Shown: in pieces, positions 1 to 64,000 of the stretch
Layout: every line of letters begins with the position of its first letter
How positions within the stretch are numbered: position 1 is the stretch's first letter
Source: an uncultured Elusimicrobia bacterium
GTDB taxonomy: Bacteria > Elusimicrobiota > Elusimicrobia > 2-01-FULL-59-12
Direction of reading: 5' to 3'
Length of the DNA stretch: 64,000 nucleotides
Assembly (NCBI GenBank): GCA_964506645.1
Contig: CAZDML010000002.1
Span: 3,012 to 67,011 of the forward strand
Made by a program: the position numbers and the translations under genes
The notes under the pieces: generated by a model
What the model saw: the letters and a program-made list of their open reading frames with translations, nothing else
What the model was told of the DNA's origin: nothing
Databases searched by the model: none

Positions 1-1382
1 AGTGGCAGTCCCATGACGCGTCCCACATCACGCACGACCAAGCGTGCCAGCATCGATCCAAACGTCACAATCTGTGCCACGCTCTTCTCGCCGTACTTCT
101 GACGCACGTATTGAATCACGCGCTCGCGGCCTTCGTCCGAAAAGTCGATATCCAAGTCGGGCATGCTCTTACGGTCGGGGTTTAGAAAACGTTCAAAGAG
201 AAGGTTGTACTTCACTGGGCAGACATCGGTAATCCCCAACGCATAGGCGACCAGGGCCCCCGCGCCCGATCCTCGACCCGGGCCCACGGGTATCCCATTT
301 TTCTTCGCCCAATGGATGAAATCCCACACGATCAGGAAGTAGGTCGAGAATCCCATCTTCCGGACAATGCCAAGCTCGTAGCGAAGCCGCTCGTGGTAGG
401 CCGAGGCTGTCGCGCCGTAGCGGCGTTCAAGACCCTGCAGACAAAGTTTTTCCAAATAGGTGTCAGCATTTTCGCCAGCAGGAACATCAAAATTCGGCAG
501 GAGCATCTGATCAAACTTCATCGACACGTTGCAGCGCTCGGCAATTTCCAGCGTCCGCTTCACGGCGTCTGGATGCGCTTTAAACACCTGATACATTTCG
601 GCCGCCGACTTGTAGTAAAACTCATGCGCGTTAAAACGCAGGCGGTTCGGCTCATCGAGCGTACTGCCGGTGCCGATGCACAGCAGGGCATCATGAACCG
701 CGGAATCTTCTTTCTTTAAATAGTGGCAGTCGTTGGTGGCAACCAGTGGAATGCCGGTCTTCTTGGAGAGTTCAATGAGGCGTTCATTCTGCCGGCGCTG
801 GTCCTCGAGACCATGGTCCATAAGCTCCAGGTAATAGTTTTCTTTGCCAAAAATATCCTGATAACTTTCCACCACGCTCATAACGCGCGATTCTTTGCCA
901 TCCAGCAGCGCTTCCGCCAGTTCCCCTTTTAAACACCCGGACAGCGCAATGAGGCCCTGGCCGTATTGTTTCAGGATTTCTTTGTCGACGCGCGGCTTGT
1001 AGTAGTAGCCTTCTAAAAATCCGATGGAACAAAGTTTGATGAGGTTGTGATAGCCCGTCATGTCTTTGGCCAGCACGGTGAAATGATAGAAGGCGTCTTC
1101 CTGGCCGCGGATGGAAGTGCGGTCGTGGCGGGACTTAGGGGCGATGTACATTTCACAGCCGATAATCGGCTTCACACCCACGGCCGTGGCTGCCTGGTAA
1201 AACTCCATGGCCCCGTAAAGGTTGCCGTGGTCGGTCAGCGCGAGTGCGGGCATTTTCATGGCCGCGATGGTCTTCAGCCATTCCCCCGGTTTGCCTTTTT
1301 CGTCCGTAATACGGCAGGCCCCATCGAGCAGGGAAAATTCAGAATGCGAATGCAGGTGAACGAACTGGGGAATCTCAGGCAT
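1..1382 (-). CDS. dnaE: DNA polymerase III alpha subunit, N-terminal PHP-domain part (about 460 aa; the gene continues beyond the window start)
   Basis: Minus-strand translation from ATG at 1382-1380 begins [22 protein letters not shown], the canonical DnaE/PHP N-terminus. The frame stays open to nt 1 and ends ..[16 protein letters not shown], matching the DnaE region near residue 440. It is absent from the ORF track only because no stop codon lies inside the window. Confidence 0.9.
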
Positions 1383-2451
1383 GGGGGGTCAGCGAAGCGG
1401 CGGTGGCTGCGGGAAGCTCGGGGTGAGCACCTTCCCCGGCGGCCTGCAGTTTGTCTTCAAACCGAGTGAGGCGTTTCTCCGATTCGCCAAACGATTTCTG
1501 GGCGTTGGTCAGGTGAAATCCGATTTTGCGGAAATCTTCGCCAAACCGCTCTAGCTCCACGCGCAGGCGATTCAGGTGATCCATGATTTCCTTGGCACGT
1601 TCTTCGACACGCATCCCGCGAAATCCCTGGGCGAGCGTCAAAAGATAAGCATAAAACGAATTGGGAGACACGGGCATCACTTGGCGAGAAATGGCGTACG
1701 CATACATGGCCTTCTCGCCGTCTTCTTCTTCCCCTTTAATAATCGTTTCGTAGTACACGTTCTCTGCTGGAATATACATCAGCGCAAAATGGAATGTCCC
1801 TTCCTCAGGAAGAATGTATTTGTTGGCGATGTCATCGATGTGTTTTTTGACGTTGCGTGCAAATTCTTTACGCGCTGCTTTGCGATCGGCGTCATTGGTG
1901 GCATCGAGCATGCGCTTGAAGTTTTCCAGCGGGAACTTAGCGTCGACCGGCACAATCCCTTCACTGAGCCGGATAATCGCATCGACAATCGTGCCGGACC
2001 GGAAATGGTGCTGCATCGCGTAATGTTCCGGGGGCAAAATCTCACGCAACAGGTTTTCCAGAAGGACTTCGCCCATGCCGCCGCGAAGCTTTGGCGGTCG
2101 CAGGATGTCTTGAAGACTCGACACGTCTTTCATCATCGATTGAATCTGGGTATTGGCTTGAGACAGTTGGCCCAGCTGTCCGCGCAGTTCTCCGAAAAGT
2201 TTGGCGGCGTTATCGAGCCGCTGATTCACGTCCACTGAAGAGTTCTGGATGCCTTTGGATACCGATTCCAGCTGCGACTGGAGGAGGGTGGCGTTCTGAG
2301 AAAGGCTTTGCGCGACCTGGGTCCGGAGGTTTTCAATCTGCTGCTGCATGAGCGGCAGCGCGGGGTCGGCCGGCGCCGCTTTCGGGCGTGAAACCACCCA
2401 TAAAAGGGCAATGACCAGGAGAAGAATAACGACTAAGAGGGCAATGAGCAT
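1375..2451 (-). CDS. rmuC: DNA recombination protein RmuC (N-terminal TM anchor, long coiled coil, RmuC nuclease-like C-terminus)
   Basis: 358-aa ORF with an N-terminal hydrophobic anchor ([19 protein letters not shown]), a Q/L-rich coiled coil and the conserved RmuC C-terminal region (..[33 protein letters not shown]..). It overlaps the dnaE start by 8 nt. Confidence 0.85.
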
Positions 2452-2501
2452 TGGGGTTAGGGCAGTACCGGAACGATACTACGGGTTTATTGTACCACTA
2501 C

Positions 2502-2864
2502 TTAAGGAAGGATGCCGAGCGCAAGCCAGGCGCCCGCCGTATCAATCGCCACGTCACGCGGCGACCCTACGCGCCCCAGGATAAAGTGCTGGTGGTATTC
2601 ATCGCTCACGGCATAGAGCGCACACAGGGTCAACGTCACGACAAACACCTTCTTCCACGTCCACGTATCAAAGGAATGCATTAAAGCGCGCGCCAGTAAT
2701 CGCGCCAGAATTGCGTATTCCACCATATGCGCGATTTTTCGCAAGAGAAAGTCCCATGGGCCTTCGACCATGCGCAGATAGGGAATGTGCGAGAGATAAA
2801 AAATAAGGGTCGCCCAGAGAAGGACGGGCAGCCAGTAAATAAAAAAGCGTTTGATCTGTTTCAT
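2502..2864 (-). CDS. VanZ-like family membrane protein
   Basis: Polytopic membrane ORF (..FFIYWLPVLLWATLIFYLSH..HMVEYAILARLL..LCALYAVSDEYHQHF..) typical of the VanZ family. I prefer the start MKQIKRFF (ATG 2864-2862), which forms an ATGA overlap with the stop of the upstream gene. The track ORF extends to 2927. Confidence 0.65.
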   Translation of the reverse strand: MKQIKRFFIYWLPVLLWATLIFYLSHIPYLRMVEGPWDFLLRKIAHMVEYAILARLLARALMHSFDTWTWKKVFVVTLTLCALYAVSDEYHQHFILGRVGSPRDVAIDTAGAWLALGILP

Positions 2865-3619
2865 CGACGTTTCTTCCAATCCTGATAGGCCGGATACCAT
2901 CCCTGCACTTTCCAGAGAAGCTCCCAACCGTTGGTGCGCGGAAACACAACCACACGTCGCAAGCGAAACACATTTTCGGCATGGTTGCGGCGGCCATGGT
3001 CCGTCACAAAAGCGCCCTGATAGCCCGCCTCAAACACCATCCGGTCAACGTCTTCTGTCGTTTCGCCATAGGGATAGGCAAATGTCGGAAGGGTTTCGCC
3101 GAGAATGTCTTCCAGCTTCTTTTTGTTATCGATGATTTCACGACGGGCGGTTACCGCGTCAACCTGAGGCAAGTGCACGTGACTGGCCGTATGTCCGCCT
3201 ACTTCCATGCCGGCTTTTCGCCAGGTGCGTAGTCCTTCTGCTGTGAGCAGTTTCGCGCGGCCATCGTCCCAGCGATTGGTTTCCCCCAAATAGGCCGACA
3301 CCGAAAATACCGTCGCCGTAAATCCCGCGTCTTTTAAAAGGGGCAGAGCGAGTTCGGTCATGTCTTCATAGGCATCATCAAATGTAATACCGACCGATCG
3401 CGCGGGAGCGCTTTTCCCTTCTTTGAGAAGAGCAACGTATTGATTCAGGGAGATGCTGCGATAGCCGAAGCGTCGCAGCAGCTGCAAATGCGACCGCAGT
3501 TGATCCGCACTGACGGCAATCCGATGCGGATCGACCGCCCGGGTCGGCGTTTCGTTAATGACGCGATGATACGTGAGTATGGGTAAGTAGGGCATAAACC
3601 TGGTCCACCGCTTGGGCAA
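2861..3619 (-). CDS. polysaccharide deacetylase (NodB homology / CE4 family)
   Basis: ILTYHRV.. N-terminus, TFDDAYED (TFDD metal-binding motif), ..GGHTASHVHL.. and FAYPYGE motifs, which are the NodB-domain signature. An alternative start is MPYLPILTYHRV at about 3595. Confidence 0.8.
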   Translation of the reverse strand: MPKRWTRFMPYLPILTYHRVINETPTRAVDPHRIAVSADQLRSHLQLLRRFGYRSISLNQYVALLKEGKSAPARSVGITFDDAYEDMTELALPLLKDAGFTATVFSVSAYLGETNRWDDGRAKLLTAEGLRTWRKAGMEVGGHTASHVHLPQVDAVTARREIIDNKKKLEDILGETLPTFAYPYGETTEDVDRMVFEAGYQGAFVTDHGRRNHAENVFRLRRVVVFPRTNGWELLWKVQGWYPAYQDWKKRR

Positions 3620-4637
3620 CCGATGTTAGATTGTAATAGGTTTCGACGTGCTGACGGCCCCAGGGGCCGAGCGTTTTCATCCGAGCTGAATCGGTCAGCG
3701 CCTGGCGCAACGAAAGCTCGAGCATTGCCGGGACAAAACGCAGACCGCTTAAATGATCGCCAAAATTAGTTTCCAAGCAGGACGCCAACGTCTCCGGCGA
3801 CACGAGTCCGAGAATCCCTCCCTCCCCCATCGCAATGACAGGCTTTTCCTGCGCCATGCTTTCCAAGGCGGACCGCCCTCCCGCAATGACGACGTCACAC
3901 CCCGCCACATAAGACGCCAAGTTAGGAATAAATCCGACCGCTTGAATCGTGCTGGGGGCAATGGCTTGGCTCACGACTGCCAGTTCGCGCTCGAGGTCGG
4001 CACGGTGTTCCTCGGGCACGCGGCCCGCGACCAGAAACTGCATACGCGGCAGCGTTTTCCCACAGCGCTTGAGCACATCAAAAACAAACGAGGCGGCTCG
4101 CCAGCGTCCTCCTGTTAAGCGGCCGAGCAAAAGCACTTTCGGGACGTCCCCGGGCGAAGCGGGGGTGGCGGGTGGGAGGTCGATGCCGTTGCGAATGAGA
4201 TGAATTCGCTCTTTGGGAAATTTGAAGTGGGTTTCAAGGTGGCGCGCCACGACCTCGTCGATGGCAATGGCCTGATCGCCCAAACAAGGAAAAAGTTTTG
4301 AGAAAAGGTGAACGGGTGGCGGCTGATGAATGGTGGTCACGTGAGGGATCTTGCAGAGCGCGGCGGCCTGGGCTGCCACCCAATGCGCCCGACGCGAGTG
4401 CGAATGCACGAGATCAATTTTATGCTCCTCGATGAAACGTTTGACGCGCAAAGTATTGCGCACCCCGCCCGGAATCGCCTTCTGCGAGATCGGCAGCGAG
4501 AGATACTCCTGGCCATAGTGAAGCGTATCAGAGATCCAGAAAACCTTGTGGCGCGGGCCCCACGCTTTGGCGAGGGACACACAGTAGGTTTCGGAGCCGG
4601 CTGGCTCCAGGCACGATAAGAGGAAGAGAATGTTCAC
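3555..4637 (-). CDS. glycosyltransferase, GT-B fold (family 1/4-like)
   Basis: Has the N-terminal Rossmann-like NILFLLSCLEPAGSE and a C-terminal donor-binding half (..LLLGRLTGGRW..AGRVPEE..IAGG..EKPVIAMGEGG..). The likely start is GTG 4637-4635 (VNILFL), immediately after the stop of the downstream amidase gene. The track ORF extends to 4739. Confidence 0.7.
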   Translation of the reverse strand: MNILFLLSCLEPAGSETYCVSLAKAWGPRHKVFWISDTLHYGQEYLSLPISQKAIPGGVRNTLRVKRFIEEHKIDLVHSHSRRAHWVAAQAAALCKIPHVTTIHQPPPVHLFSKLFPCLGDQAIAIDEVVARHLETHFKFPKERIHLIRNGIDLPPATPASPGDVPKVLLLGRLTGGRWRAASFVFDVLKRCGKTLPRMQFLVAGRVPEEHRADLERELAVVSQAIAPSTIQAVGFIPNLASYVAGCDVVIAGGRSALESMAQEKPVIAMGEGGILGLVSPETLASCLETNFGDHLSGLRFVPAMLELSLRQALTDSARMKTLGPWGRQHVETYYNLTSVAQAVDQVYALLTHTHVSSRH

Positions 4638-4638
4638 C

Positions 4639-6366
4639 TTACGGTTGGACGAGGAACTCTTTGATGCCTTGCAATATCGATTTGGCCACGCTCTGGTGGA
4701 AGGTGCTGTCGAGCAGAAGCACTTCCTGCTCCGGCACAATGATATACGCCTGTTCGGTTAGCACGGCGGGCATCTGCGTCATGCGGCACACGGCAAAATC
4801 GGCGTAGAAGAGCCCGCGATCCGGCAAAAGTGTGTTCTTTTTGTAATACCCATGAATCGCTCGCGCCAGGGGCATGCTTTGCGGATGGTAGGCATAGATA
4901 CTGAACCCGTTGGTGACGAGCGGGTTCTCTCCAAATCCCGAGGCATTGCAGTGCACGCTCACAAAAAGCCGCGCCTGATTGGCCCAGGCAATAACGTGCC
5001 GCTGGTAGAGCGGCACATCGGCATCTTTATCACGAATAAGAAAGGGTTTGGCTCCGGCTTTTTCCAGGCGGTCGGCCACGACTTTGGCAATTTGAAGATT
5101 GATGTCCTTCTCGCGCGTGCCATGCGGGCCGGTGGCGCCCATTTCGGTACCGCCGTGTCCGGCATCGACCGCAATCACCATCCCTTCAAGGGATGTGGAC
5201 GGCCAGGGCTTGCGGATTTCAATCACGAACGTGTTGCCTTCGTAACGCGTGTCATAGCCCCACCACTTCTTAAAGCGCGGCTGTATGAGGATCTGACAGG
5301 TTTCTGGACCGACCTGCTTCCAGCGAATATTTTGAATCAGGGGGTCTTCGGGATCGTACCGGATAAGATCCGTTTTATTGGATGCCCCATAAAACGTCAA
5401 CGTCAGCAGGGTGGGATCCATGGTGTGTTCGGTCCGGTAGGGAAGTACATCTTCGAGCGGAATGCGGATTAACGTGCTCTCCGGCTGATGCGTGACCGTG
5501 ATATTGGACAAGAGGCTTCGCGGGGCGGACGATCCAGGCGGCAATTCCTGCACGGCACTTTCTTTGATCCAGCCGCTTTGCGTTGGTGAAAGCCGAATGC
5601 GCCACTGCCCATTGGATTTTCCCGTCAACTGAACGCGCATTCCCTTGTATACAAACATGTCGTAGCCGCCATCCGGAGCCGTGCGAACCGCACAGACATC
5701 TTCAGTAATCTGGCCGATGCGGGGGACCCGTATGGCTTCGACTGTGACGCGTCCTTTGCTCGAAGCGTCGGTTTCCCGACCGTTTAATTTGAGCACCGCC
5801 TGCACATTCACATGATCGGCTGAATCGCCCTGCGGAAGAACATAGGTCCCTTTGTATACCCCACGGCCCCCGGCATCAATCAAAGGAATATGTTTCTTGA
5901 GCCCATGAATGTTGCACCAAGCTTCGCCGCCGGGGGACCCTTGAAACGACAACGACAAGACATCGCCAGGCATCAACCACATATCGTCCTGCGGCGCCAC
6001 AGATCCGGGCTCAATCGTCAGGGGTTTGGTGGGGCTGACACGAAATCCTTCTGCCACCGTGAAGCGGCGGTCGAGCTGGGTCACTTCTCCGGATGCATTG
6101 CGCACTTCAAAATGCAGAACATTCTCTCCCGGCGTGACGGGCTGCATAATCAGAAAGCCGCCCTGCGCATGCACAGACATGGAGCTGCCGTTCACAGAAA
6201 CCATGCTGCCGGGGGTGACAGCCCCGTATACAAAAAGCTGAGAGATCGAAGGCACCTTCATGCCCTCGGAAGGATGAATCACACTCACGTTAGGCGCCTG
6301 AGCAAACACTCCGGCAGAAATAGATAGCAGTCCTGCCGCAAGCAGTGAGAAACGTGTCACGTTCAT
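4639..6366 (-). CDS. N-acetylmuramoyl-L-alanine amidase (Amidase_3 catalytic domain, AmiC-like) with signal peptide and ~380-aa N-terminal beta-rich extension
   Basis: Signal peptide MNVTRFSLLAAGLLSISAGVFAQA. The C-terminal 190 aa (IAVDAGHGG..REKD..VSVHCNA..GFSIYAYH..LTEQAYI) match the zinc amidase Amidase_3 fold. Confidence 0.8.
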   Translation of the reverse strand: MNVTRFSLLAAGLLSISAGVFAQAPNVSVIHPSEGMKVPSISQLFVYGAVTPGSMVSVNGSSMSVHAQGGFLIMQPVTPGENVLHFEVRNASGEVTQLDRRFTVAEGFRVSPTKPLTIEPGSVAPQDDMWLMPGDVLSLSFQGSPGGEAWCNIHGLKKHIPLIDAGGRGVYKGTYVLPQGDSADHVNVQAVLKLNGRETDASSKGRVTVEAIRVPRIGQITEDVCAVRTAPDGGYDMFVYKGMRVQLTGKSNGQWRIRLSPTQSGWIKESAVQELPPGSSAPRSLLSNITVTHQPESTLIRIPLEDVLPYRTEHTMDPTLLTLTFYGASNKTDLIRYDPEDPLIQNIRWKQVGPETCQILIQPRFKKWWGYDTRYEGNTFVIEIRKPWPSTSLEGMVIAVDAGHGGTEMGATGPHGTREKDINLQIAKVVADRLEKAGAKPFLIRDKDADVPLYQRHVIAWANQARLFVSVHCNASGFGENPLVTNGFSIYAYHPQSMPLARAIHGYYKKNTLLPDRGLFYADFAVCRMTQMPAVLTEQAYIIVPEQEVLLLDSTFHQSVAKSILQGIKEFLVQP

Positions 6367-7007
6367 CGTTGAAGGACGCGGGGACGCCAGTAGGGAAGGA
6401 TGTAGGCTTTCGGATCGGTCGGGATCTGCAGCTGCGTACCGGGGTCGACGTTGTCAAAATCGTTGATGTGCGCTTCGTTGGCCCGCCAGATGGTCACCCA
6501 TCCCGGCCCTTGATGGAAGGGCGATTGCGTCACGGCAATTTTCCAGAGGGTGTCTCCTTTTTTAACCGTATAGACACCGGCCACGGGGTTTTCACGGTCA
6601 CGGAAGGTCTTGAGTGCGGCCCACGCTTCTTTGGATGCCGCTACCGCCAGTTCCAGTTTGTCTTCGGCCAGATAACTTTTTGCCGCGCGAAGGGGATTGG
6701 CTACTTCTGGAATTTCGCCAAAATGTTGATGGAGCGGCTTGTACGCTTCACCGACCACAGCAATCGCCTGCTTGGCGCTGTTACGCAGCTTGGCGGCGGC
6801 TTCGGCCTCTTCCTGCGGCACATTCAGCGGCGGAGTACTCTGCGTTTGCTGAAGCTCATGCTGCTTCATCGCCTGAATGGCATGCGCGCGTTCAAGAGCC
6901 ATTTCCGCTTTCTCATCAGCGCGCTGCTTTAAATAAGCGGAAATACCAAAAATAAGAAAGAGGGTACCGAGGAACACAACCAGGATCTGCAGGCGAGTAA
7001 TCTTCAT
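6363..7007 (-). CDS. LysM peptidoglycan-binding domain protein with N-terminal membrane anchor
   Basis: TM anchor (LQILVVFLGTLFLIFGI), a coiled-coil linker and a C-terminal LysM-like module (YTVKKGDTLWKIAV..). It overlaps the amidase start by 4 nt. Confidence 0.65.
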   Translation of the reverse strand: MKITRLQILVVFLGTLFLIFGISAYLKQRADEKAEMALERAHAIQAMKQHELQQTQSTPPLNVPQEEAEAAAKLRNSAKQAIAVVGEAYKPLHQHFGEIPEVANPLRAAKSYLAEDKLELAVAASKEAWAALKTFRDRENPVAGVYTVKKGDTLWKIAVTQSPFHQGPGWVTIWRANEAHINDFDNVDPGTQLQIPTDPKAYILPYWRPRVLQR

Positions 7008-7016
7008 CGTAAAAGG

Positions 7017-7406
7017 TCAGTAGCGCCAGAGATGAAAACGTACATTAAATTCTCGGCGCTCATGAAAAAGCCAGCTGAGCAGCGTGCTGAATACGGAAAA
7101 CAACACCGAACCGGCAATGGCCCAGGGATAATCCCGGATCATCAAGCCCGGAATGATGTAGCCCACGCTGAAAAAGATGGCGGCATTTAAAAAAATCGTA
7201 AAGATACCCAGGGTCAAAATGTTGAGCGGCAGGGTCAGAAACAGTAGGACGGGACGAACAAAAGCGTTTAAGAGGCCGAGGACCAGTGCGCTGAAAATAC
7301 AGGCGTGCCAGGTTTGAAACCAGACGCCGCGCGGGATGAGGTACGACACCAGTAGCAGTGCGATACCGTTACTGATCCAGCGCAGAAAGAACGTTTTAAT
7401 ACCCAC
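7017..7406 (-). CDS. phage-holin-family-4 / DUF360 (YvlD-like) small membrane protein
   Basis: 129 aa with four predicted TM segments and the repeated motif ..LNAFVRPVLLFLTLPLNILTLGIFTIFLNA.. characteristic of the DUF360 / holin superfamily IV proteins. Confidence 0.6.
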   Translation of the reverse strand: MGIKTFFLRWISNGIALLLVSYLIPRGVWFQTWHACIFSALVLGLLNAFVRPVLLFLTLPLNILTLGIFTIFLNAAIFFSVGYIIPGLMIRDYPWAIAGSVLFSVFSTLLSWLFHERREFNVRFHLWRY

Positions 7407-7882
7407 TAAAACATCTCCTGTTGGATGCCGTCGCCCCCTGGGAGGGTCTGGGAGCGGTTGCGGCCTTTCAGTTTTGCCCGGTTCAACGTTTCGTTGAGCA
7501 GCTTATCCGCTCTGGCAATAAGAGCGGATTCCCGGGGAATCTGCTTGTAAAGGATCGACTCAAATCCCTGCGCTAAAGACTTTACCTTTTCTGAAAGCGC
7601 TTTCAAATGGGGGTCTTTAATTTTGTAGACGCCCTGCAGTTGATAAATCAGCAGTTCGCTGTCGGCATGGCAGACGAGATGTTTGGCTTTGCGGGTTTTG
7701 GCAAGTTCCAGGGCAAACAGGAGCGCAAGGTATTCTGCCCGGTTGTTGGTGGTTTCACCGATCAGATGGCTGGCTTCCAGCAGAACATTGTCTTTGGCGT
7801 CACAGATCACGACGCCGATCGCCGCCGGCCCCGGATTTCCCCTCGCACCCCCATCGGAATAGGTATGCAGGGTAGCCGACAT
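7406..7882 (-). CDS. rnhA: ribonuclease HI (type 1 RNase H)
   Basis: TYSDGGARGNPGPAAIGVV.. and ..TTNNRAEYLALLFALE.. are the RNase HI catalytic motifs (DEDD). Its stop overlaps the DUF360 start. Confidence 0.75.
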   Translation of the reverse strand: MSATLHTYSDGGARGNPGPAAIGVVICDAKDNVLLEASHLIGETTNNRAEYLALLFALELAKTRKAKHLVCHADSELLIYQLQGVYKIKDPHLKALSEKVKSLAQGFESILYKQIPRESALIARADKLLNETLNRAKLKGRNRSQTLPGGDGIQQEMF

Positions 7883-8379
7883 CAGCGGTAATTCTCGAAC
7901 TGGAGGGCCAAACCGTAATCGGCACTGCGAAGAAACGTAATCACGCTCTGGAGTTCATCTTTGGATTTGCTGCTCACGCGCAGCTGATCGCCCTGAATGC
8001 TGGCCTGGACTTTAAATTTCTGATCTTTAATCGCACGAACAATTTCTTTGGCTTTATCGGAGACGATCCCCTGGGTCAGTTTGGCTACCTGACGCACGGT
8101 CCCGCGTTCGGCAGGCTCGATCGACTGCATGTCGAGCGCTTTCAGCGACACGCCGCGCTTTACAAATTTGCTATGCAGAATATCGATAACGCTCTTAAGC
8201 TTCTGTTCGTCGTCGGAATAGAGCGTAATTTTCGATTCCTTCTTATCGAGATCCATTCGCGAGACACTGCCTTTAAAATCAAACCGTGTGCCGATTTCTT
8301 TGTTGGCCTGTGCCACTGCGTTCTCGACTTCTTGCATATTTAATTTTGAAACAACATCAAAAGATGATTCGTCTCCCAT
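7882..8379 (-). CDS. yajQ: YajQ family nucleotide (cyclic-di-GMP) binding protein (UPF0234)
   Basis: 165 aa with N-terminus ..SSFDVVSKLNMQEVENAVAQANKEIGTRFDFKG.. collinear with the YajQ family (PSFDIVSEVDLQEV.NAV..). It has the duplicated ferredoxin-like halves typical of the family. Confidence 0.85.
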   Translation of the reverse strand: MGDESSFDVVSKLNMQEVENAVAQANKEIGTRFDFKGSVSRMDLDKKESKITLYSDDEQKLKSVIDILHSKFVKRGVSLKALDMQSIEPAERGTVRQVAKLTQGIVSDKAKEIVRAIKDQKFKVQASIQGDQLRVSSKSKDELQSVITFLRSADYGLALQFENYR

Positions 8380-8391
8380 AAGGGTCCTCGC

Positions 8392-9633
8392 TTAATCGAC
8401 GATACGTTCAAAAAAAGATTTGTGCCCGGTCGACAAGTCGCCCAGAAATTCCGCCGGTCGTTCTTCCCACACTTTAAAGTGATAGCGGATCGCATCCAAA
8501 ATGCGCAGTGTCGCTTTGCCATCCCCGTAGGGATTCACGGCATTGGCCATCCGTTCATAAGCCCGCTGATCGCTGAGCAAGCGATGAATGTCTTCAAACA
8601 CACTCTGTTCATCGACGCCGGCCACTTTGGCCGTGCCGGCCGCCACGGCTTCGGGACGTTCGGTGACTTTACGCAGCACAAGGACCGGTTTCCCCAGTGC
8701 CGGGGCTTCTTCCTGGATCCCCCCGGAGTCGGTCACTACGATATAGGAACGCTTCAGCAGATTCACGAGGTCGAGATAGTCGACCGGCGGGATCAAATGA
8801 ATCCGTTCATGCCCTTTCAGAATTTCATCCGCTGCTTTCTGCACGTTGGGATTCAAGTGCACAGGATAAATCACATAAACCCCCGGATGCTGGTCAACGA
8901 TCCTGCGCAGCGCTCGGAAAACATTTAAGAGCGGGGCGCCGTGGTTCTCGCGGCGATGCGCCGTCAGGAGAATCATCCGGGAGGCCGGCTGATTGGCCAG
9001 GCCGGAGGCTTTCGGGTCAAACATTTTCTTCAGTGTCGTATCCGTCCAGTCGTGCGCTTCGCGGATGGCAATAAAAAGTGCGTCGGTCACCGTATTGCCG
9101 GTGACATAAACCCCTTCTTTGGAAATGTTTTCCTGAAGCAAGTTGTGTTTGGCCTGATGGGTCGGCGCAAAATGAAGTGCACAGAGATGGTCGGCCAGAA
9201 CGCGACTGGATTCTTCCGGAAAGGGATTGGCTTTATCGTAGGACCGCAGGCCGGCTTCCACATGACCGATGGGAATACGATGGTAGAACGCTGAGAGCGA
9301 GGCAGCGAACGTTGTAATCGTATCGCCATGCACCAACACCAGATCGGGCTTTTCTTTATCGAGAATCGGTCCGAGTTTATTAAGCACTTCCGTGACGACA
9401 TATTCCAGGCTCTGGTTCTTCTGCATGATGTTTAAATCGTAGTCCGAAGTGATATTGAATAGCGTCATCACCTGGTCAAGCATCTCGCGGTGCTGTCCAG
9501 TCAACACAACACAGGTCGTAAAATCATTTGGACGTTTGCGCAGCGAACGCACGACCGGCGCCATCTTAATGGCTTCCGGGCGCGTCCCGAAAACGACGAG
9601 CACTTTAATGTTTTTTTTCGGGGCAGTGGACAT
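8392..9633 (-). CDS. wecB: UDP-N-acetylglucosamine 2-epimerase (non-hydrolysing)
   Basis: N-terminus KVLVVFGTRPEAIKMAPV.., then ..HVEAGLRS.., ..VTGNTVTDAL.. and a C-terminal ..VTDSGGIQEEAPALGKPVLVLR.., which are the WecB/MnaA signature blocks. Confidence 0.85.
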   Translation of the reverse strand: MSTAPKKNIKVLVVFGTRPEAIKMAPVVRSLRKRPNDFTTCVVLTGQHREMLDQVMTLFNITSDYDLNIMQKNQSLEYVVTEVLNKLGPILDKEKPDLVLVHGDTITTFAASLSAFYHRIPIGHVEAGLRSYDKANPFPEESSRVLADHLCALHFAPTHQAKHNLLQENISKEGVYVTGNTVTDALFIAIREAHDWTDTTLKKMFDPKASGLANQPASRMILLTAHRRENHGAPLLNVFRALRRIVDQHPGVYVIYPVHLNPNVQKAADEILKGHERIHLIPPVDYLDLVNLLKRSYIVVTDSGGIQEEAPALGKPVLVLRKVTERPEAVAAGTAKVAGVDEQSVFEDIHRLLSDQRAYERMANAVNPYGDGKATLRILDAIRYHFKVWEERPAEFLGDLSTGHKSFFERIVD

Positions 9634-9634
9634 A

Positions 9635-10681
9635 TCAGGACTCCTTCACGATCGCTAGAAAAATAGCAAACACGGACAAAATCAGCGTCAACACGTAGAC
9701 CAAAAGCACAACCTCGCGCCCGGTCCATCCCAGATTCAGCAGCTTATGATGCAGATGCTCCCGGTCGGGCTCCATGAGCTTGGACTTTCGTTTGTACCGG
9801 CGCACCATGGAGAGCGCCACATCAATGACCGGCAGCGCGACACCGATCACGGGGATCATGAGCGAAAGCACGGCGGTGGTTTTGAGCGTGCCGATGACTG
9901 TAATAGCCCCCAACAGGAACCCGATCCCCAGCGCGCCCCCATCGCCCATAAACACCTTAGCCGGTGAAAAATTATACGGTAAAAATCCGAGGCATGCGCC
10001 GCAAAGTGCGGCGGACAAAATCCCGGCGAGCTTGAGCTGATTAGAGACAAACGGCGCAGCCGAGGCTCCTTGAATCACAGCCACCCCGAGAAAGGTTGCT
10101 GAAGCAATCGCCGCCAGACCCACCGCCAGACCGTCCAGTCCGTCGGCCAGATTCACAGCATTCATAAACCCAATGATCCAGAATACCGTGATAACCTGCG
10201 AAAACAAAATGGGGAACTGCACATACGACATCCAGGGCAGGCGCAACCCGGAAATCCGTACGCCGTAATCAAGCGCCATAAACGCCGCAATAATTTGCGT
10301 CAGGAGTTTCACGATGGCGGGCACCGGCTGACGGTCATCGCTCATACCCAGAACCAGCACCACGGTCAAGCCCACCAGAATACCAATCATCTGTTTATCA
10401 AGAGCGACCACGGTCAGAAGACGGCCTTGATCGTAGAGAGAATGACGGTATTCGAGCAGCGTACGGAAGGCAGGGAATCCCACGTAGACCCCCAGGATCG
10501 CGATGATCACGCCCAGGTAAATGGCGATGCCGCCCCAGCGCGGGATCGGCGTGGCATGGACTTTACGTGCGTTGGGCTGGTCGAGGACGTTAAACCGCTT
10601 GGCCAGCCAGATGGAAAAGGGCGTCGCCGTGAAGCTGGCGGCGCACGCGACTAAAAAAGCCGCGAGATAAAGAAGTGGCAT
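9635..10681 (-). CDS. MraY/WecA-family UDP-HexNAc:undecaprenyl-phosphate HexNAc-1-phosphate transferase (GT4 polyprenyl-phosphate transferase family)
   Basis: Polytopic membrane protein with ..NARKVHATPIPRWGGIAIYLG.., ..NAVNLADGLDGLA.. and ..GDGGALGIGFLLG.. motifs of the MraY/WecA/TagO family. It sits adjacent to wecB. Confidence 0.8.
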   Translation of the reverse strand: MPLLYLAAFLVACAASFTATPFSIWLAKRFNVLDQPNARKVHATPIPRWGGIAIYLGVIIAILGVYVGFPAFRTLLEYRHSLYDQGRLLTVVALDKQMIGILVGLTVVLVLGMSDDRQPVPAIVKLLTQIIAAFMALDYGVRISGLRLPWMSYVQFPILFSQVITVFWIIGFMNAVNLADGLDGLAVGLAAIASATFLGVAVIQGASAAPFVSNQLKLAGILSAALCGACLGFLPYNFSPAKVFMGDGGALGIGFLLGAITVIGTLKTTAVLSLMIPVIGVALPVIDVALSMVRRYKRKSKLMEPDREHLHHKLLNLGWTGREVVLLVYVLTLILSVFAIFLAIVKES

Positions 10682-10688
10682 GGATCTC

Positions 10689-11942
10689 CTAGGAGCGAAG
10701 CCGTTCGGTGTACATCGGATGTTTCATACAAAGCTTTTTAACCGCTTGTCGAATGGACGACAGGTTCTTGGTGTTGTCCGGCGCACCGAGCACCTGATTG
10801 ATCCAGGACGCAACCTGTAGCATGTCTTTTTCCTTGAGGCCGCGGGTCGTCATCGCCGGGGTTCCAAGACGGATGCCGCTGGCGATAAACGGTTTTTCGG
10901 GGTCGAAAGGAATCGCATTTTTGTTCACTGTGATGCCGGCATGATCGAGCGCCTTTTCTGCTACCGCCCCGGTAATCCCTTTGGAACGCAGGTCGAGCAG
11001 AAACATATGGCAGTCGGTTCCACCGGTCACGATGCGCAGTCCATGACCCGCCAAGGCTTTGGCCAACGTGCGGGCATTGGAAAGCACCTGCTGCTGATAT
11101 TTCTTAAAAGAAGGCTTGAGCGCCTCACCAAACGCCACCGCTTTGGCAGCAATCACGTGCATCAGCGGGCCGCCCTGAATACCCGGGAAGATGAGCTTAT
11201 CGAGCGCAGGAGCGAACGAGGCCTTGCTCAGGATCATGCCACCGCGAGGCCCGCGCAGGGTCTTGTGGGTGGTGGTCGTCACAAAATCGGCGTACGGCAC
11301 CGGACTCGGATAAACGCCTGCGGCCACAAGGCCCGCGTAATGGGCCATGTCGACCATATAGATCGCGCCGACCTTATCACAGATCTCTCGGAAGCGCTTC
11401 CAGTCGAACACACGGGCATAGGCGGAGGCGCCCACACAGATGAGTTTCGGACGATGCTGGAGCGCCAAGCGTTCGGCTTCGTCATAATCCACGAGCTCGG
11501 TATCCTGGCGGACGTTAAATCCAATGACCTTAAAGAATTTTCCGGAAAAATTGAGCGGGTGGCCGTGCGTCAGATGTCCGCCGTGTGCGAGATTAAGCCC
11601 CATGATCGTGTCGCCGGGCTGGAGCACGGAGTAATACACACCCATATTGGCAGAACTACCAGAATGCGGCTGGACGTTGGCATGTTCGGCTCCAAAAAGT
11701 TTTTTTGCGCGTTCAATGGCGAGATTTTCAGCGATGTCGACCTGCTCACATCCACCGTAGTAGCGCTTACCGGGATACCCTTCGGCATATTTATTGGTCA
11801 GCACGCTGCCTTGGGCTTCGAGCACCGCTTCTGAAACCATATTTTCTGATGCGATGAGTTCCAGCGAATAGGCTTGGCGCTGTGTTTCGCCCAAAATGGC
11901 TTTATAGACCTGTGGATCTTGTTTCTTTAGAGTGTTTTTCAC
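10689..11942 (-). CDS. glyA: serine hydroxymethyltransferase
   Basis: Collinear with GlyA (..[39 protein letters not shown].. and the PLP-lysine region ..[15 protein letters not shown]..). It starts with GTG at 11942-11940 and has an AGGAAGG Shine-Dalgarno sequence 10 nt upstream. Confidence 0.95.
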
Positions 11943-12436
11943 GACGGGGTCCCTTCCTTTGGCCAGAGTTTAGAAATAAGGCGGTCAATTGTTTGCTTCA
12001 AATCATCACGGCAGATGCGGCACGCATCCTGCGACATCCCGATGGGATCTGGAATATTCCAGGAGCCAATGGCATCCGGCGGATCGCCGGCAAATTCTTT
12101 GAGCAAAAATGTTTTCGGCTCGGATTTAATAAACTGCTCCAGAATAAAGTTCTTATGCCCTTCTTCCGCCACGAGAATGAGATCGGCTTCCTGAATGTCG
12201 TTGCGCTCGATGGGGCGTGCTCGGTGCGCCGACACATCAATCTTCCATTCTTTGAGCGCATCCGCGACACCGGCAAACGCGGGACGTCCAAACAGAGCAT
12301 GCGTCCCGCGCGAAAACACCTTCACATCGGGAATGCCGTTCTTGGCCAGCCCATCCTTCAGCAGAGCCTCGGCCAGAACGCTGCGGCAGCAGTTGGCCGA
12401 ACACACCATGAGAATCGATTGCGGACTCTTTTTCAT
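11939..12436 (-). CDS. low-molecular-weight protein-tyrosine phosphatase (LMW-PTP/ArsC-like fold)
   Basis: P-loop CX5R motif at the N-terminus ([18 protein letters not shown]) and a conserved DP motif (..WNIPDPIG..). It overlaps the glyA start by 4 nt. Confidence 0.8.
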
Positions 12437-13158
12437 TTCCCGAAGAGGACCCGTTCGAGATCCTTTTTGGGAATGGCCCCTTCACGTTTTACAGAAAACG
12501 GAAAGGCGGAAACATCAATCACGGACGACGCTTCTTTAATACGGCAACGACCGCCATCGATCGACCACGCCACACGTGCGCCAAACAACCGATAGGCTTC
12601 TTCCCCAGACACCGCCGGTTCATCGCCCGATTTATTCACGCTCGTGGTCGCCAGTGGAAGCCCGGCCTGTTTTAAAAGTGCCAAGGCGATCGGATGATCG
12701 GGGATGCGCACGGCCATGGTTTCGCTCCCCCCCGTCACGAGCCGCCCGAGCGCCGAGGCGCGCAGGACAAGGGTAAGAGGTCCGGGGCAAAACACTTTGG
12801 CGAGTTTGAAGGCTTCACGAGGAATTTCTTCCACCAGCGGGGCCGCCGCTTCCAGAGAGGACACGAGAAGTGCCAGGGGTTTACGCCACGTTCGGCCTTT
12901 CAGGGCATAGATGGCGCGAATCCCTTGCGGGGAAAATGCGCTCGTCCCAATGCCGTAGACCGTTTCCGTCGGAAAGATAGCAACGGCACCTTCTATCAAA
13001 GAGCGGGCAATCTGTTTCAGCTGAGCCGTGCTGGGGGCTGCGTGCTGCGCATGGATTAGAATCCCTTTTTTCGACTCAGGATTCAGCGCTTTCTTCACAG
13101 CACTTTTTTTACGTGCGATAGCGCGCGTTGATGTCGACATATTGTCCCGTAAAGTCAC
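12433..13158 (-). CDS. tsaC: L-threonylcarbamoyladenylate synthase, YrdC-domain type
   Basis: ..AVAIFPTETVYGIGTSAFS..IRAIYALKGRTWRKPLALLV.. is the YrdC/Sua5 signature. The true start is possibly MSTSTR at about 13140. The tsaC-PTP-glyA order mirrors the Bacillus ywlC-ywlE-glyA neighbourhood. Confidence 0.85.
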   Translation of the reverse strand: MTLRDNMSTSTRAIARKKSAVKKALNPESKKGILIHAQHAAPSTAQLKQIARSLIEGAVAIFPTETVYGIGTSAFSPQGIRAIYALKGRTWRKPLALLVSSLEAAAPLVEEIPREAFKLAKVFCPGPLTLVLRASALGRLVTGGSETMAVRIPDHPIALALLKQAGLPLATTSVNKSGDEPAVSGEEAYRLFGARVAWSIDGGRCRIKEASSVIDVSAFPFSVKREGAIPKKDLERVLFGK

Positions 13159-14404
13159 AGGTCCAATACCAACCCTGAGCCTTTCCTTGGTGCACGCGAA
13201 TCGTAATAATGACTTCCTTCGCCTTTAACGGTTCTCGCGCCTTTTCCGCAGACACCGCCGTCGGGGCACCCTGTCGAAATACGCACAAGGTTCCAAAAAA
13301 GATATCCACTTTCGATGGATCCAGGACCACGCCCGAACGACCGATCGCGGCGAGAATACGTCCCCAATTTGAATCTTCGCCATAGGCTGCCGTTTTGACG
13401 AGCGGCGATGTCGAGACGGTCATGGCCATCTGCTGGGCTTCGGCTTCGGTACGAGCGCCTTCGACACGAATTTCCAAAAATTTACTGGCGCCCTCACCAT
13501 CTCGAGCTATTTTTTTCGAAAGATCGATACACACCTGATCCAGGGCTTGAAAAAAGGCTTTCTTATCTTCGGAGGACTTAATCCGGACCCCGGAGGCCCC
13601 ATTGGCCAGCACGAAGACGCTATCGTTGGTCGACATATCGCCATCGACCGTCACGCGGTTAAAGCTATTTTCCGTCGCTAGCGCCACATGAGACTTGAGC
13701 GTGGCCACATCAATCTGTGCATCCGTCAGAATGAACCCCAGCATCGTGGCATGCTTGCCTTTCAGAGAAGGCACCGGATGATGTGGCGTTGGCGCGACAG
13801 GGACACGATTGCCTTTGGGTCGATCGCCTAATTTCCCCGTGAGTGTCATAAGCGGGTGAATCATGCCCGCGCCTTTGGCGCAGCCCCAGACTCGGACTTC
13901 TTTGCCGGCAATCAGGATGGACTGGTGAGCAATTTTAACCACCATATCGGTCGTCATGATGGCTTCGGCCGCCTTATGAAAGGCGTGCGCCTGCGTTCCT
14001 TCTTCCGTAAATATCTTCTGGGAAAGCATCGGGATCTCTTCGGACAAAAGATCCATGGGCATAAAATCCCCGATCACGCCCGTGGAGGCAATTTGGACAA
14101 GATCCGGAGAAACATTATGTGCCTGGCTGGCCCATTCGATCGTTTGCTTGGCTTCTCGCACACCGCGCTCACCGGTACAACAGTTGGCGCAGCCGGAATT
14201 CACCATAATGACCTGCGCTTTTCCTTTCTTTAACCGTTCCTGATCCAGAGGGATATGCACGCACTTCACGCGGTTTGTCGTGAAACAAGCCGCGGCGGTG
14301 GCCGGAGTTTCCGAATAAAAAATGGCGAGCCCGTGGCGACTGGGTCGGGGACGATCTTTGCGCGGCAATCCGGCCGCTCGAAACCCTAAGGGAAGCGTAC
14401 TCAT
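13109..14404 (-). CDS. argJ: bifunctional glutamate N-acetyltransferase / amino-acid acetyltransferase
   Basis: ..ATMLGFILTDAQID.. contains the autocatalytic-cleavage Thr region of ArgJ, within an ArgJ-like alpha/beta subunit layout. 431 aa. Confidence 0.9.
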   Translation of the reverse strand: MSTLPLGFRAAGLPRKDRPRPSRHGLAIFYSETPATAAACFTTNRVKCVHIPLDQERLKKGKAQVIMVNSGCANCCTGERGVREAKQTIEWASQAHNVSPDLVQIASTGVIGDFMPMDLLSEEIPMLSQKIFTEEGTQAHAFHKAAEAIMTTDMVVKIAHQSILIAGKEVRVWGCAKGAGMIHPLMTLTGKLGDRPKGNRVPVAPTPHHPVPSLKGKHATMLGFILTDAQIDVATLKSHVALATENSFNRVTVDGDMSTNDSVFVLANGASGVRIKSSEDKKAFFQALDQVCIDLSKKIARDGEGASKFLEIRVEGARTEAEAQQMAMTVSTSPLVKTAAYGEDSNWGRILAAIGRSGVVLDPSKVDIFFGTLCVFRQGAPTAVSAEKAREPLKAKEVIITIRVHQGKAQGWYWTCDFTGQYVDINARYRT

Positions 14405-15438
14405 TTGAGAGCCGTAGTCTCCTCGAATCCGAACATCAGATTCATATTCTGGATCGCCTGTCCGCTGGCGCCCTTAGTGAGGTTGTCGAGCGCTGCAATG
14501 ACGATCGCATGCGTACCCGTCGGGCTGACCGCCACACCGATATGGCACATATTGGTATAGGTGACGCCTTTGACCTCCGGCGATTCCATCGCCGGCAAAA
14601 CAGTCACAAAGGGTTCGCGTGCGTAGTACGCCCCATAGATATCCCGAAGCGCTTCCGCGGACATTTTCTTTTTCAGCGGGGCATAGAGGCAGGCCAGAAT
14701 GCCCCGATTCATGGGCGCGAGCTGCGGCACGAAAATAAATTCTACTTTCTGAGTTCTGAGTCCTGAGTCCTGAGCTGCTTTTGTCCATTCCTGCAAAATT
14801 TCCGGATGGTGCCGGTGGCCCTTGAGTCCGTAAGCCTGCATGCTTTCGTTGGCCTCGGCATAAAGGTAGGTGTTGTCGAGCTTGCGACCGGCACCGGAGA
14901 CACCGCTTTTGGCGTCGATGATGATCGGGCCTTTGCCGAGAAGGTTTTTGGCAAAGAGTGGAAGCCCGGCCAGAATGGAGGTGGTGGCGTAACAACCGGG
15001 ATTGGCCACGAGCTTCGCTTCTTTTATCATTTCCCGGTAGCGTTCGGGCAGGCCGTAGACGGCTTCCTTTAAAAGTTTCGGGACCGGATGAGCACCATAC
15101 CAGGCTTCGTAGGTTTCGTCATCTTCCAGCCGGAAATCCGCAGAGAGATCGATCACTTTTGTGCCGTGCGAGAGAAACGCGGCCGCCGTTTTCGCCGCTG
15201 CGCCATGGGGCAACCCCAAAAACACCACGTCCGAATCCTTCGCGATTGTTTTTACATCCATTTTCTCGCATAGATGGCCGCAGTGACCCTTTAAAAATTT
15301 ATGAATCGAGGCAATCGGCTTGCCGACATAGTTCTCCGAGGTCAGATGACTGATCCGGATGTCCGGATGGCGAATGAGGTACCGCAGGAGTTCGCCTCCC
15401 GTATAGCCAGTCGCGCCTATGATGGATATATTAATCAT
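14401..15438 (-). CDS. argC: N-acetyl-gamma-glutamyl-phosphate reductase
   Basis: MINISIIGATGYTGGELLRYL.. (NAD-binding), the catalytic ..ANPGCYATT.. cysteine and a C-terminal ..LDNLTKGASGQAIQNMNLMFG... The start is at the internal MINIS (about 15438). The track ORF extends to 15516 into rsmI. Contains an in-frame heptamer-repeat insertion (see findings). Confidence 0.9.
   Translation of the reverse strand: MINISIIGATGYTGGELLRYLIRHPDIRISHLTSENYVGKPIASIHKFLKGHCGHLCEKMDVKTIAKDSDVVFLGLPHGAAAKTAAAFLSHGTKVIDLSADFRLEDDETYEAWYGAHPVPKLLKEAVYGLPERYREMIKEAKLVANPGCYATTSILAGLPLFAKNLLGKGPIIIDAKSGVSGAGRKLDNTYLYAEANESMQAYGLKGHRHHPEILQEWTKAAQDSGLRTQKVEFIFVPQLAPMNRGILACLYAPLKKKMSAEALRDIYGAYYAREPFVTVLPAMESPEVKGVTYTNMCHIGVAVSPTGTHAIVIAALDNLTKGASGQAIQNMNLMFGFEETTALK
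14747..14774. repeat. 28-nt tandem heptamer array (TTCTGAG TTCTGAG TCCTGAG TCCTGAG) lying in-frame inside argC
   Basis: Seen directly in the sequence. It encodes ..AAQDSGLRTQK.. in the ArgC segment between the PEI(L)Q and V.F.P.L blocks, which is 5-7 residues longer here than in typical ArgC. Confidence 0.6.
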
Positions 15439-16135
15439 CGTTTTCGTTGTCCGTTGTCGTAGGGTGCACCAGCAGCACCACTTCGCCTTTGATTTCTTTG
15501 TCACCCAACCGCTCAATCACACTCTCGATCGAGCCGCGGATAAATTCTTCGTAGACCTTGGTCAGTTCGCGGGCGACCACCACAGGGGTCTCCGGCGGGA
15601 CCAAGCCCTTCACAAGCGCAAGTGTGTCTTTGACGCGGTAAGGGGATTCGTAAATGACGAGGGTGCTTTCCGTTGCCAGGGCCTTGGCAATCATCTTCTT
15701 GGCCCGAGCGGGTCTCCTCGGTAGAAATCCTATAAAAAAGAAGCGGTCTGTGGGCAGTCCCGACGCCACAAGCGCGGTGATCGCCGCACAGGGCCCGGGC
15801 AATGAGACTACCGGGATATCGGCCTCGAGTGCCGCCTGCACGAGCTCGGTGCCCGGATCGGACAGACCCGGCGTGCCCGCATCGGTCACTACCGCCACAC
15901 GCTTACCGTCTTCCAGCGCGCGAATCACTTGATGCGTCTTCCCCGAACTGCTGTGGGCGTGATAACTCCACAACGTCTTGGTGATTCCCAGGTGGTTGAG
16001 AAGCCCGAGCGTCCGGCGGGTATCTTCGCAGGCCACCACATCCACGTCTTTTAAAACCTCGATCGCTCGCAGGGTCAGATCGCCCAGATTGCCGAGCGGC
16101 GTTGGCACCAGATAAAGCGTGCCTGTGTTACGCAT
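15431..16135 (-). CDS. rsmI: 16S rRNA (cytidine1402-2'-O)-methyltransferase
   Basis: ..LYLVPTPLGNLGDLTLRAIEVLKDVDVVACEDTRRT.. together with the tetrapyrrole-methylase fold blocks identifies RsmI. Confidence 0.9.
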   Translation of the reverse strand: MRNTGTLYLVPTPLGNLGDLTLRAIEVLKDVDVVACEDTRRTLGLLNHLGITKTLWSYHAHSSSGKTHQVIRALEDGKRVAVVTDAGTPGLSDPGTELVQAALEADIPVVSLPGPCAAITALVASGLPTDRFFFIGFLPRRPARAKKMIAKALATESTLVIYESPYRVKDTLALVKGLVPPETPVVVARELTKVYEEFIRGSIESVIERLGDKEIKGEVVLLVHPTTTDNENDD

Positions 16136-17273
16136 GCGTCACGGCCAGAAATTCCTTCTCGGTCGTGGGAAGGTTTTTGGATTCCAAGTGCTCCAGCACT
16201 TTCAAAAAAATGTCGACGATCACCGGATCGAATTGCGTGCCAGCCTGCCGACGAAGTTCGGCCACCGCCGCGCTCTTGGGCATGGCTTTCCGATACGTCC
16301 GGTCGGAGGTCATCGCGTCCCAGGCATCCACCACAGACACAATCCGTGCGCCCAGAGGAATTTCTTCCCGCGCCAGTTTCTCCGGATAGCCCTGGCCGTT
16401 AAACCACTCGTGGTGGTAATACACAATCGGCCAGATCGCATTTAAAAAATCCATATCCGCGAGCATCGTCCGTCCGATCGCAGGATGTTCCTGTACGCGC
16501 CGATATTCGTCCGGGGTCAGTGGGCCGGCCTTACGTAAAATGAGATCTTCAATACCGATTTTTCCCAGATCGTGCAGAATGGCCCCCGTCTCGACCCATG
16601 CGATGAGTTGCTGCGGCAGTTTCATGGCTTCCGCTACATGTTTGGACAGGAGACTCATCCGTTTGGAATGGCCGTGGCTGTACGGATCGCGGGCCGCCAG
16701 TGCGCGCTCAAACCCACGTACCACCCAAGCCTCATTGGAGATGGACCGCTGATGCGTTTCCAAGTTCTCCAACAAGAGCGAGGCCTCGGCTGCGATCAAC
16801 TCCGCCAGGCGCACAGCCGAGGGAGCGAAATCCCCCGACGCAGGCCGGCTGCAGATCAGAAGCCCAACCACCTGATGGCGTGACGTACACGGCACAAGAA
16901 TATAGGGCGCCTGCAGAAATTTATCGGTCGATGCGGAGGCCTGAGGCGGCGGTGTGCCAACTTTGGCGACCACCGTTTTTGTGCCCTGCAGCGCCTTGCC
17001 GAGAATGCCGATTCCCAGCCGCACCCGCAGGGCATCGGCGGCTTCGGGCGCCAGTCCGCGCGCGCCGGCCACACGCCATTCAAAGTGCTGCGGATCGACA
17101 TGCAGTAACACAACCTGTTCGGCATCCAAAAGACCATGGGCAGCCTGAAGAACTCCGTTGGCCACATCACGCCAGGGAAGATCCTCCCCAGAGGCACGCC
17201 GGAGGTTCACACAATGAGAGAAAAAGTCAGCGAGATAACGGAGAGAATCCGTTTCGGGAGGAGACTGAACCAT
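16128..17273 (-). CDS. GAF-domain / HD-GYP-domain cyclic-di-GMP phosphodiesterase-type signalling protein
   Basis: The C-terminus has HDLGKIGI..YYHHEWFNGQGYPEKL..VDAWDAMTSDRTYR, which are the HD and GYP motifs. The N-terminal 170 aa is GAF-like. Confidence 0.8.
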   Translation of the reverse strand: MVQSPPETDSLRYLADFFSHCVNLRRASGEDLPWRDVANGVLQAAHGLLDAEQVVLLHVDPQHFEWRVAGARGLAPEAADALRVRLGIGILGKALQGTKTVVAKVGTPPPQASASTDKFLQAPYILVPCTSRHQVVGLLICSRPASGDFAPSAVRLAELIAAEASLLLENLETHQRSISNEAWVVRGFERALAARDPYSHGHSKRMSLLSKHVAEAMKLPQQLIAWVETGAILHDLGKIGIEDLILRKAGPLTPDEYRRVQEHPAIGRTMLADMDFLNAIWPIVYYHHEWFNGQGYPEKLAREEIPLGARIVSVVDAWDAMTSDRTYRKAMPKSAAVAELRRQAGTQFDPVIVDIFLKVLEHLESKNLPTTEKEFLAVTHA

Positions 17274-17293
17274 AGTTTATTTTACGATATGAA

Positions 17294-19423
17294 CTATTTC
17301 TTGAGAAGTTGACGGACGACCGTGCTGATGCCGGCCGCGTCGAGTTGGTTGCGACGGTAGTTTTCCTCGGTCGTGCCGGAACCGACATGGTTGGCTTTGG
17401 GCGTCACATTGGCGCCCAGGGACTTCAGAACAATACCGGGATTGCGTCCGATGAGCCGGGCCTGGTTGACCGCGTCTTTGACGCGGTGTCCGAGCGCATG
17501 GGGTTCAGCATCATGGACAGTGAGAATAGGGGTATTGTCTTCCAGCAGATCGCGCACAAACGGAAGGTCCACGCGCTGCAGCTTATTGATACTGACCGCA
17601 TTGATGACCTTGGTCACGATGCCTTGCGCCGCCAGCTCATTGCTGGCTTTAACCGCTTCGGCCACCGTGGCACCAGAAGCCACGATGATCAGGTTGGGTT
17701 TGCCCGAGGCTTGGGTCGGAACCACGTAGCTTCCCTGTTCCAGCTTCTTGCGATAGTCAGGCAATGCGGACAAGCCTAAATTGGTAATCGGATGGCGCGT
17801 ACAGCGCAGATAGATCGGATGGCTGGGCGGGCCGTTTTTCACGACACGCTCCACGATCAATCGCGTAATTTCAGCCGCTTCCTGAGAATCGGCCGCTTCA
17901 AAAAGTTCAAAGAGATCGCCATCGACTCCGGAGAAATGATCGAGCATCCCGGGCGTGGAAACACCCATCTGGCTCTTGCCGTCTGGACCCACGCCACAAC
18001 CAGAGTGTGTGCCAACGGCCACATAGAACGATCCAAATGCAGCCGCATGATTGAGTTCGTCTGCAGCTTCCAGCAAGAAATTGTCGAACGTTCCGATAAA
18101 CGGAATCAGACCTTCGTAGCCAAGACCCGCGGCCTTACCGCAGGCGTTGCATTCCGCAATACCTTCCGGAAAATACGCTCCGGTCGGATTGGACTTGCCA
18201 TGACGGCCGGCCACTTTTTCCAAACCGAACATCTGCACGGAATCCTGCAGGTCAGGCGAGGTTGCCACAACTTCCGGATACTGTGCGGCGAGCGCCGTCA
18301 GCGCCTTACCGAACCCTTCGCGTGTGCTGGCAGCCTTATCCGTCGGCTGATAATTCGGGAACGCCTGAGGGCCGGCGGCTTTGCGAGTGTCTAAATGTTT
18401 CTGACGTCGTTCTGCGACTGTTTTCTTGTTGGCCTGATTGACATTGTCTTTGTCCGCAGACGAAATCGCAGACTGCTTCGACCAGGCTGTCTGGTCAGCT
18501 TTGTCGATCGAGCCAATACGTGCTTCGATGATCGGAAGCGCTCTGGCGAGCTGTTCTTCGGTGGGTGCTACACCGTGAAATTTATATTCCCCCGGCTTGT
18601 GACCGTTGTATTCCATAAAGTCGACGCCTTTGCCTTTGATCGTGTCGACAATAATCACGGTCGGCCGTCCGGCTTTGTGGGCTTCCGCTTTGGATTTGAG
18701 CAGCGCGTCTCGCAACTTCGTAATGTACTCGCGATTCTTCGCCGGTTCGGCGGATTCCCCGTTCAACACAACTACGTTCCAGCCGAGTCCTTGAAAAACG
18801 GTTTCGTATTTGGCCGGAGTGAGGTCGGCAATGCCAGCCGTCTGCTGCGCCTTGTTGCGGTTCAAGATCCAGGTCATGTTATCCGCGCCCACGAGCGCCG
18901 CATTGGCAGCAGCCTCATACACTTGGCCCTCTTCGGCTTCACCGTCACCGATGATACAGACCGTATGATAATCCTGCCCTTTGTAGCGGGCGGCCAGCGC
19001 CATACCAAGCGCTTTGGACCCTCCCATACCGAGCGCGCCGGTCGAGCAATCAATGCCGGGTGTCAGCAGCCGAGTTGTATGTCCCTGCGCAATGACGTCT
19101 GGGTTCTGCCGTAAATCCATCAATTCTTTTTCCGACCAGCCTTTAAAACCGGCCAAGGTCAGCGCGGTGTACAGCATCGGAGCCGTGTGGCCTTCACTGA
19201 GCACCAGGCGGTCGCGGTTGTCCCAGGAGGGTTCATTCGGGTCATAGCGGAGCACGCCGCCAAAATACAGAACAGCCATGACTTCGGCGAGCGACAGGGT
19301 GCCGCCCGGATGGCCGGAACCGGCCCGGGTCAGGGCTTTCAAATTGGCAAGACGCATCGTTTCGGCCTGCAGGCGCAGCCGTTCCGCAATATCCACGCTC
19401 TGTGACACCGCTTGTGACGCCAT
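17294..19423 (-). CDS. tkt: transketolase, single-chain fusion of the N-terminal (TPP-binding) and C-terminal (Pyr + C-terminal domain) halves joined by a ~60-aa low-complexity linker
   Basis: The N-terminal ..GSGHPGGTLSLAEVMAVLYF.. and ..GDGEAEEGQVYEAA.. (TPP motif) match split-transketolase subunit A. After the linker (..SIDKADQTAWSKQSAISSADKDNVNQANKK..), ..REGFGKALTALAAQYPEVVATSPDLQDS.. matches subunit B. Confidence 0.85.
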   Translation of the reverse strand: MASQAVSQSVDIAERLRLQAETMRLANLKALTRAGSGHPGGTLSLAEVMAVLYFGGVLRYDPNEPSWDNRDRLVLSEGHTAPMLYTALTLAGFKGWSEKELMDLRQNPDVIAQGHTTRLLTPGIDCSTGALGMGGSKALGMALAARYKGQDYHTVCIIGDGEAEEGQVYEAAANAALVGADNMTWILNRNKAQQTAGIADLTPAKYETVFQGLGWNVVVLNGESAEPAKNREYITKLRDALLKSKAEAHKAGRPTVIIVDTIKGKGVDFMEYNGHKPGEYKFHGVAPTEEQLARALPIIEARIGSIDKADQTAWSKQSAISSADKDNVNQANKKTVAERRQKHLDTRKAAGPQAFPNYQPTDKAASTREGFGKALTALAAQYPEVVATSPDLQDSVQMFGLEKVAGRHGKSNPTGAYFPEGIAECNACGKAAGLGYEGLIPFIGTFDNFLLEAADELNHAAAFGSFYVAVGTHSGCGVGPDGKSQMGVSTPGMLDHFSGVDGDLFELFEAADSQEAAEITRLIVERVVKNGPPSHPIYLRCTRHPITNLGLSALPDYRKKLEQGSYVVPTQASGKPNLIIVASGATVAEAVKASNELAAQGIVTKVINAVSINKLQRVDLPFVRDLLEDNTPILTVHDAEPHALGHRVKDAVNQARLIGRNPGIVLKSLGANVTPKANHVGSGTTEENYRRNQLDAAGISTVVRQLLKK

Positions 19424-19477
19424 GGGGATTTCCCTTTTAGTAGAGGTTATTCTCGAAGGTTGAACGTCGAGGATGTG

Positions 19478-19508
19478 ATTTTATCAAAGTGTCCCGCGTG
19501 GAAACAAC
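19478..19508 (-). promoter_or_regulatory. candidate sigma70-type promoter for the tkt gene block: -35 TTGTTT (19508-19503), 16-nt spacer, extended -10 TGaTAAAAT (19486-19478)
   Basis: This is the only non-coding gap (19424-19512) in the first 28 kb. The motif was read directly off the minus strand. An AAGGGA Shine-Dalgarno sequence precedes the tkt ATG. Confidence 0.3.
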
Positions 19509-19512
19509 CGAG

Positions 19513-20132
19513 CTAACCGCGTTCACTGATGTCACGGAAGGACCAGACCCGGCCGATAATGCGGTCGCCGATCTTTTGAGGCATGGAGTAGCACTCCACA
19601 ATTTGACGGGTTTTAAGATGAATGAGGTCATGGCTGAGGGCTTCGGGATGTGTATTCAGATACACGACGGTGCCAAAAAGCACATCCGGGTCCGCCAATT
19701 GACTGAGCACGTCTTTAAGCGTCTGTTTTTCTGTCCAGGACGTCACCTGGCTGGCGGGAATCTTCCACAGTTCCGTAAAACGCTGATTGGCAATCAGAAT
19801 CTTCTTTTTGAGGTCGACCACCAGAATACCATCGGGCAAGCTGACCAGAGTGGAGCGAAAAATGGCGAGTGCGCGGTCGGCCAACGTAGACGTGGATGCC
19901 GGCGCTTCCGCGGACTTTCCTTTTTCTTTCAGCGAAATATACATCTCGAGCAGTTCTTTGGAGGTCAGGTCGAGCGAACGCTTTAGCACTTCCTGCTGGG
20001 TGTCATGCTGTTCGTAGGTCTCATTGATCGCATTCACAAACGCTTTCCATTCGGCCGGCGTGATTTTGCCGTCTTTTAAATACTGTTTGATCTGCTTCTC
20101 GAGCAAAGGATGCAGGGGATTACTGTGGGGCA
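19513..20132 (-). CDS. PAS-domain protein (sensor module only, ~205 aa)
   Basis: The C-terminal 110 aa (..LPDGILVVDLKKKILIANQRFTELWKIP..IGRVWSFRDISE) is a PAS fold. The start MPHSNPLHPLL (ATG about 20132-20130) is preferred over the track's 20295, which overlaps the upstream gene. Confidence 0.55.
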
Positions 20133-20953
20133 TAGGGATTCTGCAGCCGGATCGTAATCTGATAAGCGTTAGAGGTGGTGGGTCCCGCTTCGTCTTCAGC
20201 GACAACCGCCACGGTAAACGTCGTGTCATCGGTTGGGGGTTCATCCGTGGACTGAATGGCATCGATAAAATCGTCAAAATGTCCGTGTGCATCAACTGAT
20301 AACGCCCCCTGGTGCTGAATGCCGCGACCGGAATCTACCGTATAGGTCAGTTTGGTCAAGGAACAGCCCGCTGGCACCTGCGTGTCGCCGCGCAAACGAA
20401 TGCGCAGCGAGGGAATGCTTCCACGGTAGCTGGTCTTCAACGGTTCTGCGGTCAACGTTACCTGCGGAGCCGCCGAGCACAGAACCTTCACAAGGCCCTC
20501 CGCAGGCTCGGACCATTCGCTGGCCAACACCGTGCCTTTCTTACGGCTCTTCATGTACCCCTGCGCGCGCACGCGGTACGTGTACGTTCCAAATCCCAGG
20601 TCGCTGTCCACAAAACTGGTTTCGGTCACCGTGCCAATCGTCGTGCTTCCGCGCGACACATAAAAAGCAAAGGCATCAAACACGGGCGCCGGCGTAGGCG
20701 CCTGCCACTGCCAGTGCAGCGTGACTTTGTTGCCGAGCACCACAGCCTGCACATTAAAAGGAGGAAGCAGTCCGCCTGGCGCAGCGAGGGGTGGCGGGGG
20801 CGGTGCTTTCGGAGTCGGAGGCACTGGGTTGGATAAGTCAAAACGTTCGATGGTTTTTAAAAAATCGTCACGTTCCACTTCGGCAGCATGAGCAGAAACA
20901 CCAACGCTCAAATCCCAAGCTCCAAATAAGAATCCAACAACCAAGACGGCCAT
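20120..20953 (-). CDS. secreted protein with fibronectin type III-like domain and C-terminal beta-rich domain
   Basis: Signal peptide MAVLVVGFLFGAWDLSVGVSAHA, a proline-rich linker (PPTPKAPPPPPLAAPGG) and an FN3-like block (..VTLHWQWQAP..YTYRVRAQ..). Confidence 0.5.
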   Translation of the reverse strand: MAVLVVGFLFGAWDLSVGVSAHAAEVERDDFLKTIERFDLSNPVPPTPKAPPPPPLAAPGGLLPPFNVQAVVLGNKVTLHWQWQAPTPAPVFDAFAFYVSRGSTTIGTVTETSFVDSDLGFGTYTYRVRAQGYMKSRKKGTVLASEWSEPAEGLVKVLCSAAPQVTLTAEPLKTSYRGSIPSLRIRLRGDTQVPAGCSLTKLTYTVDSGRGIQHQGALSVDAHGHFDDFIDAIQSTDEPPTDDTTFTVAVVAEDEAGPTTSNAYQITIRLQNPYAPQ

Positions 20954-20990
20954 TTGGATCTTGGTGCTTGATGATTGGAATTTGATTTTC

Positions 20991-23900
20991 TTATTGTGCC
21001 AGAGCCGACACATCGCCGTATTTCTCCTTGAGGGACGGGTCCATTTTCACCGCTTTGGAAAATGCGTCAGATGCCTTTTTGGCAAATCCTTGTTTCAAAT
21101 ACATGCGCGCAAGATTCAAGTGAATGCCCGCATCAGCCGGGTCGCGTTGCGCGGCTTCTTTATACAACGATTCCGCTTGTTCATACTCTTTATGCAAGAA
21201 GGCAATGTTTCCAAGATTGTTGTAAGCAGCAGCTGCCGTGGCTGCATCGGAACGTGCTTTGTTTAAGTAGGCACGGGCCTCATCGAAGCGCCGGAACTCC
21301 GCCGCCAAAATGCCCATCTGCAGCTGCGGCTCACCGGCAGCCGGGTTTTTCTCCAGTTCCTGCTTGGCCGCTGCCAGCCGGGTCTGCCAACGCAGATCCA
21401 CAAGCGCTTTCCAATCTTTACCAAAACGTGTTTCTACGGCCTCGTGCGCTGGCATCTTCGTCACTACGGCCGTTTCAGCCAGCGTGGCCGGCTCATAGGT
21501 TTGCCAGGCTTGATGAATGTCGATAACACCGACTTTGCCCGCCGCGCTCAACCGGCGGTACTCGTCTGCCGCATGTTTCCAGGCTTCCATAAAGGAAGAG
21601 CCCAACATCGTGATCTCCAGTGGAATCCAGTAGGTGCCCGCATATGAAACAACCATCGGCTCGGGCAGACCCAGCACCTGCAAATCGGACTCGCCGGTAT
21701 CAAACATCAGGAAGAGATGTCCCGGCACATCAAGCGCACAACTCGGCACACTGAGACTTTCCAGCGCCGAAGCGAACATCGCCACGACATCCGAACAATC
21801 ACCGCTTTTGCGCGACACGGTTTCGCGAGCGAACTGCAGTGAATCGACTGTGGACGAATCCAGCGACACGCGGTCGTAGGGATTATTCGGCCGCGGAACA
21901 TAGGATATTCCGTAAGTACCCAGCCCAGCGAACAGCGCCCAGGCCGTTTTAATCGGTGCCGGCAGCGGACTGACGGCATGCACGTCTTCATAAGGAAGCA
22001 CCAGCGAACGTGCGACATCAATAACCGGCGGGTCGTTCGGTGTCACAAACGCGGCAAATCGTTCCTTGTGATCCCAACGTATGCTGTTGCGCGAGTAGAG
22101 CTTCAACGGAAAGTTCTTCACGACCGTATTTTCCTGGCCGCCCTGATAAAACGTCAACTTCACTTGCGACTGGATCGGCGTGGTTTCCGTCACTTCGAGA
22201 ATTTTATTATTGAAGGTCGCCAGCACGGGCACTTCTTTCTCCTGGCGGAAGCGCAACTCATCGATCGGGGTGTCACTGGGAAAATCCATATAGCCCTGGA
22301 TGGCAAAATCGATTTTTAGTTTTTGCACTGGAGCGGGTCCGTTATTGCGCAATACCACTTTGCCAAACGGTACACGGCTGTAGTATTTGTAGTAGGCTGA
22401 GAAAATATCATCGAACTGTGCCGACACAATTTCCAGGCGCGGGCCACTGGTTGACGGCTTGGCCATGACGCGCACCGGGACCGAAGGCACGCTGGTAGCC
22501 CCCTGCAGTGACTGCGCAGCAACCATATAGGTATAGGTCGTTTCCGGTAGGAGCGAATCATCGGTGAACGTCGTTTCTACGGTTTCTTTTAATTTTTGGG
22601 GTTCGGCCGGAGGCAATGCACGATACACGACATATTTCGGAGGAAAACGCATCTTGGACGCTTCCCAGGCCAATTCCACATAGCCTTCGCCACCCGTCGC
22701 TTTCAACTGGGTCGGCGCGGGAGGGGCCACCACCACACGGAACACCTGGATACGGCCTTCTTCGGCCGTATACAGCCGTCCATCATCGCTCAGCACAAAT
22801 GACCGCGGCTTGTTGAGAAATCCTTTGGACAGACCCGGAGCGCCGAACCCCCCGACAAACACACCCTGCTCGTCATACACCACAATCCGCCCGCGCTCGG
22901 CATCGAGCACATACAAATAGCCTTCCCGATCGACACTCAGGTGCCGCGGCTCTAGCAATGCTTCCCCGCCAATCATTCCCATTTCGTGCAGGAAACGACC
23001 CGAGGCGTTAAACGACACCACTTTGTGATTGTCGACATCAGCAATATAAATTTTGTCGTTGTCCCAAGCCACTGACACAGGTGTTTTTAGCTGGCCGAGT
23101 TCTTTGCCTTTCTGGCCGCCCGCGTAAAGGAAGAGTCCCTGATCATTAAACGCCTGGAAGCGGCTATTGCCGGTATCGGCTACAAAAATCGTACCCTGCT
23201 TGTTCACAAAAAGACCCTGAGGCGCAGAGAGATCTCCTTGGCCGCTCTTAAACATGGAAGCCGATTTACCGATTTCTGCCAGCCGATTGCCCGAGGCATC
23301 GCATTTCAGAATTCGGTTATTACCACGGTCGGCAATGAAATAGTTTCCCGCCGCATCGACCGTCAGCGCGATATCCGAACGTACGCCCAGCTTTGTCTTT
23401 AGGGGAAGGGTATCACTCGGCTTGCCGTCACTATCGAGCAACGTGATCGTTCCCGTTTTGGCCGAGTAAGCCGCCAAACGGCCATCGGACAACAAAGCAA
23501 GGCGGTCGGCATCCACATTCCATAAATTTTTCAGGGCTGCCTGGAAACGGACGGTGGGGGTCGGCGTCACAGCCGGCGGATAATTTTGGCGGGATAAGGC
23601 AAAGACCACGACGCGGTGATTGTCGGTGTCAGCAATATAGAGTTGATCGTTCCAGCACGCCAGCGCATTCAGGCTCTTAAACTGACCCTCACCGCTGCCG
23701 GCACGCCCAAAGGCACCCAGCGTATGTCCGTTCAAATCCATTTCACGAAATTGGCTCGCCCCGCGATCGGCCACATATAGAAGTCCCTGCGCGGACATGG
23801 CTAGCGCACCAGGTTTACTAAATGCTTTCATGCCCGGCTCCGCGCCGGAATAAGAACGGAACAATTGCCCCGCTGTCGACCACTGCTCGATCTGACGCAG

Positions 23901-24560
23901 TTTGGCGTTGGTGACATAGATACGTCCCGAGGCATCCACCGCCACCCCTTCCATTTCCGACCCGGTATCAATCGCTTTCAAAAAGATGCCCGTCTTGGAA
24001 AAAAGCTGAACGCGCTTGTTGCCGGCATCGGCGACAAGAATCACGCCGTCTTGGCTCACCGTCACGGCCACTGGATTGCGGAACTGACCGGGGCCTGACC
24101 CATGCTCGCCAAACATCAGCCGTGGTTTTCCATCTGGGGCCAGCACTTGAATACGGTCATTGCCGGTATCAGCGACATAAATCGATCCTTCGCTGTCTGT
24201 CGCTAATCCCTGGGGCTCAGAAAATTCGCCCGCCCCTTTTCCGGCACGACCCAGCAACGGAATATCAACTTCCCCCGAGGAGGTATACACCGTCAACGCA
24301 CTGGCACTGCCGTTGAGCACCCAGACACGCCCTTGCTTATCCACGGTGAGCGCCACCGGATCAAAGCGCTGCGTGGTTGTCGGCGCGAGCAGTGTTTGTT
24401 TGAGCTGGAGAGTGTCGTAGGCGAAGACGGGTGACTGGTAAATTCCAAATCCCAAACACCAAGCTCCCAATAAATTCGAAAAACAAAAACGCCAAACTCT
24501 ATTGTAGTTTCGGCGATTGGAGTTTGTTTGGAGCTTGGAATTTGGTGTTTGGTGATTCAT
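20991..24560 (-). CDS. large secreted multidomain protein: NHL-repeat beta-propeller(s) + FN3 + transglutaminase-like cysteine-protease core + C-terminal TPR repeats
   Basis: Residues 50-620 carry many NHL blades (..YVADTGNDRIQVL.., ..ILVADAGNKRVQLF.., ..YIADTDNHRVVVF.., ..FIADRGNNRILK..). FN3 lies at about residues 630-720. A Cys-His-Asp block (..SGDCSDVVAMFASAL..PGHLFLMFDTGE..) marks the transglutaminase-like core. The C-terminal TPRs include ..AYNNLGNIAFLHKEYEQAESLYKEAAQRDP... It has a long N-region signal peptide. Confidence 0.7.
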   Translation of the reverse strand: MNHQTPNSKLQTNSNRRNYNRVWRFCFSNLLGAWCLGFGIYQSPVFAYDTLQLKQTLLAPTTTQRFDPVALTVDKQGRVWVLNGSASALTVYTSSGEVDIPLLGRAGKGAGEFSEPQGLATDSEGSIYVADTGNDRIQVLAPDGKPRLMFGEHGSGPGQFRNPVAVTVSQDGVILVADAGNKRVQLFSKTGIFLKAIDTGSEMEGVAVDASGRIYVTNAKLRQIEQWSTAGQLFRSYSGAEPGMKAFSKPGALAMSAQGLLYVADRGASQFREMDLNGHTLGAFGRAGSGEGQFKSLNALACWNDQLYIADTDNHRVVVFALSRQNYPPAVTPTPTVRFQAALKNLWNVDADRLALLSDGRLAAYSAKTGTITLLDSDGKPSDTLPLKTKLGVRSDIALTVDAAGNYFIADRGNNRILKCDASGNRLAEIGKSASMFKSGQGDLSAPQGLFVNKQGTIFVADTGNSRFQAFNDQGLFLYAGGQKGKELGQLKTPVSVAWDNDKIYIADVDNHKVVSFNASGRFLHEMGMIGGEALLEPRHLSVDREGYLYVLDAERGRIVVYDEQGVFVGGFGAPGLSKGFLNKPRSFVLSDDGRLYTAEEGRIQVFRVVVAPPAPTQLKATGGEGYVELAWEASKMRFPPKYVVYRALPPAEPQKLKETVETTFTDDSLLPETTYTYMVAAQSLQGATSVPSVPVRVMAKPSTSGPRLEIVSAQFDDIFSAYYKYYSRVPFGKVVLRNNGPAPVQKLKIDFAIQGYMDFPSDTPIDELRFRQEKEVPVLATFNNKILEVTETTPIQSQVKLTFYQGGQENTVVKNFPLKLYSRNSIRWDHKERFAAFVTPNDPPVIDVARSLVLPYEDVHAVSPLPAPIKTAWALFAGLGTYGISYVPRPNNPYDRVSLDSSTVDSLQFARETVSRKSGDCSDVVAMFASALESLSVPSCALDVPGHLFLMFDTGESDLQVLGLPEPMVVSYAGTYWIPLEITMLGSSFMEAWKHAADEYRRLSAAGKVGVIDIHQAWQTYEPATLAETAVVTKMPAHEAVETRFGKDWKALVDLRWQTRLAAAKQELEKNPAAGEPQLQMGILAAEFRRFDEARAYLNKARSDAATAAAAYNNLGNIAFLHKEYEQAESLYKEAAQRDPADAGIHLNLARMYLKQGFAKKASDAFSKAVKMDPSLKEKYGDVSALAQ
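24440..24550 (-). other. strongly self-complementary TTGG/CCAA-rich segment overlapping the first ~40 codons of the NHL gene (possible 5' regulatory RNA structure or a small inserted repeat)
   Basis: CCAAGCTCC (about 24533-24525) pairs with GGAGCTTGG (about 24467-24459). This is flanked by CCAAACACCAA / TTGGTGTTTGG and a nested CGCCGAA / TTTGGCG stem. Confidence 0.4.
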
Positions 24561-24561
24561 G

Positions 24562-25437
24562 TTATTTTCGTTTTTTAGCGAGCTGTAAGGTGTTGTGCAG
24601 TAGCATCGTCACGGTCATCGGCCCGATCCCGCCAGGGACGGGGGTAATGGCCGAGACTTTGGGCAGCACCGCATCGTAGTCCACGTCCCCACAGAGTTTC
24701 CCCTGTGTGTCACGGTTGATACCCACATCGATCACAACCGCGCCTTCCTTCACCATCGAAGCTTTGACAAAGCGCGGCTGGCCGATCGCCGCGACAAGAA
24801 TATCGGCTTCGCGGCAGACCGCTTCTAAATTGTGTGTTCGGGAGTGGCACATGGTCACCGTCGCATCCATTCCAAGCAACATCATCGCGATCGGCTTACC
24901 GACCAGCTTCGAACGACCGAGAACGACGGCGCGCATGCCGGCGACCGGAATTTTGGAACGCTGAAGCACCTGAATGGACCCGTGCGGTGTACAGGAAAGC
25001 GGTGTTTTTCCGGAGGCCATCTCCGACCAGCTCTTGTATTCAAACAGTTGGCCCAGGTTGTAGGGATGCAGGCCGTCGGCATCCTTGCCGGGATCCATCG
25101 TTTCCAGAATCGGAGTCGAATCCATGCGGTTAGGCAACGGCAACTGAAGCAAAATCCCGTCGACCTTGGGATCGGCATTAAGTTTTTTCATCAGGGCAAT
25201 CAGTTCGGCCTGGGTCGTGGTAACGGGTAGGGGTTTATGGATCGATTCAATACCCACTTCGATACAGGCTTTAATTTTATTGCTGACGTACGTATGCGAC
25301 GCCGGGTCTTCGCCGACTAAAATGGTGGCCAAACCGGGTTTTCGCCCGGACGCCTTCTGATACACTTCGACGTCTCGCTTAATCTCCGCACGAATGTCTG
25401 CGGCCAACCGTTTTCCATCCAGAATGAGTGCTGCCAT
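24562..25437 (-). CDS. folD: bifunctional methylenetetrahydrofolate dehydrogenase / methenyl-THF cyclohydrolase
   Basis: Start MAALILDGKRLAADIRAEIK.. (the track ORF begins further upstream inside metF). It has ..VGEDPASHTYV.. and ..PVPGGIGPMTVTML.., the FolD signatures. Confidence 0.9.
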   Translation of the reverse strand: MAALILDGKRLAADIRAEIKRDVEVYQKASGRKPGLATILVGEDPASHTYVSNKIKACIEVGIESIHKPLPVTTTQAELIALMKKLNADPKVDGILLQLPLPNRMDSTPILETMDPGKDADGLHPYNLGQLFEYKSWSEMASGKTPLSCTPHGSIQVLQRSKIPVAGMRAVVLGRSKLVGKPIAMMLLGMDATVTMCHSRTHNLEAVCREADILVAAIGQPRFVKASMVKEGAVVIDVGINRDTQGKLCGDVDYDAVLPKVSAITPVPGGIGPMTVTMLLHNTLQLAKKRK

Positions 25438-25438
25438 G

Positions 25439-26341
25439 TTAGATATCCCCCAACAACGAACGTGAAACACCGCGGCGCAGGGAAGCCAGATGCGCCAGAA
25501 TTTCAAACGTCGCCCGCGATTTATTGAGTGTGTAAAAATGAATGCCCGGGGCACCGCGCTGCAAGAGTGCACGCCCCTGAAGGGCAGCGTGATTTATTCC
25601 GATGCGTGTCACCGCCTCATTATCCGTCTGCACCGGCTCGAGTTCGGAGTGCAGTGTCGCAGGAATCGATGCGCCGCACAGTGTGGCAAAGCGCTGAACC
25701 TGTGCAAAATTGGTGATCGGCATGATCCCGGGAACGATGGGACAGGCAATACCCAAGGCACGAGCGCGTGAGACAAACTCAAAATAGGAGTCATTATTAA
25801 AAAAGAGCTGCGTGGTGACGAAGGAGGCCCCAATGTCGACTTTGCGTTTCAAATTTTTCAGATCTTCGTCCAGGGAAGGGGCTTCCGGATGCTTTTCAGG
25901 ATAGCCGGCCACACCAAAACAAAATTTCCCCGCCCGCGCCACTTCTTCGGCCAACTCGTTGGCATAGTGGAAGCCATCAGGATGAGGAACAAAGGCCGTC
26001 ATCCCTTTCGGCGGATCCCCACGCAGCACCAAAACATTTTCAATGCCATGGTCAGCCAGTTCGGCCAGTATCGTACGTATTTCCGATTTGGAGTGACCGA
26101 CACAAGTTAGATGCGCCATGCCGGTAATACCGAATTCTCTCTGGATACGTTCGACGATTTCCAGCGTTTTGGCCCGGGTGCTCCCCCCGGCGCCATAGGT
26201 TACGGACACAAAATCAGGTTTGAGCGGCTGCAAACTGCGCACCGCATCCATCAGCGCACGTTCCCCCACCTCATCCTTAGGCGGAAAAAATTCGAAGGAA
26301 AAAATAGGGCGGCTTTGTTTAAAAAGTTCGGAGATTTTCAT
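25439..26341 (-). CDS. metF: 5,10-methylenetetrahydrofolate reductase
   Basis: MKISELF..IFSFEFFPPK..VSVTYGAGGSTR..LRGDPP.. are classic MetF blocks. It lies directly upstream of folD. Confidence 0.9.
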   Translation of the reverse strand: MKISELFKQSRPIFSFEFFPPKDEVGERALMDAVRSLQPLKPDFVSVTYGAGGSTRAKTLEIVERIQREFGITGMAHLTCVGHSKSEIRTILAELADHGIENVLVLRGDPPKGMTAFVPHPDGFHYANELAEEVARAGKFCFGVAGYPEKHPEAPSLDEDLKNLKRKVDIGASFVTTQLFFNNDSYFEFVSRARALGIACPIVPGIMPITNFAQVQRFATLCGASIPATLHSELEPVQTDNEAVTRIGINHAALQGRALLQRGAPGIHFYTLNKSRATFEILAHLASLRRGVSRSLLGDI

Positions 26342-26342
26342 G

Positions 26343-26828
26343 TTAGGACCAGGCCTCAAGCACCCGGAGTTTCCGGGCCAGAATTTCTAAATTTTCGATA
26401 TCCTCCCGATTATAACGGAGGAGGTGCTCCAGCGCTTCCTGTGATCCGCGCTGATACGAAGCCCACAAATTCATCGCCTGCAACCCATCGGTGCCTGCCG
26501 TTTCGCGGTGAATGCCCAGCTGCACTTCGATCGACTTGAGTCCACCCTTGAGCTTTTTCTTGCGACAGTCCCGTAACAGATCCTGGTGAGGAATAAGTGC
26601 GGCAAGATCCAGCCCCAGATGGTCCCGCAATACCGGGAGGTCGAAACAGGCCCCATTAAAGGTATAAAGCCGACGCACTCCTTCGAGTCCTTCCAATATT
26701 TTAGCCGCGGAAATGTCGGGGGCAACCCATTGGACCGTGCCGCGCAGCGGGCGATAGACACCCACAACCGTGATCCGACGTTCCCAAGAGGTTTCTATAT
26801 CAAGGAAGGCGAGTTGATCCAGTTCCAT
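26343..26828 (-). CDS. RNase H-like 3'-5' exonuclease family protein (YprB / PF13482-like)
   Basis: ..LAFLDIETS.. (Exo I acidic motif), ..LYTFNGACFDLPVL.. and ..LLRYNREDIENL.. (YxxxD Exo III) identify a DEDD-type RNase H-like fold. Confidence 0.55.
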   Translation of the reverse strand: MELDQLAFLDIETSWERRITVVGVYRPLRGTVQWVAPDISAAKILEGLEGVRRLYTFNGACFDLPVLRDHLGLDLAALIPHQDLLRDCRKKKLKGGLKSIEVQLGIHRETAGTDGLQAMNLWASYQRGSQEALEHLLRYNREDIENLEILARKLRVLEAWS

Positions 26829-27690
26829 CAGGACAAACGATCATAGCTTTTTCTGGGGCGATGGAAAACTGGACAGATTTGACGGGATGTGTGGCCGGCT
26901 CTCCATCAGCCTGAGGCCACAATTCGGTCTCCGCAGTAATCGTAAGCGCCTGGGCCCGCAAGGCAATCATCGGGCGATTGCCCACCGGTTTCCCCAGTTT
27001 ACCCAGAACCAAACGTGACACCAGCCGCCATTTGGGCATCCGGGGTACCAGAAAAAAATCGAGCCAGCCGTCTCGGGGGTCGGTGCTCTTAGAGAAATGC
27101 AAACCACCAGAGAAATACGGTGCGTTGCAGGCCAGTCCCATAAAGAACGTGCCTTCAATCGACCCCTTGTCCCAGCTCGCCTGGACCGAAATTGGTCGGA
27201 AATTGCGCAGACTGCGCAGCGGTTTGAGCGCCGACTTGCCGGCCTGCTGTGTGGCCGCACGACGTCCAAAGCCAGCATTGTTTAAAAAGTAGATCGAATC
27301 CATTAAACCGAGGTCGGTGGCGCGGACGTTGCCGGTAAAGAGCGCTCGAAGCGCCTCAGCAGACCGTTTTTTACGCAGTCCGAGATAGCGGGCAAAATCG
27401 TTGCATGTTCCGGCGGGCACCACACCGATCTCCATCGTCGCGAGCCGCTTACGCTGGGCAAGGACCTGGATCACACGGTTAAGGGTGCCGTCGCCGCCGA
27501 TCACGCCAATACGCGAACATCCTTCTTCCATCGCCTGACGCAGGTGATTTTCCGTCGATCGTGACTGCGTACGGTCGACGTCTCCGAACCGCGGTATCCA
27601 ACCGTACTGCTTGGCGGCTTTCGCCGCCATGTCGCGGTAGTCCCAGGCTTTTTCGCGCTTGGTGGGATTTAAAAGGAAAAAGATTTTCAT
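26800..27690 (-). CDS. diacylglycerol-kinase-catalytic-domain family lipid kinase (YegS/DgkA-type)
   Basis: ..RIGVIGGDGTLNRVIQVL.. (GGDGT motif) and ..GVVPAGTCNDFAR.. identify the DAGK_cat fold. The probable start is MKIFFLLNP. Confidence 0.8.
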   Translation of the reverse strand: MKIFFLLNPTKREKAWDYRDMAAKAAKQYGWIPRFGDVDRTQSRSTENHLRQAMEEGCSRIGVIGGDGTLNRVIQVLAQRKRLATMEIGVVPAGTCNDFARYLGLRKKRSAEALRALFTGNVRATDLGLMDSIYFLNNAGFGRRAATQQAGKSALKPLRSLRNFRPISVQASWDKGSIEGTFFMGLACNAPYFSGGLHFSKSTDPRDGWLDFFLVPRMPKWRLVSRLVLGKLGKPVGNRPMIALRAQALTITAETELWPQADGEPATHPVKSVQFSIAPEKAMIVCPDGTGSTRLP

Positions 27691-28751
27691 TATTTCACCC
27701 AAATCGGGTTGCTAAAAATCCAGGGGCGCATGCGACCGCCGATCTCCTGATCGACTTCGATGCGGTACACCCCCGGTCGGTCGAGATCCTGTTCCAGGTA
27801 CGCGCGTTTTTTCTCCAGCCAGATCAATTCTCCATTGCGAATCAAACGGATGTTACCGCGCGATGGAATCTTTACAGCCAGGAGCCCGGGTCCCTGGCGT
27901 TCAAACGTTTCCCCCATCGTAGCGCGCCGCTGGTCGTTGAACACCTCAAAAGAAAATCCCTTCGGGTCGTTCCATAAATCGAGAGAGACATACGAACGCC
28001 CCTGGCGCAGCGCGTTAAAAATCGCGGCACGGTCTGCCGCAACGTCCTGCTTCAGAGGTTCGGGCAACAGCACATGCGTACGCAGCGTTCGAAAGGCAAA
28101 ATCAAAAGGGAAAATACGCCGCTGGAAGAACAAAAAGCTTCGGCGGTTGGCATGATTGTCGAGCTCGCCGATCGCAACACAATGACCGGCCTGGGTGAGG
28201 GTGTCCCAACGGGCCAACGTCTTCTTGTGCGGGCCATGCAGATATCGCGATGGAAACAGATGGGCCCAGAGCACCCGCGGATGCGAGGTAAGAGCACTGC
28301 TCCAATCTCCGATCAAATCCCAGATGCTCAGACCCGCATAGCCTTTCACAGACCAGTCGATCCAGGGGTATGCGCGCATGCCCACAAGCGGGGCACCCCG
28401 GTGATCGGGATGGGCAATAAACCCGAACCCACCCTGGGCATTCACCGCATCGATGACCGTTTGAGGCTGAGCATGGGTTTTCCAGACAACCACCGGTTTT
28501 TGAATGTTGAACGCCAGGTAATGGTTGTAGCGCGGGGAGACCTCTTCGCCCGTCAGCATCAAAAAGGATTTTCCCGCGCGGGCATACCATTGCTCACCAC
28601 CTGCCTTTTGCGCCTCCAAACGAAAATGATCGGTGACCACAGCATAGTCGAGCCCGACCCGCAGCGCAGCCTCTGCAATGGCGGGCAGCGGTGTACGCGC
28701 GTCATACGAATACTCGGAATGGAAGTGGATGCATCCCGCGTAATCGTGCAT
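27690..28751 (-). CDS. PHP-domain (CehA/McbA-like) metal-dependent phosphoesterase
   Basis: N-terminus ..CIHFHSEYSYDA.. (the HxH of the PHP fold), ..AVVTDHF.. and ..GFIAHPDH.. are His/Asp metal-ligand motifs of the PHP superfamily. Confidence 0.6.
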   Translation of the reverse strand: MHDYAGCIHFHSEYSYDARTPLPAIAEAALRVGLDYAVVTDHFRLEAQKAGGEQWYARAGKSFLMLTGEEVSPRYNHYLAFNIQKPVVVWKTHAQPQTVIDAVNAQGGFGFIAHPDHRGAPLVGMRAYPWIDWSVKGYAGLSIWDLIGDWSSALTSHPRVLWAHLFPSRYLHGPHKKTLARWDTLTQAGHCVAIGELDNHANRRSFLFFQRRIFPFDFAFRTLRTHVLLPEPLKQDVAADRAAIFNALRQGRSYVSLDLWNDPKGFSFEVFNDQRRATMGETFERQGPGLLAVKIPSRGNIRLIRNGELIWLEKKRAYLEQDLDRPGVYRIEVDQEIGGRMRPWIFSNPIWVK

Positions 28752-28759
28752 GGGACTCC

Positions 28760-29428
28760 TTATTCGATGGGGGTTGAGAGTTGAACGTCAACGAGGGGAT
28801 GCGTCAGCCAGGACAGCATTTTAGAGAAGACCGCAAAACGGTTTCGGATGGCCGGTGTCGCTCTCACAATCACGGGGGCAGCCGGTTTCGCTGCAGGCGC
28901 AGCGGCTTTACGGGAGAGTTCTTCTCTCCGCAGGCGCTGTGCCAGAAGCGAACAGTCTTCCACGCGGGTGCACACGGCGTTGAGTCGGTGCGTCAGATGG
29001 GTGAGCATGCGGCGGTACAAACGAGCCTGTGACCGCCAGCTCGACGGCAGCTCCGCGGAGGCATGATCCAGCATGGCGGACGCCCGTTCGGTTTGACGCT
29101 GGATACGCTGTACGACCTGCGCTATCGCCAGAACTTCTTTTAAAGGAAGCGCGGTTTTGTCCCATCCACGGATCTGCGTTTCGCACTCGGAGGTACGCTG
29201 GCTAATGAGATCGAGAATCTGTCGAAGGTGATGTAGGGGATTCTGCGGCACTGTGACAGTCACCGTCACAGACGGACGTACCGCCGCACGAGACCGCGCC
29301 ACGGCAAGATCCAGGCGCTCTTCATGAAAAGCCAGACGCTCATAAGCGTCCTGAATGGCCTGCGCTAACCCTACGGGCGGCGTGTGGGCAGCGGCACTGT
29401 GATGGCCGGCTGATTGAGATAATTCCAT
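28760..29428 (-). CDS. hypothetical protein (alpha-helical, no recognisable domain); last gene of the coiled-coil operon
   Basis: ORF only. It is tightly linked downstream of the Pro/Ala-rich protein, overlapping it by 58 nt, so an internal alternative start is possible. Confidence 0.35.
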   Translation of the reverse strand: MELSQSAGHHSAAAHTPPVGLAQAIQDAYERLAFHEERLDLAVARSRAAVRPSVTVTVTVPQNPLHHLRQILDLISQRTSECETQIRGWDKTALPLKEVLAIAQVVQRIQRQTERASAMLDHASAELPSSWRSQARLYRRMLTHLTHRLNAVCTRVEDCSLLAQRLRREELSRKAAAPAAKPAAPVIVRATPAIRNRFAVFSKMLSWLTHPLVDVQLSTPIE

Positions 29429-30174
29429 AGTTTGGTCAGTAAAGAGGTATGCGGTTTCGACCCGTGCGCATCCAGCGGTGGCAGCAGACTGGGTTTAATT
29501 TCAGTCACGGTAAGACGTTCGACCGGAACCGGTACAGGAACCGGGATCGGCACAGAAGCTGCGGCAACCATTGTCGCCGGAGCTTCAACAACAATTGGAG
29601 CAGGCTCTGTTTTACGTTCGGCGATCAGCATTTCCAGCTGTTTGTGGGACTCGGCAATTTCTTTTTGCAGCGAATCGATGACATTTTTCTTCGCTTCCAG
29701 TTCGCCAGACCACTGGGCCTTCTGCGCTTCAAAGTTTTTTTCCAGAGTTTTCAGCTCGTCCTGCCATTCCTGCTTCACCGTCGCCACGGTTTTTTCAAAT
29801 TGAGTAGCCTGGAGATCTTTCATGGCCTGCTGGCTCTGGAGGAGTCCCTGCAGCTGCTGCTTGAGCTGCTGTGCGCTGATGACGTGGCCCTTTTTCAAAT
29901 CCATTTCCAGGGCTCGCAGCTGCGGATCGGCCGCGATCTGCCAGGAGACCGTCGGTGCCGAAGCCGGTGCGGGTGAAGGAGCCGATGCCACGACAGGAAC
30001 AGCCAGCGGTGGAACCGCAGGAGCGGGTGCCGGGACTCGGAGAACGGGTGCGGGGTCTGCTTTTTGCGGTGCAGGAGCAACCGCATCTGGCGAAGACACA
30101 ATGGTCAGCGTCGGGATCGAAGGAACTCCCTGCGATCCTTTGCTTTCGCTGGGCGGATGCTGGATAAATTTCAC
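29371..30174 (-). CDS. Pro/Ala-rich coiled-coil protein (267 aa)
   Basis: N-terminal APAPQKADPAPVLRVPAPAPAVPPLAVPVVASAPSPAPASAP, a central Q/E/K coiled coil (..KQQLQGLLQSQQAMKDLQ..) and a C-terminal PIPVPVPVPVE. Its ATG overlaps the stop of the upstream gene (ATGA). Confidence 0.45.
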   Translation of the reverse strand: MKFIQHPPSESKGSQGVPSIPTLTIVSSPDAVAPAPQKADPAPVLRVPAPAPAVPPLAVPVVASAPSPAPASAPTVSWQIAADPQLRALEMDLKKGHVISAQQLKQQLQGLLQSQQAMKDLQATQFEKTVATVKQEWQDELKTLEKNFEAQKAQWSGELEAKKNVIDSLQKEIAESHKQLEMLIAERKTEPAPIVVEAPATMVAAASVPIPVPVPVPVERLTVTEIKPSLLPPLDAHGSKPHTSLLTKLWNYLNQPAITVPLPTRRP

Positions 30175-32228
30175 GCCGCTTTTCCTTGGGTCGGACGAGT
30201 TTTGAGCGATTCCAGCGCGGATTTCATGTCCTGCATGGACTGTTTAATGTCGCCTAACGCTTTTTGTGCCACGGGTGTTGCCGCCGCTGGCTGAGTCGCT
30301 TTCTTTTCCAAATCCAATTTTACACTATTCCATTCCGATTCTTTCTTGGTCCATTCCGTTTCCTTTTTCGCATGCTCTTGCTGCAGCTTATTGATTTCAT
30401 TCTGCACATTTGTGAAAGCATCTTTGAGAGCACTTTGGGCCGATTTCCACTGCTCTTCCTTGGCCGACCATTCCGCCAGCGTGTGCTGCGCTTCTTTGTA
30501 ATCGGATTGGCTGCGATTCAGATCTTTTTCAAGCATGTCCTGGCGCGCTTTGAGTGCTTCCATTTCTTTCTGTGCGTCATTCATATCCTGCTGATGGGCC
30601 AGAATCGCTTCTTTCTGTAGCTGCAGTTCCTGTTGGCGAGCGTCGAGCACCGTACGCAACGAGCCTAGCTCCAATTGCATGGCCTGGCGGGATTCCTCGG
30701 CTTCTTTTTCTTTCATTTGCACTTCAGCAATACGAAGCAACAGTTCCTTGGACTGTTTTTCATACTGATCGCGCTCTTCCACCAATCGCGACTCTGCCTG
30801 CTGGACATGCTGCTGAGCAAGATTGAGCTGTTGTTTAAATTCAGCAATGGCAGCTGTTTTTTCATGCTCGATTTTTGTGCGTTCCTTTTCAAGACGCTGC
30901 TGGTATATCACGGGCATCTCATGGAGCACCTCTTCGCGCGCTTGGAGGCGAATCGACTCTGCCTGTTTTTTCCATTCACTGCGCTCCACCTCAAACCCAC
31001 GTTTCATATTCGCGATTTCAATGCGTAGCTGTGCAATATCTTCTTCGCGCTGCGTTACGCCGTATCGGGCCGTGTCGCGTTCGGAGCGGAGTTGCGACAG
31101 CATCCCTTCCCAGTACTGTGCCCGTTCCTGATCACGGCGGACAAATTCCCGTTTAATATCTTCTTCGCGCGATACGACCTGCGATTCCAGGCGCTGGCGA
31201 ATCTCAAGATGATCCTGCTCAAGTTGGTCGAGTTTGGTCTGCCAACGCAAGCGCTCCTGCTGTTGCTGGACGTCCGTCTGCTGAACCTGTGACTGTAAAA
31301 GTGCGATCTGGGCTTTGAGCTGCCCTTCGTCGCGCAAGCGTTTTTCCAGTTCGGCCTGCATTTTCTGCTCATAGGTCTGCCGGTCCTGCAGGGCTGTCTC
31401 TTTGATGCGCTGAAGCATTTCATCTTTCTGGTCCAGCGCATCTTGCAATTTTTCATTGTCGAGCTCGGCCTGACGTTTCAGCTGGCTAATCACTTCATCG
31501 CGCTCACGCGTGGAGGTCATCCACTGATTTTTTTCTTCGTGATAGCGACGTTCGATCTCGCGCATCTGGCGCGTTAAATTCTGTTCGACTTCGCGCTCCA
31601 TCTTTTCACGTTCTTTAAGCTGATTCTTCAGCGCGATCATCCAGGTTTCCCGCTCATCGGCAATCCGGCGTTCCAGATCTTTAATCTGGCCTTCCGCCTT
31701 GCCGCGCGACTGCTGCAGTTCCTGTTCGTATTTTTCCCGGCGCAATTTTTCCTGCATGTCACGCAGCTGCTGTTCAACGCGCACGGAAAGATTTTCATCC
31801 TCCTTGGCCTTGAGCGTCTGGATCATAAGCTTCTCGTGTTCTTCCTTTAACTGGCGTTCCAGGTCCTGGACCTGTTTTTCCATGGCTTTCTTGGATTCCA
31901 TCTGTTCCTGAAAACGGCGTTCCATTTCCTGCATTCGGGCTTCCAGGAGATTGGTCATAGGGGCGGCACCGGGCGTCGGGGGCATTCCCATAGGCGTCAT
32001 CGGACGCGGCGGCATATTGGGCATGGACGGCTGTGGCACAGCGGGCGCAGGCGTTGGAGCGGGCGCGGCGGCCTTGGGCATCGCAGGGGGCATGACACTG
32101 CCCATCGCTGCAGGCGGTGGGGGCGGCGGCGGGGGTACCGGCCGGCGCGCGGGCGGCGGCGGGGGTACAGGTTTCGAGGCTCCGGGTCCCGGCGGGGGCG
32201 GCGGTGTCATTCGCGATTCTTCAGCCAT
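30171..32228 (-). CDS. polyproline (FH1-like) N-terminus + ~580-aa continuous coiled-coil protein
   Basis: MAEESRMTPPPPPGPGASKPVPPPPPARRPVPPPPPPPPAAMG.. followed by uninterrupted E/K/Q/R/L heptad-rich sequence to the C-terminus. An AAAGGAG Shine-Dalgarno sequence lies 8 nt upstream. No signal peptide or TM. Confidence 0.6.
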   Translation of the reverse strand: MAEESRMTPPPPPGPGASKPVPPPPPARRPVPPPPPPPPAAMGSVMPPAMPKAAAPAPTPAPAVPQPSMPNMPPRPMTPMGMPPTPGAAPMTNLLEARMQEMERRFQEQMESKKAMEKQVQDLERQLKEEHEKLMIQTLKAKEDENLSVRVEQQLRDMQEKLRREKYEQELQQSRGKAEGQIKDLERRIADERETWMIALKNQLKEREKMEREVEQNLTRQMREIERRYHEEKNQWMTSTRERDEVISQLKRQAELDNEKLQDALDQKDEMLQRIKETALQDRQTYEQKMQAELEKRLRDEGQLKAQIALLQSQVQQTDVQQQQERLRWQTKLDQLEQDHLEIRQRLESQVVSREEDIKREFVRRDQERAQYWEGMLSQLRSERDTARYGVTQREEDIAQLRIEIANMKRGFEVERSEWKKQAESIRLQAREEVLHEMPVIYQQRLEKERTKIEHEKTAAIAEFKQQLNLAQQHVQQAESRLVEERDQYEKQSKELLLRIAEVQMKEKEAEESRQAMQLELGSLRTVLDARQQELQLQKEAILAHQQDMNDAQKEMEALKARQDMLEKDLNRSQSDYKEAQHTLAEWSAKEEQWKSAQSALKDAFTNVQNEINKLQQEHAKKETEWTKKESEWNSVKLDLEKKATQPAAATPVAQKALGDIKQSMQDMKSALESLKTRPTQGKAA

Positions 32229-32249
32229 GGCAAGCTCCTTTCAAACGGT

Positions 32250-35200
32250 TTACGACGCTTTCGGTTTTTTCTTCAAATCGAGTGACGCGCGCAGGCGGCT
32301 GGCCCACGTGCTGAGCTGCGTATTGGACGGATCCAGTGACAGCGCCCGATCCACGGCCTCGGCGGCACGCTGCTCATCGCCCTGGGCATGGTAGGCCAGA
32401 GCCAGGTACTGATACGCTGCACCCCAATGAGCATTCTTCTCCAAACATTCCTGAAACGACCGGATAGCATCGGGCCACTGCTGCGCTTGATAAAAATGGA
32501 CACCGGCCTCAAACGACGACCAGGCCGCCGCGCCCAGGCGCTCGGTTTTGGCACTGGTCGGCGAGAGCACGCCGTCTTTAAGTCCTTCGACCTGCGTGCG
32601 CAGGTTGTCCACCAGCTTTCGAGTGCTGTCGCGCAGCGCCGTCATTTCCTTGTCCTGTTTTTCAATCTGGGTCATGAGCTGCGTAAAGAGGGTTTCACGT
32701 TCTTTAATCAGCGTGTCAAAGTGTTTCTTCATCTCGGCCTGCTGGTCCTGAATCTGTTTGATCTGTGTTTCGAGCTGGCGACGCTGAGCTTCAAGTGCGT
32801 GCTGGGCGGATGCGTCGCGAGCGGCTGCATTTTTGGAAGACTGCATATCGCGCTCCTGCATCGCAGCCAGCTGTGTCTGCACCGTTTTTAGCTGAGTCGC
32901 CACGCGGGCCTGCTCGGTCTTATGGTGTTGGCGCACGCGGTTTAATTCTTCCGTCGACTGCTTTTTCAGCTTCTCCAGTTCTTTGCGACGTTTCTCCGCT
33001 TCTTCCTGCAGTCGACGGTCGCGCCATTCCAGGCGGTTTTTTGCCACCCGCAAATCTTCTTCCTTAATATGCAGTTGTGATTCCCAGGTCGATTGCTGCT
33101 GTTGGGTGACCTCTTTCAAATGGGCAAGCTGAACACGCAGCGGTTCAAGGTCTGTCTCGATCTGCCCCTTCAAGCGCTCCTGCTGGGTTTCCATCTCAGA
33201 TTCTTTGAGGCTGAGTTCCATGTGCAGCTTGGTCATGGACTCTTCCATGCGGCGCACTTCTTGTTCCGCATGTTTTTGCAGCTGCTGAATATCTTCTTCG
33301 AGCTGTCTCTTTTCCTGATCCAGTGCCTGCTTTTCATTTTGCCACTGTTCCAGAGACGAGCCCCACTGCAACTCTTCGCTGGATTCGCGTTTCTGAATTT
33401 CGGCGACCGCACGACTCATCTCCGCTTCTTTGTCAGCCACCTGACGCTGATAATGGGCTTGGAGTTCCTCCAGCTCCTTCTCACGTTTTCGGATCTGCGA
33501 CAAGAGAGCCTGGCGGTCCTGGTCATGTGCCGTTTCCAGCGATTTGATTTCGCTCTGCAGCCGTACGTCCCACTGCGCTACTTCCTGCCGCAGCTCGCTG
33601 ATTTCATTGGCTTTTTCTTTGCGCAGCGCTTCCCAATGATCCTGCGCCTGCGCAAGATGGCTTTTGAGCTGGTCAATCTGAGTGCGCAGCGCCGTATTGG
33701 TGGATCTCCAGGAATTGACCTTTTGATTAAATTCTTCGCCCAGCACTTTCAAGCGGTCTTTGGAGGAGGTCAGGAGATCTTCCAACTCCTGTTCCTTGGA
33801 CGCCAACTGCGATTCAAAAGATTTGCGGTCTTTTTCTGTCTGCGTTTGCAACGCGGTCAGCGTTTCCTGGACCTTGCGTTTTTCTGTGTCAAAGTGGGTG
33901 CTCTTTTCCACAATCTGCTGATCACGCTGCATCTTGGCGCGGTTGAGTTCGTTTTCCAGCTGACGGATTTCCTTTTCACGGTTGGCCAGCTGTCGTTCCG
34001 ACACTTCCTTATGATCTTTGAGCTTCCATTCCAATTCGTCTTTGGCTTTTTCCAGCTGGAAGCGTTCTTCAGCAAATTGTTTGGCCAAACGGTCGAGTTC
34101 GCCTTCCCGCTCAGCTTCTTTAGCCAGCAAATTGGAGCGCAGCGTCGTGATTTCGGAATCGCGAGCGGCACACTTTTTCGCCCATTCTTCTTTGAGCTGA
34201 ACCAGCTGTTCTTTGATCTTTTCTTCTTTGTCATGGCCGCGGCGCATGAGCGTGGACAACGCACGGTCGTAGCGGTCAAGGGTCTGCTGGTGTTTGGCCT
34301 GATCTTTGACGAGCTGCTGCTGAATATGGGCAATGCGTTCCTCGCGAACGCGGATTTCCTGAGGGAAGCCGGCCTGCGACTGTTTGAGTTCTCCCTCAAT
34401 CTGCTGCAGCATGTCTTGCAACGTGCGGGCTTTGACGGTGGCCGAATGGATCAGCTCGCGCTTCTTGGCTTCGTGCGCCACGGCCTGCTGGCGCACCTGT
34501 TCTTCGAGCTGTTCAACCAAAAGGGTTTTTTCGGCGTGTTGTACTTTGCCGGAATTGACCAGGGCTTCCTGCTCAGAGCGCAGGGCATCGAGCTTGGCTT
34601 TGAATTCGGCACGCGCCTCACGAAACTGGGTATCCCGCGTCTCGCGTTCGGTCTTGGCTTTCTGCGTGATCTGCTGCAGCTGTTCTTTTAGTGCTTTCTG
34701 TTCGTTTTCCAGATCAAAAAGCTGTTTGTCGTGTGTCAATTTTTCATCTTTCAATGCTTCCTGCAGCTGCTGGTAGCGATCTTGGAGCGGCTGCACCTGC
34801 TGGTCAAGGATTTTTTGTTCTTGTTCCAGTTTCTGGGCATGCAGCATTTCCTGCTTCTGAATTTCGGCTTCCAGCGCCAGCTTCTCTTTTTCTTTCTTGT
34901 CGACTTCCTGACGCCAATAAATCTGGATGCGTTCTTTGTCCCCTTGAGCCGCGGCCAGCTGCTTTTCCATCGAAGCCCGCTCGGCGTCAATCATCTGCTC
35001 CTGCTCATGGGCAGCGGCAACCAACTCTTTGTAGCGGGTTTCCAAGTTCTGGCGCAGAGCACCCAACTGATTGGCCTTTGACTGCACTGACGCTTTGTAC
35101 TGTTCACGTGCCTGAGCAATTTCTTTTTCTAAATTGAGGATTATGCTCTGTGCTTTGGCTGTTTCTCTCTGACAGGCGTCCCGTTTTTCCTGCATGGCCT

Positions 35201-37217
35201 GGTCAAGCAGTTCCGGCAGGTGGGCCAAGCGAGCGGCCATATCTGCACGCTCTTTTTCTTTGGCTTCCATCGTCTTCTGGAACTTAACGTCTTCTTCACG
35301 GCGCACAGCCATAAAAGCTTCAAGCGCTGCACGGCGTTCTTCAAATTTCTTGCGCAACCGCTCTTCCTGCTCCGCATTGCGCTTGCGCAGCATTTCTTCT
35401 TTGGCTTTGAAATCTTTTTCCAGCGTTTCAATGGCGTTACGGTGGTCAATCTCGTAGCTTTGGGACGATTCCTGAAGCTTGGTGATTTCGCGTTCAAGCG
35501 CACGCACGCGAGAGCGGGTCGCTTCCACCTGGCGCGAGAGCGCCGTTTCTTCCGTAGTGTATTTTCCTTTCAGCGCGGCTTCCTGAGTCGCAAGCGTGGC
35601 GGCGAGTTCTTTGATCGCCTGCTCTTTAAGTCTAATCTCTCCCTGGAAGCGCAGGCGCTGCTCCTGCAGTCCTTGTTCGGCTTCGCCTTTCTGACGTTCC
35701 AGCTCGACCGTTTCGGCCTGTAAAACACGTGCAGCATCTTCGTTCTGCTGCGTCAAATCCTGCAAGCGTTTTTGAGCACTGGCTTCCAGTGTCGCTTGTT
35801 CCTCGCGCAGCTCAACCGAGCGCGCTTCAAATTGTTTCAGCTTCTCCTTCTGCTGATCTTCCAACGCCTGGAGCTGAACCGCGAGCACTCGCTTTTGCTC
35901 ATTGATAGCACCCATGCGCTGCCCGTACTCTGAATCGAGTTTGCGTAGAGCCGTGCGGATGGATTCCTGAGTCTGGGTGAGTTCTGCTTCTTTATTTTCC
36001 AGGGAGATTTTCCAGCTCTGCTGTTCCTCTGCCAACTGACGCTGCACGGACTGCACCTGCGCTACGGCAGAGGCCACGGTCTCTTCTAAAATTTTCTGTG
36101 CCTGTTCCGCGCGGGTCTTGGCATCCGTTTCCACAAGCACTGATTTCATCTTAAGCTGCTGAATTTGTTCCTCGCGTGACTGCAAGAGCTGCTGCCAGGA
36201 TTGGTTTTCCTTTTCAAAATGGGCTTTGAGCGCGGTGAGTTTTTCCAACGCGCGGTCGTGTCGGTGCGTAATTTCTTGCAGACGCTTTTCCTGTTCGAGC
36301 TGCCAGGCGGTCTGACGTTCCTGCAGCGCCGAGTGCAGCCGAGTGCGTTCTTCTTCCTTCGACTTCATCGCTTCTTCCCAGGCTTTGCGGCGTTCGGCCC
36401 ACTGTTTCTCCAGCGTCTGCAAACGGGTTCGCCAGAGTTCTTCAGCCGCCTTCTTCTGCGCGTCCTGATCCTGCATTTCTTTCTGCAGGCCGGTCTCGCG
36501 GCGTGCCAGTTCCTGCTTGAGTGCCATCAGTTCTTCATCGCGGGCTTGGATCACTTCCTGCCATTTCTGGCGTTCCTGAAGGAGCCGGGCTTCCTGCACC
36601 TGCACCGATTCCTCGGCCTGGCGCAGCGCCTGCACACGGGATTCTTCTTCTTTGTCCGTGAGATTCTTTTTTTCGATGTGTTCGGCTTCCACCTGACGCG
36701 CGGCCTGTTCAAGCTTCTTTTCGCGGTCGGCAAGCTGGCGCGTCCAGGCCGCAGAATCTTCGTTCAGCTTGCGTTCGAGGAATTTAATTTCCCGCTGCGC
36801 ATCCTGCTGGAGAAACTGCAGGGACTGCTGATTGGATTCGCGCTTTGTCTTAAACGTGATATCGAGTTTTTCCAGCTGCGAGCGCGTCGCCTGGATTTCT
36901 TTATCCAAGTTCTGCAGGCGCACCTGCGCTTCGGCGCGTTCTTTGAGGATCAGGTCTTCGAGGTTCGGCTTATCGGATTTGGGAGTGGACCCGTCTTGGG
37001 CCGAACCGGCTTCCGGTGTGGCGGGCGTTTCTGCAGGAGGAGGTCCGGCCGGTTTTTTGACCGACCGTACTGTTTTGGGGGCTGTTGGTTTCGTGGAAAT
37101 GGGAGCTGACGGAACAGACGCCTCGGACGCAGGAGTGTCCTGAGCCTTGTCTTTCGAAGGCGCAGGATCTGCAGGTTTCTTCCCCCACAGGTTTCGGAAA
37201 CGGTCGGACATGGACAT
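32250..37217 (-). CDS. giant (~1656 aa) coiled-coil protein with a C-terminal TPR domain
   Basis: About 1550 aa of E/K/Q/R/L-rich predicted coiled coil, then TPR-like ..AHWGAAYQYLALAYHAQGDEQRAAEAVDRALSLDPSN... The start is MSMSDRFRNLW (ATG 37217-37215) with a GGGAG Shine-Dalgarno sequence. The track's upstream MHVKK start would lie inside the predicted promoter. Confidence 0.65.
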   Translation of the reverse strand: MSMSDRFRNLWGKKPADPAPSKDKAQDTPASEASVPSAPISTKPTAPKTVRSVKKPAGPPPAETPATPEAGSAQDGSTPKSDKPNLEDLILKERAEAQVRLQNLDKEIQATRSQLEKLDITFKTKRESNQQSLQFLQQDAQREIKFLERKLNEDSAAWTRQLADREKKLEQAARQVEAEHIEKKNLTDKEEESRVQALRQAEESVQVQEARLLQERQKWQEVIQARDEELMALKQELARRETGLQKEMQDQDAQKKAAEELWRTRLQTLEKQWAERRKAWEEAMKSKEEERTRLHSALQERQTAWQLEQEKRLQEITHRHDRALEKLTALKAHFEKENQSWQQLLQSREEQIQQLKMKSVLVETDAKTRAEQAQKILEETVASAVAQVQSVQRQLAEEQQSWKISLENKEAELTQTQESIRTALRKLDSEYGQRMGAINEQKRVLAVQLQALEDQQKEKLKQFEARSVELREEQATLEASAQKRLQDLTQQNEDAARVLQAETVELERQKGEAEQGLQEQRLRFQGEIRLKEQAIKELAATLATQEAALKGKYTTEETALSRQVEATRSRVRALEREITKLQESSQSYEIDHRNAIETLEKDFKAKEEMLRKRNAEQEERLRKKFEERRAALEAFMAVRREEDVKFQKTMEAKEKERADMAARLAHLPELLDQAMQEKRDACQRETAKAQSIILNLEKEIAQAREQYKASVQSKANQLGALRQNLETRYKELVAAAHEQEQMIDAERASMEKQLAAAQGDKERIQIYWRQEVDKKEKEKLALEAEIQKQEMLHAQKLEQEQKILDQQVQPLQDRYQQLQEALKDEKLTHDKQLFDLENEQKALKEQLQQITQKAKTERETRDTQFREARAEFKAKLDALRSEQEALVNSGKVQHAEKTLLVEQLEEQVRQQAVAHEAKKRELIHSATVKARTLQDMLQQIEGELKQSQAGFPQEIRVREERIAHIQQQLVKDQAKHQQTLDRYDRALSTLMRRGHDKEEKIKEQLVQLKEEWAKKCAARDSEITTLRSNLLAKEAEREGELDRLAKQFAEERFQLEKAKDELEWKLKDHKEVSERQLANREKEIRQLENELNRAKMQRDQQIVEKSTHFDTEKRKVQETLTALQTQTEKDRKSFESQLASKEQELEDLLTSSKDRLKVLGEEFNQKVNSWRSTNTALRTQIDQLKSHLAQAQDHWEALRKEKANEISELRQEVAQWDVRLQSEIKSLETAHDQDRQALLSQIRKREKELEELQAHYQRQVADKEAEMSRAVAEIQKRESSEELQWGSSLEQWQNEKQALDQEKRQLEEDIQQLQKHAEQEVRRMEESMTKLHMELSLKESEMETQQERLKGQIETDLEPLRVQLAHLKEVTQQQQSTWESQLHIKEEDLRVAKNRLEWRDRRLQEEAEKRRKELEKLKKQSTEELNRVRQHHKTEQARVATQLKTVQTQLAAMQERDMQSSKNAAARDASAQHALEAQRRQLETQIKQIQDQQAEMKKHFDTLIKERETLFTQLMTQIEKQDKEMTALRDSTRKLVDNLRTQVEGLKDGVLSPTSAKTERLGAAAWSSFEAGVHFYQAQQWPDAIRSFQECLEKNAHWGAAYQYLALAYHAQGDEQRAAEAVDRALSLDPSNTQLSTWASRLRASLDLKKKPKAS

Positions 37218-37237
37218 AGGTTTATTCTCCCGCAGTG

Positions 37238-37265
37238 AGTTTAGTCCGTATTGACAGCATTTCAA
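37238..37265 (-). promoter_or_regulatory. candidate sigma70-type promoter of the coiled-coil operon: -35 TTGAAA (37265-37260), 16-nt spacer, -10 TAAACT (37243-37238)
   Basis: Read on the minus strand inside the 37218-37404 gap. It is followed by GGGAGAATAAACCT-ATG. Further upstream are an AT-rich block and the CTCAG/CTGAG motif array. Confidence 0.35.
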
Positions 37266-37367
37266 GGCTTTTTTTACATGCAACGAAATGGGGAGAAATG
37301 GCCCAAAACAGCTCAGAATGCAGAATTCAATGCTCAGAGCGATAAAAAGACTACCTATATATAAGAT

Positions 37368-37395
37368 TTCTGGGTTCTGAGCCCTGAGTACTGAG
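37368..37395. repeat. 28-nt tandem heptamer array (TTCTGGG TTCTGAG CCCTGAG TACTGAG), intergenic; preceded at 37312-37338 by two copies of GCTCAGA in opposite orientation
   Basis: Seen directly in the sequence. It matches 24 of 28 positions of the array at 14747-14774. Confidence 0.6.
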
Positions 37396-37404
37396 GTGCG
37401 CCTG

Positions 37405-39021
37405 TTATTCCGGGCGCAACTGCTTCATGAACTCGCTGATTTCTTTGTCGTTGGGGTCGATTTCCAGCACGCGGCTCCAGAGCTTGCGAGCGCGGGTATG
37501 GTCATCGAGCAGGAAGAAGGCAGAGCCCATGATCTTCATGGACGTCACATCGTTCGGGTTTAGATCCAGGATGTCCTGGCATTTCTTGATGGCGACATCG
37601 TACTTGCCTTCCAGAATCGCCTGGCGAGCATCGAAGATCTTCTGATCGACCGGGCTGAAGAGTTCCGGACCCTTCGGCCGTTCGGTCTTGTCAAGATTGG
37701 TGTCAGCTTCCATCTTGTTGAGGAGCGACAGGAGCTTCTCGTTGCGCGGATCTTTGAAGTACGCCTGACGCAAAGCAGCAATCGCGCTCTTGGTGTCGTC
37801 GTTGACGTAAGAGAGCACGCCCTTGCGCACCATCGCCGCCGATTCCTCATTACCCATGGCTGACGGTACGTTCGCCACCACTTTCTGGAATTTCTCAACG
37901 AGCACCTGGACTTTCTTGTTTGACGGATCCACGTCCAAGGACGCCTGCAGCTGTTCCTGCGCTGCCAGGAAGTTCCCGGCTTCCATTGCCTTGTAGGCTT
38001 TTTGGATGAGCGCATGGACGTTTTCTTCGCGGCGTTCCAGGACGGAACGGCCAAATTTAAAGGAGACGGAGATGCGGCTTGAGGTTCCCAAGGTGTGCAG
38101 GCCCAAGGCATAGTCAAAGGTCAAGCTCTTTATGGAATAGCCAAAACCCACATCGGTTTCGCGCAGGCCTTCACCCAAGTCGTATTGAATCCCCACACGG
38201 CCTTTGAATTTCTTTGTAAAGCCAAATTCCCCACCCAAATGGAGTCCGGTGTTGGCCGCGAGGTTTTTATCGATATCTGTCGAAAGCAAGAGGCGGCGTT
38301 TGAAGAACTGGTCGGAAAAACCGAAGCGGAAAACCAGAGGCAGTGTGTCGGACGTATCGCCCGAGGTCTTGGCGTAGACGTCCCGGATGGTCAGACCAAA
38401 GCGACGCAGACCATCGCGCGTATCGAGCAGAGCCCCCAGGTCAGCTGCCAGAGAAGAATCGGACGAGGTATCCACAGCACGAGTGATCTGGCGAATCGAG
38501 GTTCCAATTGCCACATGGTCGACCACCTTGCGGCCGTAGGAGAAGCTGTTGGCCGATTCGCTCACCTGGAAGCCACCGCCCTTTTCTACGCTCGTATAGG
38601 TCTGCGTGTTTGGGTCGATTTTGGCGGTCACACGTTCAAAGCCGCCGCTGGAGAGTTGTGTCATGCTGACGCCCCAGGCGCTGCCTCCCTTCTTGGACGG
38701 ATGCACATAGGAGTAGAAATTGTATTTGGTTTCACCGTAGAGGGTGGCCTGCAGGAGGGTCAATTCTTTGCGGGTGAGCTGGGACATGCCCGCCGGGTTC
38801 CAGTAGGTGGCGCTGGCATCATCCGCAACGCTGACGAAGGCACCGCCCATGGCCAGGCTGCGGGCGCCGGCGCCGTAGGACAGGAATTCCGTCACCTGGC
38901 CGCCGGTGGCTTCAGTGTGGCCAATCGACGGAACGAGTGCGATGAACAAAATTAAAACGCACGCTCTCTGTAGAGAGAACATGCGCCCAAAAAACCCAGC
39001 AAAGGTCTTCGTTAAGTTCAT
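37405..39021 (-). CDS. FadL/PorV-family-like outer-membrane beta-barrel (N-terminal ~330 aa) fused to C-terminal TPR repeats
   Basis: Signal peptide (..CVLILFIALVPSIGHTEA). The N-terminal motif ..FLSYGAGARSLAMGGAFVSVADDASATYWNPAGMS.. matches the FadL/TodX/PorV family plug-hatch region (FadL: ..GLGRAYSGEGAIADDA..NPA..). Alternating beta-strand patterns follow to about residue 330. The C-terminal 200 aa are TPR-like (..AYKAMEAGNFLAAQEQLQASLDVDPSN.., ..ILEGKYDVAIKKCQDILDLNPND..). No Shine-Dalgarno-like sequence. Confidence 0.5.
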   Translation of the reverse strand: MNLTKTFAGFFGRMFSLQRACVLILFIALVPSIGHTEATGGQVTEFLSYGAGARSLAMGGAFVSVADDASATYWNPAGMSQLTRKELTLLQATLYGETKYNFYSYVHPSKKGGSAWGVSMTQLSSGGFERVTAKIDPNTQTYTSVEKGGGFQVSESANSFSYGRKVVDHVAIGTSIRQITRAVDTSSDSSLAADLGALLDTRDGLRRFGLTIRDVYAKTSGDTSDTLPLVFRFGFSDQFFKRRLLLSTDIDKNLAANTGLHLGGEFGFTKKFKGRVGIQYDLGEGLRETDVGFGYSIKSLTFDYALGLHTLGTSSRISVSFKFGRSVLERREENVHALIQKAYKAMEAGNFLAAQEQLQASLDVDPSNKKVQVLVEKFQKVVANVPSAMGNEESAAMVRKGVLSYVNDDTKSAIAALRQAYFKDPRNEKLLSLLNKMEADTNLDKTERPKGPELFSPVDQKIFDARQAILEGKYDVAIKKCQDILDLNPNDVTSMKIMGSAFFLLDDHTRARKLWSRVLEIDPNDKEISEFMKQLRPE

Positions 39022-39336
39022 CGTTTATTCGGTAACCCCGCTATCCGCCTAACTTCAGGAGAGGACCGGAGGCTTTGCGTCGCCAGATTTCTCTGACTTT
39101 GCCGTTATCGTGAACGACTTAAATACACGTCCCGTGCTACAGAATGAGTTTAAACTTGGAACTATTAAAAAGCTATTGAAAAATCAATCTGTTAATGTAA
39201 ATTACCTGTCAAGCACCCTAATTTTAGATATTCAAAATCAGGCTGATTTTTAAGCTTGTTTTAAATGCTTGTGTAAACTGTGATTTTTCTGTGAGGGGGC
39301 CCGATTGAAGGAAAATCTAGGGAGAGTTATGGGAGA
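39022..39336 (-). promoter_or_regulatory. 315-bp AT-rich intergenic region between the giant gene and the PorV-like gene; contains a perfect TTGACA hexamer (minus strand, 39212-39207) and other -35/-10-like elements
   Basis: This is the largest non-coding stretch in the window and is markedly AT-rich (39120-39300) relative to the rest of the window. The motifs were read directly. Confidence 0.3.
39233..39251 (-). terminator. possible intrinsic terminator hairpin downstream of the giant gene (AAAATCAG-GC-CTGATTTT, perfect 8-bp inverted repeat)
   Basis: Inverted repeat read directly at 39234-39250, 85 nt after the giant gene stop. The minus-strand RNA would form the stem followed by a weak U/A-rich tract (GAAUAUCUAAAAUU). 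Confidence 0.3.
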
Positions 39337-42300
39337 CTAGTGGATAACCCCGATCTTGCGGATAACCGTCGCGGAACCCTTCTGACCGCCGGCCTTAATC
39401 TGAGCCAAATAGCCGCCCTTCGATACTTTCTGACCGGCTTCGTTCGTGCCATCCCATCCGCCCGGAGGCACCGTATTCGGGCCCTGACGACCGCCTTCAG
39501 TACCACCTGGGAAGCTCCAGTGCATGACGCGGTAGCCGAGCAAGTCGTAGATCGTAATTTCTACATCGGCGTCGCCAGCCAATAGATAGGTAATGAAGGT
39601 CTTCCCTTCCAGACCACCCTTACGTGTATCCACCGGGTTCGGGTAGTTCGACACTTCCGAGATGATGTCTTCCGGCAGACCCGTGTTTACCGTCTCAGAA
39701 ATCGTCGACCATTCGCTGGCCGTCCCGGCGCCGTTGATCGTCTGAATCTGCCAGCGGTAGAAATTGTTCGGCGAACGTGCCGCACCTGTTTCCCCATTTA
39801 GGTAGACCAACGGTGAGGTGGTGCTAGCGCCGCCAATGCTGGCTGCACCGCCTGGCGCATGCAGACTGTAGGCAGGCGCGTTGTTGTTGATGTTCGATCC
39901 GAAGGTGTAGCTCGGAGTCGAGGTCATGATAATTTCTGTCGGCACAGGACTCGTTCCTTCGAACTGACGGATCTTGTAAGCGAAGATGCCCGACGGGCCG
40001 TAATCCGACGGCACCGGCCACTGCAGGGTGACGATACCGGTGTTGGACGTCTTCGGCAGATTGATGAACTTCGACGGTGGCGCAGGCTTCGTGACATCGA
40101 CATGCACAGTGCCCATCATCACCGGCGATGGCGGCAATGTCAGGCCGTTGATCGTAGTAATCGTGCGCACGAAGAAGTAATAGGTCTTCGTATCTTCCAG
40201 ACCCAAACCGGTCAGCGTGATCGGAGGCGTCTGACTCAGCGAGACCCAGCCGGTCAAGCTCGGAGCAATCGTCGTATTGCTTGACGCGCTCATACCCACC
40301 TGATAGGTCACGGTCACATTGGCCGGCAGAGACGGAGGCACCGTGGTCCAGTGCGCGGAGATCGCACCCTGATCATGGACCCAAGCTTCCGGCATATAGA
40401 CGCCTTCCAGTCCCGAGACAGTGCTGGTCGTTAAATCCGGACGCATGGTCACGGTGCCCACTTGCACTGTCTGGAAGTTAAAGATTGGCACAAGAGCGCT
40501 GCGAATCGGGTAGACGTTGCTTTGATCCTGCAGCGCGGTGAGCGGAGTCATGGTTATAGCGCCTGCAGAGGCCACTGAAATGCCTGCACTATGGCCCTGG
40601 GTCGCCGCACCGGATCCGTCGACGGTACCGATATCTGCGGAGACTAGCAGCGTAGCCCCCGACGTATTAATGCTCACTGCTGTCGAGAACGGAATGGTCG
40701 CCAGTCCACCGATAAATCCACTGGAGGTCGTGCCCCATGGCAGCGAGCCCAAGAGTGAATCGCCGGCGTCCAGCTTCCCGTTATAGTTGGTATCCAGATG
40801 CACATAAAGTCTCGAGAAGTCGCCATCCCCCACCAAGTTGGGCGGAGTTCCCGTCGACGTGGTAATGGTGCCCAGTTGCGTTAAGGTCAACGAGCTCACC
40901 ACCACTTGATTGATACTGGGCTGGATGGTCACACTCATCAATGGAACACTCGCCTCGCCTTCCAATGCCGACCCCGGAGCCAGCGATTGGCCGCTCACGC
41001 GCACTGTCAGCGGGCTGATGGTCACCTGGCGCGATTCCACGGGGATGCCATTCGGCAGCATCTGATCGACACCGATCGGCGTGAACGAACCGCCGAACCA
41101 GCCTGGATCAATAATCGTCAGACCTTCCGTGTTGTTTGAGGTCGCGCCCGTCGCGATATCGTACGCTACAAAGTAGGTTTGTGTCGTGGGGCTCAAGAGC
41201 TGATCTTTAATCGTCAGCTGCACCGTCTTGGGATTGGTGCCATTCGGGTCCGGCTGCACGAAGGTGCCCGAGCTGATCAATTCATCCGTCGTCGGCTCCA
41301 GGATGCCATTGAAATTCACGTCACGGTACACTTTCACGAGTCCAATATCGTCATTGGAACCCTGGGTCTGCACGGCGCCGGCACCTTTGCGCGAGATCTT
41401 GAGCGTGTTAAACAACGCCGTAGATACATTCGAGCGCAGAGAGAATTTCAGGATTGGAATGTCTTTATCGCCCTGTGTCGCATACACCGGCGTAATGCTC
41501 GTATCTGGTGAAAACGACACTTGATCCGGATATTCCGAGAACGCCGCCAGTTTTGTCGTCAGCGGCGGATTGGCCGAGAGTGTCACAAGGTCCGGTGTGA
41601 TCACAGCGAAGGATGTCGTCGCCGATATAAGTCCTCCAATACTCACCGCTTCGCCCGCATCCTGTACACCGTTGTTATTCAGATCGCGGTAGACCGGCAC
41701 AAACGGGTTAATGTCATAGGTAATGAAGTAGTTCATCCCCGTAATCTTATCGGTCACATTCGGAATAATCTGCTGCGCCGTAAAGGTAATGGCGCGTACG
41801 CTGTTCGTAAAGTTATCGGTGCCCGGAGTAATCTGACCCGGTTTTGTCCCCGCATCACTGACCAGGGTATCATTCACCACGCCGCGAACATTGGTCGCAA
41901 TCGCATGCACCGCCGCAGTGGTGCCCAGGAAACCGCGGGTGAGACCGGTGAAGTTGCCCGCCAAGTCGTTGTTCGCATAGCGAATGAGTTCGCTACCGAC
42001 CAACAGTACAGCCGGACCGATAGGGAAAGACGTCGAGACAGCCACCTGCAAGCTTGAATCCGACGCCGTGATGGCCTGAGACAGTGTTGAGAGCGGAAGG
42101 GTGTTGCCATCATCGAAGATGCCGTTGTCATTGATATCTTTCCACACGTTCATGCGCAGGACATCGCCGTCGTCGGGTTTAGCGCCTGTACGGGTGAGTG
42201 TAAGGCCGGTCCAGATGACGGTGTTTTGATTGACCTTCAAATTCATCTTCGCTACCGGCACATTTGTTGCATTCTGCTGAATGACCGTCGGCAGGAGATC

Positions 42301-45300
42301 CGTAAAGACAACGGTCATCGTATCAACCGTCGCGCCAATCACATGGTCGCCCGTCTGCATCGGGAAGTTGGTCGGCATGACCGAGTGGATCCCGTCGCCG
42401 GCGACAAGCGCCCCCACGGTGAAAGCGTCTTTGGTGATCGCGTTCAGTGCGAAAGCATGACCCGCCGTAGCCGACTGGCTAATATCCGCCACAACCCAGT
42501 ACGTCGCCGGCGCAGTACTAATGAGCACATACCCCGGACTGCCGAGGTTTGGATCATTGACAGCCAAATGAATCGAGCCAAACTGAGACACACCACTGCC
42601 GACCAGGGTGTTCTGAATACCAATTTCTCCATCGGACGTACGGTAGAGCGTGTCCCCGCTATACACTTTCACCGCTGAGAGATCGCTGTCAGCACCTGAA
42701 AGGCCGCCCGGTGTGCGTCCCAGATCCAGCGAGAACCAGCGGATGTTGTAGTCGTCGATATCCTGCAATGAGAATTTGATCAGCGCTACGTTGCGCATGC
42801 CCTGCGTGTAGTTCACACCGATATAGTTCGGCTGTTCCACGCTGTTCACATAGGTATAGGTCGAGTGGATGGCCGGCGGCGTCGTGCAGGAACCAGACAC
42901 GCAGCGCGAGAGACCCGTAAGCACGTTGCCCAAGATGCCGGTATAGCCCAGCACTTCGGCGTCAATCACCATCAAACCGCTGGTCGGCATACCGCTAGAG
43001 GTGTTCAAGGTGGCCGTCACATCGTTGCTCATGACCGGCGCCAAGAGGTGCGGCAGTGGATAGTTGCCCGTATCTGTTGAGAAGTAATAGGTCGAGCTGG
43101 CCTGCAAGCGCTGCGGTTTGGGAATAATCGTACGCAGTTTCGAGCTGGCAGGCATGTTCGTGCCCGACATCGTATTGGGCGCTGAGATGTTCACAAAGAC
43201 CGGCGAGCTCACGGTGACACCGATCGTGTTCTGCGGGGTCGCAATATTGGCCATATCGAAGGTGATGAAATAGTTGTTGAGTTTGCGGACGGCCGTATCT
43301 ACTTTGAGCGGGCCGGTCGTCAGGTCGTTCAAATCCGTGGAATACGTCACGGTATCGAAGTTAATGCGTGCCAGGCCGGCGGCCGGGTTACCAAATACCC
43401 CTGAGCCCAGGGGTGGCGAGTCGACGGCGACGTTAAAGATACCGGTGCCTGCACGGTCGTACCATACTTTGACACTTGTAATATCGCTGTCGGCAGCCGT
43501 TCCCGCGCGCGACACCGTGATACCGGTAAACCCAGCACGGGCATGGTTGGTGCGCATATCGAAGCGTAGGACGGCCTGATTGGTTGCACCTTGCTGCAGG
43601 TAATCGCCGACCGTTGTATTTGTGGAGGTCAGCACCACCGTATCCACATATTCCTTGACGTTGGTGATATAGGTTCCCGCCGTCTGTCCGAGAGGCGGCA
43701 GCCCGATATTGCCCGAATGATTACCCACCAAATCCGGCGTATCAACAACGAAGTACGAGGTCGATGCAATTTCTACACCGAGAGAATCCTGCGAGTTTAC
43801 ATTCGCCAGGTAATTAATATCCATGACGATAAAGTAATTCTTCGGTGTGACAAGAATTTCCTGACCATTTAAAATACCGTTTGGATCGACCAGATCCAGA
43901 TAGGCCTGGCCCTCCACATCCGTGCCTGCCGTATGGGCAGCGGCCACGGTGCCACTGCTGGCGCGCACCACACCCGTCAACTTGTTGTTTGTCAAATCCA
44001 AAGCGGTATAGGTCATTTGCTCATCATCAATCCAGACCAGACCCGGAGCCGGCGGATAGGCACTGGCGTCGTTGACCGGAATCACGGTGGTGGATGCATC
44101 GACATCCGCGGTCAACACTTCATGCGGAAACTCATAGACTTTGGATGTGGACGTCACCAGTGTATCGGCATTCACTTCAAACAAGCCGTCATTGTTGTTG
44201 TCGTAATACACGCGGATCGCATCAATATCACGAGCATGGTTAAAGCCGTTCGGATTGCCACGATCCAGTCGCAGATGGTTCCAGATCGCGCTGTTCACTA
44301 AGCCGCCCCCAAGCGGGTTGCGCACGGCCAGTGTCATCTTCATCGCGACCACATCGGTGTCTCCCTGGGTCGCCACTTGGCCAATGTTAAAACCGTTGGC
44401 CGGGTCGTTCACACGGGTCAGATCCAGTTCGTCCGTGCTCGGCTGGACAGGCACCTGCGTAGAATTAATTTGTGAGAATGCGCCCACGGTCCCATCGGCA
44501 GGGAAGATATCGGACGGGTTACGGACAGACGCGCCTTGTGTATTAAGCGACGCTGATGGGCTTAAGTGATACGCGATAAAGACATAGCTGGTCGTCGGCG
44601 TCACGATCAAATTGGAATTGAGTGTAATCGAGGTGACTTGGTTCACAAACGTGGCACCGCTGGTGATATCGCAGTTATCCAGCGATGGGGTAAAGACGCC
44701 ATCGCTGTTACAATCTTTATAGATTTTCACGTCCGCGATATCCGTGTCGTCTCCGGTTCCCGTGCGGCTGACACGGATACGGTTCACCGCACCCTGGAAG
44801 GCATCGGTCCAGAAACCCAGGCGCAACATGCCAACCTGGTCGCTTCCCTGGCTGACATAATTTTGTTGTCCGAGCCCTGTCCCCGGATCCCACCAAGCAG
44901 CAAGATCCTGTCCATCCACGCGAATCGTAGCGGGCTGACGAAGAACGGGCGAGGTGCTCGTAACCACAGGGAAGTTGTTACTGGCCATACCCAGACCCAC
45001 CACTGTGACTTGGCTGGCGGCCGTGACTTTGAGACCGAGGTTGGCTGGCAGTGCAGTCACCACATCGCTGGCCACACGGACTGAGACAAAGTAGTTCTTT
45101 GCAGAAGCCGCTGTAATCGGCAAGCTCAGGTTCGCAAACGTAGCGACTCCATTTACGAACGTCGTGCTACTGACCATCGGATCCGGCTGGACTCCTTGAT
45201 AGGTCGATTCTGGCTGGAATTTCCCGTCGTTGTTAATATCGTAGTTCAGATCCAGCTCTGCAATGTCACTATCGGCGAGCGCCCCCGACGCTAGATTCTT

Positions 45301-48300
45301 CGTAAGGACAATCTGACTAATGATGGTCGAGGATGAATAGGTCGGCGGTTGCACTTGGAAACTAAGACGCATCATAGGCACCGGCAAGTATTGTGGATCT
45401 ACAGGAACTGTTCCGTCGCCCTGAGCCAAGCTTGTCTTACCCTGCCACCGTGTCCCCAAGAGCAACACCTGTTTGGCGTTATACGTGGGATCTGTCGTGG
45501 GCACAGGCGACAGATCCACCGGCGTCATGACGACACCGGCGGTCACCAGATCACCATAAGAATGCACGGGGACGATGCGCGCTGCATCGTTTGTCCAGCC
45601 CTGGAGCGTATCTTCATTCGGATCAAAGGCGTTGTTGCTCGGAACTACCGGTGGAACAACCGTCACAAAATCAGTCGCTGACACATGCAGCGTCTCCTGT
45701 ACGCTGTCGGTCATGAGCAGATTGGAGTATGTCCCCGCATCGGCGACCTTAAAGGTATAGCTGGACACCACATGCGCCAAGTCGGTCGCATCATAAATCT
45801 GGACCGTGGTGGTTGAACCCGAGGTACCAAACTGAACCGTACCCGTGTAATACTGACCGTTTTTGACATCGCCGCGCGCCACGTTGCCAAATTGGTCGCG
45901 CGCCACAATATTTCCAAACGGCAACAGGTTGTTGACGGGCATCGGGTTATTGACGTTATTAATCGGTTCGATCGTGAGATACGCTGCCGGCGCCGGCGAA
46001 ATAAAGTGCGTGGTGGTCGCCGAGGTGAGGGCACCGACGCTGTCGAAGGCCACCATGGTGCGCGTGCCCTGCTGCGTATCGTAGTAGTACATACTGACCG
46101 AGCTATTGCCAGCGAGCATCTGCACCGGCAGGACGTTCGGCAGGACAGGGCCCGGAATGTATTTGAAGAGTGACAGGTTGGACGCATCGGTGTAGCCGTA
46201 GGCACCGGTGGAATTCGATACATAGAAGTTCACGACCGTGTTTGCGGTCACAGACGAAATATTGAGGTACGGGTCCATCGCACGCACGGTGATCACGGTG
46301 TTGGTCGGCGCACCCACCGAGTAATTGGGTTCATACTGCACGGTCGTTCCGGCCACGAGGTAGCGTGACGGGGTAGCAAACACCAGCTGGCTCGCCGGCG
46401 CTGGGGCCACTGTATAGGTTGAGTTTGCTGATACAAAACCGTTGCGACTGATGGTCACCGTACGATCACCGGCCAGCGTGTCCTTCATATAGAAGGTCAT
46501 CGTACTCTGACCCACGGCTATCGTGGCCGAGCTCGTTCCCGACTGGAAGGCGGAGGTACTGTACGGTGTGGCAAAGCTCGCCGTTCCCGGAACATCTGTC
46601 GTTAAGGTGAACACCGCGGCCGAATTGGTGATCGGGCTCGGGTTGCCGAATATATCTTCCGAAGCAAAGCGGAACTGCTGGGACGTTGTTCCCGCCACAA
46701 GCGCCGATGGCGCGCTCAGGAAACCAATCTGATAGAGCGCGTTGGGAGAAATCGTCACTTTCTGCGTCCCGGTACTCAGAAGCGCGCCATCAATGGTCCC
46801 TGTGGAGAAGGCCCGCAGCATCGGGCTCGACACCGGCGCTGTATAGTTTTCACTGGCGTTCGTATCCAGGTAGTAGAAGGTCGTACCCCAGAAACCGCTG
46901 TTGATCGTCACGGTCGTGATTGGATTCACAAAAGACGGCGCCGGCGGTGCAGCGAAGTAGGACGTTGACGACGAGAAGCCGTAAGCGTCGTAGCTCGATG
47001 AGACCACACGGTAGCTGGCCAAGAAGAGGGTCGCGGTGGAGACCACCGGCGTTGGATTGCCATAGGTATCTTGAATTTCTAGATTCAGATATGACAGGTT
47101 CGGATTACCGGTGAGAGAGAGCGGCGTTCCGGCGACGAGTGTACGCACCGGGTTATGGAAAGCAATCTGCGCTTTGGCATCCGGATTCACGATAAGGTCA
47201 TACGAGGTCCTTACGTTAGAGTTGGCGTAGCCTGTTCCGCCGATGTAGGCGCGCAATGTCCAGGTCCCTACACGACCGTCTTCGATCGGCGTGGAGGACA
47301 TCTTGTCGAAGTAGACGAATGTCTTCTGCGTGTCGCCACCGCTAAACGCCAGGTTGGTAATCGGCACACCGAGCAAATTCGGATCCTGGAACTCGTAATC
47401 GTGGTTGCTGGAGGAGAAGCCGCGCCCCGCATGCACCGCGACCTGGCCATTGGCGGTGTAATCGAGTTGCACCGTTGATCCCTGATAGTCCGTCGGGTTG
47501 TCAAAGTCGTCACGACGTTCCAGTGTAAAGAGCGGCAGGTGCAGATAATCCTGGCCTGCGGTCTGCGACACCGGTGGAGAGACAAACGCCAGTTTGCTCG
47601 TATCACCACCTGTTGTAATCATGCGTCCAGACTGGTTGGCCACCGGTTGCGCTCCGACCGTTGCGCTAAACCGGACAGCGCCATAGTCGCCGGCGTGCGA
47701 GGAGACGTAGTAATACACCGAGACAGCGCCACTGGAGTTGGTTACCGTGGATGTCGTCGGTACGGGTGGCACGGCCGATGATGCAGAGGCATCGAAGGAT
47801 ATCGTCCCAGCCACACCAGACACATTCGCCGTGGTCAGGGCCACCGTAATACCGGCGCTGTCCGCATAGTTGTCGTAGGGGTCCGCCAGACGCGCCGTCA
47901 CCGGCCAGCGGCCCAGAGACGACAGCGTTCCCGCCGGTACATTTTGATCACCAGCCGGATCAACCACCCACTGCGACGGCGCACCTGGGGTCACGGTAAT
48001 ATACGAAGGGGTTGAGTACACGACCCCTGTCGGCGACCAGACATTGTTGGTGTCAATCGTCCAGCCGCGCGTCGAGTTCACGTTAATCGGATCGGAATCA
48101 TCCACTGCCTGCAGCCATCGGCTGCCTGCCGCACGCAGGCTGAAGTAGTTGGTCAGACACTTCTGTCCGCTGCCCGTAATTAAATTAAAGGTTGTGGTGC
48201 CGGGTAACCAGGGCGGATCCTGGTTGCCATCCGTGAGATAGCCGTTGCCTGTCGTCTCCGCATTGAAGGAAATCGATGTCACCGTGGAGGTTGACGTATG

Positions 48301-51300
48301 CGGACCCGTCGACAGAATATTGTGATAGGCATCGTGCATCACCACACAGCCACTGAAACCGACACCGGCCGAGCTGGTTGTCGGCAGACCCGTGATATGC
48401 AGATGATGTTTGGGACCCGGATACACACGCAAGGCATTGGACGCGCCGGAAGTAATTGCTGTTGTGCCCACCGGTGTCGTAGGCGTGGTCGAAGCCGTGA
48501 TCACAAAGCTAAGTTGCGCCGAGCTGGCAACAACTGTCCACGGCATGTAGCCGACACCATTCAAGAGCTGGCTCGGGTTGGCCGGTGACTGCCAGTTTAC
48601 ATCTGAATCGTTGGACGTTAAGAGGACTTCCGGCATCGTGCCGAGGCTGACCAGGTTGTACTGCGCATCCGTCAGATAGACGGTGGTCACAAAGGCTGTA
48701 CCCGCTACCTGAGAGGTCGGGCTTCCGGTACGACCGGTGGCCGAGCCCTGGAGCGGCGCTTCCCCTGGCATCACAACCATCAATTTGGTGGCCGATCCCG
48801 CCAGCACATTGAACGAACCGGTATCCGGTGAAACCGAAGTTGCCCAAGTCGTGGTCGGGTCAACCAGGTTGGTATCGACCGCGCTGGCCGTGCCGGTGCT
48901 AGCCGTACGGAACTGCAGCGTCACATTGGCCACGCTCTGGCCGTTGCTGATTGTCTGCGTGGCCGGTTCCGTATCGTAAGGATCAGAGGTACGCACGGCG
49001 ACCTGTTCGGTCAAGTGCGACGTCACCGCGTTGAAATACGTATCGGACACCTGCAGAGTGGCCGTGTAAGTAGATCCCGCCACGAAGGTATTCACGGTGC
49101 CGGTTTTGCCCGGAGCCCCGGAGCCCGGCGTTGCGGTTTCACCCGGCAAAAGCAGGAGCAGCTTGGTCGCTGATTTCGGACTCGCCGTAAACTGGGAAGA
49201 AATGGAAGACGTCCAGGCCGTACCGTGACCGACCGTCACATCATCGGCACGGAAGAATTCGGTGGTCGCTTTATAAAGCGTGTATACAAAGGTTGTCTGG
49301 CCAGAGGCTGCATTAATCGCTTGCGTGCTCGGATTCACGGCATAAGGATCCTGATTGCCCACAATTGAAATCTGAACATCAGCGGTGTTAGCACCCGGAT
49401 TGGCCGGTGGTACAGTGATCGTATTGAAGAATTTATCGGTCACGTACACGCTCACCTGCAGCAAGTTACCGACCGTGTAGGCTGACGGGGATCCGGCTTT
49501 ACCGGTGGCCGTTCCGTAGGACGGTGTTTCACCCGGCAGCACCGTCAGTAGTTTGCGGGTCGCACCGCCGCTGCTATTGGCGCTCACGGCGATTGCCGCG
49601 GTGAGTGATTGTGTGTAGTTGGAAGTCCCCAGATCCTGCGCCGTCAGTGTCCATCCGGTATTGGTGGATGTCAGTAGCGTCATCGGGAATGTGTAGCTGC
49701 CGGTGGTTACGTTAATAGCCACAGGATCGAGCCCATCGGATGTCCACGGACCCGTGGATTGATCGTTCGGATCTGACGACGTTACGCGCAATGTGCCCGT
49801 CGCGCTGGCCACGAGGTTCCAGAAACCGTCAGTGATATTCACCGTCGGATAGAACACCACCCCCGCCGTCTGCGCATTGGGCGATCCGCTCACACCGCGC
49901 GTCATCAAGACGTTGCCCGGGACTGCGGTTTCGCCCGGCAGCACGAGCTGCAGCTTGGAGGCCCCAGCAGCAGTCACAGTAAACGTGGACGACGCCAGGG
50001 TAAGTGCTGGCGCATTCGTATCATTGGACACTGCCGTTACGGTGGTTAGACCGGCGGTCTGAACATTGATGCTGCTCACCTGGAGCTGCCCGCTGGAGAG
50101 CGAGTAGCTTCCTGGATCAGTGTCATACGCATCATTGGTGCCGACATAGATCGGGTTGCGGCCGGTCGAGACAATGTTGGAATACGCATCGGTAACATAG
50201 ACCGTGGCTGGCATATCCACACCCGCGATCTGTGTCGCGGCTGTCCCGTTGATGCCAGAACCCGCAACAAGCGTCTGGTTCGGCAGTGCAATTAAGAGTT
50301 TGGTCGGCGCACCGGCCTGCACAAACACGTTGGTGCTGGTGTCCGATGAATAGCCCAGAGCGGACTGATCCGCGGCCGTGTAGGTCCAGGTGCCGGCGGT
50401 GACCGGGGTCACACCGTAGACAGCGACCGCTGCCGAGAGCGACTGTGGGTTACCGCCCAAGTACGCCGATTCATTATCAAACGGATCGGTTGAAGTCAGC
50501 AGAACGCTCGGCATCGTAGCCGCCGACTGCACGTTGTAATAACTGTCCGTCAAGCGTACCGTCACGTTGTAGTTCGTACCGGCCGTCGCTGTGGTAGGCA
50601 AGCCCGTTTTGCCTTTGGCACCGCCAGCAATATAGCCCGCCACCGCCGTTTCGCCCGGTATCAGGAGCTGCAGTTTCGCAGCCGGACCGGCTGTCACCGG
50701 CACGACGGCAGAGGTATTGGACGAGACCGTAGTGACAGAATCGGAAGTGGTCGATGCGGTGATCGTCCAGCTCGAACTGGCGCGTGCAAAGACCATCTGG
50801 AAGATGGTCGCTCCGGCGCTGAGCGTTTGCGGATTAAGCGCTGGGGCATAAGGATCGGTGGTCGTCAGCTGCACTTTGACGTTGGCTGGAACTTTGTTCC
50901 AGTTCAGATCAACCACGTTCACCGTTACTGGGAAAGCCACGCCCGCGGCCTGGGTCGTGATGCTCACCGACGTTTTGCCCGTGGTCGAGCCCGGTACAGC
51001 GGTTTCGCCCGGCACCAGAATTTGCAGTTTCACAACGCTGTTCGCATTCACAGTGATCTGCGAAGATGTCACAGAAGAGGAACTTGCATCAAGCGGCGTC
51101 CCGGACATACGCAGCGCTGTGAAAGACGCCGTGGGGGTTGCTGTCTGCAGCGTAAAGGCGTAGTTCGTAGTACCGATCAACGAAATCGTTTGCGGGCTTA
51201 CAAATAGGTCAGACGGTGTTACCTTCACGCTGATCGATGCGGTCGGCACAACGTTAAAGTGTTTATCTACCGCGTTGACCGTTAACGTGTTCGAGACACC

Positions 51301-54300
51301 CGAGGTCCAGGCCGTCGGTGTGCCAGTGCGGCCCAGGCCGTTCAAATTGTACGTTCCTGAACCGGCGAGCACGCTTTCGCCCGGCAGAATCACTTGCAGT
51401 GTCTGTGCGGCGCCTGACTGCACCGGAATTGCTGGGGATACATCCGAAGCCACATTGAGACCTGGGGCACTGGCGGTTAGCGTCCAGCCTGTGGTGCTGG
51501 CAGTCGTCATCGTCCAGGCCTGAATCGTGGATCCTGCGGTAAGAGCGATGGAGAGTGGATCGGCTTGATATTCTGCCGTGCGATTGTCGTACGGATCCGA
51601 GCTGGCCAGGGTCATGCCCGGAGGCGTGGTGTTGGTCTTGTTGAAGAAGCGGTCGACCGTGCGCACCGTAACATTAAAGGAAGTGCCGGCGGTGGCTGTG
51701 CTGATGGACGTAGTCACTTTGCCGGTGGCTGACCCAGGAGCAGCCGTCTGGCCAGGCACCAAAATCTGAACTGCGTTCACGCTGTCGGGAGCCATCGTCA
51801 TTACACCGGATTGATAGGGTGCACTCAGCGTGAAGCCAGTGGCCGACGCCGTCACAGTCTGTGTACTGGCGTTTCCTGCTGCATTTTCTGCCGTCTTCAT
51901 CATGAACGGAATAAGCTGATAACCGCCGGTCAAGATCTTCGGACTATCCGTAGAGACCGGCACGGCGTTACCGTCGGACGATGTCAGCGTAACGACCGGG
52001 GCCGTCGTCGTCACAATATTGTAGTAAGCGTCTACCGCACGGACTTCGACAAAGTAGGTGGTGCCCACAGCAAACGCATCGAGTGTGCCTGGGGTGGTCG
52101 GATAGTTGGAGTCCGGCGATCCGGATTTGCCGCCTCCTGTGGTATTGCCTTCCTGGCTCGTTTCACCCGGGGCCAGCACGAGGAGTTTCTGCGCCGTGTT
52201 GGCCTGGACCGGAATCCATGTGGAATAGCCCATCGTGTAGGGATCGCCCGTCGCGGTGGACACCATGAGCTGCCAGCCCGCCGGATTGCGTGTAATCAGC
52301 GTCACACCGGTAATGACCACCTGACCCGTCTGACCTCCCGAGCCGGTCTGGAAGCTGCCAAGACCCTGGATGCCGGATTGCGCATTCGTGTCATCCGTAT
52401 TGAGCTGAAGGAACGTCGTCGCCGATTCAGCCAGGTTGAAATAGGAGTCGACCAGGCGCGCCGTCACATTGAACGGCGTCCCCGCGGTTTGCGTGTTAGC
52501 TGTGCCTGTCTTACCGCCGGACTGTCCAGCGTCGTACGGTGCACGGCCCGGATCTGCTGTTTCACCCGGCACCAGGACGATCAGTTTCGTTGGGGCCGCC
52601 GCATGGACCGTAATCGGATCGGTGGTCGTGCTAATGAGCGGTGCGCCGCCGTAGCCGGTAATCGTAGAGACAAACACCGTCCACGGGCCCGGCGCTTTGC
52701 GGAAATTAATGGTGTAGGCCGTGGGGCCGTTTACAACGGTCGTCGCCGGATCTGTATCGTAGGGGTCGCTCGTAATCATCTGAATCTGCGGCGTGATATC
52801 GGTCTTCGTATTGTAGAAGCGGTCGGTGATCGTTACGGTCGAGATGTACGCCGTGCCGGCCACAGCATCCGTGATCGCACCCAGGAAACCGCGCGCGGTA
52901 CCCGGCGTGTAGGTTTGTCCCGGCAACACCACAAGGACGCGGTCGGTCGTGGTGGCATTCACAACGACAAAATTGGAGGTATCCGAGCTGACGGTAATGC
53001 CGGAGACTGCGGTGGTGGCCGCGCCGACGGTCCAACCCGGAGCGGTGTTCGCCACTTTAAAGGTGATGTTAAAGGTCGCCTGACCGGCCGAGAGGCTGTT
53101 GGCCGCCGGGTTTATCGCGTACGGATCGGTGGCGGTCACTTGCACGGTCGGCATCGTGCCGCTGGTGACTTTGTTGTACTTTGCGTCAACCATGCGCACG
53201 GTGGTCGCATACGTCGCACCTGCAACCGTCGCACTGACCGATCCGGACTTCCCGAAGCCTGGCACGGCCGTTTCACCCGGCATGAGGAGCTGCAGACGAA
53301 CCGGTGCGCCCTGATTGACTGGGATAGCGGCGGACGTTGCGGTCGTAAGGTTGTACGCGTTGGCGTAGAGCACCTGCGGACTAAACGTATCGGTCGACAC
53401 GGCCAGCGTCACACCCAGGGTCGCCACACTCTGACCGCCGGAGAGACTGACGGACTGCGATGCTGGCGTGCCGTAGATATCGGACAAAGTGACGGTGGCA
53501 ATGGTCACGGTCGAAACGGTGTTGTAGAACGCGTCGACCGCGCGGATAGCGCCAATGGGCAGTGTAAAGGCAATACCTGCGGTTTGGGTATTGGGCGTTC
53601 CTGTCTTTCCGGTCACCGAACCCGGCGCCGCGGTTTCACCTGGCAGTAAGATCTGCAGTTTCGAGAGTCCGGCCGCATTCACTTTCACCGGGCTCGATAG
53701 ATGGATGTTGAACGGCGTGCCGCTTGCCGTTCCCGAGCTCGTCAGGGTCCAACCGGTGGCAGTCGCAGTCCGCAGGATAATACTGGTGTTGTCGGACAAC
53801 ACACCGTTCGATGTGCCCGCACCATTGATCAGCGGGTTGAGTCCGAGGCTGACGACATTGGAGTCATTGGTAATCACATAAATATTCACAGGGTTTCCGG
53901 TGGTATTGGCTTCCACCAGGTTCCAGTAATCATCGACCACGCGCACCGTGATCGGCACCGCCACACCGGCAGTCTGCGTCACAATCGCTCCGGTCTTGCC
54001 ACCGTTATTGGTCGGCCAGTAGCCCGTGCCCTGTACCGGCGTTTCGCCCTGCACCAGGATCTGTAGATTTTTCTTGGTGACATCCGGGTCGATCGTCAGA
54101 TGTTCATAGGCTGAGTTAAAACCGGTGGCGGTCGCGGTGGAGGCCGTGAACGGTGCCAGCGAAAGGTCGTAATCGGTGGTGCGCTTCGTGACGAAGTTCC
54201 ACAGGAAAGTCGAGGTGCCTTGCGTCAGTCCGATGCTGAGAGACGGCGACGGTTTGGCGTTCGTATCGTCGGTCTGCACGTTGACCGTGACATTGGTAGA

Positions 54301-57300
54301 AATAATATTGCCCCAGGTATCGGTCGCATCCAACGTAAAGGTAATAGTGGAGCCAGCGACGAAGTGCGCATCCGAAGCCGGGCCCGTGCGGGGGCCGCTC
54401 TTTAATAAGGTAGAACCGGGCAACGCACTTTCGCCATTCACCAGCAAGCGCAAGTAGCGAGGGCTCGACGCACCGGAATCCGGATAGAGCGTAAAGGCCG
54501 GCGACGTATAAGTCGGATTGCTCAGACCCACGATATTGCCACGGATCGTCTGGGAGGATCCGTTGTAGTCGACCGCACGGAACAGGGTGACGCTGAACGT
54601 CGTCGTACCGCTGGTCAGTGATTTTGCACCGACACCTGTCGCGAACGGATCATCGGGCGAGCTCAAAGTGAGCGAGCTTCCAGAATTGGTCTGGTTCCAA
54701 TAGCCGTCGACCGCATATACCGTTACGATCTGCGGCGTACCGGCAATCCATGAGGTCGGCGTTCCAGATTTGCCCCCCGTTCCGCCTGTGGCCGGCGCAT
54801 AGGGAGGCTGACCTGCCTGATACGTTTCACCCGGCAACACCACAAGTACGCGGTCCGCGCTACCCGCGGTGATCGGAATCGCGGCGGCCGAACCAGACGT
54901 GTACGCGCCTGTGTGGAACATGGAAACGGTCTGTGATCCGGCCTGATACATCTGGATCGCAAAAGAAGTCGTGCCGCTGGCAAGCGGTTGTGTGGTGCCG
55001 TCCGTATCATACGGATCGGTCGTCTGGAACCAGACGTTACCGGTCGCCACGCCGCCCACCGCATTGTTGTACGCGTCTGTGATCGTTGCAGTCGCTTTCC
55101 ACACCGCGCCCGCAGTTGCGCCAGTCGGACTCCCTGAGATGCCGCTTCCCGCGTTAAGCGTGGTGCCCGGCACAGTCACCATAATCTTGGTCGGCGAGTT
55201 CGCCACAACCGGCAGAGCGGCGGACACTTCATCGGCCAAGCGCTGGCCCGTCACGGTCGACACACGCACCGTCCAGCCGCTGCCGGAAGCGGTGATAAAT
55301 TGCAGCGCGAACACCGTCGTCCCGCTGGTCAGGTCCTGCTGGATATTGGTCTGCGTCGCATTCGGATCGCTTTCGATCATCTTGATCTTGGCCGCCGCAG
55401 TCGAAATCAAGTTGAAGTAGCTATCCGTCGCATTCACCGTAGCGGAGTACATCTGGCCAGCCGTAAACGGCGTGGCCGGGCTGCCAGATTTTCCAGTCGG
55501 CGATCCTGGAGCGGCCGTCTGACCCTGCACGAGGAGCTGCAGTAAGGTGGCCGAGCCACTGATCACCGTAAACGAGGTGCTGGTAGATGCTGTGAAGTTG
55601 TAGGTGTTGGATGTCACCACGTTAACGAAGTACGACGCGGTGGTCGTGGAGCGGTTGACCGCTGTAACGACCGTCCCTGAGCCGCCCGACAAACCGAAGG
55701 AAGCGCCGCCCGGATACTGCGTATATAAGGAAGCATTCGCGCCGACACGCACGACCGGGTTGTCATTGACCAGGTTGTAGTACTGGTCCGTACCAACCAC
55801 GGTCACAGTGAACGTGGAACCGGCGACCGGGCTCACACCGCCAAAGGGGGTACCTGTTTTCCCGCTGGCGGCGACATTGCCCTGCGACAGGCTTTCGCCC
55901 GGCAGCAGGATAACCAGGAGATGCGGATTTCCGGCGTTGGTGTCCGGGTTCACAAGCAGCGGGCCTGCGCTCGCATAGGTGTAGCCCGGACCGGTATTGG
56001 TCGTCACTGTCACAGTCCAGCCCGTGGTCGAGGCCGACTTAAAGGTGTGGCCGTAGGTCGTGAAATAGGTGCCGCTATTGATCGATTTGGTCGTGTCCGG
56101 ATCCGGCGAATCGTACGGATCGGTCGTCGTCAGACTCAAATTGACCGCTCCGCCGGGATTATTGACCACGTTGTAGTATGGGTCGGTGAGGCGCACGGTG
56201 AGGCTGTAGCTCGTTCCAGCCGTCGCTGCGGTGATCGAGCCTGATTTTCCACCACCTGCCACATTGCCCGGCACGGCGGTTTCGCCGCCCAGAAGAATAT
56301 GCAGTTTTGTCGGGCTGGCCACTTGCATCGGGATGTTTTGCGACACGTCCGAGTTCAGTGTCCCTGTCGCCGTTAAGACGTGAGGAATTGATGCCCCGTT
56401 TGAGGCCTGCGCACTAAGCAGCGTGACCGAGTAAGTCGTCGAACCCGAGGTCAACGCCTTCGTCTGCGCCGTGAGGCCTGGCGTTCCGTAGGCGTCATCG
56501 CTGGTTAAATACGTCGCAACGTTGGTCGAGATAATGTTGTACCAGTCATCCGTCGCATTGACCGTAACGATGAACGCCTGGCCGGCGGTCTGTGTATTGG
56601 GAGTTCCCGTTTTTCCGGCCGGGTTACCCGCGCCGCCAAAGTCTGCCGGGATACCAGCGTCAGCCGTTTCACCCGGGGCCACAATCTGATAGCGCGAGAG
56701 CGTGTTGGCCGATACGGTAAAGAACGTGGAATCGGCTGCGGCATAGGTCAGGCCTGGATCCGTCGCCTCAATTTGGTGATTCGAACCCGCAGTGACCAGG
56801 GTCACGGAGGCAATAAAGGTAGCGTTGTACCCGTTGTTGCCGACGTTCGTCATCACGAGGCTCGGTGGATACGTGGCGTATTGATCCATCGGCAAGGACG
56901 CCGCCGAGGCCGCCAACTGAACGGTCGGGAACGGCAGACCAGACACGTTCTTAATCGGATTCGAATAGGCATCGACCAAGTTCACAATGACGCCCGGCGC
57001 CTGAATCGCCACACCCGCGGTCTGCGCGGTCGGCGTTCCCGTCTTGCCGCCTGAGCCTGGGACGTTGGTTTCACCCGGCAACAAGACCTGGAAGACAGCC
57101 GTGTTGCTGGACGCTTTCACGTTCACACTCGAAATGGTTTGCGACGAAATGGTCGCGCTGTCCGTATCGACCGCCGAGAAGCTCCAGCCCGACTGTGCTG
57201 TACGCGGTGTGAAGGAAGCAAACACCACTTGGCCTTGGTTCATGGGCGTTGTGGAATTACCCTGAACATAGACATCGTTGCCCACGGTTGCGACATTGTC

Positions 57301-60300
57301 AGCCACATTACTGGTGTAGATGCCTGGGGCCCCACGATTGCGGTTCCAATAGTGGTCAACCGCCTGGATCGTGATCGGGAAAGCCACACCAGCGGTTGCT
57401 GATCCCGGCAGCGCTGGATTGGTTTTCCCCGCACCCCCCGGTGAGGACCCTTCATCGTAAGTCTGGTTCGCGGTTAAGACGCGCAATTTCACCACCGGGC
57501 CCGGATAGACTTTTACCCAGGTCGATTGATCCATCGTGTAATAGGAGCCTGAGCCGCCGTCGGACGGGTCGTTCTGATCGCGCACCGTCATGAGCCAGCC
57601 TTTCAGGTTGCGCGTCGGGTTGGTCGAAGGCGATGTCGGGTTGTTCTGCGTGCGGTAGGTTACCGTGCCGATCGCCACACCGTTATTCAAACTCATTGCC
57701 AGGAAGATCGGCGTCAGGTTGGGATCGCCGCTGAGCGAGGTATCCGAGTGCATATTCACCACCGGCATCGGCAGGTTGTTCGTAATCAGGTTGTAGTATT
57801 GGTCCACCAGGCGCACCGTGAAGGTGCTGGCAATACCCGCGTAGTAGAAAGCAGGGCTTCCGCTCTTACCGCCGTTGGTCTGATTATAAGGAGGCAAACC
57901 CGGTACCGCGGTTTCGCCCTGCATCACCAGCTGCAGGCGCTGTGTACCGACCGAGGCCGTATCGGCACCCACCGTAAAGTTCGAAGTCACGTAATTCGGG
58001 TTCGTGAGGACCGAGGTCGCCAGCACCACCTGCGAACCGGCGGTCACCGGTACAAGCGAGAACGTGGTCACACCCGAAGCCAACGTCAAGGACGACGGCA
58101 CCACCGCATAGGTGTCACTGGAAAGCGAGATCCAGACCTTATCCAGACTGTCCGAGGTGTCCGTGTTATAGAACGAGTCGACCCCATAAACAGTTGCCAC
58201 GAGTGTATTTCCGGCCAGGATACCATTCGGTGTACCGCTCTTACCCAGCGGTGTTGTCTGGTATTTGCCCTGGACACGCGACTCACCCGGCAGCATCACC
58301 AAGAGACGATTGGCCGTTCCGGGATTGATCGTAATATTGCTCGAGGTATTTCCTGTACCGGCACCAGAGACAGCCATTGTCTGCACGCCGGCACTTACCA
58401 TGGTCTGATTAAAGATGGTGGTTCCGGAAGAGAGCGGCTTATTGCCCGGATCTGTATCAAAAGAATCGGAGGTCGTCGCCGTAATCGTCGGGTTGCTTGA
58501 CGGCGTGACATTCCAATATTGGTCGACGGCGTTCACAGTAACTGTAAAAGGCGCCCCAGCAGTAAAGCTCAGAGGAATGGTGTTCTTGCCGGCCGGGGCT
58601 GTCGTTTTACCCCCCGCGTTGGTTTCGCCCTGGATCAAGACCTGTAATCCGACGGTTGTGTTGGGCACGACATTAATGCCCGTCTGATTGCCCGCTGAAA
58701 CGGCCAAGCCCGACACACGAGACACGGTCAGTGTACGGCCCAGCGCCGCTTTCAGCAGAGTGAGGCCATTGGTAAAGACATGAGTACCGTTATCCGATCC
58801 CGGTACAAAAGTGTAATTTGCCGGAAGGCCGGCGCCTGCACTTTCTGGTCCGATCGTAGCATCGGGATTGGCAATCGAGAAACCAACGGTACCGTTATAC
58901 GACAGTGCCACACCATTGGCGTTATCGAGCGCATTGACTGTGATGTCACGCGATGTACCGGCCGTGATATTGGTCGTCGTATCCACAATCACCTGCAGAT
59001 GATCGGCGGGCAAGGTCACGATAAAGTTGTTGCCGTTGCCGATGTCCGAGTTGGACTCGATGTTGCCGGCATTATCAATGGAGCGCGCCTTTGCCCAGTA
59101 GCGCTTACCGGAAATCCAAATACTGTTACTCGAGTAGCTCCAGTTAAGCGTTCCCGAAGCGTCGAGCCAGGAGTTGGCTTCATCGGTTCCGACGCGTGAG
59201 AAGGAGGAGTTGTTGACTGCGTTAAAGCTGGACGGATTGTAGAAATAGTCCTCCGGTCCCGCCGACTGGCCGGTGGGCGCGTTATCCAAACGCAGGGAGA
59301 TCTGCACTTTTCGGATGCCGGCTAGACCGACATCGGCCGCAGTTCCTGCGATGCTGGCCGGGTTCTGCTGCACGTCGTTATCGGCGGGTGATGACACAGC
59401 ACCGTGTGGCGTATCCGTATCAAAGATAACGGTCGACGTTGTGCCAGGGGTTTCCGTATTGCCCACCGCATCCACCGCATAGGCATGAACAATATAAGTC
59501 GCCCCGTTAGTCAGATTGACGGCATCAAGACCTGTGTTCCAATAGGACCAGGAAGCCGTCGATGTCGCAATTAGGAAATATTCCGTAGTCGCACCGAAAT
59601 TCGCGCCGTTAAAGTAGTGGGTCGCACCACCGCTGAGTTCTTCCACTGAGACATACACACGAGAAACACCCGCCGGATAAGTATTCGGGTCGCTGGCCGT
59701 TCCGGAAATAACCGTCATCGGTTCGATGATGGAATGGGCAGCGCCGTTCACCGGTTTCTGGATCAGTGTGATGGGCGCCGTTGTATCGAGAGTAAAGGTG
59801 ACGGTGTTGTACGCCACTTCAAAGTTGCCCGAACGGTCGTTGGCACGCGACTGGATGGTGTAACGGTCATCGGTGTACACGTTGGTTGAAATCGCCGGAC
59901 CTGTGGTCACTGACCAGGTGTAGTTGGGCAGTATGCCCGGGGTGACTTGTGCCGCCAACGGGAAGTTGAGGCTCGTGCCGGAGTTATCAAAGAGCGCCGT
60001 ACTCGGGTTGTAATATTGGCCCGAAGAATTGCCAATACGAATCTTGACACCGCCTGAGGCGATACCAGATCCGTTGGAACTGACATCACTGGCGGTCCCG
60101 CTGATTACGAGCGGCCCGGAAGACAGTCTCACATTGTTGGTGGGCAACGTCGTTTGTGATGTCGGTGAGCTGCTATCCACCGTGAAGTTAATGCCCCCCG
60201 CGCCCGTGACAAAATCAAACGTGGAGCCGAGGTTGCCGATCGGAATATTACCGGCATTATCGCGTGCGCGCACAAACATCTTGTAGCGGGCGTTGGAGCT

Positions 60301-62127
60301 GAAGGCGCCGGAGAGACTGTTGTAGCTCCAGGTGCCACTCGTAATGCCTACGACTGTCGCGCTCAACCACGGCGTACAACCGCTCGAACAATCGCCTGTC
60401 CAGCCACTGCCGTTCCAATAGGCATTGAGGGTATCCACAAACGCCACATCCACCGCCAAAATACCTGATCCTGTCGATGTATCGTCCATGGTGCCCGAAG
60501 CTAATGTCACCGCTTGTGGCACGCCACCGTTGGACGGCACGGAAATCTGCGACGTTGCTGTGCTGCTGTCGTAAAGTAGAGAAACCCCTGTGCCCGCCGG
60601 AACATCGGTGTTGAGCGGGCCAAATTCTACATTGCCCGCCTGATCGGTCGCGCGGCTGACAAAACGATAGCTGATACCGCTCGTAAAGGCGCTCTGCAGA
60701 CCGCCTGGCAGGCTGGAGGTCCAGGTGTTGGGAATCGGCGTGGTGCTGTTGGTGACAGTCAGCGTCGCGTAGTTCGGATCGGTAGCGCTGAAGTTAGCCC
60801 CATTCCACCACAAATTGTTGCTCAGACGCTTCACGGCCAATTGCACCGCACCGGTCGAGATCCATGCCGGGTTATTGAGGGCTCCGCTCAAGTTGTCCGT
60901 GGCCGTCCCGGAGACAGAAACCGCCGTGGTCGTTGTGAAATAGAGACCGCTGGGCGAGGAGATGGTGGTGGTCGGTATCAACACGTCGTAAACAAAGCGG
61001 TTCGTCACCGTGGTGACGTTACCGGCATTATCGCTTGCGCGCACCGCAAGGTCGTAACGGTGATCGTTCTTAAAGAAGAGGCTGGCATGCGTGTAGGTCC
61101 AGTTGGCCGTCGTCCCCAGCGCACCGATGAAGAACGGTCCGCCGGCAGTAAAGGTGCTGCCTGTCCAGTAGTTCGGCCCCCCGCCATCGACATCGGTCAG
61201 AGAAATCGTGACAGTACTGATGCCAGACGGTGTTCCACCCGGATCGCTGGAGGTTCCGGCAAACGGCGTGGAAATCTGAATCTGCGAGTGGAATGCGTTG
61301 TTGAGTGGCTGCGAAATGGTAACGCTCGGCACAGACGTATCATAGGTAAAGGTTGAAATCGTACTGATGTACGTGTTGCGATGCGGCGTCACTCCCGTGC
61401 CGGTCACGTTGTCCTGCACCTGCAGTTTCAGATAGTAGTTCTTATCTGACACCAGCGATGGCAAGGTGTAGGTCCAGGACGAGACAAAGATGGTCGCCAC
61501 ATTCGAAGAAATGGTCGGGATCCAGGCGGCGCCGTTCCAATAGACTTTGCTGCCGCCCGTACCACTGGAGAGTTGCACGTTTACATTGTTAACACCGGCC
61601 AAGTCATCGGACATGGTGCCCGTCAGAATGACCGTTGCGCTCGACACCGAGGCATTGGCTGCTGGCCACGTTAAGGAAGCCGTCGGCGATGTGAAATCGA
61701 TATTGAAGTTGAGGCTTGTCGTTGCGCTGATGTTCCCACCACCCGTTCCATCGCCCAGCGTGGTCTTGTCTTCTGAGCGCACATCGAGCGTCATGACATG
61801 GCTCATATCGGTCGGCCAGGTAATATCCACTCCGCTTTGCACATCGTAGTCCCAGTTGCCTGTGCCCGAACCCGATACCGAGCCGCCCGCATTCAGCCAA
61901 GCCGTTGTGGCATTCACGCTGGTCGAAGAGAACGTCGCGCCGTCCCAATAATAGGTAGAAGATCCCCGATGGATTTGTTCCAGCATCGGTGTCCGTTCCC
62001 TGAAGCGAGGTATTGTTCGCCACCACACCCAGTTCGCTCGGCTGATAGGAGATATTGGCTGTCGGTGTGGAGATGATAGGCGCGTTGGGTGCCGTCTTAT
62101 CAATAAGCATCGAAAATGACGAGACAT
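39337..62127 (-). CDS. giant extracellular multi-Ig-domain protein, main reading frame (7596 codons). It has, in order, He_PIG/HYR-like Ig modules, ~35 tandem ~95-aa invasin/intimin-like (Big-type) Ig domains, a divergent beta-rich region, seven ~230-aa modules with a DxNxDG motif, FN3, and a T9SS/Por-type (FlgD-Ig-like) C-terminal sorting domain
   Basis: A single 22.8-kb ORF. The Big-like repeats (about 58500-48450) share the pattern ..LLPGET(A/S)xPG..GK(T/S)G(T/S)P..QTAG..F.VTV.AVD.(Y/F)(W/Y)N..........V.L.(T/S)SD.., for example KLQLLIPGETAVAGYIAGGAKGKTGLPTTATAGTNYNVTVRLTDSYYNV. The DxNxDG modules (about 45300-40700) include DINNDGKFQPE at 45216-45248 and WKDINDNGIFDD at 42105-42150. FN3 is ..VTLQWPVPSDYGPSGIFAYKIRQFEG... 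The C-terminal tail ..NYPNPVDTRKGGLEGKTFITYLLAGDADVEITIYDLLGYRV..GGYLAQIKAGGQKGSATVIRKIGVIH (39650-39337) resembles the Por_Secre_tail/FlgD-Ig domain. The first ~55 codons of this ORF (62127-61965) are out of frame; the real N-terminus continues in the 61604-64000 frame. Confidence 0.8.
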   Translation of the reverse strand: MSRHFRCLLIRRHPTRLSSPHRQPISPISRANWVWWRTIPRFRERTPMLEQIHRGSSTYYWDGATFSSTSVNATTAWLNAGGSVSGSGTGNWDYDVQSGVDITWPTDMSHVMTLDVRSEDKTTLGDGTGGGNISATTSLNFNIDFTSPTASLTWPAANASVSSATVILTGTMSDDLAGVNNVNVQLSSGTGGSKVYWNGAAWIPTISSNVATIFVSSWTYTLPSLVSDKNYYLKLQVQDNVTGTGVTPHRNTYISTISTFTYDTSVPSVTISQPLNNAFHSQIQISTPFAGTSSDPGGTPSGISTVTISLTDVDGGGPNYWTGSTFTAGGPFFIGALGTTANWTYTHASLFFKNDHRYDLAVRASDNAGNVTTVTNRFVYDVLIPTTTISSPSGLYFTTTTAVSVSGTATDNLSGALNNPAWISTGAVQLAVKRLSNNLWWNGANFSATDPNYATLTVTNSTTPIPNTWTSSLPGGLQSAFTSGISYRFVSRATDQAGNVEFGPLNTDVPAGTGVSLLYDSSTATSQISVPSNGGVPQAVTLASGTMDDTSTGSGILAVDVAFVDTLNAYWNGSGWTGDCSSGCTPWLSATVVGITSGTWSYNSLSGAFSSNARYKMFVRARDNAGNIPIGNLGSTFDFVTGAGGINFTVDSSSPTSQTTLPTNNVRLSSGPLVISGTASDVSSNGSGIASGGVKIRIGNSSGQYYNPSTALFDNSGTSLNFPLAAQVTPGILPNYTWSVTTGPAISTNVYTDDRYTIQSRANDRSGNFEVAYNTVTFTLDTTAPITLIQKPVNGAAHSIIEPMTVISGTASDPNTYPAGVSRVYVSVEELSGGATHYFNGANFGATTEYFLIATSTASWSYWNTGLDAVNLTNGATYIVHAYAVDAVGNTETPGTTSTVIFDTDTPHGAVSSPADNDVQQNPASIAGTAADVGLAGIRKVQISLRLDNAPTGQSAGPEDYFYNPSSFNAVNNSSFSRVGTDEANSWLDASGTLNWSYSSNSIWISGKRYWAKARSIDNAGNIESNSDIGNGNNFIVTLPADHLQVIVDTTTNITAGTSRDITVNALDNANGVALSYNGTVGFSIANPDATIGPESAGAGLPANYTFVPGSDNGTHVFTNGLTLLKAALGRTLTVSRVSGLAVSAGNQTGINVVPNTTVGLQVLIQGETNAGGKTTAPAGKNTIPLSFTAGAPFTVTVNAVDQYWNVTPSSNPTITATTSDSFDTDPGNKPLSSGTTIFNQTMVSAGVQTMAVSGAGTGNTSSNITINPGTANRLLVMLPGESRVQGKYQTTPLGKSGTPNGILAGNTLVATVYGVDSFYNTDTSDSLDKVWISLSSDTYAVVPSSLTLASGVTTFSLVPVTAGSQVVLATSVLTNPNYVTSNFTVGADTASVGTQRLQLVMQGETAVPGLPPYNQTNGGKSGSPAFYYAGIASTFTVRLVDQYYNLITNNLPMPVVNMHSDTSLSGDPNLTPIFLAMSLNNGVAIGTVTYRTQNNPTSPSTNPTRNLKGWLMTVRDQNDPSDGGSGSYYTMDQSTWVKVYPGPVVKLRVLTANQTYDEGSSPGGAGKTNPALPGSATAGVAFPITIQAVDHYWNRNRGAPGIYTSNVADNVATVGNDVYVQGNSTTPMNQGQVVFASFTPRTAQSGWSFSAVDTDSATISSQTISSVNVKASSNTAVFQVLLPGETNVPGSGGKTGTPTAQTAGVAIQAPGVIVNLVDAYSNPIKNVSGLPFPTVQLAASAASLPMDQYATYPPSLVMTNVGNNGYNATFIASVTLVTAGSNHQIEATDPGLTYAAADSTFFTVSANTLSRYQIVAPGETADAGIPADFGGAGNPAGKTGTPNTQTAGQAFIVTVNATDDWYNIISTNVATYLTSDDAYGTPGLTAQTKALTSGSTTYSVTLLSAQASNGASIPHVLTATGTLNSDVSQNIPMQVASPTKLHILLGGETAVPGNVAGGGKSGSITAATAGTSYSLTVRLTDPYYNVVNNPGGAVNLSLTTTDPYDSPDPDTTKSINSGTYFTTYGHTFKSASTTGWTVTVTTNTGPGYTYASAGPLLVNPDTNAGNPHLLVILLPGESLSQGNVAASGKTGTPFGGVSPVAGSTFTVTVVGTDQYYNLVNDNPVVRVGANASLYTQYPGGASFGLSGGSGTVVTAVNRSTTTASYFVNVVTSNTYNFTASTSTSFTVISGSATLLQLLVQGQTAAPGSPTGKSGSPATPFTAGQMYSATVNATDSYFNLISTAAAKIKMIESDPNATQTNIQQDLTSGTTVFALQFITASGSGWTVRVSTVTGQRLADEVSAALPVVANSPTKIMVTVPGTTLNAGSGISGSPTGATAGAVWKATATITDAYNNAVGGVATGNVWFQTTDPYDTDGTTQPLASGTTSFAIQMYQAGSQTVSMFHTGAYTSGSAAAIPITAGSADRVLVVLPGETYQAGQPPYAPATGGTGGKSGTPTSWIAGTPQIVTVYAVDGYWNQTNSGSSLTLSSPDDPFATGVGAKSLTSGTTTFSVTLFRAVDYNGSSQTIRGNIVGLSNPTYTSPAFTLYPDSGASSPRYLRLLVNGESALPGSTLLKSGPRTGPASDAHFVAGSTITFTLDATDTWGNIISTNVTVNVQTDDTNAKPSPSLSIGLTQGTSTFLWNFVTKRTTDYDLSLAPFTASTATATGFNSAYEHLTIDPDVTKKNLQILVQGETPVQGTGYWPTNNGGKTGAIVTQTAGVAVPITVRVVDDYWNLVEANTTGNPVNIYVITNDSNVVSLGLNPLINGAGTSNGVLSDNTSIILRTATATGWTLTSSGTASGTPFNIHLSSPVKVNAAGLSKLQILLPGETAAPGSVTGKTGTPNTQTAGIAFTLPIGAIRAVDAFYNTVSTVTIATVTLSDIYGTPASQSVSLSGGQSVATLGVTLAVSTDTFSPQVLYANAYNLTTATSAAIPVNQGAPVRLQLLMPGETAVPGFGKSGSVSATVAGATYATTVRMVDAKYNKVTSGTMPTVQVTATDPYAINPAANSLSAGQATFNITFKVANTAPGWTVGAATTAVSGITVSSDTSNFVVVNATTTDRVLVVLPGQTYTPGTARGFLGAITDAVAGTAYISTVTITDRFYNTKTDITPQIQMITSDPYDTDPATTVVNGPTAYTINFRKAPGPWTVFVSTITGYGGAPLISTTTDPITVHAAAPTKLIVLVPGETADPGRAPYDAGQSGGKTGTANTQTAGTPFNVTARLVDSYFNLAESATTFLQLNTDDTNAQSGIQGLGSFQTGSGGQTGQVVITGVTLITRNPAGWQLMVSTATGDPYTMGYSTWIPVQANTAQKLLVLAPGETSQEGNTTGGGKSGSPDSNYPTTPGTLDAFAVGTTYFVEVRAVDAYYNIVTTTAPVVTLTSSDGNAVPVSTDSPKILTGGYQLIPFMMKTAENAAGNASTQTVTASATGFTLSAPYQSGVMTMAPDSVNAVQILVPGQTAAPGSATGKVTTSISTATAGTSFNVTVRTVDRFFNKTNTTPPGMTLASSDPYDNRTAEYQADPLSIALTAGSTIQAWTMTTASTTGWTLTASAPGLNVASDVSPAIPVQSGAAQTLQVILPGESVLAGSGTYNLNGLGRTGTPTAWTSGVSNTLTVNAVDKHFNVVPTASISVKVTPSDLFVSPQTISLIGTTNYAFTLQTATPTASFTALRMSGTPLDASSSSVTSSQITVNANSVVKLQILVPGETAVPGSTTGKTSVSITTQAAGVAFPVTVNVVDLNWNKVPANVKVQLTTTDPYAPALNPQTLSAGATIFQMVFARASSSWTITASTTSDSVTTVSSNTSAVVPVTAGPAAKLQLLIPGETAVAGYIAGGAKGKTGLPTTATAGTNYNVTVRLTDSYYNVQSAATMPSVLLTSTDPFDNESAYLGGNPQSLSAAVAVYGVTPVTAGTWTYTAADQSALGYSSDTSTNVFVQAGAPTKLLIALPNQTLVAGSGINGTAATQIAGVDMPATVYVTDAYSNIVSTGRNPIYVGTNDAYDTDPGSYSLSSGQLQVSSINVQTAGLTTVTAVSNDTNAPALTLASSTFTVTAAGASKLQLVLPGETAVPGNVLMTRGVSGSPNAQTAGVVFYPTVNITDGFWNLVASATGTLRVTSSDPNDQSTGPWTSDGLDPVAINVTTGSYTFPMTLLTSTNTGWTLTAQDLGTSNYTQSLTAAIAVSANSSGGATRKLLTVLPGETPSYGTATGKAGSPSAYTVGNLLQVSVYVTDKFFNTITVPPANPGANTADVQISIVGNQDPYAVNPSTQAINAASGQTTFVYTLYKATTEFFRADDVTVGHGTAWTSSISSQFTASPKSATKLLLLLPGETATPGSGAPGKTGTVNTFVAGSTYTATLQVSDTYFNAVTSHLTEQVAVRTSDPYDTEPATQTISNGQSVANVTLQFRTASTGTASAVDTNLVDPTTTWATSVSPDTGSFNVLAGSATKLMVVMPGEAPLQGSATGRTGSPTSQVAGTAFVTTVYLTDAQYNLVSLGTMPEVLLTSNDSDVNWQSPANPSQLLNGVGYMPWTVVASSAQLSFVITASTTPTTPVGTTAITSGASNALRVYPGPKHHLHITGLPTTSSAGVGFSGCVVMHDAYHNILSTGPHTSTSTVTSISFNAETTGNGYLTDGNQDPPWLPGTTTFNLITGSGQKCLTNYFSLRAAGSRWLQAVDDSDPINVNSTRGWTIDTNNVWSPTGVVYSTPSYITVTPGAPSQWVVDPAGDQNVPAGTLSSLGRWPVTARLADPYDNYADSAGITVALTTANVSGVAGTISFDASASSAVPPVPTTSTVTNSSGAVSVYYYVSSHAGDYGAVRFSATVGAQPVANQSGRMITTGGDTSKLAFVSPPVSQTAGQDYLHLPLFTLERRDDFDNPTDYQGSTVQLDYTANGQVAVHAGRGFSSSNHDYEFQDPNLLGVPITNLAFSGGDTQKTFVYFDKMSSTPIEDGRVGTWTLRAYIGGTGYANSNVRTSYDLIVNPDAKAQIAFHNPVRTLVAGTPLSLTGNPNLSYLNLEIQDTYGNPTPVVSTATLFLASYRVVSSSYDAYGFSSSTSYFAAPPAPSFVNPITTVTINSGFWGTTFYYLDTNASENYTAPVSSPMLRAFSTGTIDGALLSTGTQKVTISPNALYQIGFLSAPSALVAGTTSQQFRFASEDIFGNPSPITNSAAVFTLTTDVPGTASFATPYSTSAFQSGTSSATIAVGQSTMTFYMKDTLAGDRTVTISRNGFVSANSTYTVAPAPASQLVFATPSRYLVAGTTVQYEPNYSVGAPTNTVITVRAMDPYLNISSVTANTVVNFYVSNSTGAYGYTDASNLSLFKYIPGPVLPNVLPVQMLAGNSSVSMYYYDTQQGTRTMVAFDSVGALTSATTTHFISPAPAAYLTIEPINNVNNPMPVNNLLPFGNIVARDQFGNVARGDVKNGQYYTGTVQFGTSGSTTTVQIYDATDLAHVVSSYTFKVADAGTYSNLLMTDSVQETLHVSATDFVTVVPPVVPSNNAFDPNEDTLQGWTNDAARIVPVHSYGDLVTAGVVMTPVDLSPVPTTDPTYNAKQVLLLGTRWQGKTSLAQGDGTVPVDPQYLPVPMMRLSFQVQPPTYSSSTIISQIVLTKNLASGALADSDIAELDLNYDINNDGKFQPESTYQGVQPDPMVSSTTFVNGVATFANLSLPITAASAKNYFVSVRVASDVVTALPANLGLKVTAASQVTVVGLGMASNNFPVVTSTSPVLRQPATIRVDGQDLAAWWDPGTGLGQQNYVSQGSDQVGMLRLGFWTDAFQGAVNRIRVSRTGTGDDTDIADVKIYKDCNSDGVFTPSLDNCDITSGATFVNQVTSITLNSNLIVTPTTSYVFIAYHLSPSASLNTQGASVRNPSDIFPADGTVGAFSQINSTQVPVQPSTDELDLTRVNDPANGFNIGQVATQGDTDVVAMKMTLAVRNPLGGGLVNSAIWNHLRLDRGNPNGFNHARDIDAIRVYYDNNNDGLFEVNADTLVTSTSKVYEFPHEVLTADVDASTTVIPVNDASAYPPAPGLVWIDDEQMTYTALDLTNNKLTGVVRASSGTVAAAHTAGTDVEGQAYLDLVDPNGILNGQEILVTPKNYFIVMDINYLANVNSQDSLGVEIASTSYFVVDTPDLVGNHSGNIGLPPLGQTAGTYITNVKEYVDTVVLTSTNTTVGDYLQQGATNQAVLRFDMRTNHARAGFTGITVSRAGTAADSDITSVKVWYDRAGTGIFNVAVDSPPLGSGVFGNPAAGLARINFDTVTYSTDLNDLTTGPLKVDTAVRKLNNYFITFDMANIATPQNTIGVTVSSPVFVNISAPNTMSGTNMPASSKLRTIIPKPQRLQASSTYYFSTDTGNYPLPHLLAPVMSNDVTATLNTSSGMPTSGLMVIDAEVLGYTGILGNVLTGLSRCVSGSCTTPPAIHSTYTYVNSVEQPNYIGVNYTQGMRNVALIKFSLQDIDDYNIRWFSLDLGRTPGGLSGADSDLSAVKVYSGDTLYRTSDGEIGIQNTLVGSGVSQFGSIHLAVNDPNLGSPGYVLISTAPATYWVVADISQSATAGHAFALNAITKDAFTVGALVAGDGIHSVMPTNFPMQTGDHVIGATVDTMTVVFTDLLPTVIQQNATNVPVAKMNLKVNQNTVIWTGLTLTRTGAKPDDGDVLRMNVWKDINDNGIFDDGNTLPLSTLSQAITASDSSLQVAVSTSFPIGPAVLLVGSELIRYANNDLAGNFTGLTRGFLGTTAAVHAIATNVRGVVNDTLVSDAGTKPGQITPGTDNFTNSVRAITFTAQQIIPNVTDKITGMNYFITYDINPFVPVYRDLNNNGVQDAGEAVSIGGLISATTSFAVITPDLVTLSANPPLTTKLAAFSEYPDQVSFSPDTSITPVYATQGDKDIPILKFSLRSNVSTALFNTLKISRKGAGAVQTQGSNDDIGLVKVYRDVNFNGILEPTTDELISSGTFVQPDPNGTNPKTVQLTIKDQLLSPTTQTYFVAYDIATGATSNNTEGLTIIDPGWFGGSFTPIGVDQMLPNGIPVESRQVTISPLTVRVSGQSLAPGSALEGEASVPLMSVTIQPSINQVVVSSLTLTQLGTITTSTGTPPNLVGDGDFSRLYVHLDTNYNGKLDAGDSLLGSLPWGTTSSGFIGGLATIPFSTAVSINTSGATLLVSADIGTVDGSGAATQGHSAGISVASAGAITMTPLTALQDQSNVYPIRSALVPIFNFQTVQVGTVTMRPDLTTSTVSGLEGVYMPEAWVHDQGAISAHWTTVPPSLPANVTVTYQVGMSASSNTTIAPSLTGWVSLSQTPPITLTGLGLEDTKTYYFFVRTITTINGLTLPPSPVMMGTVHVDVTKPAPPSKFINLPKTSNTGIVTLQWPVPSDYGPSGIFAYKIRQFEGTSPVPTEIIMTSTPSYTFGSNINNNAPAYSLHAPGGAASIGGASTTSPLVYLNGETGAARSPNNFYRWQIQTINGAGTASEWSTISETVNTGLPEDIISEVSNYPNPVDTRKGGLEGKTFITYLLAGDADVEITIYDLLGYRVMHWSFPGGTEGGRQGPNTVPPGGWDGTNEAGQKVSKGGYLAQIKAGGQKGSATVIRKIGVIH

Positions 62128-63991
62128 TCAGGACAAAATTGCTCTGTGCATTATTGGCCATGTCGATGGCACGCATCACGACCGCATAGCGGGTATCGGT
62201 CACCAGACGCGAATCCAGATTGCCGCCATTGGTGTACTGCCAGGTTAGGGTCGACCCTTCCGCCGCTAAAAAGTTCGGTGTCGATTGAACGAGGACGAAG
62301 TTACTGCCATTGAACCACTTGGCCGAGGTTAAGTTCTGCAGGGCAATTTGAATGGTGCTCACGCGTACGTCATCATTCGATGTTCCAGTGATATTAGGCA
62401 GGGAACGAATGCCCGTGAGACCCATGAGCGGCAGCGTGACGGTCGCCGTCGGCGCGACGTTATCGTAAGTCACGGTCACGCCCACGTTCGCAGGAATGTC
62501 GGTCACGAGCGGACCAAATTCCGCATTGCCCGCAGTGTCCGAGGCGAGGCTCACGATATAGTAAGACGTACCGCTGACCAGAGACGTAATGAAGGCCGCC
62601 GGCATGGTGGATGTCCAGGTGTTGGGCACCGTCAGGCTGGTGTTGGTTACCGTAAAGGTGCTGTAGGTCGGATTGGCGCCCAGGAAGTTCGTTCCGTTCC
62701 ACCACTTGGCATCGCTTAAGCGTTCTACGGCCAGTTTTACACCATTCACCGGCACGCTGGACGGATTCACCGGTGCCCCCACGAGATCCGATGCGGTCCC
62801 GCTGATTAAGGTCCAGGACGTCACATACCCCGCGAGCGGGAAGGTCACGACCGAGGTTGGTTTCACCACGTCGTAGACGAAGCGGTTCGTGGTGGTTGAA
62901 ATATTGTTGGCCGAGTCGATTGCACGCGCCAATACATCGTAGCGATGGTCGTTCTTAAAGAAGAGCGATGCATGGGTGTAGGTCCAGTTTGCGGTCGTGC
63001 CTTGCGCCGCCAGGTAGAACGGTCCGCCCGCCGTAAAGGTGCTGCCGTTCCAGTAGTTCCCCGCATCGATATCCGTTAAGGCGATTGATACCGTGCTTAC
63101 GCCCACGGGCACCGAGCCCGTATCCGAAGACACTCCGGCAAACGGCGTCGACACCGAGACCGCCGAGTAGAAGCCGTTGGCCACCGGCAAGGTGATGCTG
63201 ATGTTCGGCGCCGAGCGGTCGTACGTAAAGGTGGAGAGCGCGCTCGTATAAATGTTCGGGTTTGACAACACGTTATCGGTGGCTTTTACACGCAAGTAGT
63301 AATTCTGATCATTGGTCAGAGTCGGCAATGTATACGTCCAGGACGAGCTAAAGAGCGTTGTGGCAACCCACGTCACGTTGCTTTGCGTAGTGGTCCAGCT
63401 GGATCCGGTCCAGTAATACTTTGTCACCGTGCCGCTGGAGAGTTCCAAGGCCAGGGCACTCACGCCGGAGAGATCGTCCGACATTGTTCCGGTGACGATC
63501 ACAGTCGCACTCGATACCGCTGCGTTGACAGAGGGCCAGTCAATGGAGACCGTGGGCGATCCAAAATCGATCTTAAAGGTGGTCGTGGAATAAGAACTAA
63601 AATTGCCTGAGCCGGTCCCGTCGATCAGCGTCGCGTTATCTTCCGAGCGGGTTTCCAACACCATGCCATGACTCATATCGGTCGGCCAATCAATATCCGA
63701 ACCGCTGGTGTTGTTGTAGTTCCAGGCCGTGCCCGCACTCTGCCAGGCCGTGGTTGCATTGACGCTGGTAGAGGAGAATGCAGCCCCATCCCAATAATAG
63801 GTGCTGCCACTCAAGACATAAGAAAGACGAATGTCCACACGTTTAATCCCGGAGGGGTTCGTGCCCGGATCACTATCGGTTCCACGAATCTGCGAATTGT
63901 TGACGATATGACCGATATCGGACGGCTGATACGCCGCGCCGTTGCTCGGCACGCTGACCGTCGGTGCGTTCGGAGCAGTCTTATCGATCAA
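60650..63991 (-). repeat. long tandem intragenic repeat: about 1.88-kb unit (copy 1 63988-62108, copy 2 62107 to about 60650, becoming diverged), each starting LIDKTAPNAP; the window edge cuts a preceding copy
   Basis: Protein-level alignment of the two copies. Shared blocks include STYYWDGA.FSSTSVNATTAW, WPTDMSH.M.L..RSED, SSATVI.TGTMSDDL.GV, SSWTYTLP.L..D.NYYL, STFTYD, STPFAG.SSD, and GSTFTAGGPF..A.GTTANWTYTHASLFFKNDHRYD...RA.D.A.N..T.TNRFVYDV. At the DNA level, GCAGTCTTATCGATCAAGAT matches GCCGTCTTATCAATAAGCAT at the copy starts. Confidence 0.5.
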
Positions 63992-64000
63992 GATCGTATA
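61604..64000 (-). CDS. 5' portion of the same giant gene in a different frame (open at the window edge; frameshift relative to the main frame near 61960-61970)
   Basis: The frame is open from nt 64000 (..YTILIDKTAPNAP..; the track's 'M' at 63991 is a TTG Leu codon). It encodes about 680 aa of Ig-like modules ending ..GTDTDAGTNPSGI, then runs out of frame. The main ORF resumes the homologous sequence (..GSSTYYWDGATFSSTSVNATTAW..) in another frame. Copy 1 has ..NPSGIKRVDIRLSYVLSGSTYYWDGAAFSSTSVNATTAW.. and copy 2 lacks about 38-40 nt there. Confidence 0.7.
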   Translation of the reverse strand, partial: YTILIDKTAPNAPTVSVPSNGAAYQPSDIGHIVNNSQIRGTDSDPGTNPSGIKRVDIRLSYVLSGSTYYWDGAAFSSTSVNATTAWQSAGTAWNYNNTSGSDIDWPTDMSHGMVLETRSEDNATLIDGTGSGNFSSYSTTTFKIDFGSPTVSIDWPSVNAAVSSATVIVTGTMSDDLSGVSALALELSSGTVTKYYWTGSSWTTTQSNVTWVATTLFSSSWTYTLPTLTNDQNYYLRVKATDNVLSNPNIYTSALSTFTYDRSAPNISITLPVANGFYSAVSVSTPFAGVSSDTGSVPVGVSTVSIALTDIDAGNYWNGSTFTAGGPFYLAAQGTTANWTYTHASLFFKNDHRYDVLARAIDSANNISTTTNRFVYDVVKPTSVVTFPLAGYVTSWTLISGTASDLVGAPVNPSSVPVNGVKLAVERLSDAKWWNGTNFLGANPTYSTFTVTNTSLTVPNTWTSTMPAAFITSLVSGTSYYIVSLASDTAGNAEFGPLVTDIPANVGVTVTYDNVAPTATVTLPLMGLTGIRSLPNITGTSNDDVRVSTIQIALQNLTSAKWFNGSNFVLVQSTPNFLAAEGSTLTWQYTNGGNLDSRLVTDTRYAVVMRAIDMANNAQSNFVLNVSSFSMLIDKTAPNAPIISTPTANISYQPSELGVVANNTSLQGTDTDAGTNPSGIFYLLLGRRDVLFDQRECHNGLAECGRLGIGFGHRQLGLRCAKRSGYYLADRYEPCHDARCALRRQDHAGRWNGWWEHQRNDKPQLQYRFHIADGFLNVASSQCLGVERNGHSDGHHVR

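Follow-up and report, generated by a model that had tools for sequence, protein, structure and literature searches.

Within the window, i.e. the whole stretch of 64,000 nucleotides that was analysed, the open reading frame at 37405..39021 lies between the gene of a giant protein and a group of genes for coiled-coil proteins. The features of this region are the following.

37405..39021, minus strand: outer-membrane protein of the PorV/PorQ family that ends in a TPR domain; 538 aa when counted from the first ATG (ORF list, translation, NF033709)
38911..39021, minus strand: its N-terminal signal-peptide region, residues 1-37, with the hydrophobic core LILFIALVPSIGHTEA (read from the sequence by eye)
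38770..38895, minus strand: its hatch (plug) with the conserved DDASATYWNPAG motif, residues 43-84 (sequence; short helices ahead of strand 1 in the AF2 model)
38053..38769, minus strand: its 14-strand beta-barrel, residues 85-323 (AF2 model)
37420..38043, minus strand: its C-terminal TPR domain of 11 helices, residues 327-534, predicted to be periplasmic (Pfam TPR_2, TPR_19 and TPR_16; AF2 helices; TPR structures matched)
39337..62127, minus strand: giant protein rich in Thr, Ser and Gly, a putative adhesin or cargo of the cell surface; this frame gives 7596 aa (ORF list, composition)
39340..39681, minus strand: C-terminal beta-sandwich tail of the giant, last 114 aa, ending in RKIGVIH (TIGR04183, AF2, Foldseek)
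61604..64000, minus strand: the giant gene continued upstream in a different frame, running past the end of the window (open frame)
32250..37283, minus strand: very long coiled-coil protein that ends in a TPR, listed with 1677 aa (translation; TPR_2 at residues 1622-1654)
30171..32228, minus strand: protein with a proline-rich N-terminus and a coiled coil, 685 aa (translation; phmmer)
28760..30174, minus strand: two more proline-rich/helical proteins, 267 and 222 aa, whose membership of the cluster is uncertain (translations)

In the protein encoded by 37405..39021, a putative Sec signal peptide is followed by an N-terminal hatch and a 14-strand PorV/PorQ-family barrel, and TPR helices make up about the last 210 residues. 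This confirmed what the preliminary description had observed for this open reading frame. An alternative start is M14, at 38982. In the AF2 model (pLDDT 85.2) the signal region forms a low-confidence helix at residues 4-29, residues 29-40 are disordered, and the hatch (43-84) precedes the 14 strands (85-323). The plug and NPA motif, which had been taken as the hallmark of the FadL/PorV barrels, was located as GAGARSLAMGGAFVSVADDASATYWNPAGM at residues 50-79 of the translation, and none of eight positions (D67, D68, A69, A71, Y73, W74, N75 and P76) varies among 30 homologues with identities of 38-73%.

The family was established with NF033709 (PorV_fam), of which the curated cutoff of 90 bits was exceeded (107.9 bits, E 7.7e-31) by a match of residues 43-323 to profile positions 3-326 of 326, i.e. 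to the whole profile. With a profile of the homologues, PorV (6h3i_F) was the sole barrel among the best 60 of the 121 PDB sequence matches (E 6e-12), and PorV is also the nearest solved fold of the barrel. The barrel of the FadL/PorV type that had been read from the letters was in this way recovered both by HMM, with significant profile similarity, and by the count of modelled strands behind an N-terminal hatch. The resemblance is real, and chance likeness is ruled out. The curated cutoff and the nearest solved structure support the assignment of the protein as a FadL-superfamily 14-strand barrel of the PorV/PorQ family. It is indeed shorter (about 240-280 aa) than PorV (345 aa) and FadL (427 aa), as had been remarked before. 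The window protein did not reach the cutoffs of the named equivalogs PorV (NF033710, 24.6 bits versus 250), PorQ (NF033711, 70.9 versus 220) and PorV2 (NF052325, 74 versus 325), the latter two giving the best scores of these. Toluene_X (Pfam PF03349, FadL/TodX) scored 25.9 bits, under its gathering score of 29.7, and UPF0164 (Pfam PF03687, the Treponema FadL-like proteins) passed with 31.9 bits versus 21.4 in a match that covers profile positions 44-165 of 325 only.

The fusion to TPR repeats, described earlier as about 200 aa long, was established by TPR_2 (43.3 bits versus 27) and TPR_19 (40.1 versus 25) and by an array of helical hairpins in the AF2 model, with 11 helices spanning about 210 aa. 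From the topology that even-stranded barrels of the outer membrane usually have, this domain should be periplasmic. The remark that no FadL-family protein with such a fusion was known did not hold: the fusion is common among the relatives and has a published precedent in Treponema pallidum. Relatives of the barrel-TPR protein were found in 447 species genomes, the best 80 being almost entirely from Elusimicrobiota, and more than 285 homologues are of full length. The architecture is conserved throughout this phylum. Some relatives are already named 'PorV/PorQ family protein' at NCBI; other current names are 'TPR repeat protein' and 'hypothetical'. In the literature searched, Elusimicrobia were linked neither to PorV or type IX secretion nor to giant genes.

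The giant protein is probably longer than its open reading frame. On the minus strand, frame 0 stays open between 64000 and 61606, and the sensible sequence changes frame at about 61.9-62.0 kb, giving a protein of more than 8000 aa in the window; genes of relatives at the same position have been called at 10738-17969 aa. The Pfam scan of the entire giant protein returned no family at E <= 1e-5, and that of its last 199 aa nothing at E <= 1e-3. Its tail scored 19.6 bits against TIGR04183 (Por_Secre_tail, the type-A sorting domain; threshold 23), and orthologous tails pass Pfam FlgD_ig with 28.2 and 36.8 bits versus 27. In sequence, the tail also has matches at the C-terminal ends of PorU, PorZ and an M6-like T9SS substrate. 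It was modelled by AF2 as a seven-strand sandwich at the extreme C-terminus (pLDDT 94.7), for which the top Foldseek matches were the C-terminal domains of PorU (6za2) and PorZ (5m11). Ig-like beta-sandwiches are a generic fold. In an alignment of 32 homologues 22 columns of the tail are invariant. The search with the tail sequence returned solely proteins of at most 200 aa, i.e. fragments of giants and genuine small tail-only proteins. In several loci such a small stand-alone tail protein is encoded in the interval that separates the giant from the barrel.

As had been stated, the barrel gene is the next one downstream of the giant open reading frame (39337..62127), at a distance of 315 nt. 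The scan of 37150-39450 for promoters gave 2 promoter-like sites versus a shuffle mean of 1.1, and that for terminators 8 terminator-like sites versus 3.0; on the coding strand in the gap neither kind of site was found. Conservation of the gene order was established in 72 species loci. In 36 of these an open reading frame that ends in the tail lies immediately upstream of the PorV-TPR gene, and such loci occur in all four PorV-TPR clades. These upstream frames are mostly giant and most occupy the entire upstream flank. The presence of the giant in all four clades suggests an old association. All six loci of the window's clade have the arrangement, versus 3 of the 34 loci of the largest clade, which retains the operon; the barrel is therefore not solely a dedicated partner of the adjacent giant. 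The co-occurrence thus half supports the idea of a shuttle or anchor dedicated to this cargo. Judged from gene order, a functional link of the barrel to a giant tail-bearing cargo is plausible.

On its other side the PorV-TPR gene is followed by the gene of a FliG-like, membrane-anchored TPR protein in 65 of the 72 loci. Behind it come a proline-rich coiled-coil protein and then FlbD-MotA-MotB, MotA and MotB being present in 42 of the 53 loci that have enough flank; in most Elusimicrobiota a lipoprotein also belongs to this group. The Mot, FlbD and FliG identities were checked by HMM. These genes are steadier partners of the barrel-TPR gene than the giant gene; they could not be seen in the preliminary description because the window's clade is without them. 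There, two long coiled-coil proteins occupy the locus in place of the FliG-like and Mot genes, and no FliG-like TPR gene was found in the window or on the compared long contigs of this clade (116 family members, word-indexed search). The 1677-aa protein probably starts at the ATG at 37217, after GGAG. It consists for 66% of E, K, Q, R, L and A, is devoid of a hydrophobic stretch and is matched by orthologues that two clades carry at this position. Its TPR and that of the barrel protein were considered as a shared specific module; this was rejected, the similarity being generic (E 0.003). The 685-aa protein is conserved in nearly all related loci and its phmmer matches are in most of them the gene after the FliG-like gene. 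For the 267-aa protein a homologue was present in one related locus only. Neither a signal peptide nor a membrane segment was found in the coiled-coil neighbours of the window, so that direct contact between them and the periplasmic TPR is unlikely in the window's clade.

We propose, giving it about an even chance of being right, that the barrel-TPR protein is an outer-membrane dock or anchor for the tail of the giant, and that its TPR domain ties the complex to partners below. The outer face of the barrel would hold the conserved C-terminal beta-sandwich of the giant encoded just upstream, much as PorV and PorQ are reported to hold PorU and PorZ and as SprB is held by PorP/SprF, and the periplasmic TPR would tie the giant-barrel complex to partners beneath the outer membrane. 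In most Elusimicrobiota these would be the FliG-like TPR protein, the proline-rich coiled-coil protein, FlbD-MotA-MotB and the lipoprotein; in the window's clade the neighbours are instead the two long coiled-coil proteins, of which one has a TPR at its end as well. Docking is proposed because the tail has sequence matches to the C-terminal ends of PorU, PorZ and a T9SS substrate and is closest to PorU and PorZ in structure, and because the gene order is like that of sprB-sprF, with the tail-ending frame adjacent in half of the loci. The tie through the TPR is proposed because of the PorE-PorP precedent and the recurrence of the FliG-like and MotA/MotB genes. Tail binding, anchoring, any motor coupling and the periplasmic place of the TPR are inferred. 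Against the proposal are the scarcity of the upstream giant in the largest clade, the TIGR04183 score under the cutoff, the generic fold of the tail and the reported non-motility of the isolates. The same holds for the coiled-coil neighbours, with their want of export or membrane signals, and for the FliG-like gene not found in the window's clade.

The steadiness of the FliG-like gene (65 loci, versus 36 for the giant) could also mean that the protein forms the outer-membrane terminus of a complex which spans the envelope and is built around the FliG-like protein plus an FlbD-MotAB stator, with a role independent of the giant, e.g. in envelope tethering, energised outer-membrane maintenance or another kind of export. 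The giant gene would then be a frequent but secondary neighbour. This agrees with the HMM-verified Mot, FlbD and FliG identities and with the largest clade, where the operon is kept and the upstream giant mostly is not. However, the window's clade has kept the barrel and the giant, while the FliG and Mot genes are absent from the locus and apparently also from other long contigs; moreover, the giant is found adjacent in all four clades and small stand-alone tail proteins sit between the giant and barrel genes in several loci. We regard this explanation as unlikely.

Two further explanations, both of them quite improbable in our judgement, start from the family itself. The protein might be a canonical PorV within a complete type IX system, carrying many substrates with such tails from the SprA/Sov translocon to the PorU sortase. 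Membership of the PorV/PorQ family, the SprA-bound PorV as nearest solved structure and the resemblance of the giant's tail to type-A sorting domains would fit. However, the PorV, PorQ and PorV2 equivalogs were missed by wide margins, and the genes conserved beside the barrel are those of a flagellar-type motor and not of GldLM/PorLM. In the window, and among the called genes with Pfam matches in a handful of related loci, no core gene of a type IX system (SprA/Sov, PorK, PorL, PorM, PorN or PorU) was found, nor were such genes met in the literature searched for the phylum Elusimicrobiota. To our knowledge, type IX secretion has been described only for Bacteroidota and their relatives. Alternatively, the barrel might be a channel of the FadL/TodX type through which hydrophobic nutrients pass, a role proposed for the FadL-like proteins of T. 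pallidum, with the TPR serving solely as a periplasmic hand-off platform. The UPF0164 match, which recalls those proteins, is partial. Toluene_X stayed under its gathering score and no FadL/TodX chain occurs among the matches listed (best 60 of 121, to E ~9e-4), in contrast to PorV. Genes for fatty-acid or aromatic catabolism are not conserved nearby, and the neighbours are not lipid-metabolism genes. The plain FadL-type channel that had been left as the alternative is hence disfavoured.

The docking proposal can be extended, as a tentative and on balance doubtful possibility, to an envelope-spanning machine not described before. Its outer-membrane end would be the barrel-TPR protein, and an FlbD-MotA-MotB stator acting on the FliG-like protein would move, tension or export the tail-held giant. 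It would act via the periplasm and the TPR on the giant held on the surface by its C-terminal tail. Such a machine, derived from a flagellar motor, would be the counterpart of Bacteroidota gliding and type IX secretion. The window's clade would represent a variant in which long coiled-coil proteins replace the motor module at the locus.

PorV/PorQ-type barrels are known for handling the cargo of type IX secretion in Bacteroidota and related bacteria. By its gene order, the barrel fused to TPR is tied to two puzzles, the giant unannotated proteins and the orphan fliG, flbD and motAB genes. Elusimicrobiota have been reported to be without flagella and all isolates to be non-motile, and the role of these orphan genes has been called unclear. 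If the link is functional, these motor genes gain a concrete, testable partner, and a second, independently assembled coupling of an ion-driven motor to a surface adhesin would come into view. On a cautious reading, the fusion is not unique and the family gains a description at the level of architecture that is missing from the current names.

Of the known systems, PorV of the Flavobacterium johnsoniae type IX system (PDB 6H3I and 8GL6, chain F) is the nearest solved structure to the barrel in the window. However, it has no TPR domain, its equivalog is missed by the window protein, and its working partners SprA, PorU and GldLM were not found around the barrel of this elusimicrobial host. PorU and PorZ keep their tails and are reported to be held on PorV and PorQ. 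In P. gingivalis these four proteins make up the attachment complex (PorU-PorV-PorQ-PorZ), and it is to the C-terminal domains of PorU and PorZ that the giant's tail is closest in sequence and structure. Nevertheless, the PorQ equivalog is missed here too, the cargo is a protein of more than 8000 aa instead of a sortase or an LPS-delivery protein, and A-LPS attachment is without support here. The pair sprB-sprF likewise combines the gene of a FadL-family 14-strand barrel with that of a giant repetitive adhesin, SprB being held at the surface by the PorP/SprF barrel; the periplasmic PorE, with TPR, propeller, carboxypeptidase-regulatory and OmpA-like domains, binds PorP. Here, barrel and TPR are one polypeptide. 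The window protein is not of the PorP family by HMM, its significant matches being to the PorV/PorQ family; the tails are of type B there and type-A/FlgD_ig-like here, and any motor partner here would be the flagellar-type MotAB with FliG instead of GldLM. The T. pallidum proteins TP0548, TP0859 and TP0865 (UPF0164) likewise have a barrel of the FadL superfamily that is extended at its C-terminus by helices with a TPR motif, a part assigned to the periplasm. In these proteins the extension is a bundle of three helices with one TPR motif, in contrast to the 11 helices of the window protein, and these proteins are proposed nutrient importers without a giant-cargo or motor context. Slam, PelB, BcsC and PgaA are likewise outer-membrane barrels with periplasmic TPR domains; in these the TPR is N-terminal, the barrels come from other families, and lipoproteins or polysaccharides serve as substrates. 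The barrel-TPR protein is a variant of the already known PorV/PorQ kind of barrel, and its fusion has precedent.

The barrel-TPR protein (hereafter PorV-TPR) is encoded on the minus strand at 37405..39021 as an ORF of 538 aa, according to the ORF list and its translation, exactly where the preliminary description had placed it. Its N-terminus resembles a signal peptide, with M14 as an alternative start. The NCBI protein for this gene (P0001, 514 aa) has its start at a TTG that lies 24 codons into the ORF (window 38950-39021); this start is probably mis-called, because most of the predicted signal peptide is thereby lost. The hatch motif that had been quoted corresponds to residues 50-79, in which D67, D68, A69, A71, Y73, W74, N75 and P76 are invariant across 30 homologues (38-73% identity).

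Profile searches placed the protein in the PorV/PorQ family. NCBIfam NF033709, the model of that family, reached 107.9 bits, above its curated cutoff of 90, and was covered over the full profile, whereas the PorV, PorQ and PorV2 equivalog models remained below cutoff by wide margins and Pfam Toluene_X (25.9 bits) fell slightly under its gathering score of 29.7. UPF0164, the Treponema FadL-like family, was above threshold (31.9 bits vs 21.4) with partial coverage. When a profile of 30 homologues was compared with all PDB sequences, PorV 6h3i_F (E 6e-12) was the sole barrel among the 60 matches listed. An AF2 model built on an alignment of 30 homologues (pLDDT 85.2) showed the following layout.

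Residues 43-84: N-terminal hatch
Residues 85-323: 14 strands
Residues 327-534: 11 helices (TPR region)

As modelled, PorV-TPR is a FadL-superfamily barrel with PorV nearest by a modest margin, because ranks 1 and 2 in Foldseek against the PDB were the PorV chains 8gl6_F (E 2.7e-12) and 6h3i_F (E 5.8e-11). Both the FadL/PorV-type 14-strand barrel and the fused TPR, the latter detected by HMMs as well as in the model, were thus borne out; the feature as a whole is real and had been rightly recognised. The TPR should be periplasmic, since an outer-membrane barrel with an even number of strands has its two ends on the periplasmic side. The same topology argument was used for T. pallidum FadL-like proteins (Hawley et al. 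2021).

A homology search returned at least 285 homologues; the 120 listed were mostly full-length (39-75% identity), and the named ones among them belonged to Elusimicrobia, Endomicrobiales or Elusimicrobiales, several being labelled 'PorV/PorQ family protein'. When a single genome was scanned for each species, relatives turned up in 447 genomes, the best 80 being nearly all Elusimicrobiota. One locus labelled 'Ignavibacteria bacterium' (L050, JBGFRZ010000082.1) carries the full Elusimicrobiota-type cluster; mis-binning of the contig is a more probable cause than a true occurrence outside the phylum. Searched exhaustively on its own, the barrel matched 11,274 cluster representatives (E <= 1e-3); among the best 150, short stand-alone barrels (~300-330 aa) were interspersed with long forms (~500-1360 aa). 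TPR repeats were present in 23 of 35 more distant long forms, of which one came from Margulisiibacteriota and others from unclassified MAGs. In addition, three T. pallidum FadL-like proteins carry a short helical C-terminal extension with TPR (Hawley et al. 2021). Because of these homologues, distant forms and T. pallidum proteins, the earlier belief that no such fusion exists was wrong. The PorV/PorQ barrel with C-terminal TPR is an Elusimicrobiota-wide variant, already machine-annotated at family level and undescribed in the searchable literature.

The claimed adjacency to a giant tail-bearing gene was confirmed, PorV-TPR lying 315 nt downstream of it on the same strand.

39337..62127, minus strand: giant ORF of 7596 aa, rich in Thr, Ser, Gly and Val, ending in a 114-aa tail

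No Pfam domains were found in this ORF at E <= 1e-5. The gene switches frame near 61900-62000, through a genuine frameshift or through an assembly error of one base; a minus-strand frame is open from 64000 to 61606 with sensible repeat sequence (61604-64000). In both cases the gene carries on upstream in this other frame and beyond the window edge, so that the protein exceeds ~8300 aa. Same-position genes in relatives were called at 10738 to 17969 aa and are among the longest bacterial genes.

The last 114 aa scored 19.6 bits against TIGR04183 (threshold 23) and also resembled the C-terminal ends of PorU, of PorZ and of a type IX substrate of M6-like type. In orthologues the tail scores above threshold for Pfam FlgD_ig, and 22 positions are invariant, with RKIGVIH as the common ending. 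Modelled (pLDDT 94.7), the tail forms a sandwich of seven strands whose best PDB matches are PorU (E 1e-4) and PorZ (E 4e-4); FlgD and generic Ig-like domains rank lower, and the RemA sorting domain matched weakly. The tail was found also in small proteins consisting of a signal peptide and the tail alone. Some of these lie elsewhere in the genome in the window's clade, flanked by genes for an HNH protein and a histidine kinase; those of other clades are placed between the giant gene and PorV-TPR.

Small tail-only proteins, 124-168 aa (signal/membrane segment plus tail, ending KIGVIH; coordinates within each locus)
L086: 10001-10507
L087: 10001-10375
L013: 9547-9945
L003: 9580-9975

Gene order was compared by phmmer searches of stop-to-stop ORFs called in 80 species loci, with counts given as loci with the feature over loci with enough flank. 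The proposed co-occurrence with sorting-tail cargo was half borne out: a tail-ending ORF is directly upstream in 36/72 loci, with cases in all four clades, but in only 3/34 loci of clade 2. A FliG-like TPR gene directly follows PorV-TPR in 65/72 loci (47/53 for the FliG-like gene where the downstream flank is >=7.5 kb); MotA, MotB and a 252-aa lipoprotein each occur in 42/53, and a protein resembling the window's 1677-aa coiled coil in 10/53.

Gene order by PorV-TPR clade (clades cut at 55% identity)
Clade 1 (n=29): tail-ending ORF upstream 23/27; FliG-like next 26/26; MotA in flank 17/18
Clade 2 (n=38): tail-ending ORF upstream 3/34; FliG-like next 34/34; MotA in flank 25/25
Clade 3, the window's (n=7): tail-ending ORF upstream 6/6; FliG-like next 0/6; MotA in flank 0/5
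Clade 4 (n=7): tail-ending ORF upstream 5/6; FliG-like next 7/7; MotA in flank 0/6

In the clade without the upstream giant, a divergently oriented gene of ~200-300 aa with a shared C-terminal motif, LPPGAENNP..KYLK, directly precedes PorV-TPR and is itself preceded by succinyl-CoA synthetase-like genes.

LPPGAENNP..KYLK gene (all minus strand)
L014: 9013-9765
L016: 6666-7253
L019: 2214-2963
L021: 8742-9638
L024: 6916-7545
L059: 8956-9906

The downstream operon of locus L004 (11895-19073) encodes FliG-like-TPR, a proline-rich coiled coil, FlbD, MotA, MotB and the 252-aa lipoprotein, in an order shared by ~42 other loci. By HMM, its FliG-like protein matched FliG_C (87.6 bits), FliG_M (41 bits) and TIGR00207 (114.9 bits) and has a C-terminal TPR; FlbD scored 83.3 bits, MotA 211-235 bits to flagellar stator models, and MotB has plug and OmpA domains. 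Ahead of its FliG domains, the FliG-like protein has a signal peptide, a ~190-aa periplasmic segment and a single membrane helix; in precomputed Pfam lists, some family members also match the FliF C-terminal model and FliG_N. In the window's clade the place of the FliG-like gene is occupied by a ~1650-aa coiled-coil protein with C-terminal TPR, and the compared long contigs of this clade yielded no FliG-like TPR gene. Clade 4 carries both.

32250..37283, minus strand: 1677-aa coiled coil
30171..32228, minus strand: 685-aa proline-rich coiled coil, orthologous to the gene that follows the FliG-like one
20991..24560, minus strand: 1189 aa, a further envelope-type protein with C-terminal TPR, many NHL/beta-propeller repeats, without tail domain, a few genes away

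The strong AT skew across the coiled-coil genes (window 30000-38000, plus-strand values of about -0.26 to -0.35) arises because the minus-strand coding is Glu/Gln/Lys/Arg-rich (66% and 61% E/K/Q/R/L/A).

More noteworthy than the fusion itself are its conserved neighbours, the giant tail-bearing proteins and the orphan flagellar-motor genes. All Elusimicrobiota genomes were reported to be without flagellar machinery and all isolates to be non-motile (PMC11257099). A preprint describes full flagellar sets in a few genomes, and orphan motAB, flbD and fliG, of a role called unclear, in most free-living Elusimicrobiota (10.1101/2022.07.08.499144). Nothing tying these orphan genes to a PorV-like barrel or giant genes was found in searchable papers.

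By analogy, PorV-TPR may, with about even chances, be an outer-membrane dock for the giant's tail, whose TPR would tie the docked complex to partners beneath the outer membrane. In most of the phylum, going by gene order, a stator of flagellar type and a rotor element like FliG would be among these partners; such a new kind of machine is a tentative and rather doubtful proposal, and cannot be claimed for the window's organism because the FliG/Mot module is absent in the window. An envelope complex that does its work without the giant is unlikely; the scarcity of the upstream tail in clade 2 speaks for it, and the occurrence of that tail in every clade against it. A canonical type IX PorV, for which the structural matches to PorV speak and against which the equivalog scores below cutoff count, seems quite improbable. 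An equally small chance is given to a FadL-type nutrient channel, against which the Toluene_X score under gathering counts.

PorV pairs with PorU, and PorQ with PorZ, through retained tails. The closest working analogies to PorV-TPR are such barrels holding a partner by its C-terminal domain. PorU, PorV, PorQ and PorZ are named in the P. gingivalis attachment complex; for PorP/SprF barrels the partners are type-B tail proteins, sprF adjoins the giant adhesin gene sprB, and PorP also binds PorE, a periplasmic TPR-containing protein (PMC9143113). The dock for the giant's tail is favoured because the Elusimicrobiota PorV-TPR resembles such a tail-holding barrel into which the TPR adaptor has been incorporated.

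Follow-up and report, generated by a model that had tools for sequence, protein, structure and literature searches.

A giant Ig-repeat gene of Elusimicrobiota ends in a T9SS-like C-terminal domain and lies upstream of a PorV-family barrel gene

The window, as we call the whole 64,000-nt stretch of DNA analysed here, covers 24.7 kb at the 3' end of one Elusimicrobiota gene, or its final ~8,200 codons; the whole product is roughly 14,000-18,000 residues long. [quoted passage not shown] With moderate confidence, we take the giant protein to be a T9SS-like cargo with a dedicated PorV-TPR shuttle or anchor, which would make the two a pair of this kind outside the FCB group.

Table 1. Features of the giant gene and of the genes downstream of it (window positions)
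Feature	Coordinates	Strand	Remarks
Upstream part of the giant gene	61961..64000	-	680 codons, A-type super-repeat; still open at nt 64000
A region	59053..64000	-	Ig-like modules of ~125 aa with ends D-x-(A/S)-(G/N)-N; super-repeats of ~630 aa
Frame junction	61955..61970	-	38-nt gap (23 + 15 nt) when compared with the sister repeat near 63.8 kb
Main ORF	39337..62127	-	7,596 codons including stop; genuine in-frame protein from ~61,962
B array	48424..58668	-	27 tandem Ig-like beta-sandwich domains and one partial copy; HMM segmentation
Divergent beta-rich region	45241..48423	-	~1,060 aa; no detectable family (Pfam, PDB sequence searches)
Zone of seven D-x-[ND]-x-[DN]-G loops	40725..45240	-	loops 45240-40794; putative Ca2+-binding loops by their motif
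FN3-like domain	39688..40089	-	Pfam fn3 E 0.038, under threshold
CTD	39340..39684	-	115-aa beta-sandwich, T9SS type-A-like / FlgD_ig-like; NYPNPV via KGGYLAQIK to IRKIGVIH-COOH
PorV/PorQ-family outer-membrane beta-barrel with C-terminal TPR	37405..39021	-	signal peptide; barrel ~43-323, TPR ~330-538
Syntenic coiled-coil protein	32250..37283	-	1,677 aa, rich in E/Q/K/R/A/L; C-terminal TPR; no signal peptide
Syntenic protein with Pro-rich N-terminus, then coiled coil	30171..32228	-	685 aa; orthologue in locus L002, 34% identity

The size that an earlier note had claimed for the gene, 7,596 codons in the main frame plus about 680 in a shifted frame and still open at nt 64000, was confirmed. Read from nt 64000, the upstream frame stays open for 680 codons to ~61,962 and then runs out of register until a stop at 61,604, and the first ~55 codons of the main ORF are an A repeat read out of frame. 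The shift falls between 'NPSGI' and 'SSTYYWDG', where 38 nt are missing by comparison with all copies of the repeat, paralogous and orthologous. With them goes the strand 'KRVDIRLSYVLSG', which is retained by the sister repeat and by all orthologous copies, every one of which has 12-14 residues at the gap position. The main ORF is rich in T (13.9%), S (10.0%), A (9.5%), G (9.3%) and V (9.1%), and Cys is nearly absent from it. An exact 90-nt query from the window end found no match in genome or metagenome contig collections, and a PorV-TPR protein 100% identical to that of the window is encoded on a 78,047-bp NCBI contig. Every gene of the 64 kb with a family match lies on the minus strand, in agreement with what had been claimed of strand use. 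The cumulative GC skew changes sign near 36-38 kb; this probably reflects composition, the giant gene being rich in Thr/Ser/Ala/Pro and the coiled-coil genes being A-rich, and we do not favour a replication landmark.

Self-comparison of the protein returned four zones (A repeats, Ig array, a divergent zone and the DxNxDG zone) at the coordinates of the earlier note, whose picture of a giant, repetitive, beta-rich, surface-type protein was upheld, the divergent beta-rich region included. Several of its family names and counts were not. In the A region the D-x-AGN-type module ends are indeed present (eight instances), and in place of He_PIG/HYR the window gave weak matches to Big_3_2 (E 0.009) and Big_13 (E 0.2); homologues of this region, including those of its part upstream of the frame junction, carry Big_13, Big_3_2 and Big_3_3 (PF19077, PF12245, PF13750). 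The middle array was correctly placed and correctly typed as Ig-like, and the ~35 domains of ~95 aa ascribed to it turned out to be 27 domains of 112-140 aa each (mean ~124; E 1e-24 to 1e-36 per copy in the HMM segmentation), sharing the motif L.LLPGET..PG..GK(T/S)G.P..QTAG...VTV.AVD.YYN. An AF2 model of this domain is a confident Ig-like sandwich (pLDDT 93.5), and the PDB matches of the domain are generic Ig-fold ones (GH2 Ig domains and intimin D0-D1, E>0.008; FUS1, E 0.002). No Pfam family matched the array, Big_1 and Big_2 among those not found, and the Big_1/invasin label given to it is not supported by Pfam; the B-array Ig-like domain is a family absent from Pfam.

The seven DxNxDG loops exist where they had been placed, and they do not form regular ~230-aa modules, their spacing being an irregular 121-688 aa. 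They belong to some 2,500 aa of beta-rich, uncharacterised modules. Only weak Pfam matches lie exactly on the loops, to GEVED (25.8 bits, cut-off 24.4) and SdrD_B (25.4 bits, cut-off 29.7); the likeness to dockerin or EF-hands drew no Pfam match at these sites, and the region has no PDB sequence relatives. For want of matches the He_PIG/HYR and dockerin labels were rejected, and the Big_1 label is not supported. Ahead of the CTD lies the FN3-like domain that had been claimed, under threshold in the window and annotated as fibronectin type III or PF00041 in homologues. For the divergent, DxNxDG and A regions, Pfam and PDB sequence searches gave nothing usable for assignment, and almost the whole protein goes undetected in these two kinds of search.

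Colinear orthologues of the giant protein, 46-60% identical to it, were found in Elusimicrobiota, and the giant gene precedes PorV-TPR in OY969767.1 (where it is called as 13,682 + 1,099 aa), in JGI 3300050046 (13,583 aa) and in GCA_016929635.1 (17,969 aa). The split in OY969767.1 is a 1-nt indel that is not present in an independent short-read assembly, which indicates that assembly errors make such breaks in this gene family. Further upstream, ORF fragments on the same strand extend over at least 54 kb of a 93-kb ENA nanopore contig (loci L001, L004 and L005), and no start was found among them; a scan of metagenomes with an upstream fragment gave weak matches only, and an apparent start of the giant gene in locus L067 was rejected as another frameshift.

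The CTD sits at the extreme C-terminus and was modelled as a confident beta-sandwich (pLDDT 94.3) with a fold like that of solved T9SS CTDs; PorU and PorZ were the top Foldseek matches, and the CTD profile aligns with residues 1056-1150 of PorU (6za2). Its best NCBIfam matches are the CTD portions of T9SSA_dep_M6i, TIGR04183, PorU and PorZ. Across the CTD family, the PorU CTD portion is matched by 76 of 78 members and TIGR04183 by 28 of 78 (E<0.01), and some relatives have been named 'T9SS type A sorting domain-containing protein' by NCBI. The window CTD itself scores just under the cut-off of TIGR04183 (20.8-21.5 bits, cut-off 23) and below those of PF18962 (13.9 bits, cut-off 27) and FlgD_ig, PF13860 (19.8 bits, gathering threshold 27). 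The likeness to a sorting tail that had been proposed is seen in the best sequence and structure matches and not in the TIGR04183 and PF18962 scores. Most homologues carry a precomputed PF13860 match and the CTD profile matches FlgD structures (E 3.5e-5 over 34 residues); the CTD belongs to the FlgD_ig superfamily as a divergent member. A search for type B CTDs gave CHU_C (PF13585) at E 0.16 (12.6 bits against 27) and no NCBIfam type B match (TIGR04131).

Within the giant protein the CTD is the best-conserved part, with 82% identity to an orthologue against 59% elsewhere. Of the 150 best representative proteins, 75 end in [KR][IVL]G[IVL][IVLM][HRK]-COOH; these are between 121 and 6,506 aa long, and clear signal peptides are present in at least 16 complete relatives that share this terminus. 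The passengers of CTD-bearing relatives include BNR, PD40, Big_5 and F5/8-C domains, and this distribution of sequences suggests that the CTD behaves as a portable terminal tag. The Elusimicrobiota-type CTD is present in 2,015 representative clusters at E<=1e-10, and other proteins carry a domain of this type as 5-15 internal tandem copies.

The gene that follows passes the NCBIfam cut-off for the PorV/PorQ family (NF033709, 107.9 bits against 90; residues 43-323 on model positions 3-326 of 326), which bears out the PorV/FadL-like neighbour of the earlier note. It falls below the equivalogs PorV (NF033710, 24.6 against 250), PorQ (NF033711, 70.9 against 220) and PorV2 (NF052325, 74 against 325), and in Pfam it matches UPF0164, Toluene_X and TPR, the TPR extension being ~200 aa long; its orthologues bear the NCBI name 'PorV/PorQ family protein'. 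Of the genes further downstream, the one for the 1,677-aa protein has an orthologue at the same position in locus L002 (42.8% identity) and in the JGI contig. In a survey of the 80 best related Elusimicrobiota species genomes or loci, the ORF that immediately precedes PorV-TPR ends in the CTD in 45, and in 24 of those 45 it is open across the entire 10-kb flank; the other 35 of 80 show no such ORF upstream, several of them being too short to tell. At Endomicrobiales loci, small CTD-only ORFs lie between the giant gene and PorV-TPR.

Searches for SprA, PorK/L/M/N, PorU and other T9SS core or attachment genes found none in the 64-kb window or in the related loci whose genes were scanned, none near a small CTD-only gene, and none (Peptidase_C25 included) among ten CTD-bearing relatives. 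Reviews confine the T9SS to Bacteroidota/FCB, and our literature search found no link between it and Elusimicrobiota; neither a huge-protein survey covering Elusimicrobiota nor the two preprints on Omnitrophota giant genes mention T9SS or type IX. The phylum is known to be enriched in huge proteins (>5,000 aa) and in proteins of >=10,000 aa, which are essentially without annotation in the surveys (bioRxiv 10.1101/2023.11.21.568195; PMC11573180), and the earlier note's view of such a gene as unusual is accordingly not supported for this host.

The frame junction raises the question of whether the gene is whole. It is very unlikely, in our judgement, that it is a pseudogene or a misassembly in which the 38-nt gap splits a ~15,000-aa protein in two, the N-terminal piece losing the CTD and the C-terminal piece, of 7,540 aa, having no signal peptide. 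The length of the gap is not divisible by three, the strand lost with it is conserved in every other copy, paralogous or orthologous, and exact look-ups found neither the DNA of the window nor its proteins in read-backed collections, all of which would fit such a break; against it, the frame is free of stops for 22.6 kb downstream of the gap, and the orthologues are intact but for the single-nucleotide split in OY969767.1 that the short-read assembly does not share. A chimera of collapsed repeats, for which the earlier note had allowed, was rejected, since the repeats are old and diverged: they are 27-47% identical in amino acids, and the longest repeat pair in a DNA self-comparison is 144 nt at 79% identity, too little for collapse. 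This divergence, taken together with the colinear orthologues, shows that the gene is the product neither of chance nor of repeat collapse.

A different doubt concerns what the CTD does. It might have only a structural role, as a FlgD-type Ig module, or anchor the protein in some way other than that of the T9SS, export taking another route. PorV-TPR would then make up, with a FliG-like TPR membrane protein and giant coiled-coil proteins, a separate envelope cluster found across the phylum that simply lies downstream; we hold this to be rather unlikely. This reading draws on the linkage of PorV-TPR, which is steadier with the downstream genes (a ~650-aa protein and coiled-coil proteins rich in E, Q, K and R come next at nearly all of the 80 loci) than with the upstream CTD ORF, on the internal tandem arrays of FlgD_ig-type domains in other proteins, on the missed T9SS cut-offs, and on the want of T9SS core genes in the window and scanned loci and in reports on the phylum. 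Yet the domain holds an exact C-terminal place with a conserved -KIGVIH end in half of the best relatives, whose passengers and sizes are diverse, its conservation exceeds that of the passenger, T9SS CTDs match it best both in sequence and in structure, and even small CTD-only ORFs stand directly upstream of PorV-TPR.

In the reading we prefer, that of a sorted cargo with its own barrel, the giant protein would be exported through Sec, as the signal peptides of complete relatives with the same CTD suggest. The CTD would then act as a tag for outer-membrane sorting and anchoring, in the manner of T9SS CTDs, and would be bound by the PorV/PorQ barrel encoded immediately downstream as its dedicated shuttle or anchor, the TPR tail of the barrel protein probably facing the periplasm. 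The passenger may form a long fibre reaching out from the cell surface, probably stiffened by Ca2+, that would serve in attachment.

This arrangement recalls the cognate T9SS pairs of cargo and shuttle/anchor genes SprB-SprF of Flavobacterium johnsoniae and PG1035-PorP of Porphyromonas gingivalis, in which a very large Ig-like repeat protein likewise adjoins a small FadL-like barrel and a C-terminal beta-sandwich has the sorting and anchoring role that we propose here (PMC9143113, PMC12618676). SprB and PG1035, however, are proteins of Bacteroidota with type B CTDs and PorP/SprF-family barrels, whereas the giant protein belongs to Elusimicrobiota, has a type-A/FlgD_ig-like CTD, adjoins a PorV/PorQ-family barrel fused to TPR, and is 2-3 times as long as SprB; no T9SS core genes were found in the loci scanned. 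With T9SS type A cargo (gingipains, PorU, PorZ) it shares the ~100-aa terminal seven-strand beta-sandwich and the PNP, GxY and terminal K-x-x-hydrophobic motifs, and its complete CTD relatives share the signal peptides. In contrast to type A CTDs, that of the window stays below the cut-offs and has the insertions RKGG.EG and G..GG..G.N, and the Elusimicrobiota CTD is unusually conserved across proteins (55-82%), with an invariant -RKIGVIH end; a PorU sortase and an A-LPS pathway would be further marks of type A cargo. Adhesins of the LapA/SiiE/MpIBP type (T1SS) and the Big_1 arrays of invasin and intimin differ in that the giant protein has a T9SS-CTD-like end instead of an RTX/T1SS C-terminal signal, and in that Pfam searches of it returned neither Big_1 nor Big_2 nor cadherin. 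In size class, phylum tendency and poor annotation it resembles the huge proteins reported for PVC-related phyla, Elusimicrobiota among them, and the giant Omnitrophota genes; the surveys supply counts, and the family architecture, the CTD and the PorV-TPR synteny come from the present analysis.

On a bolder view, which we advance as decidedly speculative, Elusimicrobiota, which lie outside the FCB group, may possess an outer-membrane sorting pathway of the CTD/PorV type, divergent or reduced, that displays fibres of 14,000-18,000 aa. The pathway would be linked genetically to a phylum-wide cluster in which the PorV-TPR barrel is joined by a FliG-like/TPR protein of the inner membrane and by giant coiled-coil proteins of the cytoplasm, and the whole would amount to an undescribed envelope-spanning apparatus for attachment or motility.

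To summarize, one family of the near-unannotated huge proteins of Elusimicrobiota is now concretely described: proteins of 14,000-18,000 aa with Ig-like modules and a T9SS-like end, encoded immediately upstream of a TPR-fused PorV-family barrel in dozens of species. New family models could be built for the 124-aa Ig domain, for the CTD of the Elusimicrobiota type and for the fusion of PorV with TPR. A working CTD/PorV module outside Bacteroidota/FCB, if true, would bear on the evolution of the T9SS and on the question of which components are sufficient for sorting, and would suggest a means by which very small cells, often associated with hosts, attach to partners.

Translation and an ORF listing of the window bore out the giant minus-strand gene that an earlier note, made from the sequence alone, had described as a main frame followed upstream by about 680 codons in a shifted frame and still open at nt 64000. 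The second frame runs from the window edge through 680 codons of good repeat sequence and then falls out of register, ending at a stop at 61,604. Alignment of the junction between the frames to a sister repeat 1.9 kb upstream showed that 38 nt (23 + 15) are missing, which in the sister repeat encode 'KRVDIRLSYVLSG', and 12-14 residues at this position are kept in every repeat copy of an orthologue. Since the sister repeat and every orthologous copy keep the stretch, the altered frame genuinely sets this gene apart from all its relatives; it reflects a lesion or else an error in the assembly. The conceptual product within the window amounts to 8,221 residues.

Self-BLAST of 150-aa windows combined with an iterated HMM divided the gene into zones whose boundaries agree with those proposed earlier, while the repeat units themselves required revision. 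The array previously counted as 35 domains of 95 aa resolved instead into fewer, longer B domains, each matching the family HMM at E 1e-24 to 1e-36, and the seven loops thought to mark 230-aa modules are all present but irregularly spaced. The A-zone modules are grouped into super-repeats of ~630 aa. Because the B copies are only 27-47% identical and the gene's longest DNA repeat pair spans 144 nt at 79%, repeat collapse is no concern, and the copies are too diverged for the chimera of collapsed repeats that had been raised as a possible refutation. In an orthologue on an ENA nanopore contig (locus L005, 15605-22005), several ~630-aa A-type super-repeats stand in tandem and are nearly identical, whereas the window copies have diverged, suggesting that super-repeat number may vary between lineages.

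Features of the giant gene and of other genes in the window (window coordinates)
Feature	Position	Strand	Description
Main ORF	39337..62127	minus	7,596 codons (ORF listing)
Frame junction	~nt 61,962	minus	between 'NPSGI' and 'SSTYYWDG'
A zone	64000-59053 (residues 1-1,650)	minus	~125-aa modules ending D-x-(A/S)-(G/N)-N
B zone	58668-48424	minus	27 consecutive domains of 112-140 aa plus one partial copy
Divergent stretch	after B zone	minus	~1,060 aa
DxNxDG zone	45240 to 40794	minus	seven D-x-[ND]-x-[DN]-G loops, 121-688 aa apart
FN3-like domain, then terminal 115-aa domain	3' end of giant gene	minus	
1,189-aa protein	20991-24560	minus	NHL beta-propeller repeats (ScyF-like, below cut-off) and C-terminal TPR
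Two small RNase H-superfamily genes	7406-7882, 26343-26828	minus	one RVT_3/RNase_H, one RNase_H_2

Pfam and NCBIfam searches were nearly blank across all 7,596 residues, and PDB sequence searches with regions of the gene gave no matches. The A zone drew just weak Big_3_2 and Big_13 matches, with its homologues annotated PF19077, PF12245 and PF13750, and not the He_PIG/HYR families suggested for the N-terminal modules. A model of the B domain, built on an alignment of its 27 paralogues, is an Ig-like sandwich (pLDDT 93.5) whose matches are to generic Ig domains only, leaving the Big_1/invasin label unsupported. Likewise, the DxNxDG loops attracted weak SdrD_B and GEVED matches in place of the dockerin to which they had been likened.

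We then turned to the terminal 115-aa domain (CTD), which had been likened to Por_Secre_tail. The likeness held, in that all best matches were type IX secretion system (T9SS) CTDs (T9SSA_dep_M6i, TIGR04183, and PorU and PorZ at their CTD ends), with FlgD matches weak and ranked after them; family membership did not, as the single sequence stayed below thresholds (21.5 bits to TIGR04183, cut-off 23). The profile of a family alignment of 78 relatives aligned end to end with residues 1056-1150 of PorU (6za2), and 76 of the 78 members matched the PorU model over its CTD portion. The AF2 model of the domain reached pLDDT 94.3, and its sequences carry NYPNP and KGGY motifs and end in RKIGVIH-COOH. 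Searching 1.84 billion representatives with the CTD profile returned 2,015 clusters at E<=1e-10; half of the 150 best matches (75, of 121 to 6,506 aa) end in the same terminal motif, at least 16 of these with clear signal peptides, and passengers of CTD-bearing relatives include BNR, PD40, Big_5 and F5/8-C domains. Other matches contain 5-15 internal copies, which means that the fold does not serve only as a tag. The domain is 82% identical to that of the closest complete orthologue, compared to 59% for the remainder of the protein; a T9SS type-A CTD would, if anything, be expected to be less conserved. The same CTD also ends a large family of ~130-190-aa proteins (P0053, P0059, P0071, P0110, P0115 and about 60 others; for example L024 9454-9909 and L035 9566-9964, in two related loci) in which it is preceded only by a signal peptide and a short motif (AMAYVPGNPLM.LPGM); in Endomicrobiales, the gene for one of them separates the giant gene from its downstream neighbor.

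That neighbor (37405..39021, minus strand; PorV-TPR) comprises a signal peptide, a ~280-aa barrel and a ~200-aa TPR tail. Its description as PorV/FadL-like was substantiated by a score of 107.9 to the NCBIfam PorV/PorQ family (cut-off 90), though it fails the PorV, PorQ and PorV2 equivalogs. An identical copy (P0121, 100%) lies on a 78,047-bp NCBI contig. The 315-nt spacer between the two genes (39022-39336) is AT-rich and includes a coding-strand sequence that resembles a TTGACA-type promoter, and PorV-TPR may therefore have its own promoter.

Homologues of both the giant protein's C-terminus and PorV-TPR came almost entirely from Elusimicrobia, Elusimicrobiota or Endomicrobiales MAGs. On the 2.72-Mb MAG chromosome OY969767.1, gene calls divide the orthologue into 13,682 + 1,099 aa, a split caused by a single-base indel that is absent from an independent short-read contig. 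This orthologue is followed, in the window's order, by PorV-TPR, 1,609-aa and 762-aa proteins, a PHP-family gene and a DAGK gene. A JGI contig carries a 13,583-aa orthologue with the downstream genes likewise, and an Endomicrobiales MAG a 17,969-aa orthologue followed by a small CTD-only ORF and PorV-TPR. On a nanopore contig, fragments colinear with the window gene, all on the same strand, span at least 54 kb. The locus is also present in the complete Elusimicrobiota genomes CP096137.1 and CBDIQC010000001.1. Scanning GTDB species genomes with the PorV-TPR alignment yielded 566 relatives; among the best 80, nearly all Elusimicrobiota, a CTD-ending ORF lies directly upstream in 45, and in 24 of those it is open through the entire 10-kb flank. 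Downstream, nearly all of these 80 encode a ~650-aa protein and, beyond it, EQKR-rich coiled-coil proteins (700-2,100 aa), which accompany PorV-TPR more constantly than the giant gene does. In L024 the ~650-aa protein (11893-13752) combines a signal peptide with a single TM helix, FliG_M/FliG_C-like domains and a TPR at its C-terminus. The ~650-aa gene, which comes right after PorV-TPR in most of the related loci L015-L087, is missing from that position in the clade to which the window belongs.

The window's coiled-coil proteins (1,677 and 685 aa), whose genes are syntenic with PorV-TPR in relatives, have Pro-rich N-termini and no signal peptides; their two A-rich, E/Q/K/R-encoding genes account for the extreme AT skew (-0.26 to -0.35) at 30171-37283 (minus strand). 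The cumulative GC skew switches sign at around 36-38 kb, which probably reflects how the giant gene and the coiled-coil genes are composed. All ~31 family-supported window genes lie on the minus strand, with housekeeping functions represented by SHMT, ArgJ, ArgC, FolD, MTHFR and transketolase, and the layout of the 1,189-aa protein recalls propeller-plus-TPR envelope proteins such as PorE.

Taken together, the window gene encodes the C-terminal 55-60% of a predicted giant extracellular Ig-repeat fibre, whose CTD matches the T9SS type-A kind in position, fold, motifs and portability. On balance we lean toward a route in which the giant protein would be exported by Sec, after which the CTD would direct its outer-membrane sorting and anchoring through PorV-TPR, because the closest functional precedent is provided by the T9SS cognate cargo-shuttle/anchor pairs SprB-SprF and PG1035-PorP (PMC9143113, PMC12618676). 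Against CTD-dependent sorting stand the narrowly missed family cut-offs, the more constant tie of PorV-TPR to the coiled-coil cluster, and the fact that scans of the window and related loci turned up no T9SS core gene; moreover, the literature confines T9SS to Bacteroidota/FCB, and we found no report tying it to Elusimicrobiota.

Very large Elusimicrobiota proteins are already known at survey level (bioRxiv 10.1101/2023.11.21.568195, PMC11573180), and some relatives are already auto-annotated 'T9SS type A sorting domain' or 'PorV/PorQ family'. The architecture of this family appears to be new, as do the range of lengths it spans and, outside the FCB group, the conserved pairing with a PorV-TPR fusion.

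Follow-up and report, generated by a model that had tools for sequence, protein, structure and literature searches.

Why does the reading frame change inside a giant surface-protein gene on the minus strand of a 64,000-nt stretch of DNA (the window) from an uncultured Elusimicrobiota bacterium? Mechanically, this gene is read as two ORFs, 39337..62127 (7596 aa) and 61604..63991, the latter open past the window end. The original prediction had placed the frame switch within the second 1.9-kb repeat unit, next to the run gatccccgat, and had offered three explanations: an assembly error, a genuine disruption and slipped-strand phase variation. The first two survived testing, and the third was left unsupported.

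A Single 38-nt Gap in the Second Repeat Unit

The frame switch was borne out by six-frame translation. Unit 1 was read as ...GTDSDPGTNPSGIKRVDIRLSYVLSGSTYYWDGAAF... and unit 2 as ...GTDTDAGTNPSGI, followed by nonsense in the same frame; ...SSTYYWDGATF... picked up again in the frame of the 7596-codon ORF. Thus, the upstream ORF (>64000..61961), whose last in-frame residues are ...GTNPSGI (Ile codon ATC at 61963-61961), gives way at the junction to the 7596-codon ORF, and the run is indeed located at 61961-61970. The missing stretch, predicted to be 38-40 nt and not a multiple of three, was exactly 38 nt: alignment of both units with MAFFT (64000-63700(-) vs 62125-61850(-)) showed a lone gap in unit 2, exactly 38 columns long, with flanks 76% identical, and the unit-to-unit spacing was 1884 nt upstream of the junction versus 1846 nt downstream, a difference of 38. 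Placement of the gap is ambiguous within GGATC (61961-61965), the G4 run occupying 61964-61967. The loss shifts the frame by +1, and adding the 38 nt of unit 1 to unit 2 generated one ORF of 8,233 codons in the window. Since all other indels between the units (16/16) are in frame and no homologous domain examined is without the segment, this gap is not attributable to chance.

Coordinates of features in and around the giant gene (positions within the window)
Feature	Position	Strand	Description
Junction	61954..61972	(-)	Coding strand CCATCGGGGATC, then TTCTACC; 38-nt gap between 61961 and 61960
38 nt of unit 1 lacking a unit-2 counterpart	63807..63844	(-)	AAACGTGTGGACATTCGTCTTTCTTATGTCTTGAGTGG, encodes KRVDIRLSYVLS-
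Repeat unit 1	62117..64000	(-)	About 628 aa, five Ig-like domains; truncated by window end
Repeat unit 2	60240..62116	(-)	Paralogue of unit 1; 3' limit approximate
Upstream in-frame part (frame A)	61961..64000	(-)	680 codons; 5' end off window
Out-of-frame tail of upstream ORF	61604..61960	(-)	118 nonsense codons and stop 61606-61604
Out-of-frame "leader" of 7596-codon ORF	61966..62127	(-)	54 codons, MSRHFRCLLIRRHP...
Downstream in-frame part (frame B)	39337..61965	(-)	7542 codons and stop; begins G-S-S-T-Y-Y-W-D-G
C-terminal domain	39361..39645	(-)	Weak, sub-threshold match to T9SS type A sorting domain
Next gene downstream	37405..39021	(-)	PorV/PorQ-family outer-membrane protein, C-terminal TPR repeats

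The Missing Segment Encodes a Conserved Beta-Strand

The gap sits in the first Ig-like domain of unit 2, where the missing bases code for IKRVDIRLSYVL, a core beta-strand that is 12 residues long and conserved (I-x-x-V-x-I-R-L-S-Y-x-L). In the AF2 model, the segment is predicted to form strand E52-63, which pairs with E66-70 (pLDDT 72-85). This strand was found in unit 1 and in seven relatives, in 12 of the 13 paralogous Ig-like domains, and in all 261 homologous domains (96 proteins), none of which lacks more than five of the 12 strand columns. Its presence in unit 1 and throughout these paralogues and homologues indicated that the gap is a lesion and not natural variation.

Further analysis showed that frame A has homology to P0001-P0009. 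In this G+C-rich gene, off-frame open runs of at least 121 codons account for 0.6-2% of all runs. The leader of the 7596-codon ORF is Arg-rich and overlaps real frame-A coding sequence; it lacks the hydrophobic core of a signal peptide, and neither a signal peptide nor a promoter-like site was found for the downstream ORF. The C-terminal domain matched TIGR04183 with 19.3 bits (cutoff 23, E 8e-4), and the product of the next gene matched NF033709 with 107.9 bits (cutoff 90), besides UPF0164 and TPR models. The repeat array may continue, with further units, past the end of the window.

A Very Young Deletion or a Local Assembly Error

No second lesion was detected in the 22.6 kb downstream and 2 kb upstream of the junction (about 24.7 kb of intact flanking frame), and some 20 genes nearby are full length, aligning with Pfam models practically from end to end. 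The loss of 38 bases is therefore an ordinary lesion with two candidate origins: a real deletion of very recent date, or an error made locally during assembly. We favor by a small margin, at a probability of roughly 0.45, a real, very young deletion allele in the sequenced DNA, either newly fixed or a strain variant taken by the assembler; a gene of at least 8,233 codons would thereby have lost 38 bp in one event. Such a deletion would have arisen by replication slippage or by a microhomology-mediated event between two copies of the pentamer GGATC that stand 38 nt apart (GGG ATC ...33 nt... GGA TCT TCT ACC), the collapse of which gives the observed CCATCGGGGATCTTCTACC exactly. The proposed GGA TCT repeat is plausible because P0002 carries G-S-T-T where the deletion model needs G-S-S-T. 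As evidence, this microhomology is weak, since GGATC/GATCC occurs 99 times in the 24.7 kb. The N-terminal piece, with its export signal presumably off-window, would stop after the 118 nonsense codons, short of the C-terminal sorting domain. The remaining 7,542 codons would keep the T9SS-like domain and have neither a signal peptide nor an evident start of their own. With both pieces defective, the surface protein would not be made, and the allele would be null or a young pseudogene.

The rest of the contig looks accurate, with six ORFs on record as full proteins and no Ns. The junction shares no exact repeat of at least 15 nt with any other part of the window, which leaves an assembler without an ambiguous graph path on which to lose 38 nt. 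Against a real deletion, the nearest homologues are at most 53% identical, no close relative was present in the collections searched, and the deletion has no independent support. Besides, flanks free of a second lesion follow directly if the loss is an artefact; a real one would have to have happened extremely recently.

A local assembly or consensus error, with the 38 nt present in the real genome and the gene unbroken over at least 8,233 codons in the window, is a serious possibility, though short of even odds. What this explanation predicts is exactly a lone lesion with perfectly open frame to either side, as seen over 24.7 kb, and the single ORF recovered on inserting the 38 nt of unit 1 fits it as well. 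The source, a single 78-kb NCBI contig, comes from an uncultured Elusimicrobiota lineage and is most likely part of an uncurated MAG. A curated MAG had roughly one local assembly error per 90 kb (PMC7111523), and an error of this kind broke a giant gene into two neighbouring ORFs (bioRxiv 10.1101/2023.11.21.568195). The original prediction had ranked misassembly first on the ground that the lesion lies inside a near-identical repeat. That reason failed, since the units share only about 70% nucleotide identity over 926 aligned nt (55% aa over 593 residues), no exact repeat of at least 30 nt exists anywhere in the giant gene, and within 100 nt of the junction on either side exact matches to other parts of the window reach 14 nt at most. 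The usual repeat-driven route being unavailable, an assembly error would have arisen through merged contig ends, a strain bubble or a local re-assembly step, and not because the 1.9-kb repeat had been collapsed. Overlapping contig ends, once merged, would yield the same GGATC signature as a deletion. However, junction k-mers must be present in the reads for de Bruijn-graph contigs, which would count against an error. Nor was any other error visible in the 64 kb, where all tested genes are full length and none of the 51 homopolymers of at least 6 nt causes a frameshift.

Improbable Rivals: Two Events or Regulated Expression

It is improbable that unit 2 naturally carries a tolerated in-frame deletion of 39 nt (13 codons) combined with a gain of one base in the neighbouring G run (G3 to G4, by mutation or homopolymer sequencing error). 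Removing one G from G4 does give a single ORF of 8,220 codons reading ...GTNPSGSSTYYWDG..., and 16 other in-frame indels separate the units. But two events are required where one is enough, the strand is predicted to pair in a core hairpin and its loss is tolerated in none of the 261 homologous domains, and no other homopolymer error was visible despite 77 G/C runs of at least 4 in the gene and 51 runs of at least 6 in the window.

Finally, it is very unlikely that both ORFs are joined in some cells by slipped-strand phase variation at G4/C4, or on some ribosomes by programmed +1 frameshifting at UCG-GGG-AUC: the shift required is +1, which altering the G run by a single base provides, but the junction showed no slippery site, in-frame stop, rare codon, SD-like stimulator, Rfam or other RNA element, conserved structure, promoter or terminator, the rejoined product would still lack the core strand, and every homologue has this region in frame, strand included, so that the shift is not conserved. 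Large surface proteins are typical phase-variation targets; yet the G4 run, an unremarkable one among the 77 in the gene, is far shorter than known contingency tracts, and losing 38 nt differs from a reversible change in tract length.

Localization of the Frameshift Within the Giant Gene

The giant gene was present on the minus strand as two overlapping ORFs (Table), and a frameshift within its long repeat had been proposed to split it. Translation of the minus strand in three frames and DNA alignment of the two repeat unit regions confirmed this frame switch. Unit 1, the upstream of the two paralogous units, reads ...LIDKTAPNAPTVSVP...GTDSDPGTNPSGIKRVDIRLSYVLSGSTYYWDGAAFSSTSVNATTAW..., and unit 2, which starts 1,884 nt downstream, reads ...LIDKTAPNAPIISTP...GTDTDAGTNPSGI and then turns into nonsense in the same frame. 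Past the junction, SSTYYWDGATFSSTSVNATTAW carries on in the +1 frame, which is that of the 7,596-codon ORF. The alignment contained a single gap of exactly 38 columns, with flanks 76% identical, and the units, spaced 1,884 nt ahead of the junction, were spaced 1,846 nt beyond it. The missing stretch, which had been estimated at about 38–40 nt and not a multiple of three, could in this way be refined to exactly 38 nt. The remaining 16 indels between unit 1 and unit 2 were all in frame. On the coding strand the junction reads CCA TCG GGG ATC, continuing directly with TTC TAC C, and the run 'gatccccgat' was found at 61961-61970, as originally placed. With the 38 nt of unit 1 inserted, the window contained a single uninterrupted reading frame, 8,233 codons long and still without its 5' end.

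Table. Coordinates of the giant gene, its parts, and neighboring features.
Feature	Position	Strand	Remarks
Giant gene, both halves	39337-64000	(-)	
ORF of 7,596 aa	39337..62127	(-)	ORF listing
Overlapping upstream ORF of 795 aa	61604..63991	(-)	ORF listing; frame open up to window end
Upstream in-frame part	61961..64000	(-)	
Downstream in-frame part	39337..61965	(-)	
Repeat unit 1	62117..64000	(-)	
Repeat unit 2	60240..62116	(-)	
Junction	61972-61954	(-)	
Central modules (family D1)	about 48700-58000	(-)	
Weak GEVED-domain and SdrD B-like matches	about 41600-42200	(-)	
TIGR04183 match	39361-39645	(-)	
PorV/PorQ-family outer-membrane gene	37405-39021	(-)	NF033709, 107.9 bits vs. cutoff 90; fused to TPR repeats
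ORFs of 685 aa and 1,677 aa	30171-37283	(-)	

Conservation of the Lost Strand

What unit 2 lacks is the coding sequence for I-K-R-V-D-I-R-L-S-Y-V-L. This strand is carried by seven relatives obtained by protein search (e.g., IKGVGIRLSYLL, ISQVQMQLSYVL, PKDVQIRLSYLS, and VKDVQVRLSYLF), and an equivalent strand, G-[VI]-x-x-V-x-[VIL]-x-[LI], precedes the YWNG motif in 12 of the 13 Ig-like domains of the N-terminal part of the giant protein, the sole exception being the domain at the junction. Cluster representatives were searched exhaustively with the unit-1 domain, which yielded 93 proteins at an E of 1e-3 or better. An HMM was built from intact domains and every domain match in 96 matching proteins was aligned; 261 domains spanned the region. 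The 12 strand columns were gapless in 212 of them, the worst case lacked 5 columns, and loss of the strand was found in none of the 261. When the unit-1 domain was modeled with AlphaFold2 (mean pLDDT 56, which is low, but 72–85 over residues 51–90), residues 52–63, exactly the lost segment, came out as a long beta-strand followed by another one at residues 66–70 (STYYW). On these alignments the 38-nt gap is a lesion: a loss that is not a multiple of three within conserved coding sequence, as in frameshift-disrupted genes with intact homologues, removing a universally conserved beta-strand. Natural variation, i.e., a domain that simply does without the strand, was rejected on the same count of domains, and two natural adjacent genes were excluded because the break sits in the middle of a conserved domain.

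Close relatives were sought in several collections. Protein searches gave none (best match, 53% identity), GTDB representative genomes contained only Elusimicrobiota or Endomicrobiia loci 25–29% identical, and nothing was found in JGI metagenomes. The closest homologues of the giant gene (45–53% amino acid identity) are at L001 (1-14841), L002, and L003 (1-22703), three loci on ENA contigs with names ending in _np1212. In all three they are cut into many consecutive ORFs on the same strand, some of which end out of frame (as the homologous protein P0004 does at its C-terminus), a pattern that resembles single-base indel errors in long-read assemblies. These chopped nanopore assemblies were unusable as intact references.

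A Young Deletion or a Local Assembly Error

We favor a real, very young deletion allele, with a probability of about 0.45; a local assembly error is almost equally likely. No further decay, in the form of the extra stops or indels to be expected of an old pseudogene, was found across the 7,542 codons downstream and the 680 codons upstream of the junction, and off-frame stop-free runs in the giant gene had a median of 16–22 codons. The openness of both parts against that median therefore requires selection on the whole frame until very recently, and a real lesion would consequently have to be extremely young, a segregating or just-fixed null allele.

As to how such a deletion could arise, we infer a possible origin at GGATC pentamers. 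The ancestral unit 2, as long as unit 1, would have read GGG ATC (11 codons) GGA TCT TCT ACC, with two GGATC pentamers 38 nt apart and in different codon phases; loss of one pentamer together with the spacer would leave exactly CCATCGGGGATCTTCTACC. P0002, a homologous protein, has G-S-T-T where this slippage model requires G-S-S-T. GGATC/GATCC is frequent, however, with 99 occurrences in 24.7 kb, and the same signature would be left by an overlap merge of contig ends.

If the deletion is real, the upstream product would end in 118 nonsense residues and would not have the C-terminal sorting domain. Independent expression of the downstream codons was unsupported: a scan revealed no sigma-70-like promoter site for the downstream ORF, the mechanical N-terminus of the 7,596-codon ORF is Arg-rich nonsense with neither a signal peptide nor a hydrophobic core, and translation from the one in-frame ATG in the vicinity (about 61986) would start MLEQIHRGSST..., also with no signal peptide. 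Since neither a promoter-like site nor a signal peptide was found, the part bearing the type IX secretion system (T9SS)-like C-terminal domain would not reach the periplasm. The deletion allele, if real, would thus be expected to be null. Both halves of the giant gene were absent from a collection of 15 billion proteins in which six neighboring proteins of the same 78,047-bp NCBI contig were present, which would be consistent with the source record annotating the giant gene as a pseudogene.

In the original prediction an assembly error had been ranked first, on the ground of a near-identical repeat. This ground proved wrong, since identity between the units is about 70% for nucleotides, over 926 locally aligned nt, and 55% for protein. 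Tandem Repeats Finder reported no tandem array, the giant gene contained no exact repeats of 30 nt or more, and the junction, taken with 100 nt on each side, shared no exact word longer than 14 nt with any other part of the window. For lack of a sufficiently similar repeat, neither collapse nor a misjoin caused by the repeat can serve as the mechanism, and both were rejected as far as the window sequence goes. An error of assembly that is local and not driven by the repeat is a serious contender, to which we give somewhat less than even odds. It directly predicts a single lesion with frames open on both sides, and local errors in which no repeat is the driver are well documented (PMC7111523; 10.1101/2023.11.21.568195). 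Thirteen of them were reported in one 1.13-Mb MAG, one being within a repeat-containing gene (Chen et al., 2020; PMC7111523), and two giant ORFs lying side by side in an Illumina-only assembly became one gene once a local assembly error was fixed (West-Roberts et al., 2023; 10.1101/2023.11.21.568195). However, the sequence shows no mechanism for such an error, and elsewhere the contig is clean. No other signs of an error-prone assembly were found in it from Pfam lengths (about 20 neighboring genes match Pfam models essentially end to end), Ns (none in the window sequence), or recorded proteins (six window ORFs are on record as complete proteins), and none of the 51 homopolymer runs of 6 nt or more showed a visible frameshift. 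Both surviving explanations, deletion and assembly error, were already among the candidates first proposed, although the rationale for their ranking has fallen and phase variation, the third candidate, was discarded (see below).

Two separate events, in which a 39-nt deletion was tolerated and a 1-nt insertion or error was added, would be an improbable account. If the G4 run is shortened by one G, the two frames merge into one of 8,220 codons, which reads ...GTNPSGSSTYYWDG..., but this explanation is less parsimonious than one event and at odds with the universal conservation of the strand. More doubtful still is a real frameshift that is tolerated or exploited, with occasional +1 slippage of ribosome or polymerase at G-GGG-A rejoining both ORFs. 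Cells would in this way produce a surface protein of >8,200 aa with one crippled domain, in low and varying quantity, and a giant T9SS-like cargo would be switched on and off at a low level. No conserved frameshift was found among the homologues, each of which has the strand and stays in a single frame across the region, and no RNA element was matched at the junction in Rfam. Programmed +1 frameshifting was rejected, UCG GGG AUC UUC being accompanied by neither a stop nor a stimulatory element and the 0 frame staying open for 118 codons. Phase-variable homopolymer tracts are usually 7 nt or more. Slipped-strand phase variation was not supported, the run being only G4 and not a long simple-sequence tract (the giant gene has 77 G/C runs of 4 or more, and its longest homopolymer is 6 nt) and the intact state differing by 38 nt, conserved strand included, and not by tract length alone.

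Architecture of the Giant Protein and Neighboring Genes

The N-terminal part of the giant protein is a run of Ig-like domains that comprises the two 1.9-kb units, of five domains each, and further diverged domains. Pfam recognized next to nothing in the giant protein as a whole and was essentially empty over this region: Ig-like families (Big_13 and Big_3_2) gave no above-threshold match in the giant protein, with Big_3_2 alone appearing at 17 bits against a gathering threshold of 23.3. Relatives have faint precomputed Big_13 matches, and the AlphaFold2 model of the unit-1 domain is beta-rich, at low confidence overall. The central part consists of many modules of about 120–130 aa (about 125) beginning ...KLQILVPGETAVPG... 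(family D1); a 42-nt core was found in 16 copies at spacings of about 360–400 nt or multiples, and no Pfam family matched the module. In the C-terminal third, the GEVED-domain and SdrD B-like matches were both below Pfam thresholds.

The C-terminus of the giant protein matched TIGR04183, the T9SS type A sorting domain, at 19.3 bits, which is sub-threshold against a cutoff of 23. The next gene directly downstream codes for the PorV/PorQ-family protein, so that a PorV-type partner adjoins the giant gene. This arrangement suggests a putative pair of T9SS-like cargo and shuttle in an Elusimicrobiota genome. Other T9SS components were not identified in the window, and the N-terminus of the giant gene lies beyond position 64000. 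The two ORFs of 685 and 1,677 aa are extremely AT-skewed (−0.26 to −0.35 for the plus strand) and matched no Pfam family beyond C-terminal TPR repeats and weak SMC/coiled-coil models; they are probably long coiled-coil proteins of the same gene cluster. For the transketolase encoded in the window, the best relatives with a name come from Elusimicrobiota (65–69% identity), the best relative overall being 72% identical; the host is therefore placed in an uncultured, sparsely sampled lineage of Elusimicrobiota, most likely known from a MAG.

Significance and Comparison With Known Systems

The main value of these results concerns annotation. The two ORFs should be annotated as a single gene, at least 8,233 codons long and lacking its 5' end; to list a 7,596-aa protein, whose Arg-rich N-terminus is invented, and another of 795 aa would be wrong. 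Should the deletion be real, the largest surface protein of this population would be represented by a null allele, a small datum on the dispensability of giant genes; if it is an artefact, this is a further example of giant genes being under-counted through local assembly errors. The lesion is of an ordinary, already known kind, and neither outcome alters current understanding.

Contingency loci with poly-G or poly-C tracts occur in surface genes of Neisseria, Haemophilus, and Campylobacter. As in them, the frameshift described here lies beside a G/C run in a surface-protein gene and a one-base change restores the frame, but the tract is of 4 nt, and the real difference is of 38 nt including a structural strand, not a tract-length polymorphism. 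Large bacterial surface adhesins are also known as young frameshift pseudogenes, with a single lesion and specific to a strain. The giant gene resembles them in its single deletion, not a multiple of three, within an otherwise intact, very long ORF with intact homologues, and in the uncoupling of a presumably signal-bearing N-terminus from the C-terminal anchoring or sorting domain; it differs in that the allele is known from one sequence and no additional decay is visible.

Giant genes split by assembly errors in metagenomes (West-Roberts et al., 2023; 10.1101/2023.11.21.568195; Chen et al., 2020; PMC7111523) are alike in that very long same-strand ORFs abut, one small correction fuses them, the gene is internally repetitive, and it comes from an uncultured bacterium on one contig. 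Those cases are from Omnitrophota, of 30,000–85,000 aa, and the error was demonstrated with reads, whereas here an error would be read from the sequence alone, and the gene holds no repeat similar enough for a misjoin. Finally, compared with T9SS cargo and its PorV shuttle in Bacteroidota, the C-terminal match is below the curated cutoff and the host belongs to Elusimicrobiota, but both have in common a Por_Secre_tail-like C-terminus, weak in this case, and a PorV/PorQ-family gene immediately downstream.

Follow-up and report, generated by a model that had tools for sequence, protein, structure and literature searches.

The analysed window, a stretch of DNA of 64,000 nt, very likely carries the last two members (units A and B) of a conserved array of ~628-aa five-domain super-repeats, which would help to build the extended stalk of a giant protein, probably exported and surface-displayed, in an Elusimicrobia-like host. 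The two units are adjacent on the minus strand (Table 1), and each opens with LIDKTAPNAP. The minus-strand translation contains this motif at two places only, residue 4 (first base 63991) and residue 632 (first base 62107), giving a period of 628 aa or 1,884 nt.

Table 1. Coordinates of the units, domains and flanking features in the window.
Feature	Position	Strand	Description
Unit A	62108..63991	-	628-aa super-repeat of five Ig/FN3-like beta-sandwich domains; basis: translation, domain HMM, AlphaFold2, Foldseek
Unit A domain first bases	A1 63991, A2 63577, A3 63229, A4 62881, A5 62473	-	
Spurious N-terminus of the listed 7,596-aa ORF	61962..62127	-	ATG 62127-62125 and the next ~55 codons
Unit B	~60244..62107	-	Second super-repeat copy; frame switch at about 61960
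Deletion junction	61959..61961	-	38 nt missing relative to unit A; DNA alignment of unit starts and frame mapping
Two-frame overlap	61604..61958	-	Upstream ORF out of frame for ~119 codons to stop 61606-61604
Unit B domain B5	from 60576	-	Divergent
Domains C1-C3	59056..60186	-	Same class as A/B domains; generic similarity, 20-37%
~125-aa second domain class	48225..58677	-	About 28 tandem copies, 30-41% identical among themselves
Heterogeneous C-terminal third	39337..48224	-	GEVED domain, weak SdrD_B-like match; stop codon 39339-39337
T9SS/FlgD_ig-like tail	39340-39699	-	Weak
PorV/PorQ-family outer-membrane beta-barrel	37405..39021	-	C-terminal TPR repeats; next gene downstream

Units A and B are anciently diverged paralogues

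Domain HMM matches in unit A cover residues 4-127, 142-245, 258-368, 374-494 and 511-619, and its AlphaFold2 model is all-beta with five domains (mean pLDDT 81.5). Foldseek matches to this predicted structure are strings of Ig/FN3 domains, and the model resembles the domain strings of an RTX adhesin extender (6xi1), cadherins and S-layer proteins.

At the protein level, units A and B are colinear over about 570 to 597 residues at 42 to 58% identity (54% overall), supporting the original prediction of a kilobase-scale tandem duplication in the gene of a giant, probably surface-exposed protein, and BLASTP of 200-aa chunks of one against the other gave E-values of 1e-61 to 1e-73. The self-comparison for off-diagonal lines suggested at the time revealed DNA alignments of 1,004 bp (64.4% identity, E 3.6e-41) and 218 bp (67.9%), offset by 1,885 to 1,894, and ungapped blocks at offsets of 1,846 to 1,885; nucleotide identity between the units was 60 to 68%, and 59.7% globally. 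The two units are true paralogues that correspond domain by domain: identity is 56% for A1-B1, 59% for A2-B2, 65% for A3-B3 and 48% for A4-B4, and 20 to 38% for every noncorresponding pair. The fifth domains share 28%, the level of any unrelated domain pair, in agreement with the earlier description of conserved blocks that then diverge.

Synonymous sites are saturated (dS 1.64, dN 0.42, third-codon-position identity 44%), showing that the duplication is ancient, and a dN/dS of about 0.26 shows that purifying selection has maintained both copies. The longest exact word common to the two units is 17 nt, with no shared 20-mers, and Tandem Repeats Finder reported nothing in this region because the copies are too diverged. 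Judged by this dS, dN/dS and longest word, units A and B offer no substrate for homologous recombination, nor can a k-mer or overlap assembler collapse them, and the suggestion that this pair is a site of assembly collapse does not stand.

The array is longer in relatives and recently amplified in one of them

Tandem units spaced about 1,830 to 1,920 nt apart were found in the relatives L006, L007, L008+L009, L010 and L011, four of the five coming from one sample. In colinear orthologues, found on four metagenome contigs, the same place is occupied by at least five to seven units, ahead of the unit B position; these contigs are error-rich long-read assemblies, making unit counts lower bounds and all identities to relatives underestimates. 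Downstream of the array, the window gene is colinear with L008+L009, L010 and L011 at 39 to 65% identity, and unit B corresponds in position to the last unit in the orthologous arrays. Orthology follows position: units of L010 and L011 are 69 to 75% identical, and the best within-contig pair of either reaches 56 to 61%.

One orthologue has been amplified recently (merged locus 15384-22639), with a 1,890-nt period, about 3.8 copies and 95.6% nucleotide identity, and others hold unit pairs at 80% and 91% amino acid identity. Given this recent amplification and the arrays of at least five to seven units, the five-domain unit is the amplifiable module of the family. Of the recombinational expansion and contraction originally envisaged, expansion of the unit is seen in relatives, but neither is supported for units A and B. 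At E<=1e-3 the wider family comprises 954 representatives, of which 198 reach E<=1e-30, and colinear multidomain matches span query residues 2-521, 3-562 and 2-614 in many giant proteins.

Within the window, unit A is preceded by just three in-frame codons (YTI), and the coding frame is open up to the window edge at base 64000. The assumption that the giant gene has its 5' end here is therefore wrong, and the N-terminus of the protein, and hence any signal peptide, lies beyond the window. Nor is the proposed third copy cut by the window edge visible, and domains C1-C3 (fused residues 1273-1649) were rejected as one, being only 20 to 37% identical to the A and B domains. By comparison with the orthologues, the array probably continues upstream of base 64000. 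The real unit number is thus likely to be higher, as predicted, because the window edge cuts the array and not through assembly collapse of A on B.

A 38-nt deletion breaks the frame of unit B

A deletion of 38 nt, absent from the original prediction, removes a conserved core beta-strand from unit B and shifts its frame. The last in-frame codon, ATC (Ile, 61963-61961), is followed by a stray base at 61960 and then by TCT (Ser, from 61959) in the next frame. The missing strand, equivalent to KRVDIRLSYVLSG, corresponds to long strand E49-60 in the AlphaFold2 model and is retained in each of the 21 comparable units from relatives. The predicted units of ~627 aa opening with LIDKTAPNAP are thus confirmed as two units of 628 aa, but translation is not continuous, and because unit B shifts frame at the deletion, they must have been read across two frames. 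Over >24 kb the coding sequence is otherwise intact, with no other frame break, so the deletion represents either a local assembly error or a very recent change, which would be a population variant or an inactivating mutation.

Across the two-frame overlap, it is the 7,596-codon ORF that follows the true coding frame. The ATG at 62127 was rejected as a gene start, being part of an out-of-frame, Arg-rich reading of domain B1 (MSRHFRCLLIRRHPTRL...); frame 0 over the same stretch reads MLIDKTAPNAPIISTP..., 64% identical to A1.

Architecture and predicted export of the giant protein

The part of the giant protein visible in the window exceeds 8,200 aa. The ~125-aa domain array matched no model in Pfam or NCBIfam searches. 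Upstream of it, in the C-domain region, lies a subthreshold OmpL47-type match. The C-terminal tail scored 20.6 bits for FlgD_ig, 18.5 bits for TIGR04183 and 14.5 bits for PF18962, all below curated cut-offs. The product of the next gene scored 107.9 bits for NF033709 (cut-off, 90), with TPR and UPF0164/FadL-like matches. On the basis of the CTD-like tail and the adjoining PorV/PorQ-family gene, we propose that the giant protein is probably exported and surface-displayed via a T9SS-like route; a T9SS is not established for this phylum. Sequence similarity marks the host as Elusimicrobia-like, the SHMT being 75 to 77% identical to proteins of Elusimicrobia MAGs.

Overall, the gene adds a new but ordinary member to the giant Ig-repeat surface proteins. 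We propose that its array would grow and shrink by unequal recombination only while units are still similar, and that once similarity fades the copies would diverge and leave the array stable, which may be the state seen here. Such an array could determine how long a rod-like fibre is or how far it reaches.

Two five-domain units form a tandem super-repeat

Two long open frames meet on the minus strand, the coding strand, in the region where the original prediction had placed a kilobase-scale tandem duplication of units opening with LIDKTAPNAP (Features of the giant gene and its neighbors, table below). Translation of the upstream frame reads YTI-LIDKTAPNAP... and, 628 residues on, FSM-LIDKTAPNAP..., and these are the only two occurrences of the decapeptide, starting at bases 63991 and 62107 with a period of 1,884 nt. 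When the protein was compared with itself by BLASTP in 200-aa chunks, the correspondence of the two units (A and B) at offsets of 622-631 residues exceeded all other internal similarities of the protein (42-58% identity, E 1e-35 to 1e-73), and the units share about 53-54% protein identity (54% in a global alignment of 597 codons). At the DNA level, blastn recovered off-diagonal segments of 1,004 bp at 64.4% identity (E 3.6e-41) and 218 bp at 67.9% at offsets of 1,885 and 1,894, and a repeat finder returned ungapped blocks that measure 36-144 nt and are 72-86% identical; Tandem Repeats Finder, run on 39-64 kb, reported just trivial 8-12-nt repeats and left the A/B period unseen. The duplication is thus borne out as two real units with a 628-aa period, and the off-diagonal line longer than 1 kb that had been set beforehand as its test appeared narrowly in DNA (1,004 bp) and clearly in protein.

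Features of the giant gene and its neighbors in the window
Feature	Position	Strand	Length	Remark
Upstream open frame	64000 (window edge) to stop 61606-61604	minus	798 codons	No start within window
Unit A	62108-63991	minus		Domains A1-A5
Unit B	60244-62107	minus		Domains B1-B5
Listed ORF	62127-39337	minus	7,596 codons	Mechanically listed
Frame break	61959-61961	minus		Within unit B
Domains C1-C3	59056-60186	minus		After unit B
Second domain class	48225-58677	minus	~125 aa per copy	~28 tandem copies, 30-41% mutual identity; after the 13 class-1 domains
C-terminal T9SS/FlgD_ig-like tail	39340-39699	minus		Sub-threshold matches
PorV/PorQ-family beta-barrel fused to TPR repeats	37405-39021	minus		Directly downstream of giant gene
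E/K/Q-rich coiled-coil protein	32250-37283	minus	1,677 aa	C-terminal TPR domain
SMC-like coiled-coil protein	30171-32228	minus	685 aa
NHL-repeat beta-propeller protein	20991-24560	minus	1,189 aa	C-terminal TPRs

In the window, an HMM built from the unit resolved 13 domains that belong to a single class, five in each unit followed by three more (C1-C3), with the common pattern D-x-[ST]-x-P ... GTA-D ... V-x-[VL] ... YW-G ... W-Y ... Y ... A-D-x-AGN. Pairwise comparison gave 56% identity for A1-B1, 59% for A2-B2, 65% for A3-B3 and 48% for A4-B4, matching the prediction of conserved blocks followed by divergence, as A5-B5 fell to 28%, no better than the background of 20-38% among all other domain pairs. 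We also considered C1-C3 as a partial third unit downstream of B and rejected them, since their similarity is only generic; no third copy, which had been expected at the window edge, is visible within the window. The sequences therefore indicate a multi-domain super-repeat with the marks of block duplication, domains in the same position being closer to one another than those in different positions within a unit. Alternatively, there might be no true higher-order repeat, merely generic Ig-like resemblance in a homopolymeric chain with an accidental 628-aa period, a view in keeping with the motif pattern and 20-38% identity common to all 13 domains and with the self-similarity of the gene's central part at every ~125-aa multiple. 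However, the 48-65% correspondence is reached solely at an offset of exactly five domains, and the identical order of five domains is repeated in tandem on five other contigs, as well as in long colinear matches within distant giant proteins, making an accidental period scarcely credible.

The repeats of ~100-135 aa are predicted to adopt a beta-sandwich (Ig/FN3-like) fold. Built on an alignment of 17 sequences, the AlphaFold2 model of unit A is all-beta and has five domains (mean pLDDT 81.5), and a Foldseek search of the PDB with this model matched exclusively Ig/FN3-like beta-sandwich chains at a probability of 1.0, including cytokine-receptor ectodomains, the tetra-repeat extender of an Aeromonas RTX adhesin (6xi1), cadherins and S-layer proteins. 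By sequence no solved structure was detectable, as a profile search of the PDB came back without a match. Pfam similarity is likewise marginal: on a 2,500-aa piece Big_3_2 reached 23.8 bits (cut-off 23.3), on unit A Big_13 reached 13.3 (cut-off 27), and matches to Big_13 in the homologues are only faint.

The duplication is ancient and the copies do not recombine

Units A and B have diverged far at synonymous sites (dN 0.42; dS 1.64, which is saturated; dN/dS ~0.26), third-position identity is 44%, and the same codon is used at 163 of 323 identical residues. Global nucleotide identity is 59.7%, the longest exact word common to both units is 17 nt, and they share zero 20-mers. The nucleotide identity of roughly >90% and exact matches of tens to hundreds of nucleotides that mark a recombinogenic VNTR-like repeat are thus lacking between A and B. 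RecA-type recombination and assembler collapse both require much longer near-identical stretches, and because of this A and B are neither recombinogenic nor an assembly hazard. The suggestion that these two copies could recombine or collapse in assembly consequently fails on their 59.7% identity, 17-nt longest word and dS of 1.64.

A recent kilobase-scale duplication, with copies still recombining and collapsing such that the A/B copy number in the assembly would be unreliable, has in its favor the regular period of 1,884 nt, the decapeptide with which both units open, and the presence of near-identical copies of the same unit in one relative. Against it stand not only the low nucleotide identity, the lack of shared 20-mers, the saturated dS and the blank Tandem Repeats Finder result, but also the fact that unit A matches units from other organisms (up to 52%) as well as it matches unit B (53%), and we regard a recent origin as highly improbable. 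Of the proposal that the unit expands, the part that stands is that relatives amplify it (95.6%-identical copies); the window copies themselves are ancient and offer no substrate.

The five-domain unit is an amplifiable module in related arrays

A word-indexed search with unit A returned only 24 proteins (best 47-57% identity), nearly all from ENA metagenome assemblies and with faint Big_13/Big_3 annotations. The contigs bearing relatives of the giant gene (loci L006-L011, from ENA ERZ26871208 and ERZ25039482) are error-rich long-read assemblies with names ending in _np1212, four of the five coming from one sample. In these contigs the giant gene is chopped into many ORFs, with frameshifts every 0.3-2 kb. 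As a result, the family is represented in protein databases mostly by fragments of 400-900 aa. At E<=1e-3, 954 of 1.84 billion representatives matched in an exhaustive HMMER scan, 198 of them reaching E<=1e-30. Many of these proteins are 2,000-8,000 aa long and colinear over four to five domains (for example query residues 2-521, 3-562 and 2-614), so the five-domain architecture is widespread rather than rare. Among GTDB species genomes, a scan with the repeat found distant relatives only (26-32%), mostly in Elusimicrobia/Endomicrobiia and also in other MAGs, and no genome of the same species; JGI metagenome contigs held no exact match to 52 nt of the window end.

Mapping of unit A revealed tandem arrays on all five contigs: at least 5-6 units in L006 (spacing ~1,870-1,900 nt), 3 or more in L007, a short contig, at least 6-7 in L008+L009, which merge into one 93-kb contig (starts at 9668, 13868, 15791, 17684, 19592 and 21469), at least 5 in L010 and at least 7 in L011, with a spacing of ~1,830-1,920 nt in L006, L008+L009, L010 and L011. 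L008+L009, L010 and L011 also remain colinear with the window gene for thousands of residues beyond the downstream end of the array, at 39-65% identity, and for this reason we treat them as orthologues. Window unit B occupies the place of their last unit. Moreover, the fifth domain of that last unit is the one to which B5 aligns, and A5 resembles ordinary fifth domains (37-56%); therefore B closes an array that in every orthologue has several units ahead of it. We infer that the window array likewise continues past base 64000, and the 5' end of the gene, which the original prediction had located at the repeat, does not lie there, given that the coding frame is open at the window edge; it is probably kilobases away. 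On the 93-kb contig, which is apparently largely one fragmented giant gene, coding sequence ahead of the array amounts to at least 9.6 kb plus a called gene of 2,175 residues; with a source contig of 78,047 nt, at most 14 kb more sequence past the window edge exists in the present assembly. Of the expectation that the true copy number exceeds that seen, additional units beyond the window are thus probable, judging from the orthologue arrays, and the part that invoked collapse of A and B is lost.

In alignments anchored to unit A, positional-orthologue units of L010 and L011 are 69-75% identical and the best pair within either contig reaches 56-61%, therefore arrays are normally inherited stably, with units diverging independently. 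Near-identical units also occur. The L008+L009 contig (ERZ26871208 contig_192105_np1212) contains a tandem repeat at the DNA level, with a period of 1,890 nt, 95.6% nucleotide identity and ~3.8 copies (15384-22639), and its amplified units share 96-97% protein identity in spite of sequencing errors; unit pairs reach 91% amino acid identity in L007 and 80% in L006. The 1,890-nt repeat begins at the boundary of domains 4 and 5 of the unit. The amplified units in relatives thus identify the five-domain unit as the amplifiable module of the family. Amplification may occur in sporadic bursts, and the window would show an old, quiescent state of the array. The repeat poses no assembly hazard at A/B, but collapse or contig breaks would be expected in the unseen upstream array, because orthologues can hold near-identical copies of the unit.

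A frame break interrupts unit B

Translation does not run continuously across the units but is broken within B. DNA alignment of both unit starts showed that B is missing 38 nt relative to A: the last in-frame Ile (61963-61961) is followed by one stray base and then by Ser (61959) in the frame of the listed 7,596-codon ORF. The lost segment corresponds to KRVDIRLSYVLSG, the long strand E49-60 of the unit A model, and the equivalent strand is kept in 21 of 21 comparable units of relatives, B's positional counterparts included. The listed ORF start at 62127 is spurious because the deletion shifts the frame: its ATG and next ~55 codons (MSRHFRCLLIRRHPTRL...) are B1 read out of frame, and the gene should not be equated with the 7,596-aa ORF. 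A promoter and terminator scan of 61400-64000 was blank on the coding strand and thus lends no support to an internal start after the break. We set aside programmed +1 frameshifting as unlikely, since 13 conserved core-strand residues are physically absent and restoring the frame would still yield a defective domain.

This deletion is the sole frame break in >24 kb of giant gene, and we put the odds between a genuine lesion of very recent origin and an error of assembly at roughly even. There is an even chance that the break is genuine, leaving two genes or a pseudogene and the giant adhesin switched off in the population: a 38-nt gap is atypical of base-calling error, and the lack of any further break in the gene argues that the assembly is accurate. 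In addition, the 7,596-aa product and unit A lack identical entries in the protein collection; SHMT and ArgJ, encoded on the same contig, have them, so that the missing entries mildly favor annotation as a pseudogene, although absent 100%-identity entries may have other causes such as length limits or partial genes. The upstream product would then be truncated, without the C-terminal sorting tail, and the downstream 7,540 residues would lack a signal peptide, yet with >22 kb of downstream ORF intact any inactivation must be very recent. The alternative is that the break arose in assembly or consensus calling, or is a minority variant that the consensus took over, the real gene being one continuous ORF through B; to this we assign slightly less than an even chance. 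The solitary nature of the lesion and the universal conservation and structural centrality of the deleted strand fit such an origin, but the gap has no flanking repeat to explain a graph short-circuit, and the rest of the window shows nothing error-prone. The real gene leaves the window and is interrupted once, so annotations and length statistics of the giant gene need correcting.

The giant protein, its neighbors and known systems

Once the frames are joined, the visible protein comprises 8,221 residues, in which the class-1 domains and the second-class array are followed by a heterogeneous part with a GEVED domain and the C-terminal tail. No Pfam or NCBIfam model matches the second-class array, and the domain classes of the protein are barely recognized by the current models of these collections. 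The tail (NYPNPV...ITIYDLLG...WDGTNEAGQKVSKGGY) has the typical NYPNP...IYD...WDGTN..G pattern, with all scores below their cut-offs (TIGR04183 18.5/23, PF18962 14.5/27, CHU_C 13/27, FlgD_ig 20.6/27). The adjacent beta-barrel protein scored 107.9 bits against a cut-off of 90 for the PorV/PorQ family model, below the PorV and PorQ equivalog cut-offs. Tail and barrel together hint that an Elusimicrobia-like genome uses T9SS-like export. Of the T9SS core components (SprA, PorK-N, PorU), none turned up in a scan of eight proteins and segments of the giant gene, the visible 8,221 aa carry no RTX/HemolysinCabind or T1SS features, and our literature search on T9SS or PorV in Elusimicrobia found no relevant link. 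SHMT (10689-11942), the one protein on which the taxonomic placement is based, is 75-77% identical to Elusimicrobia MAG proteins, its nearest relatives being at ~82%, and Elusimicrobia are rich in huge proteins (PMC11573180). The 1,189-aa NHL/TPR protein is probably a further large, extracytoplasmic repeat protein near the giant gene. Strong AT skew (about -0.3) over 30-38 kb (30171-37283, minus strand) is attributable to the two coiled-coil protein genes there.

The giant gene encodes a new member of an already known kind, the giant Ig-repeat proteins, probably on the cell surface, that are built by block duplication. Giant "Ig-like domain repeat proteins" of Elusimicrobia and other MAGs (Big_13 PF19077, Big_3_2 PF12245, Big_3_3 PF13750) are likewise long chains of ~100-135-aa beta-sandwiches, and homologues carry these families, two of them being called "Ig-like domain repeat protein" by NCBI; in contrast, the window domains score at or below the Pfam cut-offs, and a defined five-domain super-repeat is absent from these family descriptions. 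A tandem Ig-like rod is also found in T1SS RTX giant adhesins (LapA, SiiE, MpIBP, Aeromonas 6xi1), whose extenders project the binding region off the cell and vary in repeat copy number among relatives. The Aeromonas extender 6xi1 is among the top fold matches of unit A at a sequence identity of ~13%, but the window protein has no RTX or T1SS C-terminal signal, ending instead in a T9SS/FlgD_ig-like tail, and its repeat unit consists of five different domains rather than one. Titin, a eukaryotic intracellular muscle protein with 7- and 11-domain Ig/FN3 super-repeats, follows the same higher-order logic, with same-position domains closer than within-unit neighbors and an origin by block duplication, a comparison of architecture only and no evolutionary link. 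SprB of Flavobacterium johnsoniae, a giant repetitive surface adhesin secreted by the T9SS, is similar in its very large repetitive protein, C-terminal sorting domain (sub-threshold in the window) and adjoining gene for an outer-membrane beta-barrel partner; unlike SprB, the window protein has a PorV/PorQ-like partner with TPRs instead of PorP/SprF, an Elusimicrobia-like rather than Bacteroidota host, and no SprB repeats.

Architecture and neighbors point most likely to a very long, rod-like surface fibre or adhesin with T9SS-like export, in which the five-domain units would serve as length-setting spacers. A bolder reading, which we consider unlikely, is that the unit sets the length of giant fibres of a class not described before, which would leave the cell by a T9SS-like (PorV-dependent) route in Elusimicrobiota, with the array growing by amplification bursts and the 38-nt deletion acting as a population-level off-switch; if true, T9SS-like export would operate in a phylum not known to use the T9SS. 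The locus is a clean example of a giant bacterial surface protein built by block duplication of a multi-domain unit, in which duplication was followed by long-term divergence under purifying selection and, in the family, by what may be occasional new bursts of amplification.
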